In this document: positions 1-64,000 of the stretch, one piece after another
How positions within the stretch are numbered: the stretch's first letter is position 1
How the letters are laid out: each line of letters starts with the position of its first letter
DNA from: an uncultured Gammaproteobacteria bacterium
GTDB lineage: Bacteria; Pseudomonadota; Gammaproteobacteria; UBA9214
DNA length: 64,000 nucleotides
Direction of reading: 5' to 3'
Assembly (NCBI GenBank): GCA_963748215.1
Contig: CAVVHS010000009.1
Coordinates: 288,001 to 352,000, forward strand
Notes under the pieces: generated by a model
Seen by the model: the letters and a program-made list of their open reading frames with translations, nothing else
The model's database searches: none
Told to the model about the DNA's origin: nothing
Made by a program: the position numbers and the translations under genes

Positions 1-1306
<1,306 letters not shown>

Positions 1307-1316
1307 TAGAATAATA

Positions 1317-1541
1317 GCCACGGAATCCACGGAAGAACACGGAAGGCTAAACGCACCCTGTGGCCACGGTTTGCTGCTGTGCCAGCATATTGGGTAGGGT
1401 GCGTTTTACGCACCGGGAATGGTGCACGAAGTGCACCCTACGGGCTTAATAGCCACGCAATGACACGGAAAATACAATCATCGCAGGCGTAGGGCGCGTT
1501 TCATGCACCATTCATTGCTCCCTTGTTGCGTCGCACCCTAC
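1317..1541. repeat. Intergenic cluster of GTAG-type REP palindromes and GCCACGGAA-type short repeats
   Basis: GTAGGGTGCGTTTTACGCACC...GGTGCACGAAGTGCACCCTAC inverted pair (~1393-1441); GCCACGGAATCCACGGAAGAACACGGAA at 1317; same motifs recur at ~9957-10000, 16819-16867 and 19626-20038. Confidence 0.8.
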
Positions 1542-2365
1542 ACCCGGTACAGCAGCCGGTCGAGCAGCCGCGTCGACAGCACGCGCTTGAGTGTGCCGAA
1601 CAGGTAGGTCGGAAACGTCACGTAGTAGCGCGGGCGCGGGCGCGGACTTTCGATGGCATGCACGAGTTTCTTCAGTACCGCCCCGGGTGGCAGGGTAAAC
1701 GACACTGCCGGACCTTCCTTCGCCAGGCGCTGTTCCATGTGCTCATAGGCGGCGCGATGCACACTGTGCGCCGCGTCGATATTGCGCCGGTAGGCGAGCA
1801 GTGCATTTGCCCGGAAACGGCTTTCTATCGGTCCGGGTTCGATCAGCGACGCGTGGATGCCGCTGCCGCGCAGTTCCAGCCGCAGGGTATCGGCCAGCCC
1901 CTCGATGGCATACTTGCTGGCGTTGTACGCGCCACGGTAGCGCAGCGCGACAAAGCCCAGCACCGAGCTGTTGAAGACGATGCGGCCGTGACCCTGGCCG
2001 CGCATCACCGACAGCGCGCGCCGGGTCAGTTCATGCCAGCCGAGCACGTTGGTCTCGAACTGCTCTCGCAGTGCCTCGCGTGTCAGGTCTTCCACCGCGC
2101 CGGGCTGGCCGTAGGCGCCGTTGTTGAACAGGGCATCGAGCCGGCCGCCGCTGCGTGACAGGATTTCATCGACGGCGGCGTTGAGCGAGGCGGGGTCCGC
2201 CAGGTCGAGCGGCAGGCTTTCCAGCCCCTCGGCGGCCAGTCGCTTCACGTCGGCCGGACGGCGTGCGGTGGCAAACACCCGCCAGCCGCGCGCCTTGAGT
2301 CCGTGCGCGCAGCACAGTCCGATACCCGATGAACAGCCGGTGATCAGGATGGATCGCTCTTGCAT
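1538..2365 (-). CDS. Short-chain dehydrogenase/reductase (YbbO-like)
   Basis: ITGCSSGIG Rossmann motif, NNGAYG, YNASK catalytic YxxxK. Confidence 0.9.
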   Translation of the reverse strand: MQERSILITGCSSGIGLCCAHGLKARGWRVFATARRPADVKRLAAEGLESLPLDLADPASLNAAVDEILSRSGGRLDALFNNGAYGQPGAVEDLTREALREQFETNVLGWHELTRRALSVMRGQGHGRIVFNSSVLGFVALRYRGAYNASKYAIEGLADTLRLELRGSGIHASLIEPGPIESRFRANALLAYRRNIDAAHSVHRAAYEHMEQRLAKEGPAVSFTLPPGAVLKKLVHAIESPRPRPRYYVTFPTYLFGTLKRVLSTRLLDRLLYRV

Positions 2366-2567
2366 GATTAAACCTGCCGGGTTGCTGTTACAGGCGACTG
2401 ATTATCCAGAAATTTGTCAGCCGCGCGAGGGGATGGGCGTGCAGGCCGTCGCTGAGGGTTAACCGAAAAACTTGTCTGCAAGGTGCGCATTCCTTAGTAT
2501 CTCCGCGTTATTCATAAAGAATCATCCGCCGCATACGGATGGCCATGCACATTCAGGAGGGGAGTTA

Positions 2568-3161
2568 ATGAACAACAAACGATTGTCAGCCATGCTGGCG
2601 GGTGTACTGTTCGCCGCCGTTGCCCAGCAGGCAACAGCTGCCAAGGGTCCGGAGTACAGCTACGCCGAAATCGGCTACGTCAATATCAATGGTGACCTGA
2701 TCGAAGGCGATGGCGCCGGCGTGAATATCTCCTTTGGTGCGACGGACCACATCTTCCTCAAGTTCGGTTATTCCCGGCTGTGGCTGGAAGCATCCACTCC
2801 TCCTTCTGTCGATTTTGACGCCGACCGCTTTCAGATCGGCGGCGGCATGCACTACGGCATCACCGACACCATCGATGTGCTCGGTGCCATCAGCTACGTC
2901 GATATCGAGTACTCGAATGGCGTACCGGCCGAGGCCGATGACGGCTACCTGGCCGAGCTCGGTGTGCGTGCCATGCTGAGCAAAAAACTGGAGCTGAACG
3001 CCACCGTCTCCGCCCTGCATATCGACGGCGATAATGACACCGGCTACGGCGTCGGTGCCGTGTTTGACATCACCAAGACCTTTGCGCTGAGCGGCAGCTA
3101 CAATTACTTCCAGGACGACAGCGACAACCAGTTCTTCGTCGGCGTGCGCATGGGGTTCTAG
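2568..3161 (+). CDS. Outer-membrane beta-barrel protein
   Basis: RBS AGGAGG before ATG 2568, signal peptide, alternating amphipathic strands, C-terminal Phe (VGVRMGF). Confidence 0.8.
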   Translation: MNNKRLSAMLAGVLFAAVAQQATAAKGPEYSYAEIGYVNINGDLIEGDGAGVNISFGATDHIFLKFGYSRLWLEASTPPSVDFDADRFQIGGGMHYGITDTIDVLGAISYVDIEYSNGVPAEADDGYLAELGVRAMLSKKLELNATVSALHIDGDNDTGYGVGAVFDITKTFALSGSYNYFQDDSDNQFFVGVRMGF

Positions 3162-3173
3162 CCCGCATTATCC

Positions 3174-3203
3174 GGAACCCGCCGTCCGGCGGGTTCCTTG
3201 TTT
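3174..3203 (+). terminator. Probable rho-independent terminator between convergent genes
   Basis: GGAACCCGCCG-TC-CGGCGGGTTCC hairpin followed by TTGTTT. Confidence 0.7.
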
Positions 3204-3223
3204 CCGGCCCGCGGAAAAACACT

Positions 3224-5042
3224 TCAGACGGAATCCGTCACCTGCGCCGTTGCCAGTTCGCGCTGTTCCTCCTGCTGCAGTGCCCAGAGCTTCGCGTAGA
3301 TGCCGTTGTGCGCCAGCAGCGCCTGGTGCACGCCGGACTCGATGATGCGCCCCGCCTCCATGACCAGGATGTGGTCGGCATCGACGATGGTCGACAGGCG
3401 ATGCGCGATCACCAGGCTGGTGTGATGTGCGGCCGCCTCGCGCAACGCGTCCAGGATGAGCTGTTCGGACTGCGAGTCCAGGCTCGAGGTGGCCTCGTCG
3501 AACACCAGGATGCGCGGGTTCTTCAAGACGGCGCGCGCAATGGCGACACGCTGCTTTTCGCCGCCGGACAGTTTCAGGCCGCGTTCGCCGACCACCGTCT
3601 CGTAGCCCTCTGGCAGGGTGGTGATGAATTCATGCAGGTTGGCCAGGCGCGCGGCCTGCTGCACCTGTTCGCACCGTTGCCCCCGGATGCGCATAGGCGA
3701 TGTTGTAATACAGCGATTCGTTGAACAGCACCGTGTCCTGCGGCACGATGCCGATAGTGCGACGCAGGCTGTCCTGGCTGACCTCGCGGATGTCCTGGCC
3801 GTTGATCAGGATGCGTCCCTGCGTGATGTCGTAGAAGCGGAACAGCAGGCGCGCAAGGGTCGACTTGCCGGCGCCGCTCGGCCCGACGATGGCCACTTTC
3901 TGGCCCGGCTGCACGGTAAAGCTGATGTTGTGCAGGATCGGGCGCGCCGGTTCGTAGGCGAACGACACCTGCTCGAAGCGGATCTCCCCCGTGCCGGCAT
4001 CCAGCGCGGGCGCGTCCGGCCGGTCGGTGATCTCCGGGGTGCGCTCCAGTACCTCGAACATCAGGTGCATGTCGGCGAGCGCGTGTTTCAGCTGGCTGTA
4101 GACCACGCCGAGGAAACCGAGCGGGATGAACAGCTGCAGCAGGAAGGCATTCACCAGCACCAGGTCGCCCAGCGTCATGGTGCCGGCAACCACGCCCTGC
4201 GCGGCCAGCATCATGATCAGCGTGACGCCCGAGGCGATGATCGCCGACTGGCCGAAGTTCAGCGCCGACAGCGAGGTCTGGCTCTTCACGGCCGATTCCT
4301 CCCAGCTCTGCAGGCTGTCGTTGTAGCGCCGCAGCTCGTAATCCTCGTTGCCGAAGTACTTCACGGTTTCGTAATTCAGCAGGCTGTCGATGGCCTGGGT
4401 ATTGGCCTTCGAGTCGAAGGCATTCATGCTGACGCGGTACTTCATGCGCCATTCGGTGATGTACATGGTGAACGCGATGTAGAGGACCACGGCGACGAAG
4501 GTGACCACGGCGAACCAGACGTCATAGCGCGTCAACAGGATGCCGGCGATGAGGGTGATCTCGACCAGCGTGGGCAGGATGCTGAACACCATGTAGTTCA
4601 TCAGCGAGCTGACACTGCGCGTGCCGCGCTCGATGTCGCGCGACAGGCCGCCGGTCTTGCGTTCCAGGTGAAAACGCAGCGACAGGCGGTGCAGGTGTTC
4701 CAGCACCTTGAGCGAGACCTGGCGCATGGCGCCGTGGCGTACGCGTGCGAACACGGAATCGCGCAGCTCGTTGAACAGCGAGCTGGTCAGCTTGAGGGCG
4801 CCATAACCGAGCAGCAGGGCCAGCGGCAGCACCAGCACCTCGGTCTTGCCCACGTCCAGCCTGTCGACGATGCCCTTCAGCACCAGCGGCACGCCGACAT
4901 TGGCGACCTTGGCCAGCACCAGGAAGGCGAGCGCCAGCAGCACGCGGCCGCGGTAGGTCCACAGGAACGGCGCCAGCGAGCGCAGCGTCCGGATATCATA
5001 GCCGGCGCTGCCGGGCATGTCGGTGGGGCGGTGGATTTGCAT
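3224..5042 (-). CDS. ABCB-type (Atm1/HMT1-like) ABC exporter, fused TMD-NBD; apparent frameshift near 3670
   Basis: LHRLSLRFHLERKTGG, DSLLNYETVKYF, Walker A GPSGAGKS in ORF 3630-5069; LSGGEKQR and DEATSSLD in ORF 3224-3694. Confidence 0.9.
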
Positions 5043-5210
5043 GGTGTGCCGGGCCTGTGAGCGGAACACACTATTCTCACAGAATCGGCAGGCAGGCGGT
5101 ACCGTGGTTCAGTCCGGCGCGCGGCGGTCCGGGCCATGGCGCTGTTTTCAGGCCGCCTGGCCTGTATAATGCGCCGGCCTGGAAATCAGGCCGAATGACG
5201 GGAATTATGC

Positions 5211-5516
5211 ATGCCAATCTATGAATATCAGTGCACTGCCTGCGGGCACACCTTCGACACCCTGCGGAAGATCAGCGAGCCGCCCCTGACGCGCTGCCCC
5301 GAATGCGGGGCAGAGGCGCTGAAAAAACTGATCTCGCCCAGCGCCTTCCGCCTCAAGGGCGGTGGCTGGTACGAGACCGACTTCAAGACCGGCACCAAGA
5401 AGAACGTCGCCGGTGGCGACAAGCCCGCCAAGAGTGGTTCCGACAAGCCCGCCAAGAGTGGTTCAGACAAGCCGGCCGCGACCGGCTCCGGAGACACCTC
5501 CAAGCCCAAAAAGTGA
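5211..5516 (+). CDS. FmdB-family zinc-ribbon regulatory protein
   Basis: [12 protein letters not shown]...CPECG...[13 protein letters not shown]; typically upstream of aspS. Confidence 0.9.
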
Positions 5517-5598
5517 GTCGGATCAGTCTGATATTGCGCCTCCTCGCGCAACCCCGTACCATTTCACGCTTTCCAACGCCCTCGACCGGAATCCAGCC

Positions 5599-7380
<1,782 letters not shown>

Positions 7381-7596
7381 TCGGACAGACGGCGCGGGAT
7401 GTTTCGTCCCGTGTCGGCAACGGAGAGTCTGATGTGTTGCGGTGAGATCCATGCCCAGCAGGTTGTGACCAGCAGGCGGATGCATCGGAGCATGCACTTG
7501 CTGCAAATCCACTCAATGTCTGCGGGGCGGTAGCAGTGCAGCCGGGTTGCATGGCGGTACTGACCCCGGGGCCACTCGCAGGCGGAGAAGAAGCGC

Positions 7597-8943
7597 ATGA
7601 ATAAGAATATTTTACTGCTGCTGGGCGTGACGGTCCTGACCCTGCTGGTCGCGCTGGGGCTGATTCGCCAGCTGGCGCCGGGTCTGCTGGGCGGACCGAC
7701 GGACCTGCAGCTGGTGCAGCTCGATGAGCGGGTGCCCCCGTTCTTCGAGGGCGTGTTCCGCGAAGAGCACGCCAGCAGCCAGGAGTTTCTCCTCAAGGAC
7801 CCGCTGACGCGGGTGCGGGCACGGCCGTTTTACCCGCCCGAGCCGGCTATCGGCCCGAATGATTTGCTGGGGTTCCGCAATGCAGCGGTACCGGTGGCGG
7901 CGGATATCGTGACCATCGGCGACAGCATGACCTACGGCAATAACGCGCCCATGCAGGAGAACTGGCCAGCCTGGATGCAGTCCGCGCTGCAACGCGAGGA
8001 CGTGAATGTCTACAACATGTCAACCGGCGGCTGGGCGGCAGTCCAGTACCTGGACATGCTCGGCCATGCGGCATCGTTTCGTCCCTACCTCGTGGTGGTC
8101 GCGTTCTACACCGGCAATGATCCGCTCGAATCCCTGCAGCTGGTGAACGGCAACGAGAACTGGCGCTGGCTGAAGGCACGCGCCGGCATCGCTGACGGGG
8201 TTTCGTTGCAGGGGTTACCTACGTTTTCGCTGGATGCCCCCGTGGAGGAACAATGGCCGGTGACCTTCAGCGATGGTGTTGCGACTGTGTTCACGCCGCA
8301 ATATCGGTTGATATCCAACACTGATCACCCGGGCGTCGATGCCGGCTATGCACTCATGGCAACAGCAGGCCGGATGATCGCTGAGCAGGCAAAACAACTG
8401 GGCATACAGCCGGTATTCACCATCATCCCCACCAAGGAACTGGCTTATGCGGACAAGGTGAGCGCGGAGGGTCTCGAGGCTCCGGAGCCCTACCGTGCGC
8501 TGGTCGACGCAGAGTCCGGCCGGGTTGCGGCGCTGGCCGCACAGTTGCAGGCCATCGACGGGGCGCGTTACGTGGACGTGGTGAGCACGCTGCAACGCGC
8601 GGCATTGGGCAACTCGGCACTTTACCCGAATGACATCAACGGTCATCCACTGGCGGCCGGCTACAAGGTAATCGGCGACAGCATTGCCGCGGCCATAACC
8701 GGTCTGGTGCCGGAACCGGCCAGCGGCCTGTATGCATTCGCCAAAGACAGTGAAATCTTTCTGGCCCTGGTGAACGACGAGGGTCTCTGGTACTTCCAGT
8801 CGGAGGCGGTTATCGAACAGAACGGCTGGCCGGAGGGTGAAGTACCCATGGTCAGTCCGCGCCAGCTGTTGCGCCTGCCGTTCAAGGGCGTAATCGACCG
8901 GGTCGATCCGCAGCGCTTTGGCCCGGCGTGTTGCCAGGGCTAG
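7597..8943 (+). CDS. Membrane-anchored SGNH/GDSL hydrolase-like protein
   Basis: N-terminal TM helix, IGDSMTYG block I, GND block III, DINGHP block V. Confidence 0.75.
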   Translation: MNKNILLLLGVTVLTLLVALGLIRQLAPGLLGGPTDLQLVQLDERVPPFFEGVFREEHASSQEFLLKDPLTRVRARPFYPPEPAIGPNDLLGFRNAAVPVAADIVTIGDSMTYGNNAPMQENWPAWMQSALQREDVNVYNMSTGGWAAVQYLDMLGHAASFRPYLVVVAFYTGNDPLESLQLVNGNENWRWLKARAGIADGVSLQGLPTFSLDAPVEEQWPVTFSDGVATVFTPQYRLISNTDHPGVDAGYALMATAGRMIAEQAKQLGIQPVFTIIPTKELAYADKVSAEGLEAPEPYRALVDAESGRVAALAAQLQAIDGARYVDVVSTLQRAALGNSALYPNDINGHPLAAGYKVIGDSIAAAITGLVPEPASGLYAFAKDSEIFLALVNDEGLWYFQSEAVIEQNGWPEGEVPMVSPRQLLRLPFKGVIDRVDPQRFGPACCQG

Positions 8944-9128
8944 CCCGCATTCCTCACCGGGCGGCAGTAGACTCGCGTAATGAACTGAAATCATGAAAGT
9001 GATGCCCATTCAGCAACAAACAGTGTATCGCCGGGCGGCGGGAGAAGCAGGAGACAAGCGTGTTAATTCCGCCGGGCTGCACGCAATGCTAGAATCCCGC
9101 GATATTGCATTTACGAGGTAGCAGCACC

Positions 9129-9875
9129 ATGGCAGGACACAGTAAATGGGCAAACATCCAGCACCGTAAAAATGCCCAGGACGCCAAGCGCGGCAAGCTG
9201 TTCACCAAGCTGATCCGCGAAATCACCGTCGCCGCGCGCATGGGCGATCCGGACCCGGCGTCCAACCCGCGTCTGCGCATGGCGGTGGACAAGGCGCTTA
9301 CCGCCAACATGACCAAGGACACCATCGAGCGCGCCATCAAGCGCGGCTCGGGTGCCGCGGAAGGTGACAATTTCGAAGAGGTGCGCTACGAGGGTTACGG
9401 TCCCGGCGGCGTCGCGGTCATGGTCGACTGCATGACCGACAACCGCAACCGTACCGTGGCCGAGGTGCGCCATGCCTTCAGCAAGGACGGCGGCAATCTC
9501 GGCACCGACGGCTCGGTGGCCTACCAGTTCGCCAAGACCGGTGTGCTGAGCTACCCCAGGGGCACCGACGAGGAAAGTCTCATGGAGGCCGCGCTGGAGG
9601 CGGGTGCCGACGACGTGCGCGGCAACGACGACGGGTCCTTCGACGTGCTGACGCAGCCGGAACAGTTCATCGACGTGCGCGATGCCATGGTCGCCGCCGG
9701 GCTGGAACCCGAACAGGCCGAGGTCACCATGCGCGCCGACAATACCGTCGCGCTGGATCTGGATAATGCGGAAAAGATGGTGCGCATGCTGGAGCGTCTG
9801 GAAGACCTCGATGACGTGCAGGATGTCTATTCCAACGCGGACATCGCCGAGGACATCCTGGCACAGCTGGCCTGA
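9129..9875 (+). CDS. yebC: YebC/PmpR-family protein
   Basis: [29 protein letters not shown]. Confidence 0.96.
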
Positions 9876-9956
9876 GCGGTTTTCGGTACCGTGACCGAGC
9901 GGGACGCGCCTCGCTGGCAAGTCGGTATCCGGTTGCAATAAATGAAACAAGGAAAT

Positions 9957-10336
9957 GGCCACGGAAGCACACGGAAGAGTGTAGGGCGCACCCGGTGCAC
10001 CATTGCGTGAGCGTGAGACGTGAGACGTGAGACGTGAAAGGTGAATTGTGTTCACGTTGGGATCATTGTTGCAGGAGCGCATCTCATGCGCGAATGGGTG
10101 TGCGAAATTCGTTCGCGGACAGCATCAGCTCCTACACCTTCACGCGCGGGCATGGTCGCCTCGGGCTTCCTGCCCTCGCGCGACACTCGCACATGGCCCA
10201 GGCCAGCCTCTCGACCCGGGCTATGCCCGTAAAAACGGTCTCACCTTCTCCCTGTACTTCTCGCGGTAGACGCCAGCCAAGGAACCATACGGAAAGGGTT
10301 TTATTTTTCCGTGTTCTTCCGTGTTCTTCCGTGGCC
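9957..10336. repeat. Intergenic mosaic of short repeats (GCCACGGAA, GTAG-REP, CGTGAGA heptamer tandem)
   Basis: CGTGAGACGTGAGACGTGAGACGTGA ~10012-10037; GCAGGAGCGC...GCTCCTAC REP-like pair 10071-10135; TTCCGTGTTCTTCCGTGTTCTTCCGTGGC ~10307-10335. Confidence 0.7.
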
Positions 10337-10452
10337 ATTACGGGGTGTTACACCGATAGACGACATTTATCCAGCGCGGGCATGCAGGCTGTTATATGAT
10401 GTTTGCCACTTGTTTTCGCAAGCCGCAATCAACGGAGGCATGACCGCCACAC

Positions 10453-10968
10453 ATGACGCGTATCCTCGGCATCGACCCGGGCTCCCGGGTCACCGGCTAC
10501 GGCATCGTCGACCAGGACGGGCAGCGCCTCGCTTACGTGGCCAGCGGCTGCATTCGCGTGCGCGGTGATACGCTGGCGGAACGGCTCGGCATCATCCTGT
10601 CCGGCGTCGGCGACATCATCGGCGAATACCGGCCCGACGAAATGGCCATCGAATGCGTGTTCATCAGCAAGAACGCCGATTCCGCGCTCAAGCTCGGCCA
10701 GGCGCGCGGTGCGGCGATCTGCGCCGCGGTGCAACAGGACATTCCCGTCGACGAATACGCCGCGCGCGCGATCAAGCAGGCCGTGACCGGCACCGGTGCG
10801 GCCACCAAGGAACAGGTGCAGCACATGATATGCGTGCTGCTGGCTCTGCGCGGCAAGCCGCCCAGCGACGCCGCCGACGCGCTCGGCATCGCCGTGTGCC
10901 ACGGTCATCACCGTGAAACGCGCCGCCGCATGCAGGCCATGCAGCCGGCGCGCGAGGCTCGCACGTGA
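10453..10968 (+). CDS. ruvC: Holliday junction resolvase RuvC
   Basis: [35 protein letters not shown]. Confidence 0.96.
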
Positions 10969-11561
10969 TCGGCCTGCTGCGCGGCCGCCTGCTCGACAAG
11001 CAGCCGCCGACGCTGCTGCTCGATGTGCAGGGCGTCGGCTACGAGGTCGACGTGCCCATGACCACCTTCTACGACCTGCCTGCCGTCGGCCACGACATCA
11101 CGCTCTACACCCACCTGGCGGTGCGCGAGGACGCGCACACCCTGTACGGTTTCGTGCGCCTGTCCGACCGCACGCTGTTCCGGCACCTGCTCAAGGTCAA
11201 CGGCGTCGGCGCGCGGCTGGCGCTGGGCATCCTCTCCGGCATGGACGCCGGCCAGTTCACCGCCTGCGTGCAGGCCGGTGATACGGCTGCGCTGGTGCGA
11301 CTGCCCGGCATCGGCAAGAAGACCGCCGAGCGGCTCATCATCGAGCTGCGCGACCGGTTGACGGCCGAAGCCGGTACGGCCGCGGTGGCACCCGGCGCGG
11401 CCGGGACGTCCGCGTCCAGCCCGGTGGAGGATGCGGTCAGCGCGCTGGTCGGGCTCGGCTACAAGCCGCAGGAGGCCAGCCGCATGGTGCGCGCGATAAA
11501 CGCCATGGAATTGTCGTCTGAGGAGATTATCCGCCAGGCCCTGCAATCGATGGTGCAATAG
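10965..11561 (+). CDS. ruvA: Holliday junction branch migration protein RuvA
   Basis: MIGLLRG, GVGYEV, HhH motifs KVNGVG and [11 protein letters not shown]. Confidence 0.96.
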
Positions 11562-11818
11562 CCCGCCTCTTGCACCAGTCGGCCACGTGCCTGCGGGATA
11601 TCATGTGAAAATGGGATAATAAGCAGCGATGGTCCATCGAAATCCAGGGTTACAGTTTGTAACGGCCCAAGGCCTATCCGGGCTCTGGCTGGTCCATGCA
11701 CGCCTGGACTTGCCCTTCACTCAAGGCATAGCTACGGCTATGCCTTTCGTTCCAGGGCGGCGTCCAGCCGCACCTGTCCTTCGCCAGCATCCCGGATACT
11801 GGTGCAAGAGGCGAGCTA
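11559..11818. mobile_element. MITE-like element (260 bp) with 21-bp terminal inverted repeats
   Basis: TAGCCCGCCTCTTGCACCAGT (11559-11579) vs ACTGGTGCAAGAGGCGAGCTA (11798-11818), one mismatch; internal hairpin GGCATAGC-TACG-GCTATGCC. Confidence 0.75.
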
Positions 11819-11857
11819 GCTTGATTACTGCCGCCGGCTCACAGACACTACTCGACC

Positions 11858-12922
<1,065 letters not shown>

Positions 12923-13088
12923 TCAACCGGATGTCGCTGTTCCCCGACAGCTTGACACGCTGCATGCATGCTAACACCATCACGCGACAGTGAATTTATC
13001 GTACCCGCCGTGGTCTCTACCCCGCATACAGCACCGGTTGCCGGAATGATGGCGCAAGATGCGGGTTAATGGTCAATGAGGAGAGCGA

Positions 13089-13487
13089 GTGGCCGGCTTT
13101 CAGTGGCGCGTGCGCGTCTATTACGAGGACACCGACAGCGGCGGCGTGGTCTACTACGCCAATTACCTGCGTTTCATGGAACGCAGCAGGACGGAGTGGA
13201 TGCGCACACTGGGTTTTGAGCAGGACCGGCTGCATGCCGAGCATGGCATCCTGTTTGCCGTGCGTTCCGCGCACATCGATTTTCGGCTGCCTGCGCGTTT
13301 CAACGAGCAGCTCGACGTGAGTGCCGAGGTCGTGCGGCGCGGCCGCGCCAGCCTGACGTTCCGGCAGGCCATAACGCGCATGGACGACGCGCAGCTGCTG
13401 TGCGACGCGCAGGTGAAAATCGCCTGCCTCGATGCGGATGCGTTCCGGCCCAGGCCGATACCGGATTTCATTTTGAAGGAGCTTTGA
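13089..13487 (+). CDS. ybgC: Tol-Pal-associated acyl-CoA thioesterase
   Basis: RVYYEDTDSGGVVYYANYL; precedes tolQ. Confidence 0.93.
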   Translation: MAGFQWRVRVYYEDTDSGGVVYYANYLRFMERSRTEWMRTLGFEQDRLHAEHGILFAVRSAHIDFRLPARFNEQLDVSAEVVRRGRASLTFRQAITRMDDAQLLCDAQVKIACLDADAFRPRPIPDFILKEL

Positions 13488-14195
13488 ATGGCGACGGACA
13501 TGTCGTTTTTCCACCTGATCATGGGTGCCAGCGTGGTCGTCAAGCTGGTCATGCTGCTGTTGCTGGGTGTGTCCATGGCGAGCTGGACCATGATCTTCCG
13601 GCGGCGCACGGCACTGAAGGCGGCGCAGGCCGCGGCGGATGAATTCGAGGACCGCTTCTGGTCGGGCGGCGACCTGTCCGCGCTGTACCGCGAGATCTCC
13701 TCCCGGCCCGTGGACGCTATCGGTATGGCCGGCATCTTCCAGGCCGGCTTCAGCGAGTTCGCGCGCCTGCGCAAGCAGACCGGCAGCGACGCGCGCAGCG
13801 TGGTGGAGGGCGCGCAGCGCGTCATGCGCGTGGTGCTGTCACGCGAGACCGACGACCTCGAGACGCACCTGTCGTTTCTCGCCACGGTCGGTTCCACCAG
13901 CCCCTATGTGGGCCTGTTCGGCACGGTGTGGGGCATCATGAATTCGTTCCGCGGACTCGGCAACGCGCAGCAGGCGACGCTGTCGATGGTTGCGCCCGGC
14001 ATCGCCGAGGCGCTGATCGCGACCGCCATGGGCCTGTTCGCCGCCATCCCCGCGGTGATCGCCTACAACCGCTACTCCAACGACGTGGAGCGGCTGATCA
14101 ACCGCTACGACAATTTTCTGGAAGAGTTCTCCACCATCCTGCAACGCCAGGTGCACGTACCGGCAGCAGAGGGTGGTCGCCGGATGACCGATTAA
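13488..14195 (+). CDS. tolQ: Tol-Pal protein TolQ
   Basis: LATVGSTSPYVGLFGTVWGIM, APGIAEALIATAMGLFAAIPA. Confidence 0.96.
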   Translation: MATDMSFFHLIMGASVVVKLVMLLLLGVSMASWTMIFRRRTALKAAQAAADEFEDRFWSGGDLSALYREISSRPVDAIGMAGIFQAGFSEFARLRKQTGSDARSVVEGAQRVMRVVLSRETDDLETHLSFLATVGSTSPYVGLFGTVWGIMNSFRGLGNAQQATLSMVAPGIAEALIATAMGLFAAIPAVIAYNRYSNDVERLINRYDNFLEEFSTILQRQVHVPAAEGGRRMTD

Positions 14196-14621
14196 ATGGC
14201 ACGACACCGCGTTCGCAAGAAGCCCATGGCCGATATCAACGTCGTGCCCTACATCGACGTGATGCTGGTGATGCTGGTCATTTTCATGGTGACCGCGCCG
14301 CTGCTCACCCAGGGCGTGAGCGTGGAGTTGCCACAGGCGGATGCCGAGCCGGTGCCGGACCCGGACAATGAACCGCTGGTGGTCAGCGTCGATGCCGCCG
14401 GCCGCCTGTACCTGAACGTGGGCGATGCGCCCGAGTCGCCGGTCGACGGCGCCACGCTGGTCAACAATATCTCGGCCGTGCTGCGCCGCCAGCCCGGCAA
14501 GAGTGTATTGATACGCGGCGATCACAGCGTGGATTACGGTGCGGTGGTTGGGGCGCTGGTGCTGCTGCAGCAGGCGGATATCCCCAAGGTCGGCCTGGTC
14601 ACGGAACCGCCGGAGCGTTGA
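14196..14621 (+). CDS. tolR: Tol-Pal protein TolR
   Basis: DINVVPYIDVMLVMLVIFMVTAP. Confidence 0.95.
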   Translation: MARHRVRKKPMADINVVPYIDVMLVMLVIFMVTAPLLTQGVSVELPQADAEPVPDPDNEPLVVSVDAAGRLYLNVGDAPESPVDGATLVNNISAVLRRQPGKSVLIRGDHSVDYGAVVGALVLLQQADIPKVGLVTEPPER

Positions 14622-14630
14622 TCGCAGTTT

Positions 14631-15506
14631 ATGTGGAAGGCGATACGCGAGAATCCACGCGCCGTGACCTATGCGGTGCTCATGCACCTGGTGTTGCTGG
14701 CATTGCTGGTGATTGGCCTGGACTGGACGCCGAAGGTGACGGCGCCGCCGGGTGTGAAGATACCGATCGAGGCCGAGCTGGTTACCGAGGACCCGCTCAG
14801 GCAGATCGAGCAGCGCAAGCAGGAAGAGCAGCGCAAACTCGACGAACAGCGCAAGCAGGAACGGCTCGCGCAGGAAAAGGCCGCCGCCGAGGCGAAACAG
14901 AAGGCGGAGACCGAGGCAAAGCAGAAAGCGGAGACCGAGGCAAAGCAGAAAGCGGAAGCCGAGGCAAAGCAGAAAGCGGAAGCCGCGGCGAAGCAGAAGG
15001 CCGAAACCGAGGCGAAACTGAAGGCCGCCGCCGAGGCGAAACAGAAGGCCGAGGCCGCGGCGAAACAGAAGGCCGAGGCAGAGGCGAAAAAGAAGGCGGC
15101 AGCCGAGGCAAAACAAAAGGCCGCTGCAGAGGCAAAACGCAAGGCCGAGGAAACGGCACGCCACGAGGCGGAGGCCGCGCTGCAGGCGCAGTTGCAGGAA
15201 GAGGCGGAACAGCGCCGCGCGCTGAGTGAGCTGGAGAAATTCGTGCCGTATATCCAGCAAAAGGTGCAGCGCAACTGGATCCGCCCGCCCGGCAGTCCCG
15301 AGGGACTGGTGTGCGTGGTGAACGTGCGCCTGATACCGGGCGGTGAAGTGGTCAGCGCCCGCGTGGTGCAGAGCAGCGGCGACCCGGTGTTCGACCGATC
15401 GGTGGAATCCGCGGTGCTGAAGGCATCGCCACTGCCCATGCCCGAGGATGCGACGCTGTTCAAACATTTCCGCGAAATCAATTTCAAATTCAATCCAGGA
15501 CGATAG
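14631..15506 (+). CDS. tolA: Tol-Pal protein TolA
   Basis: N-terminal TM with His, (A/E)AKQKA helical repeats, TonB-C-like domain [11 protein letters not shown]. Confidence 0.93.
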
Positions 15507-15520
15507 GAACCAAACCCATC

Positions 15521-16813
15521 ATGCAAGTCAGACGATTCACTGCACTGTTGCTGTTATTGCTCATCACCGGTCCGGCGCACAGCGCGCTCACCATCGAGAT
15601 CACCCAGGGTGTGGAGGGCGCGGTGCCGATCGCCGTGGTGCCGTTCGGCTGGGCGGCGGCCGGGCCGGCCCCCGAGAACATCTCCGCCATTATCGGCGCC
15701 GACCTCGACCGCAGCGGGCGCTTCGAATCGCTGCCGGACCGTGACCTGGTGGCGCACCCGACCGAGGCCACGCAGGTGCAGTACCAGAACTGGCGCATGG
15801 TGAACGTCGACTACCTGGTGATCGGCAAGATCACGCCGACCGGTGGCGGTAACTACGAGGTGCAGTTCCAGCTGTTCGACGTATTCCGTGGCAAACAGCT
15901 GATCGGCTACAGTTTCCCGACTGCGCAGGGCGACCTCAGGCGCGTGGCGCACCACATCAGCGATCTCATCTACAAGGCGATCACCGGCGAGCGCGGCGCA
16001 TTCAACACCCAGGTGGCCTACGTCACCACCAGCGGCAGCGGCAAGAACAAGACCTACACCCTGCTGGTGGCCGACTCGGACGGCTATAACCCGCAGACCA
16101 TCCTGAGCTCGCAGCAGCCGCTGATGTCGCCGTCGTGGTCGCCGGACGCGCGCCGCGTGGCCTACGTGACATTCGAAAACAAGACCGCCGAGATCTACAC
16201 CCAGGAGATCGGCACCGGCGCGCGCCGCAAGCTCGCCTCGTTCAAGGGCATTAACGGCGCGCCATCCTGGTCGCCGGACGGCCGGCGCCTGGCGCTGACG
16301 CTGTCCCGTGACGGCAACCCGGAGATCTACGTCATGGAGGTGAACGGTGGCAACCTGCGGCGACTGACCAGCAACGCCGCCATCGACACCGAGCCGACCT
16401 GGATGCCGGACGGCAATAGCATCGTGTTCACCTCTGACCGCGGCGGCTCGGCGCAGCTGTACCGCATGCCGGCCTCGGGCGGGGCGGCGCAGCGCCTGAC
16501 CTTCGAGGGAAAATACAATGCCGGTGCTGATGTCTCGCCGGACGGGAGTAAAATCGCGCTGGTACACGGTGAGGGCGGTCGTTACCGGATTGCCGTGTAT
16601 GACCTGCAGACGCGGCGCATGCGCATTCTGACCGACGGCAGCCTGGACGAATCCCCCAGTTTCGCACCCAACGGCAGTATGATTATCTATGCCACCAGCG
16701 CCGGCAACCGCGAGGTGCTGGCCGCGGTGTCGGTGGACGGGCGCTTCAAGCAGCGCCTGACGCTGCAGGCAGGCAACGTGCGCGAACCGGTGTGGTCCCC
16801 GTTCGCGGATTAA
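15521..16813 (+). CDS. tolB: Tol-Pal beta-propeller protein TolB
   Basis: [11 protein letters not shown]40 repeats [24 protein letters not shown]. Confidence 0.96.
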
Positions 16814-16818
16814 TAAAT

Positions 16819-16867
16819 TGCAGGGTGCGCTCTGCGCACCATAGCCGGTGCGTGAAACGCACCCTGC
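16819..16867. repeat. Inverted REP pair
   Basis: GCAGGGTGCG...CGCACC / GGTGCG...CGCACCCTGC, same family as 1393 and 19626. Confidence 0.7.
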
Positions 16868-16968
16868 ATTCCAACCCCCTCACCCTGGGGGAGAAGGGGT
16901 ATGTGGCAGCAGAGAATTTGCACATGGTTTTTAATTCACTTGATGGGTATTAACCCGGGAGCAATGCA

Positions 16969-17493
16969 ATGATGTACAAGATGAGCAAGTTGTTGGTCGT
17001 GATGCTGGTGGCGGTACTGGTCGGCTGCAGTTCCAAGGGCGGGCCGCAGGGCGGTGCCTCGGTCGAAGACCGCAGCATGGGTGCCGAGGGTGGTGTCGCG
17101 ACCAGCGGTGCGGCCGGTGCGAGCAGTTTCGACAGCTATTCACTGAATGATCCTAACAGTCCGCTGGCGCGCCGCGTGATCTACTTCGATTACGACAGCG
17201 CCGAGATCACCGCGGCCGACCAGGATACGTTGCTGGCGCACGCGTCCTACCTGGCCGCCAATCCGGGCCAGTACATCGCGCTGGAAGGCAATACCGATGA
17301 GCGTGGTTCTCGCGAGTACAACATCGCACTGGGCGACCGCCGCGCACTGTCGGTGCAGCGCGTGCTGGAGCTGAACGGCGTCGGTGCCGGCCAGGTGTCC
17401 GTGGTGAGTTACGGTGAGGAGAAGCCGGCCGCCGAAGGTCACAGTGAGGCCGCCTGGCGTCTGAACCGTCGCGTCGAGATCGTTTATCAGTGA
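16969..17493 (+). CDS. pal: Peptidoglycan-associated lipoprotein Pal
   Basis: Lipobox LVGC, IYFDYDS, EGNTDERGSREYNIALG. Confidence 0.96.
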   Translation: MMYKMSKLLVVMLVAVLVGCSSKGGPQGGASVEDRSMGAEGGVATSGAAGASSFDSYSLNDPNSPLARRVIYFDYDSAEITAADQDTLLAHASYLAANPGQYIALEGNTDERGSREYNIALGDRRALSVQRVLELNGVGAGQVSVVSYGEEKPAAEGHSEAAWRLNRRVEIVYQ

Positions 17494-18335
17494 TGATCGT
17501 AGAGCGCAACAAGCTAATGAAGTCCCTGGCAGTGGCGGCCGTGCTGATGGCCGCCGCCGCTGGTGGTTCACCCGTGCTGGCCGCCTCGGTGCAGGATCGG
17601 CTCGACAACATCGAGCGCAAGCTGGACGCGCGCGGGCTGGTCGACATGCTGAACCGCATTGACCAGTTGCAGCGCGATCTACGGCAGCTGCGCGGCACCC
17701 TCGAGCTGCAGGCCAACACGATGGAAGACATCAAGCGCCAGCAGCGCGAGCAGTACATGGACATCGACCGCCGCCTGTTGCAACTCGAAACCGGACAGGC
17801 CGGCGTACTGCCGGGTGCGATGCCCGGCGACGGCGGTGGCATGGCGCCGGTGCTGATGCCGCCAGCCGGTACGCCACCCATGGTCAGTGCGCCACCGGCC
17901 AGTGCACCACCGGTCAGTGCACCGCCGGCGGCGGCACCGGTCGATCCGGCGCTGGCCCAGGCCGAGTACGATACCGCGCTGGCGGTCCTGCGCGAGGGAC
18001 GTTACGCGGACGCCGCGCTGGCGTTCAAGCAGTTCCTCAATAACCACCCGGGCAGCTCGCTCGCAGACAATGCGAACTACTGGCTGGGCGAGACCTACTA
18101 TGTTACGCGTGACTTCGACCAGGCCATGGCCACGTTCAGTGGGCTGGTGACGAACTACCCGCAAAGCCCGAAGGTCGCCGACAGTCGCCTGAAGCTGGGT
18201 TTTATCTACTTCGAGAAAGCGGACTGGAAGAAGGCCCGCGCCGAACTCGAGGGCGTGGTGAGCGCATTCCCGGCCTCGACCGCGGCCCGCCTCGCCAACG
18301 ACCGTCTCGCGCGCATGAAGAAGGAAGGTCACTGA
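17493..18335 (+). CDS. cpoB: Cell division coordinator CpoB (YbgF)
   Basis: Coiled coil plus TPR (NANYWLGETYY); ATG overlaps pal TGA. Confidence 0.93.
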   Translation: MIVERNKLMKSLAVAAVLMAAAAGGSPVLAASVQDRLDNIERKLDARGLVDMLNRIDQLQRDLRQLRGTLELQANTMEDIKRQQREQYMDIDRRLLQLETGQAGVLPGAMPGDGGGMAPVLMPPAGTPPMVSAPPASAPPVSAPPAAAPVDPALAQAEYDTALAVLREGRYADAALAFKQFLNNHPGSSLADNANYWLGETYYVTRDFDQAMATFSGLVTNYPQSPKVADSRLKLGFIYFEKADWKKARAELEGVVSAFPASTAARLANDRLARMKKEGH

Positions 18336-18440
18336 GGGCGAGCGGTGTAAATCAATATCGCGCTTGAGAAGCGCTCCTGCAAAACCGGTTTACTCTGCAG
18401 GTACGGCGTCCATCCACAATACCTGTCCCAACCGAACCTT

Positions 18441-18780
18441 GTAGGAGCGGATCTCATCCGCGACAAACACTCCCGCCCGATCCTGCAGGAGTAACGCAGG
18501 ATAAGGTGAGCTCGCAAACCGCATCAATCGAAGTCGGCTTGCCTGTTGAAGAGGATGCTATCCGCGAATGGTCCTCGCGCAGATACGCAGAGCCGCAGAG
18601 AAGACAAATCATGGCGTGGGTTGAGTGTCAGAGACAAAATCGCCGGGAGTGATTTTGAGAACCGCAGGTTGGCCCAAAGGGCGTAGGCCATGGATGGGCT
18701 CCGCAAACCCGGGTTTCACTCCGTTCAATCCAGGCTACCCGCTGAAAATAGCTCGCACAAAGACGCCAGGGCACGAAGAA
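18441..18780. repeat. Intergenic REP mosaic containing a multi-hairpin insert
   Basis: GTAGGAGCGGATCTCATCCGCGA at 18441; reverse GTAG-REP CCCGGGTTTCACTCCGTTCAATCCAGGCTAC ~18708-18738; GAGACAAAATCGCCGGGAGTGATTTTG...GCCCAAAGGGC ~18631-18682. Confidence 0.65.
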
Positions 18781-18968
18781 AACCAGGGGTATCTGCAGGA
18801 GCAGGCCGCGTCAACGATCTTTGTGTTCAAAAAAGACCGCGCAATATACAGGGATGAATCCCGTAATCCCGCCCAATACCCTGACGGCGTGATAAACCCC
18901 GGCTGCAAGGCCTGATAGAATCCCCGCTCCGTGTACCACCTTGCGACTAACCCTGCTGCCCGAATCCC

Positions 18969-19619
18969 ATGATCGAAGCCCCGCGCCTGCGCATCACCGA
19001 GATCTTCCATTCCCTGCAGGGGGAATCGGCGACCATCGGCTACCCCACGGTATTTGTGCGCCTGACCGGCTGCCCGCTGCGTTGCGGCTACTGCGATACC
19101 GAATACGCCTTCCAGGGCGGTGAGTGGATGTCGCTCGACAATATCATCGCGCGGGTGCGGCAATACCGCACCCGCTACGTCACCGTCACCGGCGGCGAGC
19201 CGCTGGCGCAGAGGAACTGCCTGCCGTTGCTGCAACGCCTGTGTGATGACGGCTACCACGTGTCGCTGGAAACCAGCGGTGCACTGGACGTGTCCGGTGT
19301 CGACCCGCGCGTGATCAAGGTCATCGACCTGAAGACGCCGGGTTCCGGCGAGGTGGAACGCAACCTGTACGAAAACATGAACCGGCTGCTTGCCCACGAC
19401 CAGGTCAAGTTCGTCATCTGCGACCGCGCCGACTTCGACTGGTCGGTGGAGATGATGAAACGTTACGATCTCGTCAATCGCTGCGAGGTCGTGTTCTCGC
19501 CGAGCTTCGGCCAGCAGGATGCGACCGAACTCGCCGACTGGATCCTCGCCGAACAGCTGCCGGTGCGCATGCAGGTGCAGCTGCACAAATACTTGTGGGG
19601 TGAGGCGCCGGGGCGCTGA
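18969..19619 (+). CDS. queE: 7-carboxy-7-deazaguanine synthase QueE (radical SAM)
   Basis: EIFHSLQGE, CPLRCGYCDT, TGGEPL, QVQLHK. Confidence 0.95.
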   Translation: MIEAPRLRITEIFHSLQGESATIGYPTVFVRLTGCPLRCGYCDTEYAFQGGEWMSLDNIIARVRQYRTRYVTVTGGEPLAQRNCLPLLQRLCDDGYHVSLETSGALDVSGVDPRVIKVIDLKTPGSGEVERNLYENMNRLLAHDQVKFVICDRADFDWSVEMMKRYDLVNRCEVVFSPSFGQQDATELADWILAEQLPVRMQVQLHKYLWGEAPGR

Positions 19620-19625
19620 TTGGCT

Positions 19626-20038
19626 GTAGGGTGTTTTTTACGTACCGGGAAAGTCTGTAGGGTGCGTTTCACGCACCAGGGTTGGTGCACGGAGTGCACC
19701 CTACGAAAATGGTTGGCCACGGAACCACATCGAATAACGCGGGATAAATCGCGCATATAGGGTGCGTTTTACGCACCGGGGATGTCTGTGGTGTGCTTTT
19801 CGCGCACCAGGATCGGTGCACGGAGTGCACCCTACGAAAATGGTTGGCCACGGAACCACATCGAATAACGCGGGATAAATCGCGCATGTAGGGTGCGTTT
19901 TACGCACCGGGGATGTCTGTGGTGTGCTTTTCACGCACCAGCATCGGTGCACGGAGTGCACCCTACGAAAACATTGGCCACAGAACCACATGGAATAACG
20001 CGGAATAAATCGCGCATGTAGGGTGCGTTTTACGCACC
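19626..20038. repeat. Tandem ~131-bp REP-containing repeat, three full units plus a partial one (BIME/REPIN-like)
   Basis: Unit starts at 19626, 19757, 19888, 20018; each unit has a GTAGGGTGCGTTTTACGCACC-type REP, the inverted GGTGCACGGAGTGCACCCTAC, and a GGCCACGGAACCACATCGAATAACGCG-type tail. Confidence 0.9.
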
Positions 20039-20138
20039 ATGTATGCTGACGGACGTCGACATGGTCCGCGCGCAAACACATCCTGTATCATTGCCCCATG
20101 CCTGTATGCACTATTACAACTCACTGGACTCGCCTGCA

Positions 20139-20807
20139 ATGAAACCGAAGGCCGTGGTACTGCTCTCCGGCGGGCTTGACTCCGTCACCGTGCTGGCCCT
20201 GGCGCAGCAGCAGGGCTTCGAATGCCATGCACTGAGCCTCGACTACGGCCAGCGCCACGACGCCGAGCTCGCGGCGGCGAAGCGCATTGCCGCCAAGGCC
20301 GGCGTGGAGCACAAGGTTGTCCCCATCGGGCTCGATGTCATTGGTGGTTCGGCACTGACCGACGACGCCATCGCCGTGCCCTTGCAGGCCAGCGAGGGCA
20401 TCCCGGTGACCTACGTGCCGGCGCGCAATACCGTGTTCCTGTCACTGGCGCTGGGCTGGGCCGAGGTGCTCGGCGCCTGGGACGTCTTCATCGGCGTGAA
20501 TGCCGTCGACTACTCCGGCTACCCTGACTGCCGGCCCGAGTACATCGCCGCCTTCGAAACGCTCGCACAGCTGGCGACAAAAGGCGGTGTCGAGGGTGGA
20601 ACCTTCAAAATCCACACGCCCCTGATCGAACTGAGCAAGGCCGAGATCATAAAGACCGGCCTGCGCCTGGGTGTGGATTACACCGACACCGTGTCCTGCT
20701 ATGCCGCGAATGCGCAGGGCCGTGCCTGCGGCAAGTGCGATGCCTGCCGCCTGCGCGCGGCCGGCTTCCGGGCCGCCGGCGTCGCCGACCCCACGCGCTA
20801 CCGGTAA
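20139..20807 (+). CDS. queC: 7-cyano-7-deazaguanine synthase QueC
   Basis: [37 protein letters not shown]. Confidence 0.96.
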
Positions 20808-20809
20808 AC

Positions 20810-20927
20810 CAGAGGAACCTCTGGTTAATTCACTCATCGTCATCCCGGCGCATGCCGGGATCCAGTGTTTTCGATAACCTGGATGCCGGCCTTCGCCGGC
20901 ATGACGAATTAAGTCAGAGATTCCCTA
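20810..20927. mobile_element. MITE/REP-like palindromic element
   Basis: Ends CAGAGGAACCTCTGGTTAATT / AATTAAGTCAGAGATTCCCTA; internal GTCATCCCGGCGCATGCCGGGATCCAG...CTGGATGCCGGCCTTCGCCGGCATGAC; relative at 45051-45185. Confidence 0.75.
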
Positions 20928-21199
20928 AAAAACGCGCATTGGGCGCAGCTATAGGAGCCCATCGCATGCGCGAACAATGTCGCCGATTCGTTCGTGGACG
21001 CGGTCCGCTCCTACAAGCGTCGATCAGCTGGCACATGCCCGCATTACCCGATACACTTTCCCCCTGGTATCAAACCCATAACACCCGCACCCGACGCGCC
21101 GACGGTCCAACCCCGGGCAGAGGGGCGCACGACAACACAAATACGGGTGCGGCCGGTTCGGCCGGCAGCGCGCATGCCAGTCACCCGCGGGAGCGCAGC

Positions 21200-22464
21200 A
21201 TGACATTCGAATCCTTCATCGAGGCCCAATCGTTCTTTTTATGGTCGACGTTTATCATTGCGCTGATCATGGGCGCCATCGTCAACAAGACCAACTTCTG
21301 TACTATGGGCGCGGTGTCCGACCTGGTGAACATCGGCGACTCGGGCCGCTTCCGCGCCTGGCTGCTGGCGATCGCCGTGGCCGTGCTTGGCGTGGTGGTG
21401 CTTGAACACTACGGATTCGCACAGCCCGGCAAGGCGTTCCCGCCGTACCGCGCCGGGCAACTGGCCTGGGCCGAGAATATCCTCGGCGGCGTGCTGTTCG
21501 GCATCGGCATGACGCTGGCCAGCGGCTGCGGCAACAAGTGCCTGATCCGAATCGGCGGCGGCAACCTCAAGTCGATCATGGTGATGATCGTGATCGGCGT
21601 GATCGCATACTTCATGATCAACCCGTTCCCGGGCAGCGACCAGACGCTTTACACCGTGCTGTTCTACAAGTGGCTCAGCCCGCTCGCCGTGAACGTCGGT
21701 GCCAGCCAGGATCTCGGTGCGCTGGTGAGCGCGGAGTCGAACGGCCATGGCGCGGCTGATCATCGGTGGCGTGCTCGGCCTGCTGCTGCTGGTCATCGTG
21801 TTCAAATCTGCTGAATTCCGCGCAAGCGTCGGACAACATCCTCGGCGGGCTGGCAGTCGGGCTGGCCGTGCTGGGCGCCTGGTACGTGACCAGCAACATC
21901 CAGATCGATGCCGACGGTGAGCTGATGTCGTTGAGTGGTTACTATGACCAGTGGGACATGTACGCGGACTCGAACGAGGGCAAGCCCAGCCAGGGCCGGC
22001 CACTCAGCCCGCAGTCGTTCACCTTCATCAGCCCGATGGGCCAGACCGTCGGCTACGCCGCCGGCAAGTTCAATCCCTCCCTGCTGACCTTCGGCGTGAT
22101 GGCGTTCCTCGGTGTGCTGGGCGGCTCGCTGTTGTGGTCGCTACTGAGCCGCAGCTTCCGCATCGAATGGTTCAGCTCGTTCGGCGATTTCGTCAACCAC
22201 CTGGTCGGCGCCATCCTGATGGGCTTCGGCGGCGTGCTCGCACTCGGCTGCACCATAGGTCAGGGAATCACAGGCATCTCGACGCTGGCGCTCGGTTCGT
22301 TCCTGACCTTCGGCGCCATCGTGCTGGGCAGCGCGCTGACCATGAAGGTGCAGTACTACCGCATGGTGTACGAGGCGGAGGCCGGCTTTGGCAAGGCACT
22401 GGTGGCCTCGCTGGCGGATATGCACCTGCTGCCCGACGGCCTGCGAAGGCTCGACAAGGTCTAG
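21200..22464 (+). CDS. YeeE/YedE (TsuA-like) sulfur-compound transporter; apparent frameshifts near 21740-21830
   Basis: KTNFCTMGAV, FGIGMTLASGCG and MGFGGVLALGCTIGQG motifs split across ORFs 20735-21814 and 21766-22464. Confidence 0.88.
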
Positions 22465-22495
22465 CTGCAAATCAACGACTTGGCAGGCCCGGGGC

Positions 22496-22523
22496 TTGCC
22501 ATTTCAGGGGGGCAGGGTATGAT
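22496..22523 (+). promoter_or_regulatory. Sigma70-type promoter of tRNA-Lys
   Basis: TTGCCA-16 bp-TATGAT followed by a GC-rich discriminator. Confidence 0.6.
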
Positions 22524-22570
22524 GCCAGCGTCCTGTTCAGGACGCCCATCGACGCACGTCAATCGAATAC

Positions 22571-22646
22571 GGGTCGTTAGCTCAGTTGGTAGAGCACCGG
22601 ACTTTTAATCCGATGGTCGTTGGTTCGAATCCAACACGACCCACCA
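22571..22646 (+). tRNA. tRNA-Lys(TTT), intact; integration target
   Basis: 76 nt GGGTCGTTAGCTCAGTTGGTAGAGC...CTTTTAA...GGTTCGAATCC...CGACCCACCA; cloverleaf; encoded CCA. Confidence 0.97.
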
Positions 22647-22689
22647 TTAAATCAATCAGTTACCTCTGATTTTCCAAATCAGTAAAAAC

Positions 22690-22947
22690 TGATTGTGGGG
22701 ATTTTGCGGGGATTAACCGTAAACCTTCCTCGTTGGTAAAATTTCGCCTGTAATAAAATCAATTGGTTGCACGTTAGTAACAGACTCGAACCGTTATTCT
22801 CTGGACCAAAAATCCGATGCTCGTATAAACACGCAGATGTTGTGAAAAATGCATGAGTTTTATCTCGAACTCCATGACATGCATGTATAGATCAATGACT
22901 GTGGTACAGATATGTAACCCGCCATTCAATGCTTAACCACTATCGCT
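22690..22947. repeat. Conserved island left-end block (258 bp, identical to 30066-30323; diverged shorter copies after 40389 and 47216)
   Basis: Direct comparison; contains TGTGGGGATTTTGCGGGGA and IHF consensus AATCAATTGGTTG. Confidence 0.92.
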
Positions 22948-22961
22948 GGAGGAGAGCCTGT

Positions 22962-23390
22962 ATGAAGAAGATCAAGGAGGTTTTGGATGCCAAGGGTCGT
23001 GATGTACTGTCGATTGCCCCGGAGGCCTCTGTATACGAAGCCGTCACTCTCATGGCCGAGCGGGGAGTCGGGGCGCTGCTGGTGATGGAGGGTGACAGGT
23101 TCGTCGGCCTGGTTGGCGAAAGGGATTGTCTGTTGAAGGTGATGCTGGAAGACCGATCCCCGCGAGAGACCGAGGTCAAACAATTAATGGCGAAAAATAT
23201 TCTCTGCGTCAAACCCGAGCAGACGGTGGAGGAAGGGATGGCCTTGATGACCGATAAAAGAATCCGCCATCTACCGGTCGTCAAAGGAGATCGGGTGGAA
23301 GGCATCATTTCCATCGGTGACCTGGTCAAGGCGATTATTGCCGACCAGCAGTTTGTGATTAAACAGCTGGAACACTACGTCACCAGCTGA
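22962..23390 (+). CDS. CBS domain-containing protein
   Basis: RBS GGAGG; two CBS repeats, RIRHLPVV, IISIGDLVK. Confidence 0.9.
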   Translation: MKKIKEVLDAKGRDVLSIAPEASVYEAVTLMAERGVGALLVMEGDRFVGLVGERDCLLKVMLEDRSPRETEVKQLMAKNILCVKPEQTVEEGMALMTDKRIRHLPVVKGDRVEGIISIGDLVKAIIADQQFVIKQLEHYVTS

Positions 23391-23495
23391 CTCAAGGCTG
23401 AACGCGCTCTAAAGCCGTACATGTCCGGGTTCGATGCCTGGAAAAAGCAATGCCGAGGCTGCCATCACCGTGACCACGGCCAGGAACACCAGCAG

Positions 23496-24605
23496 CTAAC
23501 GGTTACCGGCGTAGCCGCTGAGTTCCAGGTAACCTCTGCCAGTGTGACTGCCGGATACATCGACCGCGCCTTCCCAGTAACGCACGCTGTGATCCATCTG
23601 CTGATCATCAAGCAATGCCTGGACTTCAAGATCCAGCTGAAACCCGTCCACCTGCAGGCGCCAGCTAACCGGATAGCGCGCACCGTCTTCGGCCTGCCAG
23701 TAACGCAAGGGTGTGAGCTTTACCTGGTCGGGCAGCAGGGTGCGAACGCCGCCGTCTTTTTCCACCAGGCTGCCACGGCTGAACGGGTGCGCCTCGCCCT
23801 GCTTGTTGCGCAGCTGGTAGTACATCACCTCTCGGCCATCATCCAGTTGCAGGGCAAACCAGTCCCATCCGGCCTGGGTCCTGTCAAGCGCGGAGCTGGA
23901 CCACTCGTGATCCATCCACGAATCGCCCTGCACGGTGTAAACCGTATCGCCAGTGCGCAGCTCGCCGCGTGTCGGCAGACGCGTAAAAGAATAGTAGTAA
24001 GAGGCATTGCCGGGTGTTGCACTTTTGCGCGACAAGCCGTGATCGCCCTGCAGGACCAGTGGCTTGTCGCCTGACTGCAGTTGCAGCGAAAAACCGGTGT
24101 CCTCGTTCTGCGCCGATACGGTCAACGGAAACAGGCCGGTATCCGCATGCATCGACCAGGGCCCCAGCCACACTTCATACGGCGCTACGCGGGCGCCGGC
24201 GAGGCCTGCCGCCGCGCGTGCAAAACGTTCGGCCGAATAATGCCTGGCTTCGTCGATGTCGCTGATCGCCATGTGCCCCATGTAGATCTGGTTGGTTCGC
24301 CACATCGAATCCTTTACAGGTTCCCCGGGGCGCAGCCCGACACGAAACAGCGTGAACTGGTAACCGAACCGACGCCCGCTTTCACTCTGCAGATTACCTG
24401 TCAGGTACCACCACTCGGTGGCGAATTCGGGATGTGCGCCGTGATCCTGCGGGAACTGGAAATCCCGTGGTTCAAGCGCACGCGCAAAACCGGGATCAGG
24501 TTCCGCTCCCAGCACCTGGTCCACGCGCACCATCGGCGCGGTTGCCGGCGGCCCTGTTTCGCAGGCCGATACAAGCAACGCCAGCAACAGCAGCAGGCAG
24601 CGCAC
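23496..24605 (-). CDS. AttH/CrtC-like lipocalin-domain lipoprotein
   Basis: Lipobox LVSAC, FPQDHGAHPEFATEWWYLTGNL, SWMDHEWSS, YWEGAV. Confidence 0.85.
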   Translation of the reverse strand: MRCLLLLLALLVSACETGPPATAPMVRVDQVLGAEPDPGFARALEPRDFQFPQDHGAHPEFATEWWYLTGNLQSESGRRFGYQFTLFRVGLRPGEPVKDSMWRTNQIYMGHMAISDIDEARHYSAERFARAAAGLAGARVAPYEVWLGPWSMHADTGLFPLTVSAQNEDTGFSLQLQSGDKPLVLQGDHGLSRKSATPGNASYYYSFTRLPTRGELRTGDTVYTVQGDSWMDHEWSSSALDRTQAGWDWFALQLDDGREVMYYQLRNKQGEAHPFSRGSLVEKDGGVRTLLPDQVKLTPLRYWQAEDGARYPVSWRLQVDGFQLDLEVQALLDDQQMDHSVRYWEGAVDVSGSHTGRGYLELSGYAGNR

Positions 24606-24607
24606 TG

Positions 24608-27109
24608 TCAGTCTTCCCTCAGTTGCGGTGCCGGGTCGCGATGCGCGGAACGCCATGCCGGGTAGACAGCGGCAAGCCCCGCAGCCAGCAGCCCGACCAG
24701 CAGCGTCTGCAGCAGCAGCCCGCTATCAACGCTGAATGGCATTGTCCAGCCGAATGCACGCCGTTGCACCGACTGGATCAGGACCCACGCCATGAGCACG
24801 CCGGTGGGAATTGCCACACACGCGGCCAGCAGTCCCATCAGCAAGGACTCGCCGCCGATCAGTCCTGCGATCTGGCCGCGTGTCAGTCCCAGCGCACGCA
24901 ACACGGCATACTCCCTGGCGCGTTCAAGCTGCAGCGCCATCAAGGCGCTCAACACACCGATAAACGCGACAGTCAGGGACACGGCGCGCAACACTTCGGT
25001 GACGCGGAAGGTGCGGTCGAAGACGGCCATGGATTCGTTCAGTATGGCGCCTGCGGGCGTCTGCACGATGGCGTAGCGCGCGGCGAGTTCACTCAAATCG
25101 CGGCGCATTTTATCCACTTCGCCGTTACGCGCAAACAGGGCCAGCGTGTTGACCTGCTGCTCGGGCCAGTACTTGCGGTAGACGGTTTCATCCAGAAAGA
25201 TGCGGCCGTGTTCGCTGGCATAGTCGCGGAATACAGCCGCCACCTGAACGGCCAGAGGGCCTCTGGGTGTTGGCAGTTCCAGGCGCGAGCCGGGCGTCAG
25301 GCCGAGGTGGTAGGCCAGTGGTTCGGAAACCAGCACCGCACCCCTGTCAAATTCCTTCCATGCCGACCGTGCACCGCTCAACAGCACAAAGCCGCGGCGC
25401 GACGGCGCGGCCAGGTGCGCCCCGACGAGTTCCACGCGCCGGCCGGCCAGCGGCAGCTTGCGCTCGCTGTAACGGCTGATCGCCGCCACGGTCCCCAGCC
25501 GGGACACTTCGTGCAGGACGGCTTCAGGCAGATATGCACCTTCATCAAAGCCTTCGGCCGCTACATAGAGGTCTGCACTTAACAGGTCGCTCAGCCAGGT
25601 GTTGACCGAACCACGCATGCTTTCCACCATGACACCGACACCGACGCTGGCTGACAACGCCACCATCAGTGCCGCAACGGCAATACCCAGGCGCGACAAA
25701 TGCCGGTCCAGATCGCGCACGCCCATCCGCCAGATACCGGGCAAGGACGCACGCGCCAGTAGCCGGTACAGCACGCGGATCATCAGGGGTGTCATCATGG
25801 CCGCGCCCAGCACCAGCGCAAACAAGCCGGCAAAGCTCATGATCACGCCGCCCGGTAAAACCAGTGCCAGCAGCAAGCCCGCCGACAACAGCACCAGACC
25901 GAGCAGCGCGCACAGGGGGACGCCGCGCTGCACGGCCTGCTCCAGTGCCGCCCGCGAGAGTGTCGTCAACGGGGGCGTACGTGCGGCTTGCCAGGCGGGC
26001 ACCAGTGTCGCCAGCAGGGTCGCCACCACGCCCAGGCTGGCGGCGATCAACAGTGACCTCCAGTCCAGGTGCAGGGCCGTCACGCTGACCGTGTAGTAAA
26101 GGTCGCTGACGGTAGCCGCCACCAACCGGGTCAGCCCCTGGCCCAGCCACACACCGAGCAATATCCCGATCAGCGTGCCGAGCACGGCAACGATCGCGGC
26201 TTCCAGCAGGATCAGGCTGAACAGTTCCCGCGGCGTCACACCGATGGCGCGCAGCCGCCCGAACAGGTTGCGCCGCTGCACCATGGAAAAGGTCATGGCG
26301 TTGAAAATAAGAAACATGCCGACCAGCAGCGCCAGCAGGCTCATCGCGGTGAGGTTGAGCTCGAATGCCGCTGACAGGCGTGTCACACCCTGCGCCTGTT
26401 CGGCGACTGTCTGCAACTGCACGCCGGCGGGGATGCGCTGCCTGACCCAGCGTTCGCCGGCGGCATCCAGTATCAGGTCCACGTAGCTGAGTTGCCCGTT
26501 CATCTCCAGAATGGATTTGGCGGTGGCGATATCGACCAGCAGCAGGTCGTCACCGGCAGTGCTGTGCCGCGTATCGATACGCAGCACATCGAGCATGGTG
26601 GACCTGCCCCGGTGAACGATGTCCAGCCTGTCACCTGCAGCGACATCGAGCGCGCGCGCCGTTGCCGCGCCAAGCACCAGCGCACCTGCCTGTGTCAGCC
26701 AGTCTGCGGTGAAGCCCGCGCCGGTCGACACCTCGGCAAGCTGACTGCGGAACGGCGCCTCGGCAAACAGGTCAAAGCCCACCAGGTGATAACGTCCCGT
26801 GCCGCCTTCGACCCTGACCCAGCCGCTCACCACCGGCGCCATGGGCGGTGCGCCGGGCTGGCGTTGCAGGCTGATATACACCTCATCGGGTAGCTCGGCG
26901 CCGGGCACGGCAAGGCGATGTGTGGCTTCGCCCTGCAACTGTCGCGCGGACAGCTCGAAGGCGGCACGCGCACCGCTGTTGGCCAGGTCCACCGCCAGTA
27001 CCACCGCAACACCCAGTGCGATGCCGGACAAGGCCAGCAGACCCTGCCAGCGATGGCGCAACATATAGCGCAGTCCGGCACGCAACAGCAATGGCGAGAA
27101 ATATCTCAC
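24608..27109 (-). CDS. FtsX/MacB-like ABC permease (AttG-like)
   Basis: Two FtsX repeats, GIALGVAVVLAV, RLRAIGVT, VLRALGLT. Confidence 0.88.
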   Translation of the reverse strand: MRYFSPLLLRAGLRYMLRHRWQGLLALSGIALGVAVVLAVDLANSGARAAFELSARQLQGEATHRLAVPGAELPDEVYISLQRQPGAPPMAPVVSGWVRVEGGTGRYHLVGFDLFAEAPFRSQLAEVSTGAGFTADWLTQAGALVLGAATARALDVAAGDRLDIVHRGRSTMLDVLRIDTRHSTAGDDLLLVDIATAKSILEMNGQLSYVDLILDAAGERWVRQRIPAGVQLQTVAEQAQGVTRLSAAFELNLTAMSLLALLVGMFLIFNAMTFSMVQRRNLFGRLRAIGVTPRELFSLILLEAAIVAVLGTLIGILLGVWLGQGLTRLVAATVSDLYYTVSVTALHLDWRSLLIAASLGVVATLLATLVPAWQAARTPPLTTLSRAALEQAVQRGVPLCALLGLVLLSAGLLLALVLPGGVIMSFAGLFALVLGAAMMTPLMIRVLYRLLARASLPGIWRMGVRDLDRHLSRLGIAVAALMVALSASVGVGVMVESMRGSVNTWLSDLLSADLYVAAEGFDEGAYLPEAVLHEVSRLGTVAAISRYSERKLPLAGRRVELVGAHLAAPSRRGFVLLSGARSAWKEFDRGAVLVSEPLAYHLGLTPGSRLELPTPRGPLAVQVAAVFRDYASEHGRIFLDETVYRKYWPEQQVNTLALFARNGEVDKMRRDLSELAARYAIVQTPAGAILNESMAVFDRTFRVTEVLRAVSLTVAFIGVLSALMALQLERAREYAVLRALGLTRGQIAGLIGGESLLMGLLAACVAIPTGVLMAWVLIQSVQRRAFGWTMPFSVDSGLLLQTLLVGLLAAGLAAVYPAWRSAHRDPAPQLRED

Positions 27110-27114
27110 GGCAT

Positions 27115-27852
27115 TCAGTCTGCCGCTACCTGCCCGTGGCTCAGACGCAGAACCCGGTCGGCCGCCTGAGCAACATATGTGCTATGCGTTACCAGCAGCA
27201 TGGTCGTTCCCTGCCGCCTGGCCAGGCCGGTGAGCAACTCGATGATCCGGCCGGCGCTATCCTCATCCAGGTTGCCGGTGGGCTCGTCGGCCAGCAACAG
27301 GTCGGGCCGGTGCACCAGCGCGCGGGCGATGGCGGCGCGCTGCTGTTCACCGCCCGACAGTGTTTCGGGAAAACGATGCTCCAGACCGCCGAGTCCGACA
27401 TCTTCCAGCAGATCGGCAGCGCGTTGTTGCGCTGCGGAATTGGCATTACCCAGCAGTTCCAGCGGCAGGGCAATATTCTCACCCACCGTCAGGGTCTGGA
27501 TAAGGTTGAAAAACTGGAATACGAAACCGATACGCCGGCGCCGCAACAGGGTGCGTTCGGGTTCCGCCAGTGCGTGTACATCGACACCGTCCAGCCACAC
27601 GTTACCGCTGTCTGGGCTGTCGATACCGCTGATCAGGTTGAGCAGGGTCGTCTTGCCACTGCCACTGGCCCCCAGCAAGGCAACCGTTTCGCCTTTCCCG
27701 ACGCTGAACGTCAGCCTGTCGAATACCACTTGTCGCGTGCTGCCGGACCAGTACACCTTGGCTAGATTGTCGACACCTACCATGCTCACCTGGATACTGC
27801 CCGCGTTGCCAAACAATTCCGTTGACATCATACACTGCTGCACGTCATGCAC
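27115..27852 (-). CDS. ABC transporter ATP-binding protein (LolD/MacB-type); true start may be downstream (e.g. 27783)
   Basis: GASGSGKT, GFVFQFFNL, LSGGEQQR, LADEPTGNLD. Confidence 0.9.
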   Translation of the reverse strand: MHDVQQCMMSTELFGNAGSIQVSMVGVDNLAKVYWSGSTRQVVFDRLTFSVGKGETVALLGASGSGKTTLLNLISGIDSPDSGNVWLDGVDVHALAEPERTLLRRRRIGFVFQFFNLIQTLTVGENIALPLELLGNANSAAQQRAADLLEDVGLGGLEHRFPETLSGGEQQRAAIARALVHRPDLLLADEPTGNLDEDSAGRIIELLTGLARRQGTTMLLVTHSTYVAQAADRVLRLSHGQVAAD

Positions 27853-27963
27853 TTACCCCTGTGCCAGGAGGGGACCGGGGTCCACTTCAATGAATAGAGA
27901 ATAGGGGACAAACCGCGTTTTTCAATACGGAAGAATAGGGGACAGACCACGTTTAGGGAAGAA

Positions 27964-28801
27964 TAGGAAGAATAGGGGACAGACCACGTTTTTCAATCTG
28001 ATTTGGCGGGTCTTCCCGGGTTTCTACGTGTAACACGTCGTTGCAGCATGTGGGAGATCTCAGACTTAAAGCGTTCATTACCCAGAGCATAGTTACCATG
28101 CGAAGCAGTCCGGATCTCGGCAAGCAGATCGGGGTCTATAGCTGTGTGAAACAGGCCACGGTAATTGGCAAGACGCGTTTCTTCACTCCCTCCGAGTGCC
28201 AGGTATTCTGCGTGTGGCGTCAGGCCGTCGTGCTGTGCGCCTTGACCGTTAATCCTGTAACTTGACCACTGATATTCTGCCGGGTGCTCTACCATGACTG
28301 CGCGAACCGGGTTCAATTCGATATATCGGTAACAGGCAAGTACATAGTGACTTTCCTGAACCAGACAGGAGCGAAAACGGCCTTCCCAAAGCGTTCCGCT
28401 GCGCTGGTAGCGACGGTTACTGTATTGGACGTAACGCTGACCAAGCTGTTTCATGAGCAGAGCGGCGCTATCACGCGCTGCTGGGGTAAGGAGCAGGTGT
28501 ACATGATTCGTCATCAGGCACCAGGCATGTACACTGCAACGATATCTAGCGCCCTGCTCAGCCAGGGTATCAAGGTAATACTGGTAATCGCAGTTGTCGT
28601 AGAAGCAGGGGCTGCGATTATTGCCGCGCTGGATGATATGCCAGGGAATGCCAGGAATGACCAGGCGGGCACGGCGTGGCATAAGAATAACCTTGTTCAA
28701 TTTAGAGTAAGAGTTGAATGGTGAATGCATGAATACGGCGGTTATGTAGTGAATGTGCGTGAAGGTGCGTCAGTAATTGACGAAAACGTGGTCTGTCCCC
28801 C
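27964..28801 (-). mobile_element. Y1/HUH transposase element, copy 1, with 18-bp inverted repeats
   Basis: GGGGACAGACCACGTTTT (27975-27992) / AAAACGTGGTCTGTCCCC (28783-28800); extra left-end copies at 27904 and 27938; identical to 45297-46134. Confidence 0.88.
27993..28682 (-). CDS. REP-associated tyrosine transposase-like (Y1_Tnp, IS200/RAYT superfamily)
   Basis: MPRRARL...HIIQRGNNR, HUH motif LMTNHVHLL, LWEGRF, YIELNPVRA. Confidence 0.92.
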   Translation of the reverse strand: MPRRARLVIPGIPWHIIQRGNNRSPCFYDNCDYQYYLDTLAEQGARYRCSVHAWCLMTNHVHLLLTPAARDSAALLMKQLGQRYVQYSNRRYQRSGTLWEGRFRSCLVQESHYVLACYRYIELNPVRAVMVEHPAEYQWSSYRINGQGAQHDGLTPHAEYLALGGSEETRLANYRGLFHTAIDPDLLAEIRTASHGNYALGNERFKSEISHMLQRRVTRRNPGRPAKSD

Positions 28802-28809
28802 TTTTTCAG

Positions 28810-28895
28810 ATCGATAATGCGGGACTCACGAAGTACTACGATGAAATAGTCTCAGTCGAGGAAACTTGAAGTTTCAAGTCGGATGCTAAGGTCCA
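28810..28895 (+). pseudogene. Relic of a haloacid dehalogenase (HAD) gene
   Basis: Translates IDNAGLTKYYDEIVSVEET*SFKSDAKV, resembling the HAD 'AGL..FD.IVSVE...FKPDP.V' segment, with an in-frame stop. Confidence 0.5.
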
Positions 28896-29054
28896 CCGGT
28901 CGGTTATGGGGGTGACCTTGAATGTTCGCTGATGGACGTAGATTCGCAGTCCCAACTCAAGACGTCATACCGTGATGGCACCACGGGGGAAACCCAGGGG
29001 ACGTTCGTCAAATAGTCAAAATAAAGTTAAAACAGAAATAGCGGATTAATTATT

Positions 29055-29453
29055 CTATTTGTCGGCCAAACTTTCCCACAAGCCTCTGGGTGTGATTATG
29101 GGTAGCCCTTCCACGCTTTCCAAATTCAATAAGGCCTTATCTCCTGTGACGAACACATTGGCGTTGCCCGCCAGCGCGGCGGCAAGAATTGCTTCGTCAT
29201 CAGGATCAGGAAGTTTCGGCAAAGGGTGTTCGGCGGCTATAACCTGACCCTCTGTGCGGAGTAGTGCAATAAAGCCATTAGTGATCGCTTCTGTCTGACC
29301 CAGTTTTTCTGGGAGGATGCGTTGTAGTTCTCTAAAGACGGCTTCGGAGATTAATAGATCGTGGGACTGGAGAACCACTTCAAAGAGTTCAGCGCACAGT
29401 CCACGTGTTGTCAAGGCGCTGGCCAATACATTGGTATCCAGAAATATCCGCAC
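29055..29453 (-). CDS. PIN-domain toxin (VapC-like)
   Basis: RIFLDTNVLASA, DPDDEAIL, FVTGDKALL. Confidence 0.9.
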   Translation of the reverse strand: MRIFLDTNVLASALTTRGLCAELFEVVLQSHDLLISEAVFRELQRILPEKLGQTEAITNGFIALLRTEGQVIAAEHPLPKLPDPDDEAILAAALAGNANVFVTGDKALLNLESVEGLPIITPRGLWESLADK

Positions 29454-29665
29454 TAGATGTCCCGAAAGACATCTTCATCGGTAACATACCCGGCAGCCTC
29501 CGCCAGTGGTAGCGCCTTATGGCGTAAGGCACGAAAACGTTCTACGGCGATGCGTTTACGCAGCATCTCTCTTGCCAGATCACTTTTAGTGCGGTGCTGG
29601 GCCTTGGCTAGCTGGTCAAGGTCTTTTTCCAGTTCGTCGTCGATACGGATGGTCAGGGTGCCCAT
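29453..29665 (-). CDS. Ribbon-helix-helix (CopG-like) antitoxin
   Basis: MGTLTIRIDDEL...TKSDLARE; coupled to the PIN gene; near-palindrome TGTATTACATTGTAGTACA upstream (29693-29711). Confidence 0.88.
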   Translation of the reverse strand: MGTLTIRIDDELEKDLDQLAKAQHRTKSDLAREMLRKRIAVERFRALRHKALPLAEAAGYVTDEDVFRDI

Positions 29666-29780
29666 GGGGTCCTCCAAGCAAAGAAGTTTATCTGTATTAC
29701 ATTGTAGTACAGCGACGGGCGGGGAGACAGCCTTTAATGCGGATTACTGGTTTAATGACAGAAAAGGTGCTGAAAATGCC

Positions 29781-30088
29781 TGCGGGAGTTTTGCGGGACT
29801 GGGTGCAGCACCGTTATGCACGGTACTGCATTTTAGGCAACGGACGCCCCGGTATTATGTTATATAAAACAATTAGATAGGTCGTGATTCTCGGACTTTT
29901 AATCCGATGGTCGTTGGTTCGAGCCGAGGACGACGCAGTCGGCCGAGACAACAGCGTCGCATCAGCGACGCTGACCCCGAAGGGGCGAGGGCGCAGCCCG
30001 AGTAATCCAACACGACCCACCATTAAATCAATCACTTAATTCCGATTTTTCATCCCGGTAAAAATTGATTGTGGGGATTTTGCGGGGA
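29781..30088 (+). repeat. Island junction 1: arm repeat, tRNA-Lys 3' half (29892-30022) with 82-nt T-loop insertion (29923-30004), IHF site, arm repeat
   Basis: CGGACTTTTAATCCGATGGTCGTTGGTTCGA[82 nt]ATCCAACACGACCCACCA, matching the tRNA outside the insert. Confidence 0.93.
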
Positions 30089-30315
30089 TTAACCGTAAAC
30101 CTTCCTCGTTGGTAAAATTTCGCCTGTAATAAAATCAATTGGTTGCACGTTAGTAACAGACTCGAACCGTTATTCTCTGGACCAAAAATCCGATGCTCGT
30201 ATAAACACGCAGATGTTGTGAAAAATGCATGAGTTTTATCTCGAACTCCATGACATGCATGTATAGATCAATGACTGTGGTACAGATATGTAACCCGCCA
30301 TTCAATGCTTAACCA

Positions 30316-31617
30316 CTATCGCTCTTCAGGCGCCTTCCAGGATTGTAATCGGTCGAGCGTATCGATGCTGCCGATCAGCTTTCGAGCGCGTCGCAGCCGT
30401 TCCATGGTGTGCTCTCGCTGATCTTTTGGTAAGTCTTCCAATCTCCGTTCTGCGTCAGCGAAGAACGCCTCGAGTTGTTTTGACGTGGCCCATGTTTCGA
30501 TGATCTCGAGCAGTTCCTCTTTGCTGTCTTTAAGGGCCTTTGCGGCACGTCTCTCCGCCTCTTCGCGATGCCATTGCTCCATTTGGGCGGCCCAGCGCTG
30601 GCGCTCCCGTTCTGCTTCGCGTTCGCCTTCTTCAACCAGGCGCGCGATGTCAATCGTGGCTTTGGTCAGCGCGCGTACAATCGCGGGGATTCGGGTGGAG
30701 AGATCGCGATGGTTTGTTTCCCGCCATTGCTGGGTCCATTGCGCGCGCGGGTAGGGTGAATAGGCTTGCAGACATAATCGGCCGGTCGGGAAATCTCGCC
30801 TGCTGGTCCAGCCGCTATCCGCTACATAGCGGCCACGCCGTTGCGGGACGTAGTCACTCACCCGTACATACTCACCTTTGACATAGCGCACCTCGACGTT
30901 CTCGGACAGCTCGATGATGGTAAGACCAATCGCGACGGTCCCGATATAGACGACGGTGCTGCGCTGCGGTGACCAGAGGTTGTTGTAATGGTGTTGTTTC
31001 TCCGGATGCTCCCGTTCATCGACTGTTGCCCTGTGAAATTGCTCTGTATTCGGTGCGATGAGTACCCGGTGCCCGCGCGTTTCCAGTGCAAGAAAGAGCT
31101 GGTTGGCAAAGGACAGGGCCTTGTCCAGGCCGGTTTTCGTCACAACCAGATCAATGAGCAGCCTTTTCGCGGGCTTCAGGTAGCCTGCGGAATAGGAGAG
31201 CCGGCCTACCTCGAAGTGTGATTTCACCTCGGTGGTCAGCGGATGTCGATCCGGGAGCGGTTGGTGATGTTTGTGTGCTTTGCGGTCTTTCTTGTCCGGT
31301 GGCTTCGGTTGCGGTCGTGCGCGCCTGGGTGGTGTGCCATCGCGTGACCACTCGAGTGGATCGCCGGGTCGCGCTTCCGGGAAGGCTGGCTGTGTGGATG
31401 CCTTACCGACTGCCAGTTTTGCCCAATAGCCGCGCTCAGGTCGTGGCACGTTGAGCTGGGTACAGACCCGGGCCATGTAGCTTGATGAAACACCGAACCG
31501 GGCCGCCACCTTGAGCATCGGCTCGGCCCAGACGAGTGCGTACAGCGCTTCCCGTGTGACTTTCGAGTCGTCTTGCGTGGGGTCTGGTGGTGAGTGCTTA
31601 CCGTTTCCGGGATTCAC
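30316..31617 (-). CDS. Hypothetical protein with N-terminal HTH-like region and C-terminal coiled coil
   Basis: 433 aa; TREALYALVWAEPMLKVAARFGVS...PRPERGYWAK; cotranscribed after abiEii. Confidence 0.8.
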   Translation of the reverse strand: MNPGNGKHSPPDPTQDDSKVTREALYALVWAEPMLKVAARFGVSSSYMARVCTQLNVPRPERGYWAKLAVGKASTQPAFPEARPGDPLEWSRDGTPPRRARPQPKPPDKKDRKAHKHHQPLPDRHPLTTEVKSHFEVGRLSYSAGYLKPAKRLLIDLVVTKTGLDKALSFANQLFLALETRGHRVLIAPNTEQFHRATVDEREHPEKQHHYNNLWSPQRSTVVYIGTVAIGLTIIELSENVEVRYVKGEYVRVSDYVPQRRGRYVADSGWTSRRDFPTGRLCLQAYSPYPRAQWTQQWRETNHRDLSTRIPAIVRALTKATIDIARLVEEGEREAERERQRWAAQMEQWHREEAERRAAKALKDSKEELLEIIETWATSKQLEAFFADAERRLEDLPKDQREHTMERLRRARKLIGSIDTLDRLQSWKAPEER

Positions 31618-31654
31618 GATACTGTTCCAACCGCAGCGAGATCAGCGCACTACA

Positions 31655-32581
31655 CTACGATTCTTCCAGCCAAGGTCCACCTTCTTTCCAGCGCGCATCG
31701 AATTTCAATCCTTGTCGGGCGGCTGCTGTCGGTGGTCGCAGAAACGCTGCCAGGAACTCGCACACGTCCGTAAGCAACGGTCCGTCTCCGTCTGTGGATA
31801 CTCTCGACAGGAATGCCTTCCACTGGCTGTTCTTTGCCCGGTCGCTCGCGAAGTCGGGACCGAGACCGGATGGCGTGTCTTCTGGCAGCTCGGTTCGCCG
31901 GCGTGCGAATGTATTGCCTATCGCTTGGGCATGTGACTCGCCCTGGTAATCAAAATCCCGCGCCATCACCCACAGGTCGTAGAAATCCTTCATCCGACTA
32001 TTGGCCATGCCCAGTGCAACGAGTGCCTGGTACTTCTCGGCAATCACGGTCTCGCGCGGATAGGCCCTGAGCCTTGGGGCAGGGCCACCCAGTAACGTTG
32101 GATACTCCATCACGACTGTTTCCGGTGTCACAGCGTCACCGAATCCGATGTCCGCCTGGATCGGGATCCGTGCACCGGCGAGCTGCCCTGTCAGCGTGAC
32201 CCGCATGCCACCGTACTCGGTGTCGTCCCGGATGGATTCAACGCGAAGGCTTTCCGGGTCAAACGTGACGCTGTCTCCCTGAGCGGACATGGCGCACAGA
32301 TCGCGGAAGACCTCGAGTAAACCCGTTTCGCTGCTGTCGCCAGAGCCAAGAAAGTCGACATCCCGGGTCGGCCGGTGCGGATTGCGACTCCATAGAATGA
32401 ACAGCATGGCCCCTTTCAGTACGAAGCGATCTTGATGGGGCGAATGGCTCAGGCGGTAGAGGAGGCGCTCCAGACCGTAGCGCGTCAGCAGCAGCTGGAA
32501 ATCCTCTCCACGCTCACGAGCGAGGGCAAGCAGCCGGTCCCGGGCGGATGCTGCAGAATTATTCTTCTCAGAGGGACTCAC
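31655..32581 (-). CDS. abiEii: AbiEii/AbiGii nucleotidyltransferase toxin (type IV TA)
   Basis: ERLLYRL, FVLKGAML, RPTRDVDF, AEKYQA, NSRMKDFYDL; GTG overlaps abiEi TGA. Confidence 0.9.
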   Translation of the reverse strand: MSPSEKNNSAASARDRLLALARERGEDFQLLLTRYGLERLLYRLSHSPHQDRFVLKGAMLFILWSRNPHRPTRDVDFLGSGDSSETGLLEVFRDLCAMSAQGDSVTFDPESLRVESIRDDTEYGGMRVTLTGQLAGARIPIQADIGFGDAVTPETVVMEYPTLLGGPAPRLRAYPRETVIAEKYQALVALGMANSRMKDFYDLWVMARDFDYQGESHAQAIGNTFARRRTELPEDTPSGLGPDFASDRAKNSQWKAFLSRVSTDGDGPLLTDVCEFLAAFLRPPTAAARQGLKFDARWKEGGPWLEES

Positions 32582-33180
32582 GCGGCCAGGGATTCCAGGT
32601 AGGGCCGCATGACGTTGCGAACGCGGCAGACATCGGCGTAATGCCAGAGGTCGTCCATTTTGCAACGGCGTTCTTTCCAGCATTCCCGAAGGGCCTCGAT
32701 CGCAACGTCGAGACCGATCTTGTTCCTGTACTTGAAGCAGTCGGCAACCGTTTTGGCCGGATTGAAGATGCGCACAGGCACACCTCCCAGTTTCTTGACA
32801 ACGACCCCTTCATCGAGCGCCGTCTCCGAAAAATGCACGATGCGCAGGCGGGGATGCACGCCCCGAGGTCGCCAGGCCTTTTCGCCGATTGCGATCCATA
32901 TTTCGAAAGGCGCCTGGGTGGTCAGCTCGTGAAAGCGGAGCGCGGATAGCAGACAGATCACGCCATTGGGAACGCGCTTTGCGGCTTCGGCGAGCGTGCG
33001 GTGCTCTGTGGCGCCTGTGGCCGGAAGTACGTACAAACCGCGCCCGATGCGCTCCAGGCGCCCGGCTTTGTGGAGACGGCTCAGGTAAGTTCGGGGTATG
33101 CCCAGTGGCTCGAGGTCGCGCGGCCGCAGTACCCCGGCATCCCGGACGAGCTCGAGCACCCTATTTGCCTGTTCGGACAT
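32578..33180 (-). CDS. abiEi: AbiEi-family antitoxin/transcriptional regulator
   Basis: wHTH LERIGRGLY, VICLLSALRFHELTTQ, KTVADCFKYRNKIGLDVAIEAL. Confidence 0.9.
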   Translation of the reverse strand: MSEQANRVLELVRDAGVLRPRDLEPLGIPRTYLSRLHKAGRLERIGRGLYVLPATGATEHRTLAEAAKRVPNGVICLLSALRFHELTTQAPFEIWIAIGEKAWRPRGVHPRLRIVHFSETALDEGVVVKKLGGVPVRIFNPAKTVADCFKYRNKIGLDVAIEALRECWKERRCKMDDLWHYADVCRVRNVMRPYLESLAA

Positions 33181-33249
33181 GGGCCAAATGTTACATTACC
33201 TCGGGGAATATGCAAATACCCCGAGGTATCGTAACATCAACTTTGGCCC
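33181..33249. promoter_or_regulatory. Long inverted repeat upstream of abiEi (probable autoregulatory operator)
   Basis: ATGTTACATTACCTCGGGG-12 bp-CCCCGAGGTATCGTAACAT, extended by GGGCCAAA/TTTGGCCC. Confidence 0.7.
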
Positions 33250-33386
33250 AGTCAGGACATGAAGCCGCGCTGAGGGCTGAGTGAACTCGGGTAATATCTG
33301 GAGAGCTAATTACGCGAAGCAAGGGGGATTCATGGAGATTTTCCGGGCAGGTGATTGATGAATTGCGTAAGGGAAGCTAGACGATC

Positions 33387-34841
33387 ATGAGTCTGGACTT
33401 CAACACGCTGGATTTGCTGCGTCAGACTCATCCGGCGTGGCGGCTGCTAAATTCACCCCACGCACCACTGGTTGTGAGTTTTCTGCATCGGGCCTTCATC
33501 GATCCCAACGAGAGGGTGATCGCACAGGCAGACCTGGTGGAAAAACTGGAAGATGAGCTGTTTACACTGCGTGAACAGTTGGGTGATGAGATTTTTCCAA
33601 AGGCTGCACTGGAGTATCTGAATGACTGGGCCGGTAATGACAAGGGCTGGTTGCGAAAATTCTACCGCCAGGGTTCGGATGAGCCGTATTTTGACCTGAC
33701 GCCGGCCACAGAAAAGGCCGTCGCCTGGCTTGGTACCCTGACCGAGCGAAACTTTATCGGAACCGAGTCGCGTCTGTTGACGCTGTTCGAATTGCTCAAG
33801 CAGATCAGTACAGGCAGCGAGACCGATCCGCTAGTACGAATTGCCGAGCTGCAGAGGCGCCGTGATGAAATCGATGCCGAGAATGCTCGTGTGCTCGAGG
33901 GTGATATACCACTGCTGGACAACACGGCGCTGAAGGACCGCTTTCAGCAGTTCATGTTGATTTCGAGGGAATTACTCTCTGATTTTCGTCAGGTGGAGCA
34001 TAATTTCCGGTTGCTGGACCGGGGGGTGCGAGAACGGATCGCACTGTGGGAAGGAGGCAAGGGAGAATTGCTGGAGGAAATCCTGGGTGAGCGCGACACC
34101 ATTGCTGATTCTGATCAGGGACGCAGCTTTCGTGCATTCTGGGACTTCCTGATGTCCAGCGCACGACAGGAAGAATTCAGTCATTTGCTGGATCGGGTAT
34201 TGGCCCTGCCGGCGGTTGCCGAACTCAATCCGGATGCCCGTACCCGGCACGCACACTATGATTGGCTTGAGGCCGGTGAACATACCCAACGAACCGTGGC
34301 CCAACTTTCGCAACAGCTGCGCCGTTTTCTCGACGATCAGGCCTGGCTGGAGAATCGTCGCATTATGGAGATACTGAGAAGCATCGAAAGCAAGGCGCTG
34401 AGCGTGCGCGCGAGACCGCCGGATGGTGAGGTTGCAGTGATTCCGGCTATCGGGGTTGATATCGAACTGCCGATGGAACGACCGCTGTATTCACCGGCGC
34501 TGAAGATGCGAATCGCCGATCTCATCCTTGATGCAGAAGAGGCGGAGGTGGATGCCGCAGTGCTTTTTTCCCAGGTCGCTATCGACAAGGCGAAACTGTC
34601 GACGCATATCCGTCGTGCCCTGCAAGAAGTTCCGCAAATTACTCTGCAAGAACTGTGTGCACGATGGCCTCTCCAGCACGGATTGGCTGAACTGGTCGCC
34701 TATCTCGAGTTGTCGTGTGAAGATTTCAGATACACGATTGATGAGGCAGAGCAGGACAGTATCGTTTGGTGGGGCACGAGTCGTGATGGAGTGAAACAAA
34801 AGAAGCAGGCACAGCTTCCGCGGGTGATATTCGTTCGATGA
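33387..34841 (+). CDS. jetA: Wadjet JetA (DUF3375)
   Basis: HPAWRLL, GTESRL, SDQGRSFRAFWDFL, HGLAELVAYL; first of a four-gene overlapping operon. Confidence 0.88.
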   Translation: MSLDFNTLDLLRQTHPAWRLLNSPHAPLVVSFLHRAFIDPNERVIAQADLVEKLEDELFTLREQLGDEIFPKAALEYLNDWAGNDKGWLRKFYRQGSDEPYFDLTPATEKAVAWLGTLTERNFIGTESRLLTLFELLKQISTGSETDPLVRIAELQRRRDEIDAENARVLEGDIPLLDNTALKDRFQQFMLISRELLSDFRQVEHNFRLLDRGVRERIALWEGGKGELLEEILGERDTIADSDQGRSFRAFWDFLMSSARQEEFSHLLDRVLALPAVAELNPDARTRHAHYDWLEAGEHTQRTVAQLSQQLRRFLDDQAWLENRRIMEILRSIESKALSVRARPPDGEVAVIPAIGVDIELPMERPLYSPALKMRIADLILDAEEAEVDAAVLFSQVAIDKAKLSTHIRRALQEVPQITLQELCARWPLQHGLAELVAYLELSCEDFRYTIDEAEQDSIVWWGTSRDGVKQKKQAQLPRVIFVR

Positions 34842-35503
34842 ACAGCGAACAGGAAACCGGGATAACAGGTGCGGCACAGGGCCTGTCATCTCTGGTCATT
34901 CCCTTGCTCAAGGGCGTGATCTATCGCGATGAAGCAACCGCGCGTGGCACCGGCCAATGGAACGCTCTGCTCGATCTGCAGGCACGAGTGCGCGATTATG
35001 TATCCGTGATAGGTTTGGAACTGGTGCTGGACGAGGCCGAAGGTTATGCCTTCCTGCGTGCGCGTGGTCATGAGGATGAAGAGAGTGCGAAAAAATTGCC
35101 ACGCCTGGTGGCACGCCGGTCACTCTCGTTTCCGGTCAGCCTGTTGCTGGCCCTGTTGCGCAAGAAGCTGGCTGAGTTCGATGCAGGTGGTGGCCAGGAC
35201 GTGGAGGCGGGCAGGTTGGTGATGTCACGTGATGACATTGTCGAACTGGTGCGCGTTTTCCTGCCCGACACCAGCAACGAAGTCCGTTTGATGGATCGTG
35301 TGGATGGCGATATCAACAAGGTTGTCGAGCTGGGTTTCCTGCGCCGTATGCAGCCGCAGCCGGGGCAGCAGGCCCCGGAATTCGAGGTGCGCCGCATCCT
35401 GAAGTCCTTCGTCGATGCGCAATGGCTGGCTGAATTCGACGCACGTTTGGCTGCCTATCAGGCGCAACTTAGCGAGCAGGAACCCGATAAACGTGATGTC
35501 TGA
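34838..35503 (+). CDS. jetB: Wadjet JetB (DUF4194)
   Basis: [34 protein letters not shown]. Confidence 0.88.
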
Positions 35504-38500
35504 ATCTCCGCATACACCCGGACTGGATTTTGTTGCCGACGATACCCTGACGGGCTTTCGGCTGCAGCGGCTGGAGGTCTATAACTGGGGTACCTTTGAT
35601 AGACGAGTCTGGATCTTGCAAGCCGACGGCAACAATGCGCTGCTGACGGGTGATATTGGATCTGGCAAATCGACTCTGGTCGATGCCGTCACGACCCTGC
35701 TGGTGCCAGCGCACCGTGTGGCCTACAACAAAGCCGCCGGCGCCGACAGCAGAGAGCGGACGCTCAAGTCCTACGTCCTGGGTTATTACAAGACGGAGCG
35801 TAGTGAAGTCAGTGCCGCGGCAAAGCCCGTTGCCCTGCGTGATAACAGCAACTATTCAGTTATCCTCGGTGTGTTTCATAACGCCGGGTACGATCAGACA
35901 GTGACCCTGGCGCAGGTATTCTGGATCAAAGACGCGCAGGGGCAGCCTGCGCGTTTTTTTGTGGGTGCCGAGCGGGGTCTTGCCATCGCGAGCGACTTTG
36001 CCGGTTTCGGTACAGAGATAGTCTCGTTACGCAAGCGCTTGCGTGGAGAGGATGTTGAAGTGTTCGACAGCTTCCCACCCTACGGTGCCTGGTTCCGGAG
36101 ACGTTTCGGAATCGAAAACGAGCAGGCAATGGAGCTGTTTCATCAGACCGTTTCCATGAAATCCGTGGGCAATCTTACCGAGTTTGTCCGCAACCATATG
36201 CTCGAGCCATTTGATGTGATGCCGCGCATCGCGGCTCTTATCGCACACTTCGATGACCTGAATCGTGCTCACGAGGCGGTTCTCAAGGCCAAGCGACAGA
36301 TTGAGTTGTTGATGCCACTGGTGGCTGATTGCGATCGCCACCTGGAAGTGGCCAGTTCCACAGAAGATCTGCGCGGTTGCCGCGAGGCCTTGCGCATGTA
36401 TTTTGCAGTACTCAAGCTCGAACTCCTGGAGCATAGGATTACCGGACTGGGGGAGGAATGGGCGCGTCAGAACTTGCGCATCCAGGACCTCACGGAACAT
36501 CGGGATGCGCAACGTGCCCGGATTGTTGAGTTTAAACAAAGTATTGCCGACAATGGTGGCGACCGGCTGGAACGTCTCACGGAAGAGATGCGCGTCAAGG
36601 CGAGTGAGCGTGACGTTAGAAAGGCCAAAGCCGATCGCTACGCGGACCTGGTGCGAGCCGCCGGCGGGCATCCAGGTACGGATGCGGCTGCCTTCCAGGG
36701 ACAACACAAGGAATTCCAGCGTCAATTGGAGCTGTCCGCTGCGCGTGAGGCAGAACTGCAGAATGCACTGACCGAACAGACCGTGGAACTCCGTCAGTGC
36801 AAGCAGCAACATGACCAGCTCACGGCTGAGATCGACAGCCTGAAGGCCCGGCGCAGCAATATCCCTGCTGAACAGATCCGAATGCGCGACGCCCTGTGTG
36901 ATGCTCTGAATTTGTATACTGCTGACCTGTCGTTTGCCGGAGAGCTGCTGCAAGTGCGTGAGGATGAGCGGGACTGGGAGGGGGCTGCCGAGCGGTTGTT
37001 ACATAATTTCGGCCTGTCATTGCTGGTACCGGATGCCCATTACCAACGGGTCTCGGAGTGGGTGGATCGTACCCATCTGCGTGGCCGTCTGGTCTACTTC
37101 AGGGTGCGCGCTGGCATCCGTGGTGAGTTGCGGGCGCTGCACACTGATTCTCTGGTGCGCAAGCTTGCGATCAAGCCCGATACACCGTTTTACGAGTGGC
37201 TCGAAAGCGAGCTCGTGCGCCGTTTCGACGTTGCCTGCTGTGCAACCGGTGAGCAGTTCCGGCGTGAGACAAGGGGTATTACCCGGGCGGGCCAGATCAA
37301 GTCACCTGGCGAACGCCACGAAAAGGATGACCGACACCACATCAATGACCGCCGCCGTTATATATTGGGCTGGACCAATACCGGCAAGATTGCCGCCCTG
37401 GAGGCCGAACAGCGGCAACTGGAGATGCGGTTGGGCGAACTGGGGAGTCGCGTCGCGAAGGTGCAGTCCGGGCAGGCCGCCCTCAGCAAGCAGCGAGATC
37501 TGTTGCTGAAACTCGATGAATATCGCGATTACCGGGAGCTGGACTGGTGTTCTCTGGCCGCCGAGGTGGCGCGGCTTGAAGAGGAGAAACGGCAGCTGGA
37601 GAGTGCCTCTGACATGCTCAGGGAACTGACCGGCCAACTGAATGCGCTGGCACAATCATTAACTGCAACCGAGAAACAGCTGGAGGAGCGCCTGGCCGGG
37701 CGGGCCAGAACCGAGCAGAAACAGGAGGACGCCGCTGCCCTGCAGGTGCAGACCCGGACATTGCTTGCAGAACCGGTGGTTCAGGCCCATGAGGTTCGAT
37801 TCACGGCCTTGGATAAACTGCGTGCCGAGGCCCTGGGGGAGCATCGATTGACCGTGGAGTCCTGCGACAACCGCGAGCGTGACATGCGCGAATGGCTGCA
37901 GGCTCGAATCGACGCAGATGAATCACGTCTTAAACGGCTGGGTGAGAAGATTATTCGCACAATGACCGAATACAAGGAGGCCTTCCGGCTGGAAACGGCG
38001 GAGGTGGATGCCAGTATCGAGGCGGCACATGAGTACAGCGCAATGCTGGTTGCACTACAGGCTGATGATCTGCCGCGTTTCGAGGCGCGCTTCAAGGATC
38101 TGCTTAACGAGAACACCATCCGCGAGGTGGCCAACTTCCAGTCGCAACTCGCCCGCGAACGCGAGGAAATCAAGGAGCGCATCACGCGCATCAACGAATC
38201 GCTGGCGCAGATTGACTACAACCCGGCACGCTACATAAAAATCGAACCCCGGCCGAGTACAGATGCCGAGATTCGAGACTTCCAAAACGAGTTGCGCGCC
38301 TGTACCGAAGGTGCGCTAACCGGTTCCGAAGATGCGCAGTATTCAGAAGCCAAGTTTTTACAGGTCAAGCATATCATCGAGCGTTTTCGCGGGCGTGAGG
38401 GCCAGACTGAGTCTGATCGCCGCTGGACTGCCAAGGTGACTGATGTACGCAATGGCTTTACATTCGCTGCCAGCGAGCGCTGGCGCGAGGATGATAGCGA

Positions 38501-38873
38501 GCACGAACACTATTCCGACTCGGGCGGGAAGTCAGGTGGTCAGAAGGAGAAGCTCGCCTACACCATCCTGGCCGCCAGTCTGGCCTATCAATTTGGGCTG
38601 GAATGGGGAGCAGTGCGCTCGCGATCGTTCCGCTTCGTGGTGATTGATGAGGCATTCGGGCGTGGCTCGGATGAGTCCGCGCAATACGGCCTACGGCTGT
38701 TCGCGAAACTCAATCTGCAACTGTTGATCGTCACACCCCTGCAGAAAATCCACATCATAGAGCCCTTCGTTAACAGTGTCGGTTTTGTCCACAACGAGGA
38801 CGGCCGAGCCTCCATGCTACGCAATCTCACCATCGAGGAGTACCGGGAGGAGAGAGCGAGGGCTGTCCAGTGA
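35496..38873 (+). CDS. jetC: Wadjet JetC, SMC-like ATPase
   Basis: YNWGTFD, Walker A GDIGSGKS, long coiled coils, KSGGQKEK signature, VVIDEAF. Confidence 0.92.
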
Positions 38874-40078
38874 ACTGGACCGGTCCCCGTGAACTGCATG
38901 TGCAATTACTGCGCTGTTGGAATCGCGGTGATCTGCTGACCGGAATGGTTTCCGGTGAATCAATATTCCCCCAACGATTGACATTGAAAGCACCCACATC
39001 CGCACAGATGACGGATGACTTCGACAAGGTGCGCGACTGGATCGCCGCCTTACGCTCACTGCCACACTACCGGATCGAGATGCGCGAGGTGCGTCATCGG
39101 GTACTCGGCGCAAACGAGGTGCCGGCGGCAGTCTGGGTGGATACTCTCGACGATGCCCTGGCCATATTGGGTAAATCCCGTGAGGCCAAACGTTTCGCGA
39201 GTATGGTCGAGCGTACTCGACTGCGGCAACCTCTGCTGCTCGAATGGCTTGCCTGCAAGCCGCTCAAGGCGCACGAGTTGGCTGAGGTCTGGGATCGGCT
39301 CCTGGATGTAACCGAGTGGGTCCAGCAGCACCCTCGTCCGGGCATATACCTGCGACAGATTGATATCCCCGGAGCCCATAGCAAATTCATCGAGGCACAC
39401 AGGGGCGTTCTGCTCCAGTGGCTGGACCGGCTCTTGCCGCCTGAGGCTGTCAATAACAGTGCCACTGGCGTCTCCGGGTTTGCCAGCCGGTACGGATTTC
39501 GTGACAAGTCCCAGCGTATTCGTCTGCGTGCGCTAGATCCCGAGCATGCACTATTACCGCGGTCGGTGAATGCGGACATTACTCTGGATGCTGAAAGCTT
39601 TGACTCCCTGTCGCCTGCAGTTTCACGGGTATTTATCACGGAGAATGAGATCAATTATCTGGCTTTCCCGCCGGTGCCAGACAGCCTGCTGATATTCGGC
39701 GCCGGTTACGGTTTTGAGGTGCTGGCACAAGCTGCATGGTTGGCTAGCTGCCAGGTGTATTACTGGGGTGACATTGATACACACGGTTTCGCGATACTGG
39801 ATCAGCTGCGCGCATATCTGCCCCATGCGCATTCCCTTTTAATGGACCGTGATACGCTACTGGCCTTCAAGGCCCAATGTGGCAGGGAGGAAAAACAGAC
39901 GCTTCGGGACTTGTCTCGCCTGAATACTGAGGAGCGCGCACTGTACGATGACCTGAGAGACAACCGTCTGGGCAAGAATTTGCGCCTGGAGCAGGAACGC
40001 ATCGGATTCGGCTGGGTCGAGAATGCACTGGCTTTATTGCTGTCTCGCAAGCAGATTTCCAGCATGGAAAATGGTTGA
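38870..40078 (+). CDS. jetD: Wadjet JetD Toprim nuclease (DUF3322/DUF2220)
   Basis: [38 protein letters not shown]. Confidence 0.9.
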
Positions 40079-40149
40079 GGGTACAGGAGGAAGAGCTGGC
40101 CCTGCGCGGACCTTCCAGCATTTTGTCTGTATTGCTGTCGCCATTCCTC

Positions 40150-40455
40150 TGTGGGAGTTTTGCGGGACTCGGTTATGCATCGTCCTGCATCGTGGTGCAC
40201 AGATCGCAACGGGCGCTACGGTAAGTTGTTGAATAAAAAGGCTGAAAAATCGCCTTTCTGTACTTTTAATCTGATGGTCGTTGGTTCGAGCCGAGGACGA
40301 CGCAGTCGGCCGAGACAACAGCGTCGCATCAGCGACGCTGACCCCGAAGGGGCGAGGGCGCAGCCCGAGTAATCCAACACGACCCACCATTAAATCAATC
40401 ACTTAATTCCGATTTTTCATCCCGGTAAAAATTGATTGCGGGGATTTTGCGGGGA
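40150..40455 (+). repeat. Island junction 2: tRNA-Lys 3' half (40262-40389) with 82-nt insertion (40290-40371) and flanking arm repeats
   Basis: Same architecture as junction 1; insert identical. Confidence 0.93.
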
Positions 40456-40586
40456 TTAACCGCAAATCTTCTCCATTAACATAATCTCGCCCGTAGTAAA
40501 TTCAATTGCTTGCGCGTCAGCAACCGATTCGAACTGTCGTTTCCTGGACCAAAAAATCCGCTGCTCGTAATCGTGTAAGGGTTCAT

Positions 40587-40604
40587 GGGGACAGATCACG
40601 TTTT
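40587..40604 (+). repeat. Solo copy of the Y1-element inverted repeat
   Basis: GGGGACAGATCACGTTTT, one mismatch to GGGGACAGACCACGTTTT. Confidence 0.75.
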
Positions 40605-40816
40605 TTCCGCTTTCGTTCCAGTCGCGAACTGCATACGGCCCAAGAATGTATCGGGCCCCTTGTTACTTGAGCGGCATGATATGGCCAGAATGACTCGTGC
40701 TGGCGTGCAATGATCATTCACTGGGTCACGACCTGCGAGCAGGGCGATGAGATGTCGATGAACGCTGGCTGTGCGGGTAGTTGTAACACGCAGATACCCT
40801 GGAGGGCGGAGAGGAC

Positions 40817-41585
40817 ATGATGATGTCAATATGTTTCATGCCAGTTTCTTGCAGAACGGCCATGGTGTTGTTCGCATTGCTTGTGTTTGTGACGGGTTAT
40901 GCGTCGGCAGCTGACAAGACACTGAAGATTGACCCGCGGCATGTGGAAGGGGTGCAGGACATGCGTTCTGAAGTCAGGTCCTTGCTGGAAGATCTGGGTT
41001 TCGAATGGCAGCCCATAGCTGATCCCACCACAGGGCAGCCAGTGCAGGTGGCCGAACAACACGGTCAGTACAGAATGTTGTCCAGTGCTGCAGACAATGC
41101 CTCTGTACAGATCGATGTGCACATTCGGATATCCGACAAGGTGACAGGCCTGCATTTCCAGGAACTGGGCGCAGACTCGCCCGGTGACGCTGCAATGGAC
41201 TATTTCCGCAAGATCTAGGAACGGCTCATACTGGAATTCGGCGCAACTACGGCAATGAATCTCAACCTTGACGCTGGTATCCTGTACGTGGACGAGAACT
41301 TCGATGTGGCCCCGGATTATGACTACCGGGCACTCGGCTGGATGTTCAGTTTCGACCGCTTCCTGGCGCCCGACCGCGTGCAGTTCTACCACCGGGATAA
41401 CGGCCTGCTGGACGTCAGCGACAGTGACAACCTCACCATCAATTCCTGGACTGGCTTCCGCTTCCCGCTCTACAGGGGCATCGTTGCCAGCACCGAGGCC
41501 GAAAATTGAGTACGACGGCGGGGCACCGGATAATGTCGACAAGACCGACACAACCTACCGGATCAAGCTGGGTTACCAGTGGTAA
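40817..41585 (+). pseudogene. Disrupted exported protein joined to the C-terminal part of a DUF481/YdiY-like outer-membrane barrel
   Basis: Signal peptide ORF stops at TAG 41218 but the frame continues into ORF 41255; a frameshift near 41505 leads to ...YRIKLGYQW. Confidence 0.55.
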
Positions 41586-41610
41586 CCGCTGATACAACGG
41601 GGCAAGGGGC

Positions 41611-44600
41611 ATGAAGACAGTCAGCTGCGCGCTATGGTTTATATTGATCCTTGCCCCGTTCCTGCCGGTAACCCCGGCCTGGCCGGCTGATACAACATCC
41701 GCCATTGTTACCGCCGACAAGCTGAATGCCAGGCTCAAGGAAGTCGAGGCGGCAACGTCCCTGGATGAGGCGAGCAGGGACACTCTGACTGGATTACTCA
41801 ACAATGCACTGGGCAACCTGGAGACGATCCGTGCCAACAAGGCCACCACGGAGACCTATATCCAGGCTGTGAAAACTGCACGGCAACAGGCCAGTGAGAT
41901 CCGTGCGCGGCTGGACAAGGACATCCAGGCCGATCGAGAGGTGACGGTCACTGCCACGGAAGCCTCTCCTTTCGAGGAGATTGAGCAGGAACTGTTGCAG
42001 GAAAAGGCCAATCTTGCGGCCGTGCAGGCCAAGCTTTCTGACCTTGAGTCGCAGCTGGAAGCGTCTAAAGCCCGGCCGTCAATTGCACAGCAACAGCTGC
42101 TTGCTGCGGAGCGGGAAATAGAAGAGATTGAATCAACACGCAAGTCGCCGGTGGCCGAGGATGAACTGCCCTGGGCAACGGAGGCACGTCAGTGGGCGCA
42201 GACCACCCGGGTCGCTGCACTGCGCAGCAAGAATGTCATGCTTGACCAGGAGCTGCTGAGCATGCCGATGCGGATCGCGTTGCTCGAGGCGCAGCGCGAC
42301 CGGAGCCGCTACACGGTTGAGCGGGTTGCCGTCAGGGTCAAACGGCTGGCTGCATTGGCAAGTCGCCAGTTGGGAACGGAGGCGGAGCAGGCAGGGGCCG
42401 CAGCCAGGCAGGCAGTCCTGGATGCCGCCGGAAAACATCCGCTGGTTCAGGATCTGGCTGAACAGAACGCTGCCCTGTCCGATGAAATCAGTACCCTGGC
42501 GACGGAACTCAAGCAACACGGTTCCAGTAACGAGACACTCACGGAGGAGTCGGAACGTATCGAGGAAAACTTCCGCACTGCCAGGGAAAAGCTCGAGGTG
42601 GCAGGGTTGACCGACGTGCTGGGCCAGGTACTGCGGCAGCAACAGCGGGCATTACCGGACCAGCGCATGCTCGAAAAGAGAATCAGGGAACTCGAACAGG
42701 ATAATGCCCGGTCCACACTGCGCCAGATCCAGTACGCTGCCGAATACAAGGGCCTGCGCAGCATCAAGGACTATGTCAGGGAGCGTACTGCCGGACTCGA
42801 GGCGGCCGAGGCTGAACAGGCGGGTGCGGATATGACGGAACTCGCCAGCGCCCGGCGCGTGTTGCTCGAAAACGCGATCAGCCTCGGCAAGTCCACTTCG
42901 AGGACACTGACGGAGCTTGAAACGGGTAACCGCCGCCTGCTCGAGACGACGGCGGATTTCGACAACCTGCTTGCAGAAAAACTGCTCTGGATCCGCAGTA
43001 ACCCGCGGCCGGACCTGGCGACCCTGCAGGCCATTCCCGTGCAGGTTGTCGGGCTGGTGTCCCCGGCAAGCTGGCTTGGCGTCTACAGAACACTCGCTGA
43101 CCGTGTGGTGCGCTCGCCAGTGTTCGTGCTGTTGCTTGGCCTGGTCGGGATCCTGCTCTTCAGGGTGCGCCGGTTACTGGCGTTGCTCAGGGAGACGGGC
43201 AATACGATCGGCAAACCGTCGCGGGATAAATTCTCGTTCACGTTCAAGGCACTCGGCCTGACCCTGTTGCTGGCAGTGCCCTTGCCATTACTGCTGGCTG
43301 TAACAGGCTGGGAACTCGGATCGGTAGCGGAGGCGACGCAATTTTCCAGGGCGGTTTCTGAGGCACTGTTTCAGGTTGCACCCACATTCCTGTACCTGCA
43401 GTTTTTCAGAATGTTGTGTGTCCATGGTGGTGTTGCCGAACGGCATTTTCGCTGGCCTGAATCGATGACTAAACAACTGCGGCGTGGATTCAGATGGTTG
43501 ATGGCAGTTCTTCTGCCGGCCATTTTTATTCTCGTGCTGCTCTTAAATGATAAAGAGCAGCAAGTTTTTCATGCCGGGCTGGAGCGCCTCGTCATGGCCG
43601 TGGCGCTGGTTGCGTTGGCGGTATTTTTCTACCGCTTGACCGGGTTGCTGGTCGAACACTCAATCGGACCCGTGATGCGCCTGCGCTACCTGTGGGTGAC
43701 GCTGACCGTGGGCACCCCCCTGGTGCTGGCTGGACTGGCGCTCGATGGGTTTCTGTATACGGCCGGCACGCTGGGGCGCAGCCTGGTAGAAACCCTGTGG
43801 TTTGTCTTCGGTCTGGTTGTGCTGCACCAGGTGGTGGTGCGCTGGCTGTTGCTGGCACAGCGGCGGCTGGCTCTGCAGGCCAGACACAAGCGCATGCGTG
43901 CCGCGCAGGATGAGAAAGCGCCGGTCGACTCCGGGATGGAGGGTATGCCGGCCATGGCAGATGAACCGGAAATCGACCTGGTCGTGATGAGCGAGGAAAG
44001 CCGCAAGCTGCTCAATATGCTGCTGGTGATTATCGGTGTTGTCGGTTTCTGGCAGATCTGGTCCGAAGTCCTGCCGGCATTCAGGGTGCTTGACGAGATT
44101 GTGCTCTGGCACCACACGGTGGTGGTCGCCGGTGAGGAGACCTTTGCCCCGGTGTCGCTGGCAGATTTCGGGTTGGCCCTCCTGATTGCCATCGTGACCT
44201 ACGTCGCGATGAAACGCCTGCCGGCAGTGCTGGAAATCGTGCTGTTGCAGCGCGTCAACATGACTTCGGGTGCGCGCTACACCGTCACCACGCTCTACAC
44301 TTATTTAATCGTGGGCATTGGCCTGCTGGCCTTTTTCAATGTCATTGGTGCCGACTGGTCGAAGCTGCAGTGGCTGTTCGCGGCCCTGGGCGTGGGCATC
44401 GGTTTCGGCCTGCAGGAAATCGTGGCCAATTTCATCAGCGGCCTGATTATCCTGTTCGAACGCCCCATCAGGATCGGGGATGTGGTCACCGTCGGTGATA
44501 CCAACGGCGTGGTCACCCGTATCCAGATCCGTGCGACCACGATACGCACCTGGGACCGGCAGGAACTGCTGGTGCCCAACAAGGAATTCATTACCGGGCG

Positions 44601-44982
44601 ACTGCTCAACTGGTCGCTGTCGGACCAGACGACCCGCATCAAGGTTGCTGTGGGTGTGGCATATGGCAGTGATGTGTCACGGGCCATGGCGTTGATGTAC
44701 GAGGCCGCGCTGGAAAATGAACACGTGCTTGCCGAGCCTGCACCGTCAATCATATTCGTGGCCTTCGGCGACAACTCGCTCAACCTGGTATTGCGCTGCT
44801 TCGTCGGTACGCAGGATATCCGCATGACCGCGCTCACGCAGCTGCACGAGGCGATCAACAGGAAGTTCAACGACGCCGGAATCTGTATCGCGTTTCCACA
44901 GCGCGATGTGCACCTGGATGCCTCGCAGCCGCTGGAGGTGCGTATCCGCCATGATGATGCTGCGGGAGAGGCCGCTTCCTGA
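41611..44982 (+). CDS. MscK/KefA-like mechanosensitive channel
   Basis: Signal peptide, long periplasmic coiled coil, TM region, WSKLQWLFAALGVGIGFGLQEIVANFISGLIILFERPIRIGD, IAFPQRDVHL. Confidence 0.92.
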   Translation: MKTVSCALWFILILAPFLPVTPAWPADTTSAIVTADKLNARLKEVEAATSLDEASRDTLTGLLNNALGNLETIRANKATTETYIQAVKTARQQASEIRARLDKDIQADREVTVTATEASPFEEIEQELLQEKANLAAVQAKLSDLESQLEASKARPSIAQQQLLAAEREIEEIESTRKSPVAEDELPWATEARQWAQTTRVAALRSKNVMLDQELLSMPMRIALLEAQRDRSRYTVERVAVRVKRLAALASRQLGTEAEQAGAAARQAVLDAAGKHPLVQDLAEQNAALSDEISTLATELKQHGSSNETLTEESERIEENFRTAREKLEVAGLTDVLGQVLRQQQRALPDQRMLEKRIRELEQDNARSTLRQIQYAAEYKGLRSIKDYVRERTAGLEAAEAEQAGADMTELASARRVLLENAISLGKSTSRTLTELETGNRRLLETTADFDNLLAEKLLWIRSNPRPDLATLQAIPVQVVGLVSPASWLGVYRTLADRVVRSPVFVLLLGLVGILLFRVRRLLALLRETGNTIGKPSRDKFSFTFKALGLTLLLAVPLPLLLAVTGWELGSVAEATQFSRAVSEALFQVAPTFLYLQFFRMLCVHGGVAERHFRWPESMTKQLRRGFRWLMAVLLPAIFILVLLLNDKEQQVFHAGLERLVMAVALVALAVFFYRLTGLLVEHSIGPVMRLRYLWVTLTVGTPLVLAGLALDGFLYTAGTLGRSLVETLWFVFGLVVLHQVVVRWLLLAQRRLALQARHKRMRAAQDEKAPVDSGMEGMPAMADEPEIDLVVMSEESRKLLNMLLVIIGVVGFWQIWSEVLPAFRVLDEIVLWHHTVVVAGEETFAPVSLADFGLALLIAIVTYVAMKRLPAVLEIVLLQRVNMTSGARYTVTTLYTYLIVGIGLLAFFNVIGADWSKLQWLFAALGVGIGFGLQEIVANFISGLIILFERPIRIGDVVTVGDTNGVVTRIQIRATTIRTWDRQELLVPNKEFITGRLLNWSLSDQTTRIKVAVGVAYGSDVSRAMALMYEAALENEHVLAEPAPSIIFVAFGDNSLNLVLRCFVGTQDIRMTALTQLHEAINRKFNDAGICIAFPQRDVHLDASQPLEVRIRHDDAAGEAAS

Positions 44983-45050
44983 CGCATCGTTCGTCGCAGT
45001 GAAAAATGAATTCATCCCGCCTTCGCGACACGGTCAGGATGTCCGGTACT

Positions 45051-45185
45051 CAGGGAACCTCTGATCTGTCGTCATTCCGGCCGGAGCGCAGCGGAGTACC
45101 GGAAACCGGTTCATATAATTAATCCGGTTACTGGATCCCGGCCTTCGCCGGGATGACGGGATAATAATGATTCAGAGCTTCTCTC
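45051..45185. mobile_element. MITE/REP-like palindromic element (family of 20810-20927)
   Basis: CAGGGAACCTCTGA...GTCATTCCGG...CTGGATCCCGGCCTTCGCCGGGATGAC...TCAGAGCTTCTCT. Confidence 0.7.
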
Positions 45186-45296
45186 GCTAAATCGGGGCTA
45201 CGCGGATGCCGGTTAGCCGATCTTCCCGATGCTGGCCTGCGCGATCTGATATTGGCGTTAAATGGCCAGATAAGCTCCCGCGAACAGCCTAAAGAC

Positions 45297-46134
45297 TAGG
45301 AAGAATAGGGGACAGACCACGTTTTTCAATCTGATTTGGCGGGTCTTCCCGGGTTTCTACGTGTAACACGTCGTTGCAGCATGTGGGAGATCTCAGACTT
45401 AAAGCGTTCATTACCCAGAGCATAGTTACCATGCGAAGCAGTCCGGATCTCGGCAAGCAGATCGGGGTCTATAGCTGTGTGAAACAGGCCACGGTAATTG
45501 GCAAGACGCGTTTCTTCACTCCCTCCGAGTGCCAGGTATTCTGCGTGTGGCGTCAGGCCGTCGTGCTGTGCGCCTTGACCGTTAATCCTGTAACTTGACC
45601 ACTGATATTCTGCCGGGTGCTCTACCATGACTGCGCGAACCGGGTTCAATTCGATATATCGGTAACAGGCAAGTACATAGTGACTTTCCTGAACCAGACA
45701 GGAGCGAAAACGGCCTTCCCAAAGCGTTCCGCTGCGCTGGTAGCGACGGTTACTGTATTGGACGTAACGCTGACCAAGCTGTTTCATGAGCAGAGCGGCG
45801 CTATCACGCGCTGCTGGGGTAAGGAGCAGGTGTACATGATTCGTCATCAGGCACCAGGCATGTACACTGCAACGATATCTAGCGCCCTGCTCAGCCAGGG
45901 TATCAAGGTAATACTGGTAATCGCAGTTGTCGTAGAAGCAGGGGCTGCGATTATTGCCGCGCTGGATGATATGCCAGGGAATGCCAGGAATGACCAGGCG
46001 GGCACGGCGTGGCATAAGAATAACCTTGTTCAATTTAGAGTAAGAGTTGAATGGTGAATGCATGAATACGGCGGTTATGTAGTGAATGTGCGTGAAGGTG
46101 CGTCAGTAATTGACGAAAACGTGGTCTGTCCCCC
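45297..46134 (-). mobile_element. Y1/HUH transposase element, copy 2
   Basis: Identical to 27964-28801; IRs at 45308-45325 and 46116-46133. Confidence 0.88.
45326..46015 (-). CDS. REP-associated tyrosine transposase-like (Y1_Tnp)
   Basis: Protein identical to 27993-28682. Confidence 0.92.
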   Translation of the reverse strand: MPRRARLVIPGIPWHIIQRGNNRSPCFYDNCDYQYYLDTLAEQGARYRCSVHAWCLMTNHVHLLLTPAARDSAALLMKQLGQRYVQYSNRRYQRSGTLWEGRFRSCLVQESHYVLACYRYIELNPVRAVMVEHPAEYQWSSYRINGQGAQHDGLTPHAEYLALGGSEETRLANYRGLFHTAIDPDLLAEIRTASHGNYALGNERFKSEISHMLQRRVTRRNPGRPAKSD

Positions 46135-46220
46135 CCCCTTTTTCTTTTTTCAGAGACCAGTTGTTAGAGATCTAAACAGGTGCTATTGTTAGACCAGTTA
46201 ATGGCCCATTTGGAACTGGT

Positions 46221-46490
46221 ATGAGCACGAAATTTTCAGAGGATGTCATTCCTCTTACCGACCTGAAAACCAACCCCGGTCGTGTGGTGAAACATGTCTC
46301 GGATGCGCATCGGCCGGTACTTGTTACCAGCCGTGGTCGCGGTGTTGCCGTGGTCCAGTCCGTGGCCGATTATGAACAAACACAGGAGGACTGCGCCTTC
46401 ATGCGCGCGGTTGTGGAGGGCCTGGCGGATCTGGAGGCAGGACGGGAAGTTTCACTTGTGGAAGCCAGGAAGCGGCTGGGACTGAAATAG
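46221..46490 (+). CDS. Phd/YefM-family antitoxin
   Basis: DVIPLTDLKTNPGRVV, PVLVTSRGRGVAVVQS. Confidence 0.9.
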   Translation: MSTKFSEDVIPLTDLKTNPGRVVKHVSDAHRPVLVTSRGRGVAVVQSVADYEQTQEDCAFMRAVVEGLADLEAGREVSLVEARKRLGLK

Positions 46491-46494
46491 ATCA

Positions 46495-46812
46495 ATGCCG
46501 CGGATTGTTATCAGCTTCTCGGAGTCGGCATTGCGCGATCTCGAGGAGATAAAGGCATGGTATGTGGAGCAGGGCGTGTCCGATATCGGTGAACGGTTGG
46601 TAGCTGAGGTCTTTCAACGGGTCGAGACGCTTGCCGAACATACCGACATAGGCCGGACAGTCCCCGAATTTGAGCAATCATTCCTCCGGGAGTTGATTCA
46701 TCCGCCATTTCGACTTGTCTACCGTCACGATACGAAGCGTGTGAGGGTTGTGCGTATCTGGCGCAGTGAACGGCTGCTGCGTCTCGATCCGGATTCGAAG
46801 ACTTCAGGGTAA
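46495..46812 (+). CDS. RelE/ParE-family toxin
   Basis: ISFSESALRDLEEI, GRTVPE, RELIHPPFRLVYR. Confidence 0.9.
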   Translation: MPRIVISFSESALRDLEEIKAWYVEQGVSDIGERLVAEVFQRVETLAEHTDIGRTVPEFEQSFLRELIHPPFRLVYRHDTKRVRVVRIWRSERLLRLDPDSKTSG

Positions 46813-46976
46813 ATCGTCGGGTCTTTATGACGCACTGGCACAGAACGCGTGTGTGTGAAGAATTGTTGCTCGTGCGGCTATGAGCAGTTTGAATTGTATT
46901 GGCTCTCTAGTAACCCGGGGTGGTTCATACAGTGCATTGTTGCTCTGGTCTTGGGCCAGATATAGGCAAACGACCC

Positions 46977-47282
46977 TGTGGGGATTTTGCGGGGATCAGT
47001 TTTGCATTGTTATGCATCGTGGTGCACAGTGTGCAACGGGCGCCACGGTAAGCTGTTGAGATTAAAAGCGTAAAAATGCTTTTTCTGTCCTTTTAATTCG
47101 ATGGTCGTTGGTTCGAGCCGTGGACGACGCAGTCGGCCGAGACAACAGCGTCTCATAGGCGACGCTGACCCCGAAGGGGCGAGGGCGCAGCCCGAGTAAT
47201 CCAACACGACCCACCATTAAAACAGTCACTTCCCTCTGATTTTTCATCCCGGTAAAAATGGATTGTGGGGATTTTGCGGGGA
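46977..47282 (+). repeat. Island junction 3: tRNA-Lys 3' half (47090-47216) with 82-nt insertion (47117-47198) and flanking arm repeats
   Basis: Same architecture; insert differs from the other two at four positions. Confidence 0.92.
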
Positions 47283-47730
47283 TTAACTGCAATTTTTTCT
47301 CGTTGGGTCAATTTCGCCTGTAACCAATTCAATTGGTTGCGTATCAGTAGTCGACTCGAACAGCTATTTTCTGGACCAAAAATCCGATGCTCGATCGCAT
47401 GCAGATAATCTGAAGTGGTTGCAAAACAGCAGTTATGATTCTTTAGGTACATCCGTGACAAGCTTGGTAGGGATCAAGATCTGCGGAATTGGTTTTAAAA
47501 GATTCAACACTCAATGATTAATCTCCAACCATGTGGGCGTGAAATATTGAGGCAGCATTGAATACCGATATACGGTGATTACAAATAGACTTTTGTTGCC
47601 ACATAAATAGCAGCATACAGGATGCAGTACTTGATGGCGCATATCTGTCTTATGCCGACATCCTCGTTAGGATAATGGTAAACAGGGACAGTATTCATAA
47701 GAATCAAAGGGATTCAATTATTGCGGACGA

Positions 47731-47840
47731 TAGCTGCTTCAGGAGCAGGCTGTCGGCGACAATGGTCTTCGCGCCACAAGGCCCCAGGAGCTTGGCAATT
47801 ATGCTCAGTAGATGGCAAGGAGTATCAGCAGATCATTCAT
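47731..47840 (-). pseudogene. N-terminal relic of an integrase-core (rve) transposase
   Basis: Reads MNDLLILLA/LLSIIAKLLGPCGAKTIVADSLLLKQL with a frameshift, resembling the N-termini of that family as I recall them. Confidence 0.45.
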
Positions 47841-47999
47841 GGCGCAGCAGGGTAGGGAGTCTAGCCATCAGGGGCAAGTCTGTCCAAGTCGTCGATTTCA
47901 GCTGAAAATTATTAATTCAGCAGGGACAGGCGCATACACTGGCGCCGTTGTTGCCGCGTTGTCTTGACGGATCGACGCGATAGAATTGATCGAAAACTG

Positions 48000-48332
48000 T
48001 CAATCCAGGCCGAAGAAGTCTCGGAAGAAACTGAACCGTTCGGATTTCTTCTTCAATAGAAGATCCTCCAGTTCTCCTCGGTCGAAGTAGAGCCCTTCAC
48101 AGAAAGTACAATGATCGATCTCGATGTCGTGCAGTTTCTTGGGTTGCATGTCATGGCCGCATTTGGGACATTTCATCCAGTGCGTCTGTCGAAGATTTTC
48201 AAGAGTTACCTGGTCTCCCTGTTTATTAAGCAGCTCAATGCGATGCTCGCGATTATGCCGCGCACTTTCGATTAAAACCTTCTCGTTGAGCCGAAACCAG
48301 TCATCTTCACGTTTTCTTGCATCTCTATTCAT
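48000..48332 (-). CDS. zf-TFIIB-type zinc-finger protein
   Basis: HWMKCPKCGHDM...IEIDHCTFCEGLYFDRGELE. Confidence 0.85.
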   Translation of the reverse strand: MNRDARKREDDWFRLNEKVLIESARHNREHRIELLNKQGDQVTLENLRQTHWMKCPKCGHDMQPKKLHDIEIDHCTFCEGLYFDRGELEDLLLKKKSERFSFFRDFFGLD

Positions 48333-48597
48333 ATTCGTTAGTCCTCACACTAGAGAGGTCTCAGTAGAAGTGTCGGAGACGTGGCCATAGGGGAGCCGGT
48401 TCGGGATTTCATTGTCCAGCAAGGTCTCGACTACCAGGATACGCCTGGCTCTTTCTTCGAGTTGAAACAGATGATGAATTGCCAGCCTACGTCGGTCAGT
48501 GGAAAATCGCATGCTTGAAAATCGATCTGCATCGTTATCTCCAGTTATTCGCATGGGTACTTGTTAAAATCCAGGGTAGGCCGGTTTTAAATAAAGT

Positions 48598-48731
48598 AAA
48601 AGTCGATAATAGTAATTATATTATTCGTAAATAACGAAGCATTGGAAATCCGATGGTTAACTACAAGGTCATTTCATCATCGATAGCAGATATTACGTAA
48701 AAAACGAGTATTGCAGTTTAAATATTCGACT
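48598..48731. promoter_or_regulatory. Two oppositely oriented putative NhaR (LysR) boxes, one followed by a relic nhaR start
   Basis: AGTCGA...TTCGTAAATAACGAA (48601-48638) then ATGGTTAACTACAAG; TACGTAAAAAACGAG...TTCGACT (48694-48731). Confidence 0.6.
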
Positions 48732-48803
48732 AATTGAAACCTGCGTTCTCTGTTAGTTTGTGGCTGAAACATATATTAATGGCTGTGAAGCAAGGAGTAC
48801 GAT

Positions 48804-49745
48804 ATGCAAAGGTTCAAGAACATTCTGTTGGTATTGAATCCTGAGATAGATGAAAAGACGGCTCTGAACAAGGCTGTCTCGCTGGCCAGGCAGAATGATG
48901 CGCGGTTGACGCTCTTCTCGGTTGTGTATGAGCATCCCGATCTTGAGAGCTATCCGGACTCGGTCGGAGAGACTCTACTGGCAGCTTATATTTCTGACCG
49001 GCGGCAATGGTTACAAGACTTTATACCGACCTTGCAGGAACATGGCGTCGATGGTGAGGCCGTTGTGGTGATAGGTATTCACTTTCTGGAGATCATTCGT
49101 CAGGTACTACGCGAACAACACGACCTGGTAATAACAACGGCGGAAGAAAAGAAAGGTATTCGCGCACGTGTATTCGGAACCACCTCCATGCACCTGATGC
49201 GAAAATGCCCCTGTCCCGTGTGGGTGGTCAAGCAGGCGCAGACGCGGCCTTATGCCCGCATCCTGGCGGCGGTCGATCCATCGGTCTATGACCCGAAACG
49301 TGATTCGCTCAATCCACTGATCCTGCAACTGGCCGGCGGTATAGCTCGCAGGGATGCGGGAGAGCTACATATCGTCCATGTGTGGCATTTGTTCGGTGAG
49401 CATTATGTGCGCAACCGCGGCATGACTGAGAAGGACCTTCAGGACGCAAAGGCGCATGAGAAGATGCAGCATAAAGAGCGCCTCGATACCCTGTTGGCCC
49501 GGGTTGATGTCACCGATCTGAAGCCCTACCTGCACCTGATTGAGGGCGATCCCTATGAACGTATACCGGAACTGGTGGCAGCGCAGGGTATCGACCTGCT
49601 GGTCATGGGTACGGTCTGCCGCACGGGAATCGCCGGGTTTCTGATCGGCAACATAGCGGAAGAGGTGCTCAATCAGGTGGACTGCTCTGTGATGACGGTT
49701 AAGCCGGATGGTTTTGTTACACCGGTGACGCTTGAAGATGCATGA
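48804..49745 (+). CDS. Universal stress protein (tandem Usp, UspE-like)
   Basis: FKNILLV, FGTTSMHLMRKCPCPVWVVK, MGTVCRTGIAGFLIGN. Confidence 0.92.
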   Translation: MQRFKNILLVLNPEIDEKTALNKAVSLARQNDARLTLFSVVYEHPDLESYPDSVGETLLAAYISDRRQWLQDFIPTLQEHGVDGEAVVVIGIHFLEIIRQVLREQHDLVITTAEEKKGIRARVFGTTSMHLMRKCPCPVWVVKQAQTRPYARILAAVDPSVYDPKRDSLNPLILQLAGGIARRDAGELHIVHVWHLFGEHYVRNRGMTEKDLQDAKAHEKMQHKERLDTLLARVDVTDLKPYLHLIEGDPYERIPELVAAQGIDLLVMGTVCRTGIAGFLIGNIAEEVLNQVDCSVMTVKPDGFVTPVTLEDA

Positions 49746-49918
49746 TCCACAAGTTCTGATGGAGAAAGATGAACGATGGAAACAAGCGAACTACTGATAG
49801 AGAAACTGCATATTATTATTTATTGGTCGGTACACGCCCCGACCATGAACTTGGCACTCCATATTGAACCATCCTTGGCCGTTAGTCGGTATCCCAGTCC
49901 TGGGCCCAAACCAGTATC

Positions 49919-50899
49919 TTAGGAAGCGTTGACAAAGAGCCAGCCTTGGTAGGCTGCAAATACCGCTAGCAGCATTGCACCCTCCACGCGGGTGACGCGT
50001 CCTGGCCCCTTGCGGTGGAAATCACCTGCCATGAAAAACAGTGCGACGGTCAGGGCAATCATTAGGGGGAAATCACGTGTCAACACAGCGGTGTCGAAAC
50101 CGCTTGGCCCCACGGTGCCTGCAACGCCCAGCACCGCCAGTAGATTGAACAGATTGGAGCCGACCACGTTGCCTATGACGATGTCGTGCTCGCCCTTCCG
50201 TGCCGCCGCTACCGAGGTGGCCAGTTCGGGCAGGCTGGTGCCTGCGGCGACTATGGTCAGGCCGATCACCAACTCACTGACCCCAAGCCCCTCGGCAATA
50301 CCAACTGCGCCCCAGACCAGCAGGCGCGAGGCGATCAATAGCAGTACCAGGCCGGAGATCAGCAGCCATCCGGTGCGGGCACGGGGCATGGGATCGGGCA
50401 TCTCTGCAGTGAATTCGCATACCATCGGGTCATTCGGTGCCGAGGCACGGGCCAGGTGCACGGTCCACAGCAACAGGGCGCCGAGGCCCGTGATCAGCAG
50501 GAGGCCGTCGAATCGGCTCAGATCCCTATCCCACAACAGGGCCAGTGTCGCCAGGGTCACGGCGATCAACAGCGGAAACTCGCGCCGCAGGGTGCACGAC
50601 TGTACCGTCATCGGGACGATCAAGGCGGCCACCCCTAGTACCAAGCCGATGTTGGCGATGTTGGAACCGATAGCGTTGCCGATGGCGATGCCGCTGTTGC
50701 CTTCCCAGGCCGCCATGGCGGAGACTAGCATTTCCGGGGCCGATGTGCCGAAGGCGACGATGGTGAGTCCAATGACCAGGGGGGATACACCCAGGCGTCG
50801 CGCCAGCCCCGTGGCTCCTGTTACGAAGCGGTCCGCGCTCCAGACAAGTAGAAACAGACCGACGCAGGTGGCGATGATGTAAGGCAACAATTCTGGCAT
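49919..50899 (-). CDS. Ca2+/Na+ antiporter (YrbG-like CaCA)
   Basis: Alpha repeats FGTSAPE...GNAIGSNIAN and GTSLPEL...GNVVGSNLFN. Confidence 0.93.
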   Translation of the reverse strand: MPELLPYIIATCVGLFLLVWSADRFVTGATGLARRLGVSPLVIGLTIVAFGTSAPEMLVSAMAAWEGNSGIAIGNAIGSNIANIGLVLGVAALIVPMTVQSCTLRREFPLLIAVTLATLALLWDRDLSRFDGLLLITGLGALLLWTVHLARASAPNDPMVCEFTAEMPDPMPRARTGWLLISGLVLLLIASRLLVWGAVGIAEGLGVSELVIGLTIVAAGTSLPELATSVAAARKGEHDIVIGNVVGSNLFNLLAVLGVAGTVGPSGFDTAVLTRDFPLMIALTVALFFMAGDFHRKGPGRVTRVEGAMLLAVFAAYQGWLFVNAS

Positions 50900-50929
50900 G
50901 TATATTTCCTGCTTGGGTGCGGCCTCTGT

Positions 50930-51682
50930 TCAACTTGATACATTTTCGTGCTCATTCTGCGGGCGAAGTGAGACCAATATCTCTTCCAGCGTGAACCCGG
51001 TCATGCCATGAATCGTGCGCCATAGGTAATAAAAGATTGCCAGCATCATGAGCATGGAGGGGATAGCGATCACCGGATAGCTGAGCAGGGTCAGCCGCCC
51101 GAGTTCCTCGTTGAATGCGGCGCTACCCGCCGGACTGACAACAATCCACTTGGCGAGGATGTAGTTCATCACAGCCGAAAAGAAAAAGGTGCTACCCATC
51201 AGGTACGTGGCATTCAACAGGCGACCTTCAAAGGCTGCGGTATTTCCCAGATTCTCGAGTCTTTGCCTGATCTTTCCGACATCAATAACTGCAGGGCTAT
51301 AGAGCAGGGTTCTGATCAGCGGATAAGGTGTGCGCGTGGAGACCAGCACCGCTATGCCGATCAGTCCGGGGATGGCGGCTTCCTTGACAGCCAGCCACTG
51401 CGGGTCGAGTTGCAGCAAACCGATGCCGCCGGTAAGCAACACGCTGATTAACCCCAGCAGTGCAATAAAATTGAATTTCCTGTACTTCAGAAGTTCGTAA
51501 AGGCCCCAGCCCAGAGGAAACGCCAGTGCCACGATTAGCGCAGTACTTGATCCAAGGGCATTATCGTCACTGAACTTCGTCAGGATCAAGGAGGGAATAA
51601 CAATGCTGAACAGCAGGTCAACCAGTGGGCGTGGCTTATGGTCAGGCGATGTTTGTTTGAAGGTGGCAGGGGTGTTGGTCAT
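50930..51682 (-). CDS. VC0807-family membrane protein
   Basis: LLFSIVIPSLIL, WLAVKEAAIP, FNEELGRLTLLSYPVIAIP. Confidence 0.75.
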   Translation of the reverse strand: MTNTPATFKQTSPDHKPRPLVDLLFSIVIPSLILTKFSDDNALGSSTALIVALAFPLGWGLYELLKYRKFNFIALLGLISVLLTGGIGLLQLDPQWLAVKEAAIPGLIGIAVLVSTRTPYPLIRTLLYSPAVIDVGKIRQRLENLGNTAAFEGRLLNATYLMGSTFFFSAVMNYILAKWIVVSPAGSAAFNEELGRLTLLSYPVIAIPSMLMMLAIFYYLWRTIHGMTGFTLEEILVSLRPQNEHENVSS

Positions 51683-51856
51683 ACTGTATCTCTATGTCTG
51701 ATGTGGATTATCACAAGCGTGTTTTCGGTCTTCCAGTATTTATCTATCGGGTAATCTGATCGCAACTCTGGATGGAATGGCTTGTCGGCCAGGCGTTTGC
51801 TCATCACCGGATTCGCTTGAGAAGCCGGACATTGATCGCAAACATGCCCGCACCCC

Positions 51857-53065
51857 TCAGCTGGTTGCAACTGCAGGCTCAGTTTGTTTATTGATCTGTG
51901 TGCCGAGGGGGGTGCGCAGCAGACAGCCGACGCCGCCCAGAGACATCAGCGCGTCGGCGTTTTCCACGATTTCCACCGGACGTTCCAGCTGGTCGGCCAG
52001 GCGCAGCAGTTCCTCCCTGACATCCATCGGTCGCGTGGCTGGCTTGCCGCACTGCGGGCAGATGGATGTTTCGGGCGGCTCGGTGCCGCTGGCTCGACAG
52101 GCGGTACAGGTCCAGCCGGGATCGGGCTGATAGTTGCTGGCCATGACCAGCGTATCCACTTCACTCCAGCGCAGCGCATCCAGTGTGGCCGCCGCGCCCG
52201 CAACCGTCAGGTTCTGGCTGCGCAGTCCCTCGATCAGGCGTTCGGTAACTGACCGGTATTCATGTTTTTCATGCTCGATAAAGCTGGACAGGGTCATGAT
52301 GATCACTTCGGTCTGCAGATCGCGTGCGCTGGCCGGTGCCATATCCACCAGCTTTTCCGCCAGATCCTTGGGCATGGCATGGCGTAGCCGCTCGGTTATC
52401 TCGGGATCGCCGGCCAGGATCAGGTGAGTATGGCCCCCGGCGCGCATCAGCTTGTCTAGAACCGCGATCTTTTCGTGTACAAACCGGTCCCCGCGATGCG
52501 CCTGGTTCACGCAATAGTGGATGCGGGCCCATTCCGACCCCACACGCGTACGTAGCCCCGATTGATCTATCCAGGCGCGGACCGTGGCGGCGCCCAGATT
52601 CACTGCCACGATACTGACCCGATCTTGCAGAGCCAGCAAGACGACGTAGCGGTGGTAGTCGTCCTTGAGTTCTATCAGGTGGTAGATATTGGGTGTGGGA
52701 TAGACTGCGATCCAGTTGGGCAGCGAGGCGGCAAACTGCATGGCCAGCATGAAGCTTCCGCCGCAGGTGCCGCGGGCAAAGATGGCCACCCCTTTGGCCT
52801 CGGGCAGCAGATCGGTGGCCATCCAGGACTCGATTTTGCCCAGAACTTCCTCGAGGTCGTCGAGATCATTGCCCTTGAGAATGTGCCGCAGGATGCGGGC
52901 GCGTTCCTCAAGCACATCGCGCCAGCCAGTCTGCCCGTTCTCAAGGTTAAGGTAGCAGCTGATAAACGGTGCATCTGATTCTTCCACGCTGGCCAGTACA
53001 GTGATTTGCTGTTTGAGTTCGTCGGAAGTCGTCATGTGTGTCATATCAACAGGCCTCATGTTCAT
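51857..53065 (-). CDS. Bacterial archaeo-eukaryotic release factor (baeRF/aeRF1-like) protein
   Basis: FISCYLN, AKGVAIFA, HLILAGDPE, zinc ribbon CTAC...CPQCG, eRF1 domain-3 end LMSLGGVGCLLR; no GGQ. Confidence 0.75.
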   Translation of the reverse strand: MNMRPVDMTHMTTSDELKQQITVLASVEESDAPFISCYLNLENGQTGWRDVLEERARILRHILKGNDLDDLEEVLGKIESWMATDLLPEAKGVAIFARGTCGGSFMLAMQFAASLPNWIAVYPTPNIYHLIELKDDYHRYVVLLALQDRVSIVAVNLGAATVRAWIDQSGLRTRVGSEWARIHYCVNQAHRGDRFVHEKIAVLDKLMRAGGHTHLILAGDPEITERLRHAMPKDLAEKLVDMAPASARDLQTEVIIMTLSSFIEHEKHEYRSVTERLIEGLRSQNLTVAGAAATLDALRWSEVDTLVMASNYQPDPGWTCTACRASGTEPPETSICPQCGKPATRPMDVREELLRLADQLERPVEIVENADALMSLGGVGCLLRTPLGTQINKQTEPAVATS

Positions 53066-53086
53066 CCAGACCCGCCATAGGCGGGT

Positions 53087-53728
53087 CTATGCGCGGTTAG
53101 CCTGAACCGTGGCGTGGATCTCGCCTGCCAGACCGGCCTCCAGGCCGAGCTCGCGCGCCAGGGTATCAAGATAGATTTGTTCGGGTGCTGACGGTGGGTC
53201 GACCATCATTACTGAGGCTGCATACACTTCGGCGGCATGCTCCTTTGAATCGATGGCGGCCGTCAGGCCCGCTACGTCCAACGGGCGACCGTACTCCTCG
53301 AAAAGAAATGCCTTGTCTTCTGCAGGCATATCCAGGCTGTTGATCTGGTTGAGGATCATTTGGCTTTCCTGCACGTTTATCTGCCCATCGGCCTTGGCGG
53401 CAGCAATCATGGCGCGGGCGAGGAGCAGGCTGAGTGCTTTGGCCCCCGCTGTGTCGTTGCCCGCAGGCAGAAACGCACTGTCCGCAGGCGGGGTAGCAAA
53501 ACCGGTGCCGGCCTTGGCGCCCGCTCCCTGCTGGTAGTTCTGCCATGCCTTGTAGGCCAGCCCGCCAACCAGTGCCATACCACCAAGCTGCAGTGCCGAA
53601 CCGGCGACTTTTCTCGCCTTCTTGCCGGACAGTACATTGGCCAGCGCGCCACCGGCCAGTCCCCCGGCAAAACCGCCAGCGGCTCCACTGCCGACGAGTT
53701 GATCAAGCAAGCGTTTGGCGTCAAACAT
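53087..53728 (-). CDS. DUF533/TerB-like protein
   Basis: LGGMALVGGLAYKAWQ, RAMIAAAKADG, AAEVYAAS. Confidence 0.85.
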   Translation of the reverse strand: MFDAKRLLDQLVGSGAAGGFAGGLAGGALANVLSGKKARKVAGSALQLGGMALVGGLAYKAWQNYQQGAGAKAGTGFATPPADSAFLPAGNDTAGAKALSLLLARAMIAAAKADGQINVQESQMILNQINSLDMPAEDKAFLFEEYGRPLDVAGLTAAIDSKEHAAEVYAASVMMVDPPSAPEQIYLDTLARELGLEAGLAGEIHATVQANRA

Positions 53729-53829
53729 GATTCTGTTCTCCTTTGGCTGGTATTAGCGAAACGGGTAGCCGTCAGCCGGATTATGTCTGGACTGCTGTCT
53801 TGGCGTTGGTATCGCGCCTGGGGTAACCA

Positions 53830-54474
53830 TCACGACCACATGGTGAGCGGTGGATCATTCATCACCGCACGCAGGATGTCGCTGCGTGCGACAATGCCTA
53901 TCAACTTGTCCTGATCATCGGCAATGGGTACGGAGTGAAGATGGTATTCCAGCATTACCTGGGCAATCCTGCGAATATCCGATACCGGGTCGGCTGTAAT
54001 GACCCCTGGTGACATGGCATCTGCTACACGCTTGCCACCCACATATTGCATCTTGTCATCGTCAATGATGATGAACTGCAATAAATCCTCAACCGACAAC
54101 ATGCCGACAATGCGATGTTCTGCACTCATGACCGGCATCTGCCGGAATCCCCATTGCTGAAAGTGACGCTGTGCCTCGAGTATTCCCATCTCCATGGACA
54201 CGGTACTGACCGGGTAACTCATTAGTTGATAGGCGTGGTAAACCGGTTCCCGCCGGTTAAGTTGGCGCATTTCACGGTAGGACTCTATAGCCTTGCTGGA
54301 TACCGGTGCCTTGCCGGGTTTACCGCTGGAGGCGCTATCAATCATTCCTGGTTGTGGTTCAGGCTCATCAGGAAATGAACGTGTCCGCGCGCTGGCCTGG
54401 GCTTCACGCACCTTGCGCAGATTTTCCAGTGTGTCACGGAAGCTTCGGCCCTGGATGTCGTAGATGGCAAACAT
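53830..54474 (-). CDS. CBS domain-containing protein
   Basis: Two CBS repeats, LIGIVARSDIL. Confidence 0.85.
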   Translation of the reverse strand: MFAIYDIQGRSFRDTLENLRKVREAQASARTRSFPDEPEPQPGMIDSASSGKPGKAPVSSKAIESYREMRQLNRREPVYHAYQLMSYPVSTVSMEMGILEAQRHFQQWGFRQMPVMSAEHRIVGMLSVEDLLQFIIIDDDKMQYVGGKRVADAMSPGVITADPVSDIRRIAQVMLEYHLHSVPIADDQDKLIGIVARSDILRAVMNDPPLTMWS

Positions 54475-54594
54475 GAAATTTTACCCTGAGTGGTTCGTTT
54501 ACATTAAATCAAGCATATTAATCCGGTTACGCCGCAACCCGTGTCGTTGATGTATGCTCCTGGATCAAGCTCCACCCTCGCAAGCAAATCGTTA

Positions 54595-55266
54595 CTACTC
54601 CTGACCTCCTGCCGCGCCGAGCAGATGCAGCATACTGGTGAACAGGTTGAAGATGGCGACGAACAGTGTGACGGTGGCCATGATGTAGTTGGTTTCGCCG
54701 CCGTGAATGATGTTGCTGGTCTCGTACAGGATCAGGCCCGCCATTAGCAGCACGAACATGGATGACACCGCCAGCGACAGGCCGGGCATCTCGAAGAACA
54801 CCGCACCCAGGCCGGCCATGAAGGCGACCAGAATGCCGACCATCAGAAAACCACCCATGAAACTGAAGTCCTTGCGTGTGGTTAGCGCGTAACCCGATAG
54901 GCCGAGGAAGATGGCACCGGTGGCACCCATGGCCATCATTACGACCTGGCCACCGTTGGGCAGGGCCAGATAGGCGCTGAGAATCGGCCCCAGGGTGTAA
55001 CCCATGAAGCCGGTCAGGGCGAACACGAAGGCCAGCCCCAAAGCGCTATCACGGAATTTCGCGGTCAGGAATAGCAGGCCGAAATAACCGCCGAGAGTGA
55101 GCAGCAGCCCCGGATGGGGCAGGTTCAAGGCCATCGAAATGCCCGCTGTCAGTGCACTGAACAGCAGTGTCATGGACAGTAGCGTGTAGGTGTTACGGAT
55201 CACCTTATTGGTGGCTAAGACGGCCGTTTGTGCATGGGTTGCCGCATTTGTTATTGATGTATTCAT
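54595..55266 (-). CDS. yccA: Bax inhibitor-1/YccA-family protein
   Basis: NKVIRNTYTLLSMTL, GFMGYTLGPIL, IIHGGETNYIMAT. Confidence 0.9.
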   Translation of the reverse strand: MNTSITNAATHAQTAVLATNKVIRNTYTLLSMTLLFSALTAGISMALNLPHPGLLLTLGGYFGLLFLTAKFRDSALGLAFVFALTGFMGYTLGPILSAYLALPNGGQVVMMAMGATGAIFLGLSGYALTTRKDFSFMGGFLMVGILVAFMAGLGAVFFEMPGLSLAVSSMFVLLMAGLILYETSNIIHGGETNYIMATVTLFVAIFNLFTSMLHLLGAAGGQE

Positions 55267-55306
55267 GGTGGGTTGTCTCCTGTCAGGGTAATCAAGTGAT
55301 TGCGGT

Positions 55307-55657
55307 TCATTCAGTAATCGCTACCGTGTCGCGCAGACCGGATGCGCGAGCCGTGTCGCGCTGACGCGCCAGCCGACGCCCAACAGTACGCCCGGCACGA
55401 CCGGTCGCACGGTCGATGGCGACGTACAGATCGGCCTCGGTATCTTCGACCACCACATCGGGCAGACCGGTCAGCACCACCCGCAAGTGGCAGCGCTTGT
55501 CCGCTCCGCCCCGCGGGCCGTTGATGTCGGATAGCCGCATCACCACTTGCTGAATGTGATCGCCACAGCAGGTCAGGACGAAACGCAGCCGCCGTTCAGC
55601 ATGGCTGCGCAAGGCGTTGGTCAGTGAAAATTGGCGTGCCTGGATGTCAATCTGCAT
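55307..55657 (-). CDS. HPF/RaiA-family ribosome-associated protein
   Basis: MQIDIQAR.FSLT.AL, LSDINGPRGGADKRC, DLYVAIDRA. Confidence 0.88.
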   Translation of the reverse strand: MQIDIQARQFSLTNALRSHAERRLRFVLTCCGDHIQQVVMRLSDINGPRGGADKRCHLRVVLTGLPDVVVEDTEADLYVAIDRATGRAGRTVGRRLARQRDTARASGLRDTVAITE

Positions 55658-55728
55658 AGGGTCCTCTGCTACTTTGCTGTTGTATGTTTCATGAACAAAC
55701 AGCCTAGGCGGCTTTGGTAAACAATAAA

Positions 55729-55766
55729 AGTCGAATAAAATAGCTATACTATTCGTTAATTACGAA
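55729..55766. promoter_or_regulatory. Putative NhaR box between divergent HPF gene and nhaR
   Basis: AGTCGAA...TTCGTTAATTACGAA (TCG-N7-CGA, LysR T-N11-A). Confidence 0.65.
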
Positions 55767-55781
55767 GTAACGGGAATCCGT

Positions 55782-56681
55782 ATGGTTAACTACAAGCATC
55801 TGCACTACTTCTGGGCGGTAGCCAGGGAAGGTGGCGTCGCCCGGGCCAGCGAACGGCTGCACTTGACACCACAGACCATCAGCGGGCAACTGAGCCTGCT
55901 TGAGGAATATCTTGGGGTGGACCTGTTCAGCCGGGTCGGACGCAATCTGGAACTTACCGAGGCCGGACGATTGGTGTTGAGCTATGCCGATGAGATCTTC
56001 TCCTTGGGCGGTGAGCTGGAAGAGGTGATGCATCAGCTGCCGGAGGGTCGTCCCCAGTTGTTCAGGGTTGGTGTAGTCGATGTGCTGCCCAAGTCCATCG
56101 CCCATCGTATTCTTCAGCCTGCGCTGCAAATGTCGGAGCCGGTGCGCATGATCTGCCGCGAGGCGAGTCTTGATACGCTGTTGGCGGAGCTGGCCGTGCA
56201 CCGCCTTGATCTGGTGCTGGCCGACCGTCCTATCCCTTCCACGGTCAGTACGCGGGCCTTCAGTCATAAGCTCGGCGAGTGTGGGGTCAGTTTTTTTGCC
56301 ACTAAAAAACTTGAAAAGAAACTCAAAGGTGATTTCCCCCGCTGTCTGGATGGTGCACCATTACTCTTGCCCAGCAGCGGCAATCAATTGCGTTCTCGTA
56401 TTGACCAGTGGCTGGACACACATCGCATCCATCCGCGCATGATTGCCGAGTTTGATGACAGCGCACTAATGAAAGCATTTGGTCAAGAAGGGGCGGGGAT
56501 CTTTATCGCGCCCGCCGCTATCGAGGAAGAGGTAGAGTGGCAGTATCAGGTGACCGCGATTGGCCGGGTCGATGAAGTAAAAGAACATTTCTACGCCATT
56601 TCAGTCGAGCGCCGGGTCTTGCACCCTGTTGTCTCTGCAGTGATGGAGGCAGCGCGTGAATCGCTGTTTGCCGATGAATAA
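55782..56681 (+). CDS. nhaR: LysR-family transcriptional activator NhaR
   Basis: NYKHLHYFWAVAREG, LHLTPQTISGQL, AEFDDSALMKAFG, FYAISVERR. Confidence 0.9.
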   Translation: MVNYKHLHYFWAVAREGGVARASERLHLTPQTISGQLSLLEEYLGVDLFSRVGRNLELTEAGRLVLSYADEIFSLGGELEEVMHQLPEGRPQLFRVGVVDVLPKSIAHRILQPALQMSEPVRMICREASLDTLLAELAVHRLDLVLADRPIPSTVSTRAFSHKLGECGVSFFATKKLEKKLKGDFPRCLDGAPLLLPSSGNQLRSRIDQWLDTHRIHPRMIAEFDDSALMKAFGQEGAGIFIAPAAIEEEVEWQYQVTAIGRVDEVKEHFYAISVERRVLHPVVSAVMEAARESLFADE

Positions 56682-56940
56682 TTATGATATGGAAGATGAC
56701 CGATTAGAATGAAAAAGGGAATCCTGACCTCAAGGTGAAAACAGGCGTTTATCACGCCCCCTGGGAAAAGAGTTTCGACAGGATCCTCACGCCTTTTGAA
56801 TAGTTTATACACCGCCAGACCGCCATTGGCTTACAACCGAGGGCCAGGACCGGAATTCTTGCCGTCTCCCTGCTGGCGTGTGTAGCTGGTTTTATAGGGT
56901 CAGCAGGCCAGTAGCGGCTGAGGACTAGCCTGGAGCGAAG

Positions 56941-58146
56941 ATGGCAGCGCACGACTTTTTTCTTACCCTGCTCATTATCCTGCTGACGGCGCGGATATTC
57001 GCCGAGCTGGCCACGCGCCTGCAGGCGCCGTCAGTAATCGGTGAATTATTCGCCGGCGTGGTGCTGGGACCCAGCTTGCTGGGCTGGATCGAGCCGACGG
57101 AGGCGATCCGTCTGATGGCGGGCATCGGCATTATCCTGCTGTTGTTTGAGGTGGGGCTGGAGACAGACGTCAAACGCCTGGTAAGCACAGGCCTGGAATC
57201 CATCGTCGTCGCATTAGCCGGTTTTATCCTGCCATTTCTGTTTGGTTTTGGGCTGGCTTACGGGCTGTACGAATTGCCGTTGCTGGTATCTCTGTTTATC
57301 GGCGGGACACTGACCGCGACCAGCATCGGCATCACCGTGCGGGTGCTCAGCGACCTCAAGCGCCAGCATTCGAAAGAGGGACAGGTCGTGCTGGGTGCGG
57401 CGGTGCTGGACGATGTGATGGGCGTGGTGCTGCTGGCGTTGCTCTACGAGTACTCTATCGGTGGCGGTGTGAGCCTGGTAAACACCGGCAAGGTGCTGAT
57501 CTTCGTGGCGGCGTTTTTTGTGCTGGCGCCGGCGGCCGCCAAACTGATGTCCATGGTCATCAAACGCTTCGATACGACCAGCGAAATACCCGGCTTGATT
57601 CCAACGACTATTGTCTCACTGGTGTTGTTTTTCGCCTGGCTGGCCCATGCCATAGGTGCGCCGGAACTGCTGGGCGGCTTCGCTGCCGGACTGGCGCTAT
57701 CGCGGCGTTTCTTTCTGCCCCTGGGCGTTGCGTTGCATGCCGACGAGGCCTTTGCGGAACGTATCGAAACGCAGATGAAACCCATTGTGCAACTGTTCAC
57801 GCCGATCTTCTTTGTCATGGTGGGACTATCGCTGAACCTGCGCGAGATCGACTGGAGTTCATCCTTCATCTGGCTGTTCTCCCTGTCGTTGCTGGCCGCC
57901 GCTGTTGCCGGGAAACTCTTCGGGGCAGTCCTGTTGAAAGAGAGCTGGCCTGTCCGTTGGATGATCGGCACGGCGATGATTCCGCGCGGTGAAGTCGGAC
58001 TCATTTTCGCCGAGCTAGGCAGGGAGAGCGGAATTTTCAGCAACGAGGTCTATGCCGGGATGGTAATCGTCATCGCCCTGACCACGTTGCTGCCGCCCTT
58101 TGTCATGAAGTGGTATTACGGGCGCTATGGAGCGCAGATGCTGTAG
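56941..58146 (+). CDS. Cation:proton antiporter (CPA2, NapA-like)
   Basis: GIILLLFEVGLETD, TATSIGIT, AAVLDD, MIPRGEVGLIF. Confidence 0.92.
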   Translation: MAAHDFFLTLLIILLTARIFAELATRLQAPSVIGELFAGVVLGPSLLGWIEPTEAIRLMAGIGIILLLFEVGLETDVKRLVSTGLESIVVALAGFILPFLFGFGLAYGLYELPLLVSLFIGGTLTATSIGITVRVLSDLKRQHSKEGQVVLGAAVLDDVMGVVLLALLYEYSIGGGVSLVNTGKVLIFVAAFFVLAPAAAKLMSMVIKRFDTTSEIPGLIPTTIVSLVLFFAWLAHAIGAPELLGGFAAGLALSRRFFLPLGVALHADEAFAERIETQMKPIVQLFTPIFFVMVGLSLNLREIDWSSSFIWLFSLSLLAAAVAGKLFGAVLLKESWPVRWMIGTAMIPRGEVGLIFAELGRESGIFSNEVYAGMVIVIALTTLLPPFVMKWYYGRYGAQML

Positions 58147-58237
58147 TTGATTGCTGTTTGGATGCCGGGCATTGCGGGAAAATCAACGGTAACCGAAAAA
58201 CGTTACGGAGTTGAGGTGTGGTTCAACCGATCATATG

Positions 58238-58276
58238 ATCGGAATATACGAACAAATGGCTTAAAAGATTCGACTT
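58238..58276. promoter_or_regulatory. Putative NhaR box
   Basis: ATCGGAATATACGAA...TTCGACTT, same layout as 48694-48731. Confidence 0.55.
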
Positions 58277-58348
58277 ATCATTACTTCACGAAAGGCATAG
58301 AGTGATCCGTGAAAGCAAAGCCAATAGCACGTTTCCACGGAGGTTCTT

Positions 58349-58516
58349 ATGTCTATCAACGCGTATCAAAAAATACTTGGAGCTATCAGGCAGTGGTTTG
58401 AGATCACCCGGTTTCCCACCGGGTATCTTCCCGTCAGGGTGCGGATTGATGAGGCAGGGCATTATCAGCCTGTGAGAATTCGGGAATATCGAGCCTTACA
58501 GCAGAGGTTCAAGTGA
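58349..58516 (+). CDS. Small hypothetical protein (55 aa), not in the ORF track
   Basis: RBS GGAGG; MSINAYQKILGAIRQWFEITRFPTGYLPVRVRIDEAGHYQPVRIREYRALQQRFK; TGATG overlap with the next gene. Confidence 0.55.
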   Translation: MSINAYQKILGAIRQWFEITRFPTGYLPVRVRIDEAGHYQPVRIREYRALQQRFK

Positions 58517-59043
58517 TGAGCGAGTCAATGATGCGTACTGGTGGGCCTGTTTTGTTGCTGATACTGGTCCTGTTTCAGGCAAGCCCGGTGCTGGCCCGGA
58601 GCGATGATGTTATACAGCGAGAGATCGAGGCGCAGATCGCAGAGTCTGCGATACTGCGTGACACCCTGATCGAGGTACGCGTGGAAAAACGGCTGGTAGT
58701 GCTCACAGGACAGGTTAGGCTTTACGAGCAGAAGCTGATCAGTGACCGTATTGCCTGGACTACGCTGGGCGTGTTCGAGGTGGACAACGAAATACGGGTG
58801 GCACCGAAGGTGCCAGTGGCGGATGCGGCAATCGAACATAAGATCAGGGAGATCGTGAAAACTGACGAGCGCTTCCATGGTGTCGGGGTGGTGGTCGCGG
58901 TTGACAATGGCGTTGTATCTATCCAGGGCAGTTTTTTCGGACTGAGTGATCCGGTTTTCCTGAAACACAAGGTGGCGGAAATCGAAGGGGTGGTCGATAT
59001 CAATATTCGCGCCACGTTCCTTGCCCGGTCAAGCGGAACCTAG
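58516..59043 (+). CDS. BON domain-containing periplasmic protein
   Basis: Signal peptide; two BON domains (SDDVIQREI...VVLTGQV...GVFEVDNEI). Confidence 0.85.
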   Translation: MSESMMRTGGPVLLLILVLFQASPVLARSDDVIQREIEAQIAESAILRDTLIEVRVEKRLVVLTGQVRLYEQKLISDRIAWTTLGVFEVDNEIRVAPKVPVADAAIEHKIREIVKTDERFHGVGVVVAVDNGVVSIQGSFFGLSDPVFLKHKVAEIEGVVDINIRATFLARSSGT

Positions 59044-59099
59044 GATATATCATGCGTAAATCCACAGAGAAAGCTGCTGAATAATGACCTCCATATATG

Positions 59100-59270
59100 A
59101 CGAGTCTTTGCCGAAATGGCGTCGCTGCTGTTGGTAGCCGACGTCGTTAGCGCTATCGGTGTGCGTTTCGGCAGCCGCTGATCGCCGCCTTCATGGCTGT
59201 CGGCATATTGGTGGGGGCGAGCGTCACACGGGTCCTTCATGGCCGAGAAGGTAGACCTTTTATCGGACCG
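59100..59270 (+). pseudogene. Degenerate 5' fragment of a cation:proton antiporter gene, paralogous to 62060
   Basis: GTCTTTGCCGAAATGGCG...ATCGGTGTGCG...CAGCCGCTGAT...GGCAT aligns by eye with 62072-62180. Confidence 0.6.
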
Positions 59271-59329
59271 CCTGCGTTCGTGTTGTATATTTAGTTTGAA
59301 ATAGGCCCGTGACTAATAGAAACGTCAAC

Positions 59330-62053
59330 ATGGATACCTTGCTTTCAAGACATTGGCATCATCTGCCACGCGATGAGATCGCCACACTGCTGGAGTCGGA
59401 CGCTGCCAAGGGACTCGATATCTTCGAGGTGGCGCACCGGCAGACGCATTTCGGGCCGAATCGCCTCACCCTGAAGAAAGGCAAAAGTCCGCTGCTATTA
59501 TTTCTGCTGCAGTTTAATCAGCCGCTTGTTTATATCCTGCTGGGCGCGGCGGCCGTCACTTTCGCACTGCAGGAATGGGTTGATAGCGGTGTCATCTTCG
59601 CTGTCGTGCTGGTCAATGCCATTATCGGTTTCATCCAGGAATCAAAGGCATTAAAGGCCATCGAGGCGCTGGCACATGCCATGGAGGGCATGGCGACCGT
59701 CGTCCGGGCGGGGAAAAAAGAAAAAATCGCCGCCACTGAACTGGTTCCCGGGGATCTTGTGTTGCTGCAGTCCGGAGACAAGGTGCCCGCGGACCTGCGC
59801 CTGCTGCGTACCCGGGAACTGCAGATCGATGAGTCGGCCTTGACTGGCGAGTCTGTGCCGGTGCAGAAGCAGCCGGAACATCTGGCGCAGGAAACGCTGC
59901 TTGCCGACCGCAGCAATATCGCGTATTCGTCCACCCTGGTTACCTATGGCACCGGCGCAGGGATTGCTGTTGCCACGGGTGACGGCACCGAGATCGGACA
60001 GATCAATGCACTGATCGCCAGCGCAGATACCCTGGCAACCCCCCTGACCAGGAAAATTACGCACTTCAGCGGAATTTTGCTGTGGGTCATTCTGGGCCTT
60101 GCCGGCTTGACCCTGCTGGCTGGCTGGTACCACGGGACACCCCTGCTCGACAACTTTATGGCGGCAGTGGCGCTGGCCGTTGGTGCGATACCGGAGGGCC
60201 TTCCAGCGGCGATGACTATCATGCTGGCAATCGGCGTGAGCAAGATGGCGCGGCGTCACGCGATTATCCGCAGGATGCCAGCTGTTGAAACCCTGGGCAG
60301 TACGACCGTCATCTGTTCCGACAAGACGGGCACCCTGACCCAGAACCAGATGACGGTGCAGCTGGTCTGTACCGGCGGTAACTGTTACGAGTTCACGGGC
60401 GTGGGTTATGCGCCGCAGGGAGAGGTTTGCCTTGATGAATCCGCAATCGATCCAGAAGCGCATCCTGTCCTTGTGGAGTGTCTCAAGGCCGGCCTGTTAT
60501 GCAACGATTCATGTTTAATCAACAAGGGCGAACAGTGGGGCATCGAGGGAGATCCAACAGAAGTTGCCTTGATTACCGCAGCAGCCAAGGCAGGGCTTTC
60601 ACGGGAGGTGCTGGAGCAGGAATTGCCCCGCATCGATACGTTGCCGTTCGAATCCCAGCATCAATATATGGCCACGCTACACGATGCGGGAACAGCGGCA
60701 GCGGCTGTTATTTATTTGAAGGGTTCCGTTGAAAGCGTGTTATCGCGCTGTCGCGACGCCTATGCCGCAGGACCTGAGGCCGGGTTGCTAGATCCGGCAA
60801 GTGTTCATCGCGAAGTGGAGGAGATGGCGGCAAGGGGATTGCGGGTGCTGGCTTTTGCACGCAAGGTGGTGACTGCCACAAGTCAGTCGGTCTCCCATGC
60901 CGACGTGGCTGATGGCCTTAGCTTTCTTGGTCTGCAGGCCATGATGGATCCTCCGCGACAGGAGGCGATCGCTGCCGTCAGTGCCTGCCAGCGAGCCGGT
61001 ATCCAGGTCAAGATGATTACTGGCGATCATGTGGCCACGGCTGCGGCGATCGCGCATCAGATTGGACTCAAGGGCGCCGCTGGAAGTGACCCTGACAAGT
61101 TCGCTGTCAGCGGGCACAGGCTGTCGCAATTGGTCGATCATGAGCTGGTGGATGTCGCCTGGCAAACGACTGTGTTTGCACGCGTTTCACCCGAACAAAA
61201 GCTGCGCCTGGTGGAGGCGCTGCAGGCCGCAGGCCACGTGGTTGCAATGACGGGCGATGGCGTCAACGATGCGCCCGCGCTCAAGCAGGCCGATATCGGC
61301 GTTGCCATGGGTGTGGGAGGCACCGAGGTGGCTAAAGAGGCGGCTGATATGGTGCTCACCGACGACAACTTCTCGACCATTGAGGCGGCTGTCGAGGAAG
61401 GCAGGGCGGTGTTCGACAACCTCGTTAAGTTCATCACCTGGACCCTGCCTACCAACATCGGAGAAGGGTTGGTGATACTCGTTGCCGTATTCGCCGGCCT
61501 CACACTCCCCATTACACCGGTCCAGATTCTATGGATCAATATGACTACAGCCGTGTTGCTTGGTCTGATGTTGGCCTTCGAGGGTAAGGAGCCGGGGATC
61601 ATGGAGCGTCCGCCGCGACGTCCGGAGACGCCGGTCATCACGACGGAGCTTGCAGTACGTGTCGGTCTCGTGAGCCTGATGCTATTGCTTGGTGCCTTTG
61701 GTCTTTTTGAATGGACGTTGCTGCATGGCAGGAGTGTCGAAGCGGCGCGAACCGTCGCAGTTAATATGTTCGTGTTCGGTGAGCTCTTCTATCTCTTCAA
61801 TTGCCGATCGTTGCGGTACTCGATGTTCAAGCTGGGCGTTTTTTCGAACCGCTGGCTCATCCTCGGTGTGGTTGTAATGGCCTTGCTGCAAGTCTTGTTC
61901 ACCTATACCCCGGCAATGAATCAATTATTTGGAACGGCCCCAATGGAGACTACCGAATGGGTGTGGGTTCTGACTGGCGGATTGGCTATCTACACGGTGG
62001 TGGGCACCGAGAAGTGGCTGCGTCGTCGCGCCGGCGATGAGATAGGCAACTAA
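59330..62053 (+). CDS. Cation-transporting P-type ATPase (type II)
   Basis: LTGES, IPEGL, CSDKTGTLT, MITGDH, TGDGVNDAPAL. Confidence 0.95.
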   Translation: MDTLLSRHWHHLPRDEIATLLESDAAKGLDIFEVAHRQTHFGPNRLTLKKGKSPLLLFLLQFNQPLVYILLGAAAVTFALQEWVDSGVIFAVVLVNAIIGFIQESKALKAIEALAHAMEGMATVVRAGKKEKIAATELVPGDLVLLQSGDKVPADLRLLRTRELQIDESALTGESVPVQKQPEHLAQETLLADRSNIAYSSTLVTYGTGAGIAVATGDGTEIGQINALIASADTLATPLTRKITHFSGILLWVILGLAGLTLLAGWYHGTPLLDNFMAAVALAVGAIPEGLPAAMTIMLAIGVSKMARRHAIIRRMPAVETLGSTTVICSDKTGTLTQNQMTVQLVCTGGNCYEFTGVGYAPQGEVCLDESAIDPEAHPVLVECLKAGLLCNDSCLINKGEQWGIEGDPTEVALITAAAKAGLSREVLEQELPRIDTLPFESQHQYMATLHDAGTAAAAVIYLKGSVESVLSRCRDAYAAGPEAGLLDPASVHREVEEMAARGLRVLAFARKVVTATSQSVSHADVADGLSFLGLQAMMDPPRQEAIAAVSACQRAGIQVKMITGDHVATAAAIAHQIGLKGAAGSDPDKFAVSGHRLSQLVDHELVDVAWQTTVFARVSPEQKLRLVEALQAAGHVVAMTGDGVNDAPALKQADIGVAMGVGGTEVAKEAADMVLTDDNFSTIEAAVEEGRAVFDNLVKFITWTLPTNIGEGLVILVAVFAGLTLPITPVQILWINMTTAVLLGLMLAFEGKEPGIMERPPRRPETPVITTELAVRVGLVSLMLLLGAFGLFEWTLLHGRSVEAARTVAVNMFVFGELFYLFNCRSLRYSMFKLGVFSNRWLILGVVVMALLQVLFTYTPAMNQLFGTAPMETTEWVWVLTGGLAIYTVVGTEKWLRRRAGDEIGN

Positions 62054-62059
62054 ATAAGT

Positions 62060-63707
62060 ATGTTTCCTGACGTCTTCACTGAAATGGCGGTGCTGCTGCT
62101 GTTGGCGGCCGGCGTGGGTGCCATCGGTGTGCGCCTGCGACAGCCGCTGATTGTGTCCTTTATTGCGGTGGGCATTCTGGTCGGTCCCTCGGTGCTGGCT
62201 TGGGTAAGCGCGAACGACCAGATCGATCTGCTGGCGAAATTTGGCATCACCTTGTTGCTGTTCGTTGTCGGGCTCAAGCTGGACCTGCATATCATCCGCA
62301 CCATGGGGCCCGTGGCGCTGGCAACGGGGCTTGGCCAGGTCATATTTACCAGTGTCATCGGGTATTTCATTGCGTTAGCGATGGGCATGGCGCCGATTTC
62401 CGCCCTGTATGTGGCGGTCGCATTAACCTTTTCCAGCACCATCATTATCGTCAAGCTGCTCTCTGATAAACGCGAGGTGGATACGCTGCACGGCCGCATC
62501 GCCCTGGGTTTCCTGATCGTGCAGGACCTGGTCGTCGTGTTGGTCATGATCGGTCTCAATGCCCTGGGCGAGACCGGTGAGGCCTCTGTGGCTCACACGG
62601 CTTTTACCGTGTTGATGAAGGGTGTTGCGTTTCTGTTGGTCATTGCCTTGGTCATGCGCTATATCCTGCCACGGCTGCTCCATTTGCTGTCCCGCTCCCA
62701 GGAACTGCTGGTACTGTTTGGCATTGCCTGGGCCGTGAGCCTGGCGATTCTGGGTGATACACTGGGTTTCAGCAAGGAGGTGGGCGCCTTTGTCGCCGGG
62801 GTGTCATTGGCTTCCACACCCTACCGGGATGCGCTGGGCGCGCGCCTGGTAAGCCTGCGTGATTTTCTGTTGCTGTTTTTCTTCATCGATCTGGGGGCAC
62901 GACTCGACCTCGGACTGCTGGGTGCCCAACTGGTAGAGGCTTTGGTGTTCTCCTTATTCGTGCTGATCGGGAATCCGCTGATCGTGATGGTCATCATGGG
63001 AGCGTTGGGGTACCGCAAGCGTACCGGGTTTCTGGCGGGGCTTACGGTGGCGCAAATCAGCGAATTTTCCCTGATTCTGGGAGCGTTGGGATTGAGCCTC
63101 GGTCATATTGACGCCGAGACCATGGGGTTGATCACCCTGGTTGGCATCATCACTATCAGCGCCTCGACCTATATGATCATTTATTCCCATCCGCTCTATG
63201 AATGGTTGGCACCCTGGCTGAAGGTGTTCGAGCGCCAGCGTCCCCACCGGGAGCTCGGGCAGGGCGTGGCGCCTGAGGACGGCGTCGCGGAGATCATACT
63301 TTTTGGAATGGGGCGCTACGGGTCCGGCATCGCGCAGGCACTGCGGCAGCGCGGCTGCCGGGTGCTGAGTGTCGACTACAACCCGGAACTGGTACGCTCT
63401 GGCGACAGCCATGGGCTATCCGGTGCTTTACGGCGATGCCGAAGATCCCGAGTTCATCGCGTCGCTGCCGTTTGCACGCACCCAATGGGTCGTCTGCACG
63501 GTGCGCGAACGTCACGTCAGCCAGGCGCTTATCCATTCCCTGCGAAGTATGGGCTATGCGGGACAGATCGCGGTAACCGCCCGCACCCCCGGTGAGGTTG
63601 CCAGACTGGAGCGAGCGGGCGCCGACCTGGTGCTGGTGCCGTATACTGATGCCGCTCGCGAGGCAGCTGGCCGGCTACTGGGACAGGATTCCCCGGTGAT
63701 ACCGTGA
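62060..63707 (+). CDS. Cation:proton antiporter (CPA2, Kef-like) with TrkA-N domain; apparent frameshift near 63418
   Basis: FSSTIIIVKLL, LIVQD, AQISEFS, GMGRYG; continuation YGDAEDPE in ORF 63369-63707. Confidence 0.88.
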
Positions 63708-64000
63708 CGAGCCGCGTTCTCAAGACCAGTCATTCTGGCTCGTGGGGTTGCTGATGGAATTGGTCTCTTCCTGGCATTCGGCAGCACACGATCTGTGGCC
63801 AGGCAGACAGAGTATTAGTCGCTTATCTGATGGGGGACATGGCCAAGGCCAAGGTCTTCGGTACTATGTGTCTGGAACGGGTGATGGCTACGACTGCGAG
63901 GCTGCGCAGTTCTCTCGCCAGGGTACTGACGAATGACATTGATGAAGGCGAAAATCAGTTGGTCGACCATCGTCTCGCGGGGGCTTCTGTTCACACTCAT

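Follow-up and report, generated by a model that had tools for sequence, protein, structure and literature searches.

Organization of the tRNA-Lys array and its cargo

The window (the whole stretch of 64,000 nucleotides that was analysed) contains a single tRNA gene detectable with ARAGORN, a tRNA-Lys(UUU), which is also the only gene for this tRNA in the genome. It stands at the head of a tandem array of multigene units, separated from each other by partial copies of the same tRNA. The four CTTTTAA anticodon-loop cores that the first-pass annotation had placed at 22602, 29896, 40263 and 47090 were all recovered on the + strand, in register within a 46-nt four-copy repeat family whose copies are spaced by 7294, 10367 and 6827 nt, and also inside repeat families of 185–300 nt. 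CTTTTAA matches 8 times in the window against 2.03 expected, a count that none of 100 shuffles reached. Within the window, the proposed division into three complete units and an open-ended fourth stands; however, extending the search along the contig (C9) by blastn revealed that the array continues to a last att copy and comprises 8 units delimited by 9 att-like repeats, 98 kb in all, in an assembly that is a MAG, which 0.45-kb repeats could in principle mislead. The array spans C9:310571 to 408789, i.e., 22571 to the equivalent of 120789 in window coordinates, such that the window holds 3.5 of the 8 units. These range in size from 1.7 to 25.6 kb, with a GC content that looks foreign (0.50–0.62 versus 0.636 in the left flank). 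The features in the window are as follows:

22571..22646, + strand: functional tRNA-Lys(UUU), att copy 1 (ARAGORN; 76.7 bits with the Rfam tRNA model)
22647..22830, + strand: P' arm of unit 1, with the arm-type motif GGGGATTTTGCGGGGA at 22697-22712, then an inverted tRNA-Lys copy
~22740-22830, - strand: the inverted degenerate tRNA-Lys copy, in the distal P' arm of unit 1
22929..27852: unit 1 cargo, comprising a CBS-domain protein, an AttH/CrtC-type lipocalin, an FtsX/MacB permease and an ABC ATPase (Pfam)
27898..28801, - strand: REP-flanked RAYT copy 1 of unit 1 (Y1 transposase, 245 aa, gene 27993-28730)
29055..29453, - strand: gene for a PIN-domain toxin, close to the right end of unit 1 (Pfam)
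29778..30212, + strand: junction 2, comprising the P arm of unit 1, the core with the left part of the tRNA 3' half (29896-29922), an RtT-like insert (~29922-30005), the tRNA 3' end (to 30022) and the P' arm of unit 2
30316..40078: unit 2 cargo, comprising a 433-aa protein (30316-31617, - strand) that belongs to no known family, AbiEii/AbiEi and Wadjet JetA-D (33387-40078) (Pfam)
40145..40580, + strand: junction 3, comprising the P arm of unit 2, core (40263-40289), RtT-like insert (40289-40372), tRNA 3' end (to 40389) and the P' arm of unit 3
41611..44982, + strand: unit 3 cargo, an MscK-type mechanosensitive channel of 1123 aa (Pfam)
45292..46134, - strand: REP-flanked RAYT copy 2 of unit 3 (245-aa gene 45326-46063), 99.9% identical to copy 1
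46221..46812, + strand: toxin-antitoxin pair of the Phd/YefM-ParE type, at the right-hand end of unit 3 (Pfam)
46972..47400, + strand: junction 4, comprising the P arm of unit 3 (motif at 46980), core (47090-47116), RtT-like insert (47116-47199), tRNA 3' end (to 47216) and the P' arm of unit 4 (motif at 47267)
47401..64000: unit 4, initial 16.6 kb, with Usp, an Na/Ca exchanger, a LysR/NhaR-like regulator, Na+/H+ exchangers and a P-type ATPase (Pfam)

Pfam searches agree with the cargo assigned earlier, namely ABC/FtsX with an AttH-type lipocalin, AbiEi/AbiEii with JetABCD, an MscK-type channel and a LysR/Na+-H+ cluster, and add the 843-nt RAYT element shared by units 1 and 3, which the earlier annotation lacked. 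Unit 4 measures 25.6 kb in total, ends at the window-equivalent 72683 and carries Mrp antiporter genes past the window. Across the array, the flexible cargo includes Wadjet, AbiE, the mechanosensitive channel, Na+/H+ and Mrp antiporters, APS reductase and copper efflux: the host is a salt- and sulfur-adapted environmental bacterium, and the cargo of the array is its flexible toolkit. A ParE 87.5% identical to that of unit 3 also adjoins a P arm in a locus from elsewhere (L110).

Junction modules as attachment sites

Each junction is a composite module of ~0.45 kb, in which a P arm is followed by the 3' half of tRNA-Lys from the anticodon loop onward and then by a P' arm, with the P and P' arms collinear across the 9 copies. 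The direct repeat thus runs from the anticodon loop to the 3' end of the tRNA, as in islands whose tyrosine integrases recombine in the anticodon loop. Every complete unit is bounded by a P' arm on the left and a P arm on the right; these ends are homologous between units that carry unrelated cargo and no recombinase, as had been proposed. The motif GGGGATTTTGCGGG is present in each arm and the P arm additionally bears a GCAACGGGCG box; the arm-type motifs and this box are kept in 7 of the 8 P arms, even as these fall into at least three subtypes with a mutual identity of 56–64%. Copy 5 is devoid of the common P' arm, and the P' arm of copy 6 has an alignment gap of 45 columns close to its beginning. 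Copies 2, 3, 4 and 6 retain the 7-nt core CTTTTAA; copies 5, 7, 8 and 9 have mutated versions of it.

Copies 2–9 are not plain tRNA halves: the T loop of each (8/8) is interrupted by an insert of 83–84 nt. The idea that the units retain intact att ends is therefore not supported, since this RtT-like insert is present in all 8 pseudo-copies and the core is mutated in 4 of them. The array copies score 28.7–35.8 bits against RtT RNA (Rfam RF00391), i.e., below the 45-bit gathering cut-off, with 6 of the 8 detected at E <= 0.01, while seven other copies in the genome score above it at 45.9–61.2 bits. Like the RtT RNA or tRNA-linked repeats of the Escherichia coli tyrT operon, the array copies combine a partial tRNA 3' portion with a T loop broken at the same point, after TTCGA, and with a related hairpin-rich insert of ~80 nt that is followed by the tRNA 3' end. 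They differ in being devoid of the 5' acceptor-like strand and the GATGAGAAC linker of the canonical copies in this genome and in sitting inside att junctions.

An integrase family and its integrase-less counterpart

The junction site is that of a widespread family of tyrosine integrases (PF00589 in Pfam) that lie tail to tail with tRNA genes: in 66 of the 80 loci kept from 557 tblastn-confirmed relatives, the integrase gene ends ~70 nt from the tRNA gene. The P arms of the array match those of islands that carry an integrase and occupy different tRNA genes in other taxa (L052, L058, L050, L046 and L016), whose layout of motif, GCAACGGGCG box and core from the anticodon loop is identical. The cognate integrase also adjoins tRNA-Lys(UUU) itself in two sister species, cut by the contig end in one (G014) and by an IS3 element in the other (G003); no complete version was seen beside this tRNA, the matches from other taxa (L042 and L056) being short or fragmentary.

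In the array, an integrase gene is absent from the tRNA-proximal att site of all 8 units, and its place in the P' arm is occupied by the inverted, decayed copy of tRNA-Lys. This copy scores 31–32 versus 13.5 +/- 2 for shuffled sequences, with none of 500 shuffles equaling it in three relatives, and an alignment of 13 P' arms from 6 genomes displays conserved blocks. The same integrase-less P' end is common to 7 of the 8 units and nearly all related public sites: an integrase abuts one of 21 sites in 19 genome loci and none of 27 metagenome sites (47/48 have none), and the pseudo-core is found at a fixed distance in 10 of the former and 17 of the latter. The integrase-less P' arm with the inverted tRNA copy extends over many species and metagenomes, where it also occurs directly beside the functional tRNA.

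Searches for a recombinase that could serve the array in this genome returned only remnants. Over six frames of the genome, PF00589 gave 5 matches and the HMM of the integrase family 10 matches at E <= 10, none of either on C9, and no serine recombinase was found with PF00239 and PF07508. The best family match is a frameshifted paralogue beside a tRNA-Arg (C5:1429-2647); with this C5 locus included, remnants of the same family lie at four other tRNA sites (C6:890392 beside a tRNA-Pro, C6:48893 and C8:211501 being the rest), and an IntI-type gene (C2:97295-98344), located away from the array, has an internal stop. Pfam searches of the ORFs and family HMMs likewise recovered no integration or transfer genes in the 8 units, and a C-terminal integrase HMM gave no E better than 0.63 when applied to the 600 nt that follow each copy on the right. 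The units are thus free of tyrosine and serine recombinases, as first noted for the three complete ones, and degraded integrase genes, which would have indicated ordinary decayed islands, are undetectable even with the family-specific HMM. The first-pass suggestion of a shared integrase encoded beyond 64 kb or elsewhere in the genome finds no counterpart other than these remnants: a functional integrase of the family is no longer left in the genome, and in the wider population the cognate enzyme is seen beside tRNA-Lys in the two sister genomes.

Modularity, recombination and decay

Order and content of the array differ across species, and individual units recur in other array contexts. Unit 2 is the sole unit in one relative (G051), where it is flanked by plain attL and attR; its shared genes are 85–93% identical against ~80–82% for the flanking core genes, which is compatible with vertical descent, unit 1 having been inserted afterward. 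Unit 7 begins with a gene that has a 94% identical homologue in another locus (L007), behind a different P-arm subtype. In G018 the site is near-empty, with the homologue of the right flank 2.7 kb after tRNA-Lys, and in G002 a block of genes resembling unit 4 lies close to tRNA-Lys, where no att copies are detectable.

The junctions themselves bear marks of exchange. Copy 2 has a mosaic structure: it matches copy 3 at 100% in the T-loop insert and from +1 to +50, then copy 1 at 100% (250/250) from +50 to +300, whereas copies 1 and 2 are only 80% identical over +1 to +50. Copy 5 has a chimeric T stem, with the host-type 5' strand GTTGG and the sister-species-type 3' strand CCTTC. Thus, homologous recombination acts on the junctions and could alone explain gains of units. 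Superimposed on this is a gradient of decay: mismatches in the tRNA-derived part number 0–1 in copies 2–4 and 6 and 5–8 in copies 7–9, and the identity of the insert to that of copy 3 runs, in order along the array, 100, 95, 96, 95, 92, 83 and 80%.

Origin of the array

On balance, we lean toward viewing the locus as a frozen CIME-like array of eight non-autonomous islets, built by accretion at the single tRNA-Lys(UUU) gene. The islets would keep both element ends of a family of tyrosine integrases acting at the anticodon loop of the tRNA, with the inverted, decayed tRNA-Lys copy having apparently replaced the integrase gene of the P' arm in the host lineage. The units may descend from, and have spread as, this integrase-less form because its end is common to 7/8 units and nearly all public sites; for their movement they would rely on a rare autonomous relative as the source of the integrase. 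New units would enter at the tRNA-proximal end and push older ones outward, as the decay gradient suggests. The array is probably frozen now because there is no functional integrase, each displaced tRNA half carries the RtT-like insert and half of the cores are mutated; it would presently be reshaped only by homologous recombination between junction modules. The earlier proposal of non-autonomous cassettes moved in trans is hence retained as regards the ends, the cargo, the lack of recombinases and the integrase of sister species, but not as regards an integrase in this genome or intact ends.

The mosaic junctions could alternatively mean that the modules are simply portable homology for RecA-dependent gain, loss and shuffling of units through exchange between 0.45-kb modules, either as Campbell insertion of circles or as a double crossover involving transformed DNA. 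No integrase would be needed any longer, and the integrase family would explain just the distant origin of the modules. One crossover in the P' arm accounts for both the copy 2 mosaic and the intact tRNA, for which a crossover in the anticodon loop would require a second event; copy 5 joins T-stem strands of different origin, and integrases are missing from the genome and from all except 1 of the 48 related sites. Nevertheless, we consider this account rather unlikely: the arm motifs and the GCAACGGGCG box are kept in 7/8 P arms, across subtypes of ~60% identity and other taxa, a retention that fits selection for protein binding over mere homology; subtypes at 56–64% identity are too diverged for efficient RecA recombination, and the unit boundaries match att anatomy exactly. 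Still less probable is a stack of ordinary tandem islands, each of which lost its own integrase by decay while gene conversion between junctions made the P' arm uniform. Gene conversion between copies is indeed evident, the same-family fragments at other tRNA sites attest that decay of the family does occur in this host, and the Prochlorococcus tycheposons, as described, offer a precedent for tandem elements split by partial tRNAs with degenerate remnants (10.1101/2020.12.28.424599). However, independent decay is expected to leave varied endpoints, while there is an integrase remnant in 0/8 units and the same integrase-less P' arm, with its fixed pseudo-core distance, recurs across many species and metagenomes.

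Integrase-less stacks are often found at tRNA genes, generally with no clear sign of whether they represent debris or a working system. In the present case, the uniform ends across species, the defined structure at the position of the integrase and the recurrence of units in different contexts favor a propagating non-autonomous form over random decay. A broader and much more tentative conjecture, which we hold as unlikely at present, is that the genus harbors obligately integrase-less tRNA-Lys cassettes, with the inverted pseudo-tRNA-Lys in place of the integrase gene, that are moved by a rare helper integrase and whose displaced tRNA halves are marked or locked by the RtT-type insert. If true, these would be helper-dependent cassettes comparable to MITEs relative to transposons, and would form a tRNA-anchored, toxin-antitoxin-stabilised platform supplying defence and ion-homeostasis genes; if the first unit were excised at the anticodon loop, the only tRNA-Lys(UUU) of the cell would be left broken. 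It would also tie the long-unexplained RtT or tRNA-linked repeats to attachment-site remnants, and the link between att-site pseudo-tRNAs and RtT-type repeats is a lead on the origin of the tRNA-linked repeats.

Comparison with known systems

The array was initially labeled integron-like, and, as in chromosomal integrons, a row of recombinase-less cargo units is separated by repeated sites, with toxin-antitoxin pairs inside units. The integron reading was rejected: the array starts with a tRNA gene, with no resident intI, attI or Pc and no integrase on C9, and the units of 1.7–25.6 kb, with several operons and their own regulators, are unlike integron cassettes, most of which hold one promoterless ORF. 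In contrast to the folded attC of integrons, the sites are arm-bearing duplex att sites; folding predictions for the junction give local hairpins only (z-scores -1.65 and -2.72) and nothing resembling attC.

A similar layout is known from the additive flexible genomic islands of marine bacteria (Alteromonas), in which a strain-variable stack of cassettes at a tRNA gene is delimited by repeats of the tRNA 3' end; integrases are usually reported in such islands. The tycheposons of Prochlorococcus are described as stacked beside the tRNA of an island, with partial tRNA copies in between and newer elements pushing older ones inward (10.1101/2020.12.28.424599). In the features covered by that description, the array resembles them in its adaptive cargo (ion and nutrient transport, defence) and partial tRNA separators. 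It departs from them in that tycheposons have their own integrase and replication genes, with remnants that include fragmented integrases, whereas the array units have no integrase and uniform ends.

A closer known concept than the integron is tandem accretion of the CIME type. CIMEs have lost their integration and transfer genes and kept attL and attR, can lie in tandem at one site and need the recombinase of a related autonomous element (PMC6323972); the ICESt1/ICESt3 site of streptococci is where such accretion was described. Judged by that description, the array units are likewise flanked by attL- and attR-type sites, have no integration or transfer genes and occur in tandem. They differ in that eight units have accreted at a tRNA gene of an environmental gammaproteobacterium with no conjugative helper seen, that the integrase-less end is a fixed inverted pseudo-tRNA common to the genus rather than a one-off deletion, and that the junctions are further altered by the RtT-like insert. 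The array is a large, unusually uniform case of genomic-island growth by a known route.

Extent and contents of the array

The only tRNA gene in the window (C9:288001-352000) is tRNA-Lys(UUU) at 22571-22646, and no second gene of this kind is present elsewhere in the genome under study. The four CTTTTAA cores listed in the first-pass annotation are real and lie within a four-copy repeat that runs onward from the anticodon loop, successive copies being 7294, 10367 and 6827 nt apart and their flanks homologous over 185-300 nt. When followed along the contig, by a blastn search with one junction against the genome, the repeat proved to have nine copies on contig C9; the homology of copy 9 ends at the tRNA 3' end, and the array is thus 98.2 kb.

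Positions of the att-like copies (blastn)
C9:310571, copy 1, the tRNA itself
C9:317892, 328262 and 335090, copies 2, 3 and 4
C9:360684, 362371 and 375480, copies 5, 6 and 7
C9:about 400530 and about 408557, copies 8 and 9

Cargo units between the copies
Unit 1, 7.2 kb, ABC transporter and AttH-type lipocalin
Unit 2, 10.4 kb, 433-aa protein, AbiE and Wadjet
Unit 3, 6.8 kb, MscK-type channel
Unit 4, 25.6 kb, ion-homeostasis cluster with Mrp antiporter genes
Unit 5, 1.7 kb, FKBP isomerase
Unit 6, 13.1 kb, APS-reductase subunits
Unit 7, 25.2 kb, large Ig-repeat protein, GGDEF-EAL protein, ABC and HlyD components
Unit 8, 8.2 kb, split copper ATPase and broken RND pump

The GC content of the units is 0.50-0.62 as against 0.636 in the left flank, whose genes (QueC and sulfur transport) are syntenic in relatives; in one of these (G018), 2.7 kb separate tRNA-Lys from the right-flank homologue. 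The cargo originally named in the window agrees with the Pfam results, and the reported lack of recombinases there holds by Pfam, save for two identical 245-aa REP-associated Y1 transposases (RAYTs), one each in units 1 and 3. Each is encoded by an 843-nt REP-flanked element (window 27898-28801 and 45292-46134; 99.9% identical, the only two in the genome) just upstream of a toxin-antitoxin module near the right end of its unit. The RAYT genes were ruled out as the mover of the units, the REP-flanked elements being unrelated to the att modules.

Anatomy of the junctions and their integrase family

The nine copies align as three parts: a P arm (the right end of a unit) of ~150 nt, which starts GGG(A/G)NTTTTGCGGGA and contains a GCAACGG(G/A)CG box; the tRNA 3' half, which starts at the anticodon loop; and a P' arm (the left end of a unit) of ~190 nt, with the motif GGGGATTTTGCGGGGATTAAC ~50 nt past the tRNA end. 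A 21-nt motif scan of genome contigs returned five loci, about four chance hits being expected by our own estimate; three were informative (L005, L007, L008) and two (L006, L009) resemble chance. L007 is a junction free of the T-loop insert described below, and in L008 the motif lies inside the 3' end of a tyrosine-integrase gene. Two sister genomes, G014 (L010) and G003 (L011), have such a gene directly past the motif and tail-to-tail with tRNA-Lys(UUU); it is truncated by the contig end in the former and by an IS3 element in the latter. This integrase is a plain PF00589 protein, about 360-375 aa long, and 557 stretches of public genomes were confirmed to have relatives of it. In 66 of the 80 kept loci, the integrase 3' end is ~70 nt from a tRNA gene (Phe, Lys, Arg, Met, Gln or Asn). 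Because integrase-bearing tRNA-Phe islands of other taxa (L052, L058) have the same P-arm boxes as the array and a repeat that likewise begins at the anticodon loop, the junctions are true att sites, belonging to an integrase family of the anticodon-loop type.

An integrase-less P' end

Thirteen P' arms from six genomes have common conserved blocks and a sharp end, GGACCAAAAATCCG(A/G)TGCT. On the other strand, the distal P' arm aligns with positions 21-61 of tRNA-Lys (from position 9 in L007), with scores of 31-32 in the loci L019, L020 and L022a against 13.5 ± 2 for shuffles, none of 500 of which equalled them. The signal is weaker in the genome under study, where four copies score 20, matched by 1-14 of 500 shuffles, and by the same comparison it is absent in copies 6 and 7. 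Since the distal arm aligns in this manner, an inverted, decayed tRNA-Lys copy occupies the place that the integrase gene has in G014 and G003. The P' arm has no Rfam match at E ≤ 10. It was also considered whether the direct and the inverted tRNA piece pair into a long attC-like hairpin, but the folds give local hairpins only, and the earlier description of the array as integron-like was not borne out.

That the P' arm might instead be a decayed integrase gene is hinted at by its motif, which on the reverse strand codes NPRKIP, resembling the C-terminal tail of some family members. This was ruled out: a C-terminal HMM run on all frames of the 600 nt right of each copy found nothing (best E 0.63, Z = 54), and the region is that of the inverted tRNA copy. 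Eight independent decays are disfavored because the ends are uniform and without remnants. The same end was sought as the tRNA 3' end followed by the motif.

Sites with a tRNA 3' end and the P' motif
Genome contigs: 19 loci, 21 sites; integrase adjoining at 1 (L122, the G014 contig); pseudo-core at fixed distance in 10/21
Metagenome contigs: 27 loci, 27 sites; integrase adjoining at 0; pseudo-core at fixed distance in 17/27

About four of the genome loci seem unrelated (Ideonella, Thioalkalivibrio, Scandinavium, Endozoicomonas), and five of the metagenome contigs have < 400 nt of room; one metagenome locus has an integrase-family fragment 2.6 kb off. On the att-bearing contigs of five relatives, the PF00589 matches are two short fragments only (G012:C382, G015:C141).

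In unit 2, the integrase position is taken by the gene for a 433-aa protein (window 30316-31617, minus strand) that reads toward the tRNA. Tried as a new recombinase, it has no match in Pfam, NCBIfam or PHROGs, and in the Atlas it falls only in unnamed Pseudomonadota clusters. The motif PRPERGYWAK lies in its N-terminal region, its C-terminal region is coiled-coil-like, and it is 83-85% conserved behind the P' arm in the related genomes G023 and G051.

Search for a mobilizing integrase

The units had been proposed to be moved in trans by one shared integrase encoded beyond the window or elsewhere. In six frames of the whole genome, PF00589 has five matches, namely two Xer-like genes, one at C2 and two fragments, with none on C9. 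An HMM of the family, made from 54 of the 80 retrieved integrases, has ten matches at E ≤ 10, again zero on C9. The best, C5:1429-2647, is a near-full-length integrase with one frameshift, tail-to-tail with tRNA-Arg(ACG), and is the best-preserved family copy in the genome; the remaining matches are fragments. The PF00589 match at C2 (C2:97295-98344) reads as an IntI-type integron integrase gene broken by one internal TGA codon, and no serine recombinase was found in the genome. Thus, no working integrase of this family exists anywhere in this genome, on C9 or elsewhere; a shared trans-acting enzyme may plausibly have taken part in the array's history, but the present genome has no such gene.

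The T-loop insert and RtT

Copy 1 is an intact tRNA; in copies 2-4 the T loop is enlarged by 83-84 nt, placed between GGTTCGA and AATCC, a feature absent from the first-pass annotation. The pseudo-copies align end to end with RtT RNA (Rfam RF00391), scoring at best 35.8 bits (cut-off 45; local E 2.5e-5), and the two have common sequence on either side of a T-loop break at the same point. At E ≤ 0.01, RtT is matched 18 times in the genome; the seven matches that exceed the cut-off all adjoin tRNA genes (Glu, Gln, Ser). An nhmmer census of the insert gave 12 matches, mostly Lys copies, and the Rfam model served better.

Canonical RtT elements (RF00391, 45.9-61.2 bits)
C6:381933-382238
C3:218181-218314
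C6:476888-477032
C5:12841-12988
C5:191319-191474
C8:225176-225282

The genome that has these canonical elements is non-enteric. Those after tRNA-Glu form 169-nt tandem units in the order terminator, acceptor-like strand, GATGAGAAC linker, insert-interrupted T arm and tRNA 3' end. At C8:225112-225300 (minus), a near-complete tRNA-Gln(UUG) copy with an RtT-type T-loop insert immediately precedes the intact tRNA-Gln gene, and a second RtT-like copy lies downstream. RtT is matched at E ≤ 1e-4 in 21 of the 24 genus members sampled, in 1 of 16 genomes from other families and, among 14 control genomes, in E. coli only. A literature search on the T-loop nature of RtT returned nothing on its origin. 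A second, smaller array of like kind lies at tRNA-Pro(GGG) (C6:879451-890637). It contains an integrase C-terminal fragment (890392-890517), a P-arm match (884439-884503) and, near 884.2 and 879.5 kb, two pseudo-copies of the tRNA-Pro 3' part, both with RtT-type inserts.

Because junctions without the insert exist (L007, G051, G015 and most metagenome sites), the insert is secondary. Copy 2 has a mosaic make-up: over the insert and from +1 to +50 it is 100% identical to copy 3, and from +50 to +300 it is 100% identical to copy 1. Hence, either the insert spread via homologous recombination or gene conversion, or unit 1 arrived through homologous crossing-over within the P' arm. In copy 5, T-stem halves from two tRNA-Lys alleles are joined. 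Excision of unit 1 by an anticodon-loop crossover would put the insert into the sole tRNA-Lys(UUU), and for this reason we infer that unit 1 is locked in place.

Modularity, age and decay

Of the 24 genomes sampled from the genus, 21 have the att module. In G051, a unit 2 homologue is the sole unit, flanked by tRNA-Lys on one side and on the other by a plain attR that lacks the insert. Identities there are 85% for the 433-aa gene, 87% for AbiEii, 93% for JetA and 90% for JetB, a modest excess since the core genes flanking the array are already about 80-82% identical between the two genomes. JetD (window 38870-40078 vs 11977-12900 of L123, G051:C10) is only 45% identical, and its contrast with JetA and JetB suggests module exchange within the Wadjet defense system. 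Other pieces recur in different settings: G023 has the 433-aa gene immediately behind its P' arm; L007 has a 94% identical counterpart of unit 7's first gene, following a junction with another P-arm subtype; L110 combines a unit-3-type ParE adjoining its P arm with a unit-7-type ORF; and in G002 a unit-4-like block, diverged to 37-71% identity, lies near tRNA-Lys, where att copies are undetectable.

Along the array, insert identity to copy 3 declines, at 100, 95, 96, 95, 92, 83 and 80%. Mismatches in the tRNA-derived part, counted by eye on printed sequences, number 0-1 in copies 2-4 and 6 and 5-8 in copies 7-9, and copies 5, 7, 8 and 9 have mutations in the 7-nt core. This gradient of decay fits growth of the array at its tRNA-proximal end, as has been proposed for tycheposon islands (10.1101/2020.12.28.424599). 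Unit 8, the oldest on this reading, is decaying: beyond the window, its copper P-type ATPase is split into two ORFs (C9:400991-403587) and its RND (AcrB-type) pump is in at least three pieces (C9:403532-408371).

Comparison with known systems

As it now stands, the locus is more aptly called a frozen array in partial decay. It is not an integron. Its features match those of tandem accretion and, as in the definition of cis-mobilizable elements (CIMEs) in PMC6323972, it is without integration and transfer genes while keeping attL and attR. What sets it apart from these known kinds is an integrase-less end that has a defined structure throughout the genus, the large size of the array and the RtT-type insert in all displaced tRNA halves.

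Follow-up and report, generated by a model that had tools for sequence, protein, structure and literature searches.

Organisation of the tRNA-Lys locus

The window, i.e., the whole 64,000-nt stretch of DNA analysed, corresponds to positions 288001–352000 of contig C9 in a genome of 3.5 Mb with 60% G+C. Its sole tRNA gene is a working tRNA-Lys(ttt) at 22571–22646 (+), called by ARAGORN and by the Rfam tRNA model (76.7 bits); at curated Rfam cut-offs, the tRNA was the only match in the whole window. The gene reads GGTTCGAATCC, with an uninterrupted T-loop and no insert, and contains the only uninterrupted tRNA-Lys 3′ part in the genome. It anchors an array of cassettes on its downstream side, whereas only housekeeping genes (tolB, pal, cpoB and queC) were found upstream.

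The left-end arm (P′) of cassette 1 (22647–22830, +) follows the tRNA directly and comprises the tRNA terminator hairpin, a GGGGATTTTGCGGGG repeat and GACTCGAAC; it matches the arm after joint 1 at 97% identity over 320 nt. GACTCGAAC is an inverted T-loop-like motif approximately 136 nt past the CCA, and the motif is present in seven of nine arms. Written as GAYTCGAAC, it was located at 22783–22791 and in six other left arms, 89–136 nt past the CCA and near the start of the cargo, and it parallels the inverted T-arm copy found in the mini-units described below. The cargo of cassette 1 (22831–29739) encodes a CBS protein, a CrtC-like lipocalin, a MacB/FtsX-ABC pair, an IS200-like Y1 element and a PIN toxin according to Pfam, and no integrase. 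A type-A right-end arm with TGCA-CGT repeats (29740–29891, +), homologous to a junction arm in the sister genome G047, closes the cassette.

Joint 1 consists of a tRNA-Lys 3′-half fragment running from the anticodon stem to A58 (29892–29922, +; 31/31 nt identical to the working tRNA), an 82-nt insert (29923–30004, +) and the last 18 nt of tRNA-Lys from A59 to the CCA (30005–30022, +), a repeat shared with the working tRNA and present as exact copies at five places on C9. Cassette 2 (30023–40261) contains a left arm, a 433-aa protein without a Pfam match, AbiEii, JetABCD (Wadjet) and a type-B right arm (Pfam). It ends at joint 2, where a relic tRNA-Lys half with one mismatch (40262–40289, +) precedes the second insert copy (40290–40371, +) and the 18-nt tRNA-Lys 3′ end (40372–40389, +). 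Cassette 3 (40390–47088) carries an MscK-like channel, a second IS200-like copy, a ParE toxin and another type-B right arm (Pfam). At joint 3, the relic half has two mismatches (47089–47116, +) and is followed by the third insert copy (47117–47198, +) and the 18-nt 3′ end (47199–47216, +); cassette 4 then extends past the window end, the next joint being at C9:360709. The first genes after the left arms, at 30316–31617 (−, 433 aa) and 40826–41551 (−, 241 aa), had no Pfam matches; the 433-aa gene is kept along with cassette 2 in G051, G023 and G012.

All three tRNA-Lys 3′ halves in the window are split at the same point, GGTTCGA^ATCC, and each insert copy has GGTTCGA on its left and ATCCAACACGACCCACCA on its right. 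The first two copies are identical (two window matches at zero mismatches, with 0 expected), and the third has four substitutions, which placed it beyond the three-mismatch search. The coordinates, the sequences and the position of the split in the first-pass annotation were confirmed, as was its description of two identical copies, one copy with four substitutions and an intact tRNA without the insert.

Across the genome, eight joints containing the 82-mer were found, all on the + strand of contig C9 between 317923 and 408761, forming one 98-kb array. The first insert copy lies 7.4 kb past the tRNA-Lys start, and the successive joints are spaced by 10.4, 6.8, 25.6, 1.7, 13.1, 25.2 and 8.0 kb. 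The repeated joint spans approximately 420 bp and includes the right-end arm (ca. 150 nt), the tRNA-like half, the insert, the last 18 nt of the tRNA and the left-end arm (ca. 180 nt). Joint 6 (C9:375460–375594) has a left relic half with a CAT anticodon loop and a T-stem like that of tRNA-Met or tRNA-Ile, together with a Lys-type right 18 nt; judged by these two parts, it is a hybrid.

None of the eight tRNA-Lys cassettes encodes an integrase, as a PF00589 profile search gave five matches in the genome and none on contig C9. Resolvases (PF00239) had no match in the whole genome, and genes of the IS110 type (PF01548) and for RT (PF00078) occur elsewhere in the genome, with none near this array or the two further arrays on contig C6 described below. 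No protein recurs across the cassettes of the three arrays except for a decayed transposase and the IS200-like element. Frameshifted copies of the former, which we take from its sequence, with no Pfam call, to be a DDE (rve-like) transposase, were located at C9:370555–371713, C9:389101–389478, C6:35332–36388 and C6:869618–869923, i.e., in four cassettes of three arrays. The IS200-like element (843 bp, with a 245-aa Y1 transposase) occurs in two copies that share 99.9% identity, at 27959–28801 and 45292–46134 of the window (C9:315959–316801 and C9:333292–334134). In metagenome contigs from three runs, approximately 785–791 bp are skipped at the IS200-like site; the insertion is polymorphic, with empty sites in these contigs.

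Of the other joints in the metagenome contigs, two (30031>40158 and 30095>40493) were set aside because they may be repeat-induced, and a back-joint (29881>22597) with a depth of 2.3 was used for no claim. Conclusions were drawn from covered positions alone, and two RNA runs contained at most 0.08 of the sequence words of the stretch. A further joint (29921>30004), found in one contig with a 27-nt side and ca. 92% alike, belongs to a related organism and only agrees with the occurrence of cassette-2 homologues behind uninterrupted halves.

Identity of the insert

A joint was first aligned to the RtT family (RF00391) through a permissive Rfam scan. The RF00391 model matched the three window copies over its full length (positions 1–130) with 32.7, 35.8 and 32.6 bits, respectively, and genome-wide E-values of 4e-5 to 2.6e-4, below the curated cut-off of 45. 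In the genome as a whole, 25 matches were obtained at E up to 1, seven of which exceeded the cut-off (45.9–61.2), and the scores formed a continuous series. A covariance model, R1, was trained on Lys, Glu and Ser(tga) copies from this genome and no others; it gave 127.5 bits for copy 1 and 121.4 bits for copy 3, and in E. coli K-12 it recovered four of four RtT units (42.1–45.3 bits, E 3e-8 to 1.7e-7). Detection was therefore reciprocal, RF00391 picking up the window copies and R1 the E. coli units. No ribozyme or riboswitch family was found near the insert in Rfam at E up to 10.

The layout agreed as well. At the tyrT-tyrV-rttR locus of E. coli K-12, the same arrangement occurs four times: GGTTCGA, a core of approximately 68–72 nt and then ATCCTTCCCCCACCACCA. 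In the window as in E. coli, the core sits between the 5′ part of the T-loop (GGTTCGA) and the last 18–19 nt of the adjacent tRNA, and the hairpin order and the joining motifs (CGAGAGAACG-type, CCCGAAGGG and GAGTAATCC) are the same. These matches identify the 82-nt insert as the core of the RtT family in a variant form. The window copies are a variant because they lack both the 170–180-bp tandem unit and its upstream GGAT-GAGAA strand, which is complementary to the tRNA 3′ end: they lie 7–10 kb apart, and the type-B joints have no such strand. In contrast, sibling units at Glu, Gln and Ser possess both the short-unit form and the GGAT-GAGAA strand. Whereas the E. coli units are ca. 178 bp long, cargo-free and located inside a tRNA operon, the window copies mark joints 7–25 kb apart between cargo cassettes; they retain a long relic tRNA half in the position of the upstream strand, and their scores remain below the Rfam cut-off.

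Two other Rfam families were matched by relatives of the insert. Arg-type units at C6:879–884 kb (L015 and L018) scored 41.5 and 40.5 against RF02902 (AaHKsRNA22, Aggregatibacter sRNA 22; cut-off 39.8), and sX4 (RF02223) weakly matched one Ser unit; the window copies match neither family. RF02902 and sX4 may represent tRNA-linked units of this kind from other taxa or overlap with RtT.

The tyrT repeats and RtT were reportedly first described by Egan and Landy in 1978, Rossi et al. in 1981 and Bosl and Kersten in 1991. A passage of PMC7542023 cites Bosl and Kersten on RtT. In passages of that paper and of a preprint (bioRxiv 10.1101/2024.07.17.603846), the function of RtT (in the former, its exact function) is described as unknown, and the E. 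coli element is treated as an RNA, in line with the rttR annotation; this RNA is reportedly processed. Among the papers searched, none tied RtT to islands or to T-loop insertion. The first-pass annotation had known of no described element of this type and had noted that a match to a described family would overturn its proposal. Since the insert belongs to RtT, its status as an undescribed kind of element falls, and what stands is a known family in a new setting.

Fold and covariation

The row of four hairpins reported in the first-pass annotation was reproduced exactly by the minimum-energy fold with DNA parameters (−24.4 kcal/mol, z −4.33, 0/200 shuffles as good); with RNA parameters, the fold of the insert had a z of −2.88. 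In copy 1, the stems are H1 (29928–29934/29938–29944), H2 (29953–29960/29965–29972), H3 (29975–29978/29982–29985) and H4 (29989–29992/29996–29999). The loops are mostly C-GNA-G or similar triloops, and C-GNA-G triloops form very stable DNA mini-hairpins.

For 70 distinct cores aligned to R1, 91.6% of the cells pair, compared with 73.9% in shuffles and 33%–53% in slid controls, the alignment being fitted to the R1 model and thus favouring pairing. Changes on both sides were seen in 22 of 28 pairs, a level reached by none of 500 shuffles, so the stem covariation for which the first-pass annotation had looked to a covariance model is present. H1, H2 and H4 covary, whereas H3 (CCCC-GMA-GGGG) is almost invariant, and H3 and the joining motifs are nearly invariant even between this genus and E. 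coli. RNAalifold on a plain MAFFT alignment recovered only H2 and H3; H1 and H4 required the model-based alignment. Over H1–H4, 62 G-U pairs were counted vs. nine A-C mismatches. This excess fits a fold on the tRNA-sense strand, which would be read either as RNA or as that strand of DNA.

Distribution of RtT cores

R1 matched 31 sites in the genome, all in tRNA-derived contexts and representing at least 10 tRNA types. The first-pass annotation had recognised that a genome-wide REP at unrelated sites would be fatal to its proposal; such an identity was rejected, as 31 of the 31 copies are in tRNA-derived sequence. The 18-nt tail after the core corresponds to a tRNA 3′ end with at most two mismatches at 24 of the sites. 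The other seven comprise a Lys joint with three mismatches, a tRNA-Gln(ttg) pseudo-copy, a tRNA-Ser(gga) 5′ copy in which the core follows GGTTGA in the D-loop, and four degenerate or offset array members.

Most sites are cargo-free units of 170–200 bp, composed of a tRNA 3′ end, a terminator hairpin, an inverted T-arm copy (GGAT-GAGAA...), GGTTCGA and the core. Contig C6 additionally contains arrays in which RtT-type joints lie 3–28 kb apart, at C6:17191–74427 and C6:836619–884263; their 3′ ends are of the Pro(ggg) and Arg(acg) types. The former array adjoins no called tRNA and may run past the contig start. A selC linkage of the units at 876–884 kb of C6 was considered and rejected, as their 3′ end is that of tRNA-Arg(acg).

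Units were also observed on the 5′ side of tRNA genes. At C6:477160–477660 (−), C5:191653–191754 (−) and on contig C12 of G024 (L081), tandem units of approximately 170 bp lie upstream of tRNA-Ser genes. In each unit, an RtT-type core comes after a copy of nt 1–22 of the tRNA, reaching GGTYGA in the D-loop; these units mirror the 3′-side ones and are conserved in a sister species. At C8:225171–225330 (−), the 5′ part of tRNA-Gln(ttg) (nt 1–58) with an RtT core in the T-loop lies just upstream of the working tRNA-Gln, which is itself followed by a normal RtT unit; the same form was found in G045 (L057).

Beyond this genome, R1 (E up to 1e-4) detected RtT-type cores in 30 of the 36 remaining genomes of the genus, and RF00391 did so in 20 of 150 further families of the class; among 14 control genomes, RF00391 was found only in E. 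coli. A role of RtT as a phage attP was rejected because the single phage record matched by the E. coli unit was a Salmonella chromosome contig annotated ‘RtT RNA’. A plasmid attP was likewise dismissed, the 28 matching plasmid records being all non-mobilizable and several of them chromosome-sized. In five sister genomes, no integrase was found beside a core. An integrase on contig C16 of G024, approximately 4 kb from three Gln units, adjoins tRNA-Met.

Right-end arms and sister species

Type-B arms in the present genome occur at joints 2, 3, 4, 5 and 7 and, less closely related, at joint 8, whereas those of joints 1 and 6 differ. The core-bearing Lys joints of G015, G008 and G044 also have type-B arms. 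Nine type-B arms were tallied with a core and none without, while type-A and similar arms included two with and five without, the genomes being kin, so that this tally is no statistical test. No type-B arm before an uninterrupted half was seen among the joints compared. Type-A arms that are 87%–94% identical to the joint 1 arm precede uninterrupted displaced halves in G015 (three) and G024 (one). At the G047 junction homologous to joint 1, the homologous type-A arm is present and exactly the 82 nt are absent.

A homologue of cassette 2 lies directly behind the working tRNA-Lys in G051 and behind uninterrupted displaced halves in G023, G012 and G047; the arms at these uninterrupted halves in G023 and G012 are unrelated. 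Island X, which precedes an uninterrupted half in G023, has no integrase, and no tRNA-Lys was found within reach on contig C10 of G008. The T-stem halves flanking the core follow the tRNA-Lys allele of the host, GTTGG/CCAAC here and GAAGG/CCTTC in G015, G024 and G008, and in three of the eight Lys joints they do not fully pair with each other. By string count, the relic left halves have diverged by approximately 9.5%, compared with 5.6% for the right 18 nt.

Descent of the cores

In the tree of cores, grouping followed the tRNA type across species rather than the genome. All Lys cores, from the present genome and from G015, G024, G008 and G044, formed one clade with the genomes interleaved. 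This grouping weighs against recent hopping between T-loops and fits old, locus-bound lineages of cores. Within the array, identity to the joint 1 core declines along its length (1.00,.95,.96,.95,.92,.83 and.79), and conservation among the joints is 0.87 for the core, 0.68 for the P arm and 0.82 for the tRNA half. A stretch of 166 nt is the same in joints 1 and 2, although the sequences on either side of it differ; a conversion copy from joint 2 would therefore be the simplest account of the joint 1 core, which stands behind a type-A arm.

Origin of the interrupted joints

The reading we favour, with a probability of roughly 0.55, is that type-B cassettes without an integrase carry an att arm interrupted by RtT, in which the block shared with the tRNA is its last 18 nt. 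The type-B arm would then consist of a relic anticodon arm and the 5′ half of the T-arm, followed by the RtT core and the 18-nt block. Cassettes would be stacked through this block, which lies to the right of the core, so that every joint would retain a core and the working tRNA would never gain one. The data show the family identity, the layout, the covariation, the link to the arm type and the lack of a nearby recombinase; the place of crossover, the stacking route and any role of the folded core are inferred. Stacking might have been performed by a trans-acting integrase, now absent, or by RecA recombination between the joint repeats of approximately 420 bp. The first-pass annotation had suggested, as one of three options, that the islands carry an interrupted attP and can add on only at secondary junctions behind a resident island. 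The interrupted attP gained support, the insert tracking one type of right end, whereas the restriction to secondary junctions is not required, given the 18-nt block to the right of the insert.

Several observations run against an interrupted att arm. The tRNA identity of type-B joints begins in the anticodon loop, the usual mark of a crossover there, and the core would therefore have entered a once-working tRNA. Divergence of the relic left halves exceeds that of the right 18 nt only modestly, and joints 1 and 6 have a core behind arms that are not of type B. The core is separable from the arm, since the G047 junction has a homologous type-A arm without it, and T-stem halves that match the host allele would also fit an insertion into halves derived from the host. 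The sub-threshold RF00391 scores of the window copies and the kinship of the genomes behind the arm tally count on the same side, and the analysis revealed neither an excised circle nor an attP nor a recombinase.

Some of these observations would be accounted for by a tiny non-autonomous element that enters displaced tRNA copies at GGTT(C)GA^A, by a homing-like process or gene conversion, with selection purging it from working tRNAs; we regard this as possible but unlikely. Such an element, also raised in the first-pass annotation as targeting T-loops, would explain the fixed 58/59 position in many tRNA types, and the insertion point is indeed the same in at least 10 of them. The core further occurs after GGTYGA in the D-loop of tRNA-Ser 5′ copies and within a full-length pseudo-copy of tRNA-Gln(ttg) that precedes the working gene, the G047 counterpart of joint 1 lacks exactly the core, and joints 1 and 2 share 166 nt within different flanks. 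The core is also better conserved (0.87) than the P arm (0.68) and the tRNA half (0.82), and the flanking T-stem halves follow the host allele. However, the grouping of cores by tRNA type across species weakens this explanation and shows no trace of recent jumps between tRNAs. In G015 and G024, displaced halves without an interruption still exist alongside joints that bear a core, the presence of the core tracks the arm type, no candidate enzyme was found, and none of the 31 copies lies outside tRNA arrays.

It is more doubtful still that the core acts as a folded single-stranded DNA signal, such as an attC-like recombination site, a HUH nicking site or a priming or origin signal. The DNA-parameter fold into exactly four hairpins (z −4.33), the predominance of C-GNA-G and similar triloops and the integrase-free cassette-array layout, which recalls integrons, would agree with such a signal, and the mismatched T-stem halves in three of the eight Lys joints could mean exchange at or within the core. 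Nevertheless, no IntI and no tyrosine or serine recombinase was found near any array, and the layout is unlike attC, which is a single bipartite hairpin. The Y1/HUH genes of the cassettes belong to two copies of a single 843-bp IS, for which metagenome contigs show empty sites, and both the rttR annotation and published passages treat the E. coli homologue as an RNA. The single-stranded DNA or HUH signal that the first-pass annotation had listed as its third option hence received no specific support, the nearby IS200-like Y1 genes being an ordinary duplicated IS. Least probable of all is a core without a present role, left by one old insertion or duplication and passively amplified with tRNA-linked repeats through unequal crossing-over: tandem identical units do exist (two 169-bp Glu units and the E. 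coli units), the Lys cores have one ancestor and no enzyme was found, but compensatory changes in 22 of 28 pairs with pairing kept at 91.6%, the near invariance of H3 and the joining motifs between the genus and E. coli, and the spread of the family, which reaches 30 of the 36 remaining genomes in the genus and, at class level, 20 of 150 further families, all argue against it.

Comparison with known systems and implications

The array resembles tandem islands of the Islander type in that, behind a working tRNA, direct repeats of the tRNA 3′ part delimit successive islands. It differs from them in that none of the eight cassettes has an integrase and all eight displaced fragments are interrupted, whereas the sister species show the standard uninterrupted form. 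Integrase-less accretion of the CIME type offers another comparison for tRNA island arrays. For Islander-type integration, the abstract of PMC4383910 describes a regenerated target and a displaced fragment.

Like integron arrays, the cassettes have promoter-poor cargo, often comprising toxin-antitoxin or defence genes, with a folded repeat closing each cassette, and are added beside a fixed anchor. In contrast to an integron, the anchor is a tRNA gene with tolB-pal-cpoB-queC upstream and no IntI, and unlike attC, the repeat comprises four hairpins inside a tRNA mimic. The core shares with REP/BIME repeats accompanied by RAYT and with palindromic mini-elements derived from IS200/IS605 its short, GC-rich, hairpin-forming character, and Y1 transposase genes are present in the genome. 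Unlike REP/BIME, it is not dispersed (31/31 in tRNA contexts), and its copies group by locus rather than as a burst; unlike IS200/IS605 mini-elements, it shows no recent spread among unrelated targets, and the Y1 genes of the window belong to the separate 843-bp IS.

RtT has been catalogued for decades. The present genome shows its core in two forms, a short cargo-free unit and the joint of integrase-less cassettes of 1.7–25 kb with Wadjet, AbiE, PIN and ParE genes. Tools for finding islands would miss such arrays because they expect uninterrupted displaced tRNA fragments and integrases. The link between the two forms makes it testable whether RtT units serve as recombination or att blocks that build tRNA-linked islands. 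As a speculative extension, which we hold to be unlikely, RtT units might be the att sites of a tRNA-anchored gene-cassette system. The unit of approximately 170 bp would then be a cargo-free cassette, and the tRNA-Lys array and the two arrays on C6 would be the loaded form with defence and toxin-antitoxin genes, moved by a host-encoded or trans-acting recombinase or by recombination between folded joint repeats. If this were true, the tyrT repeats of E. coli would be the stump of such a cassette system.
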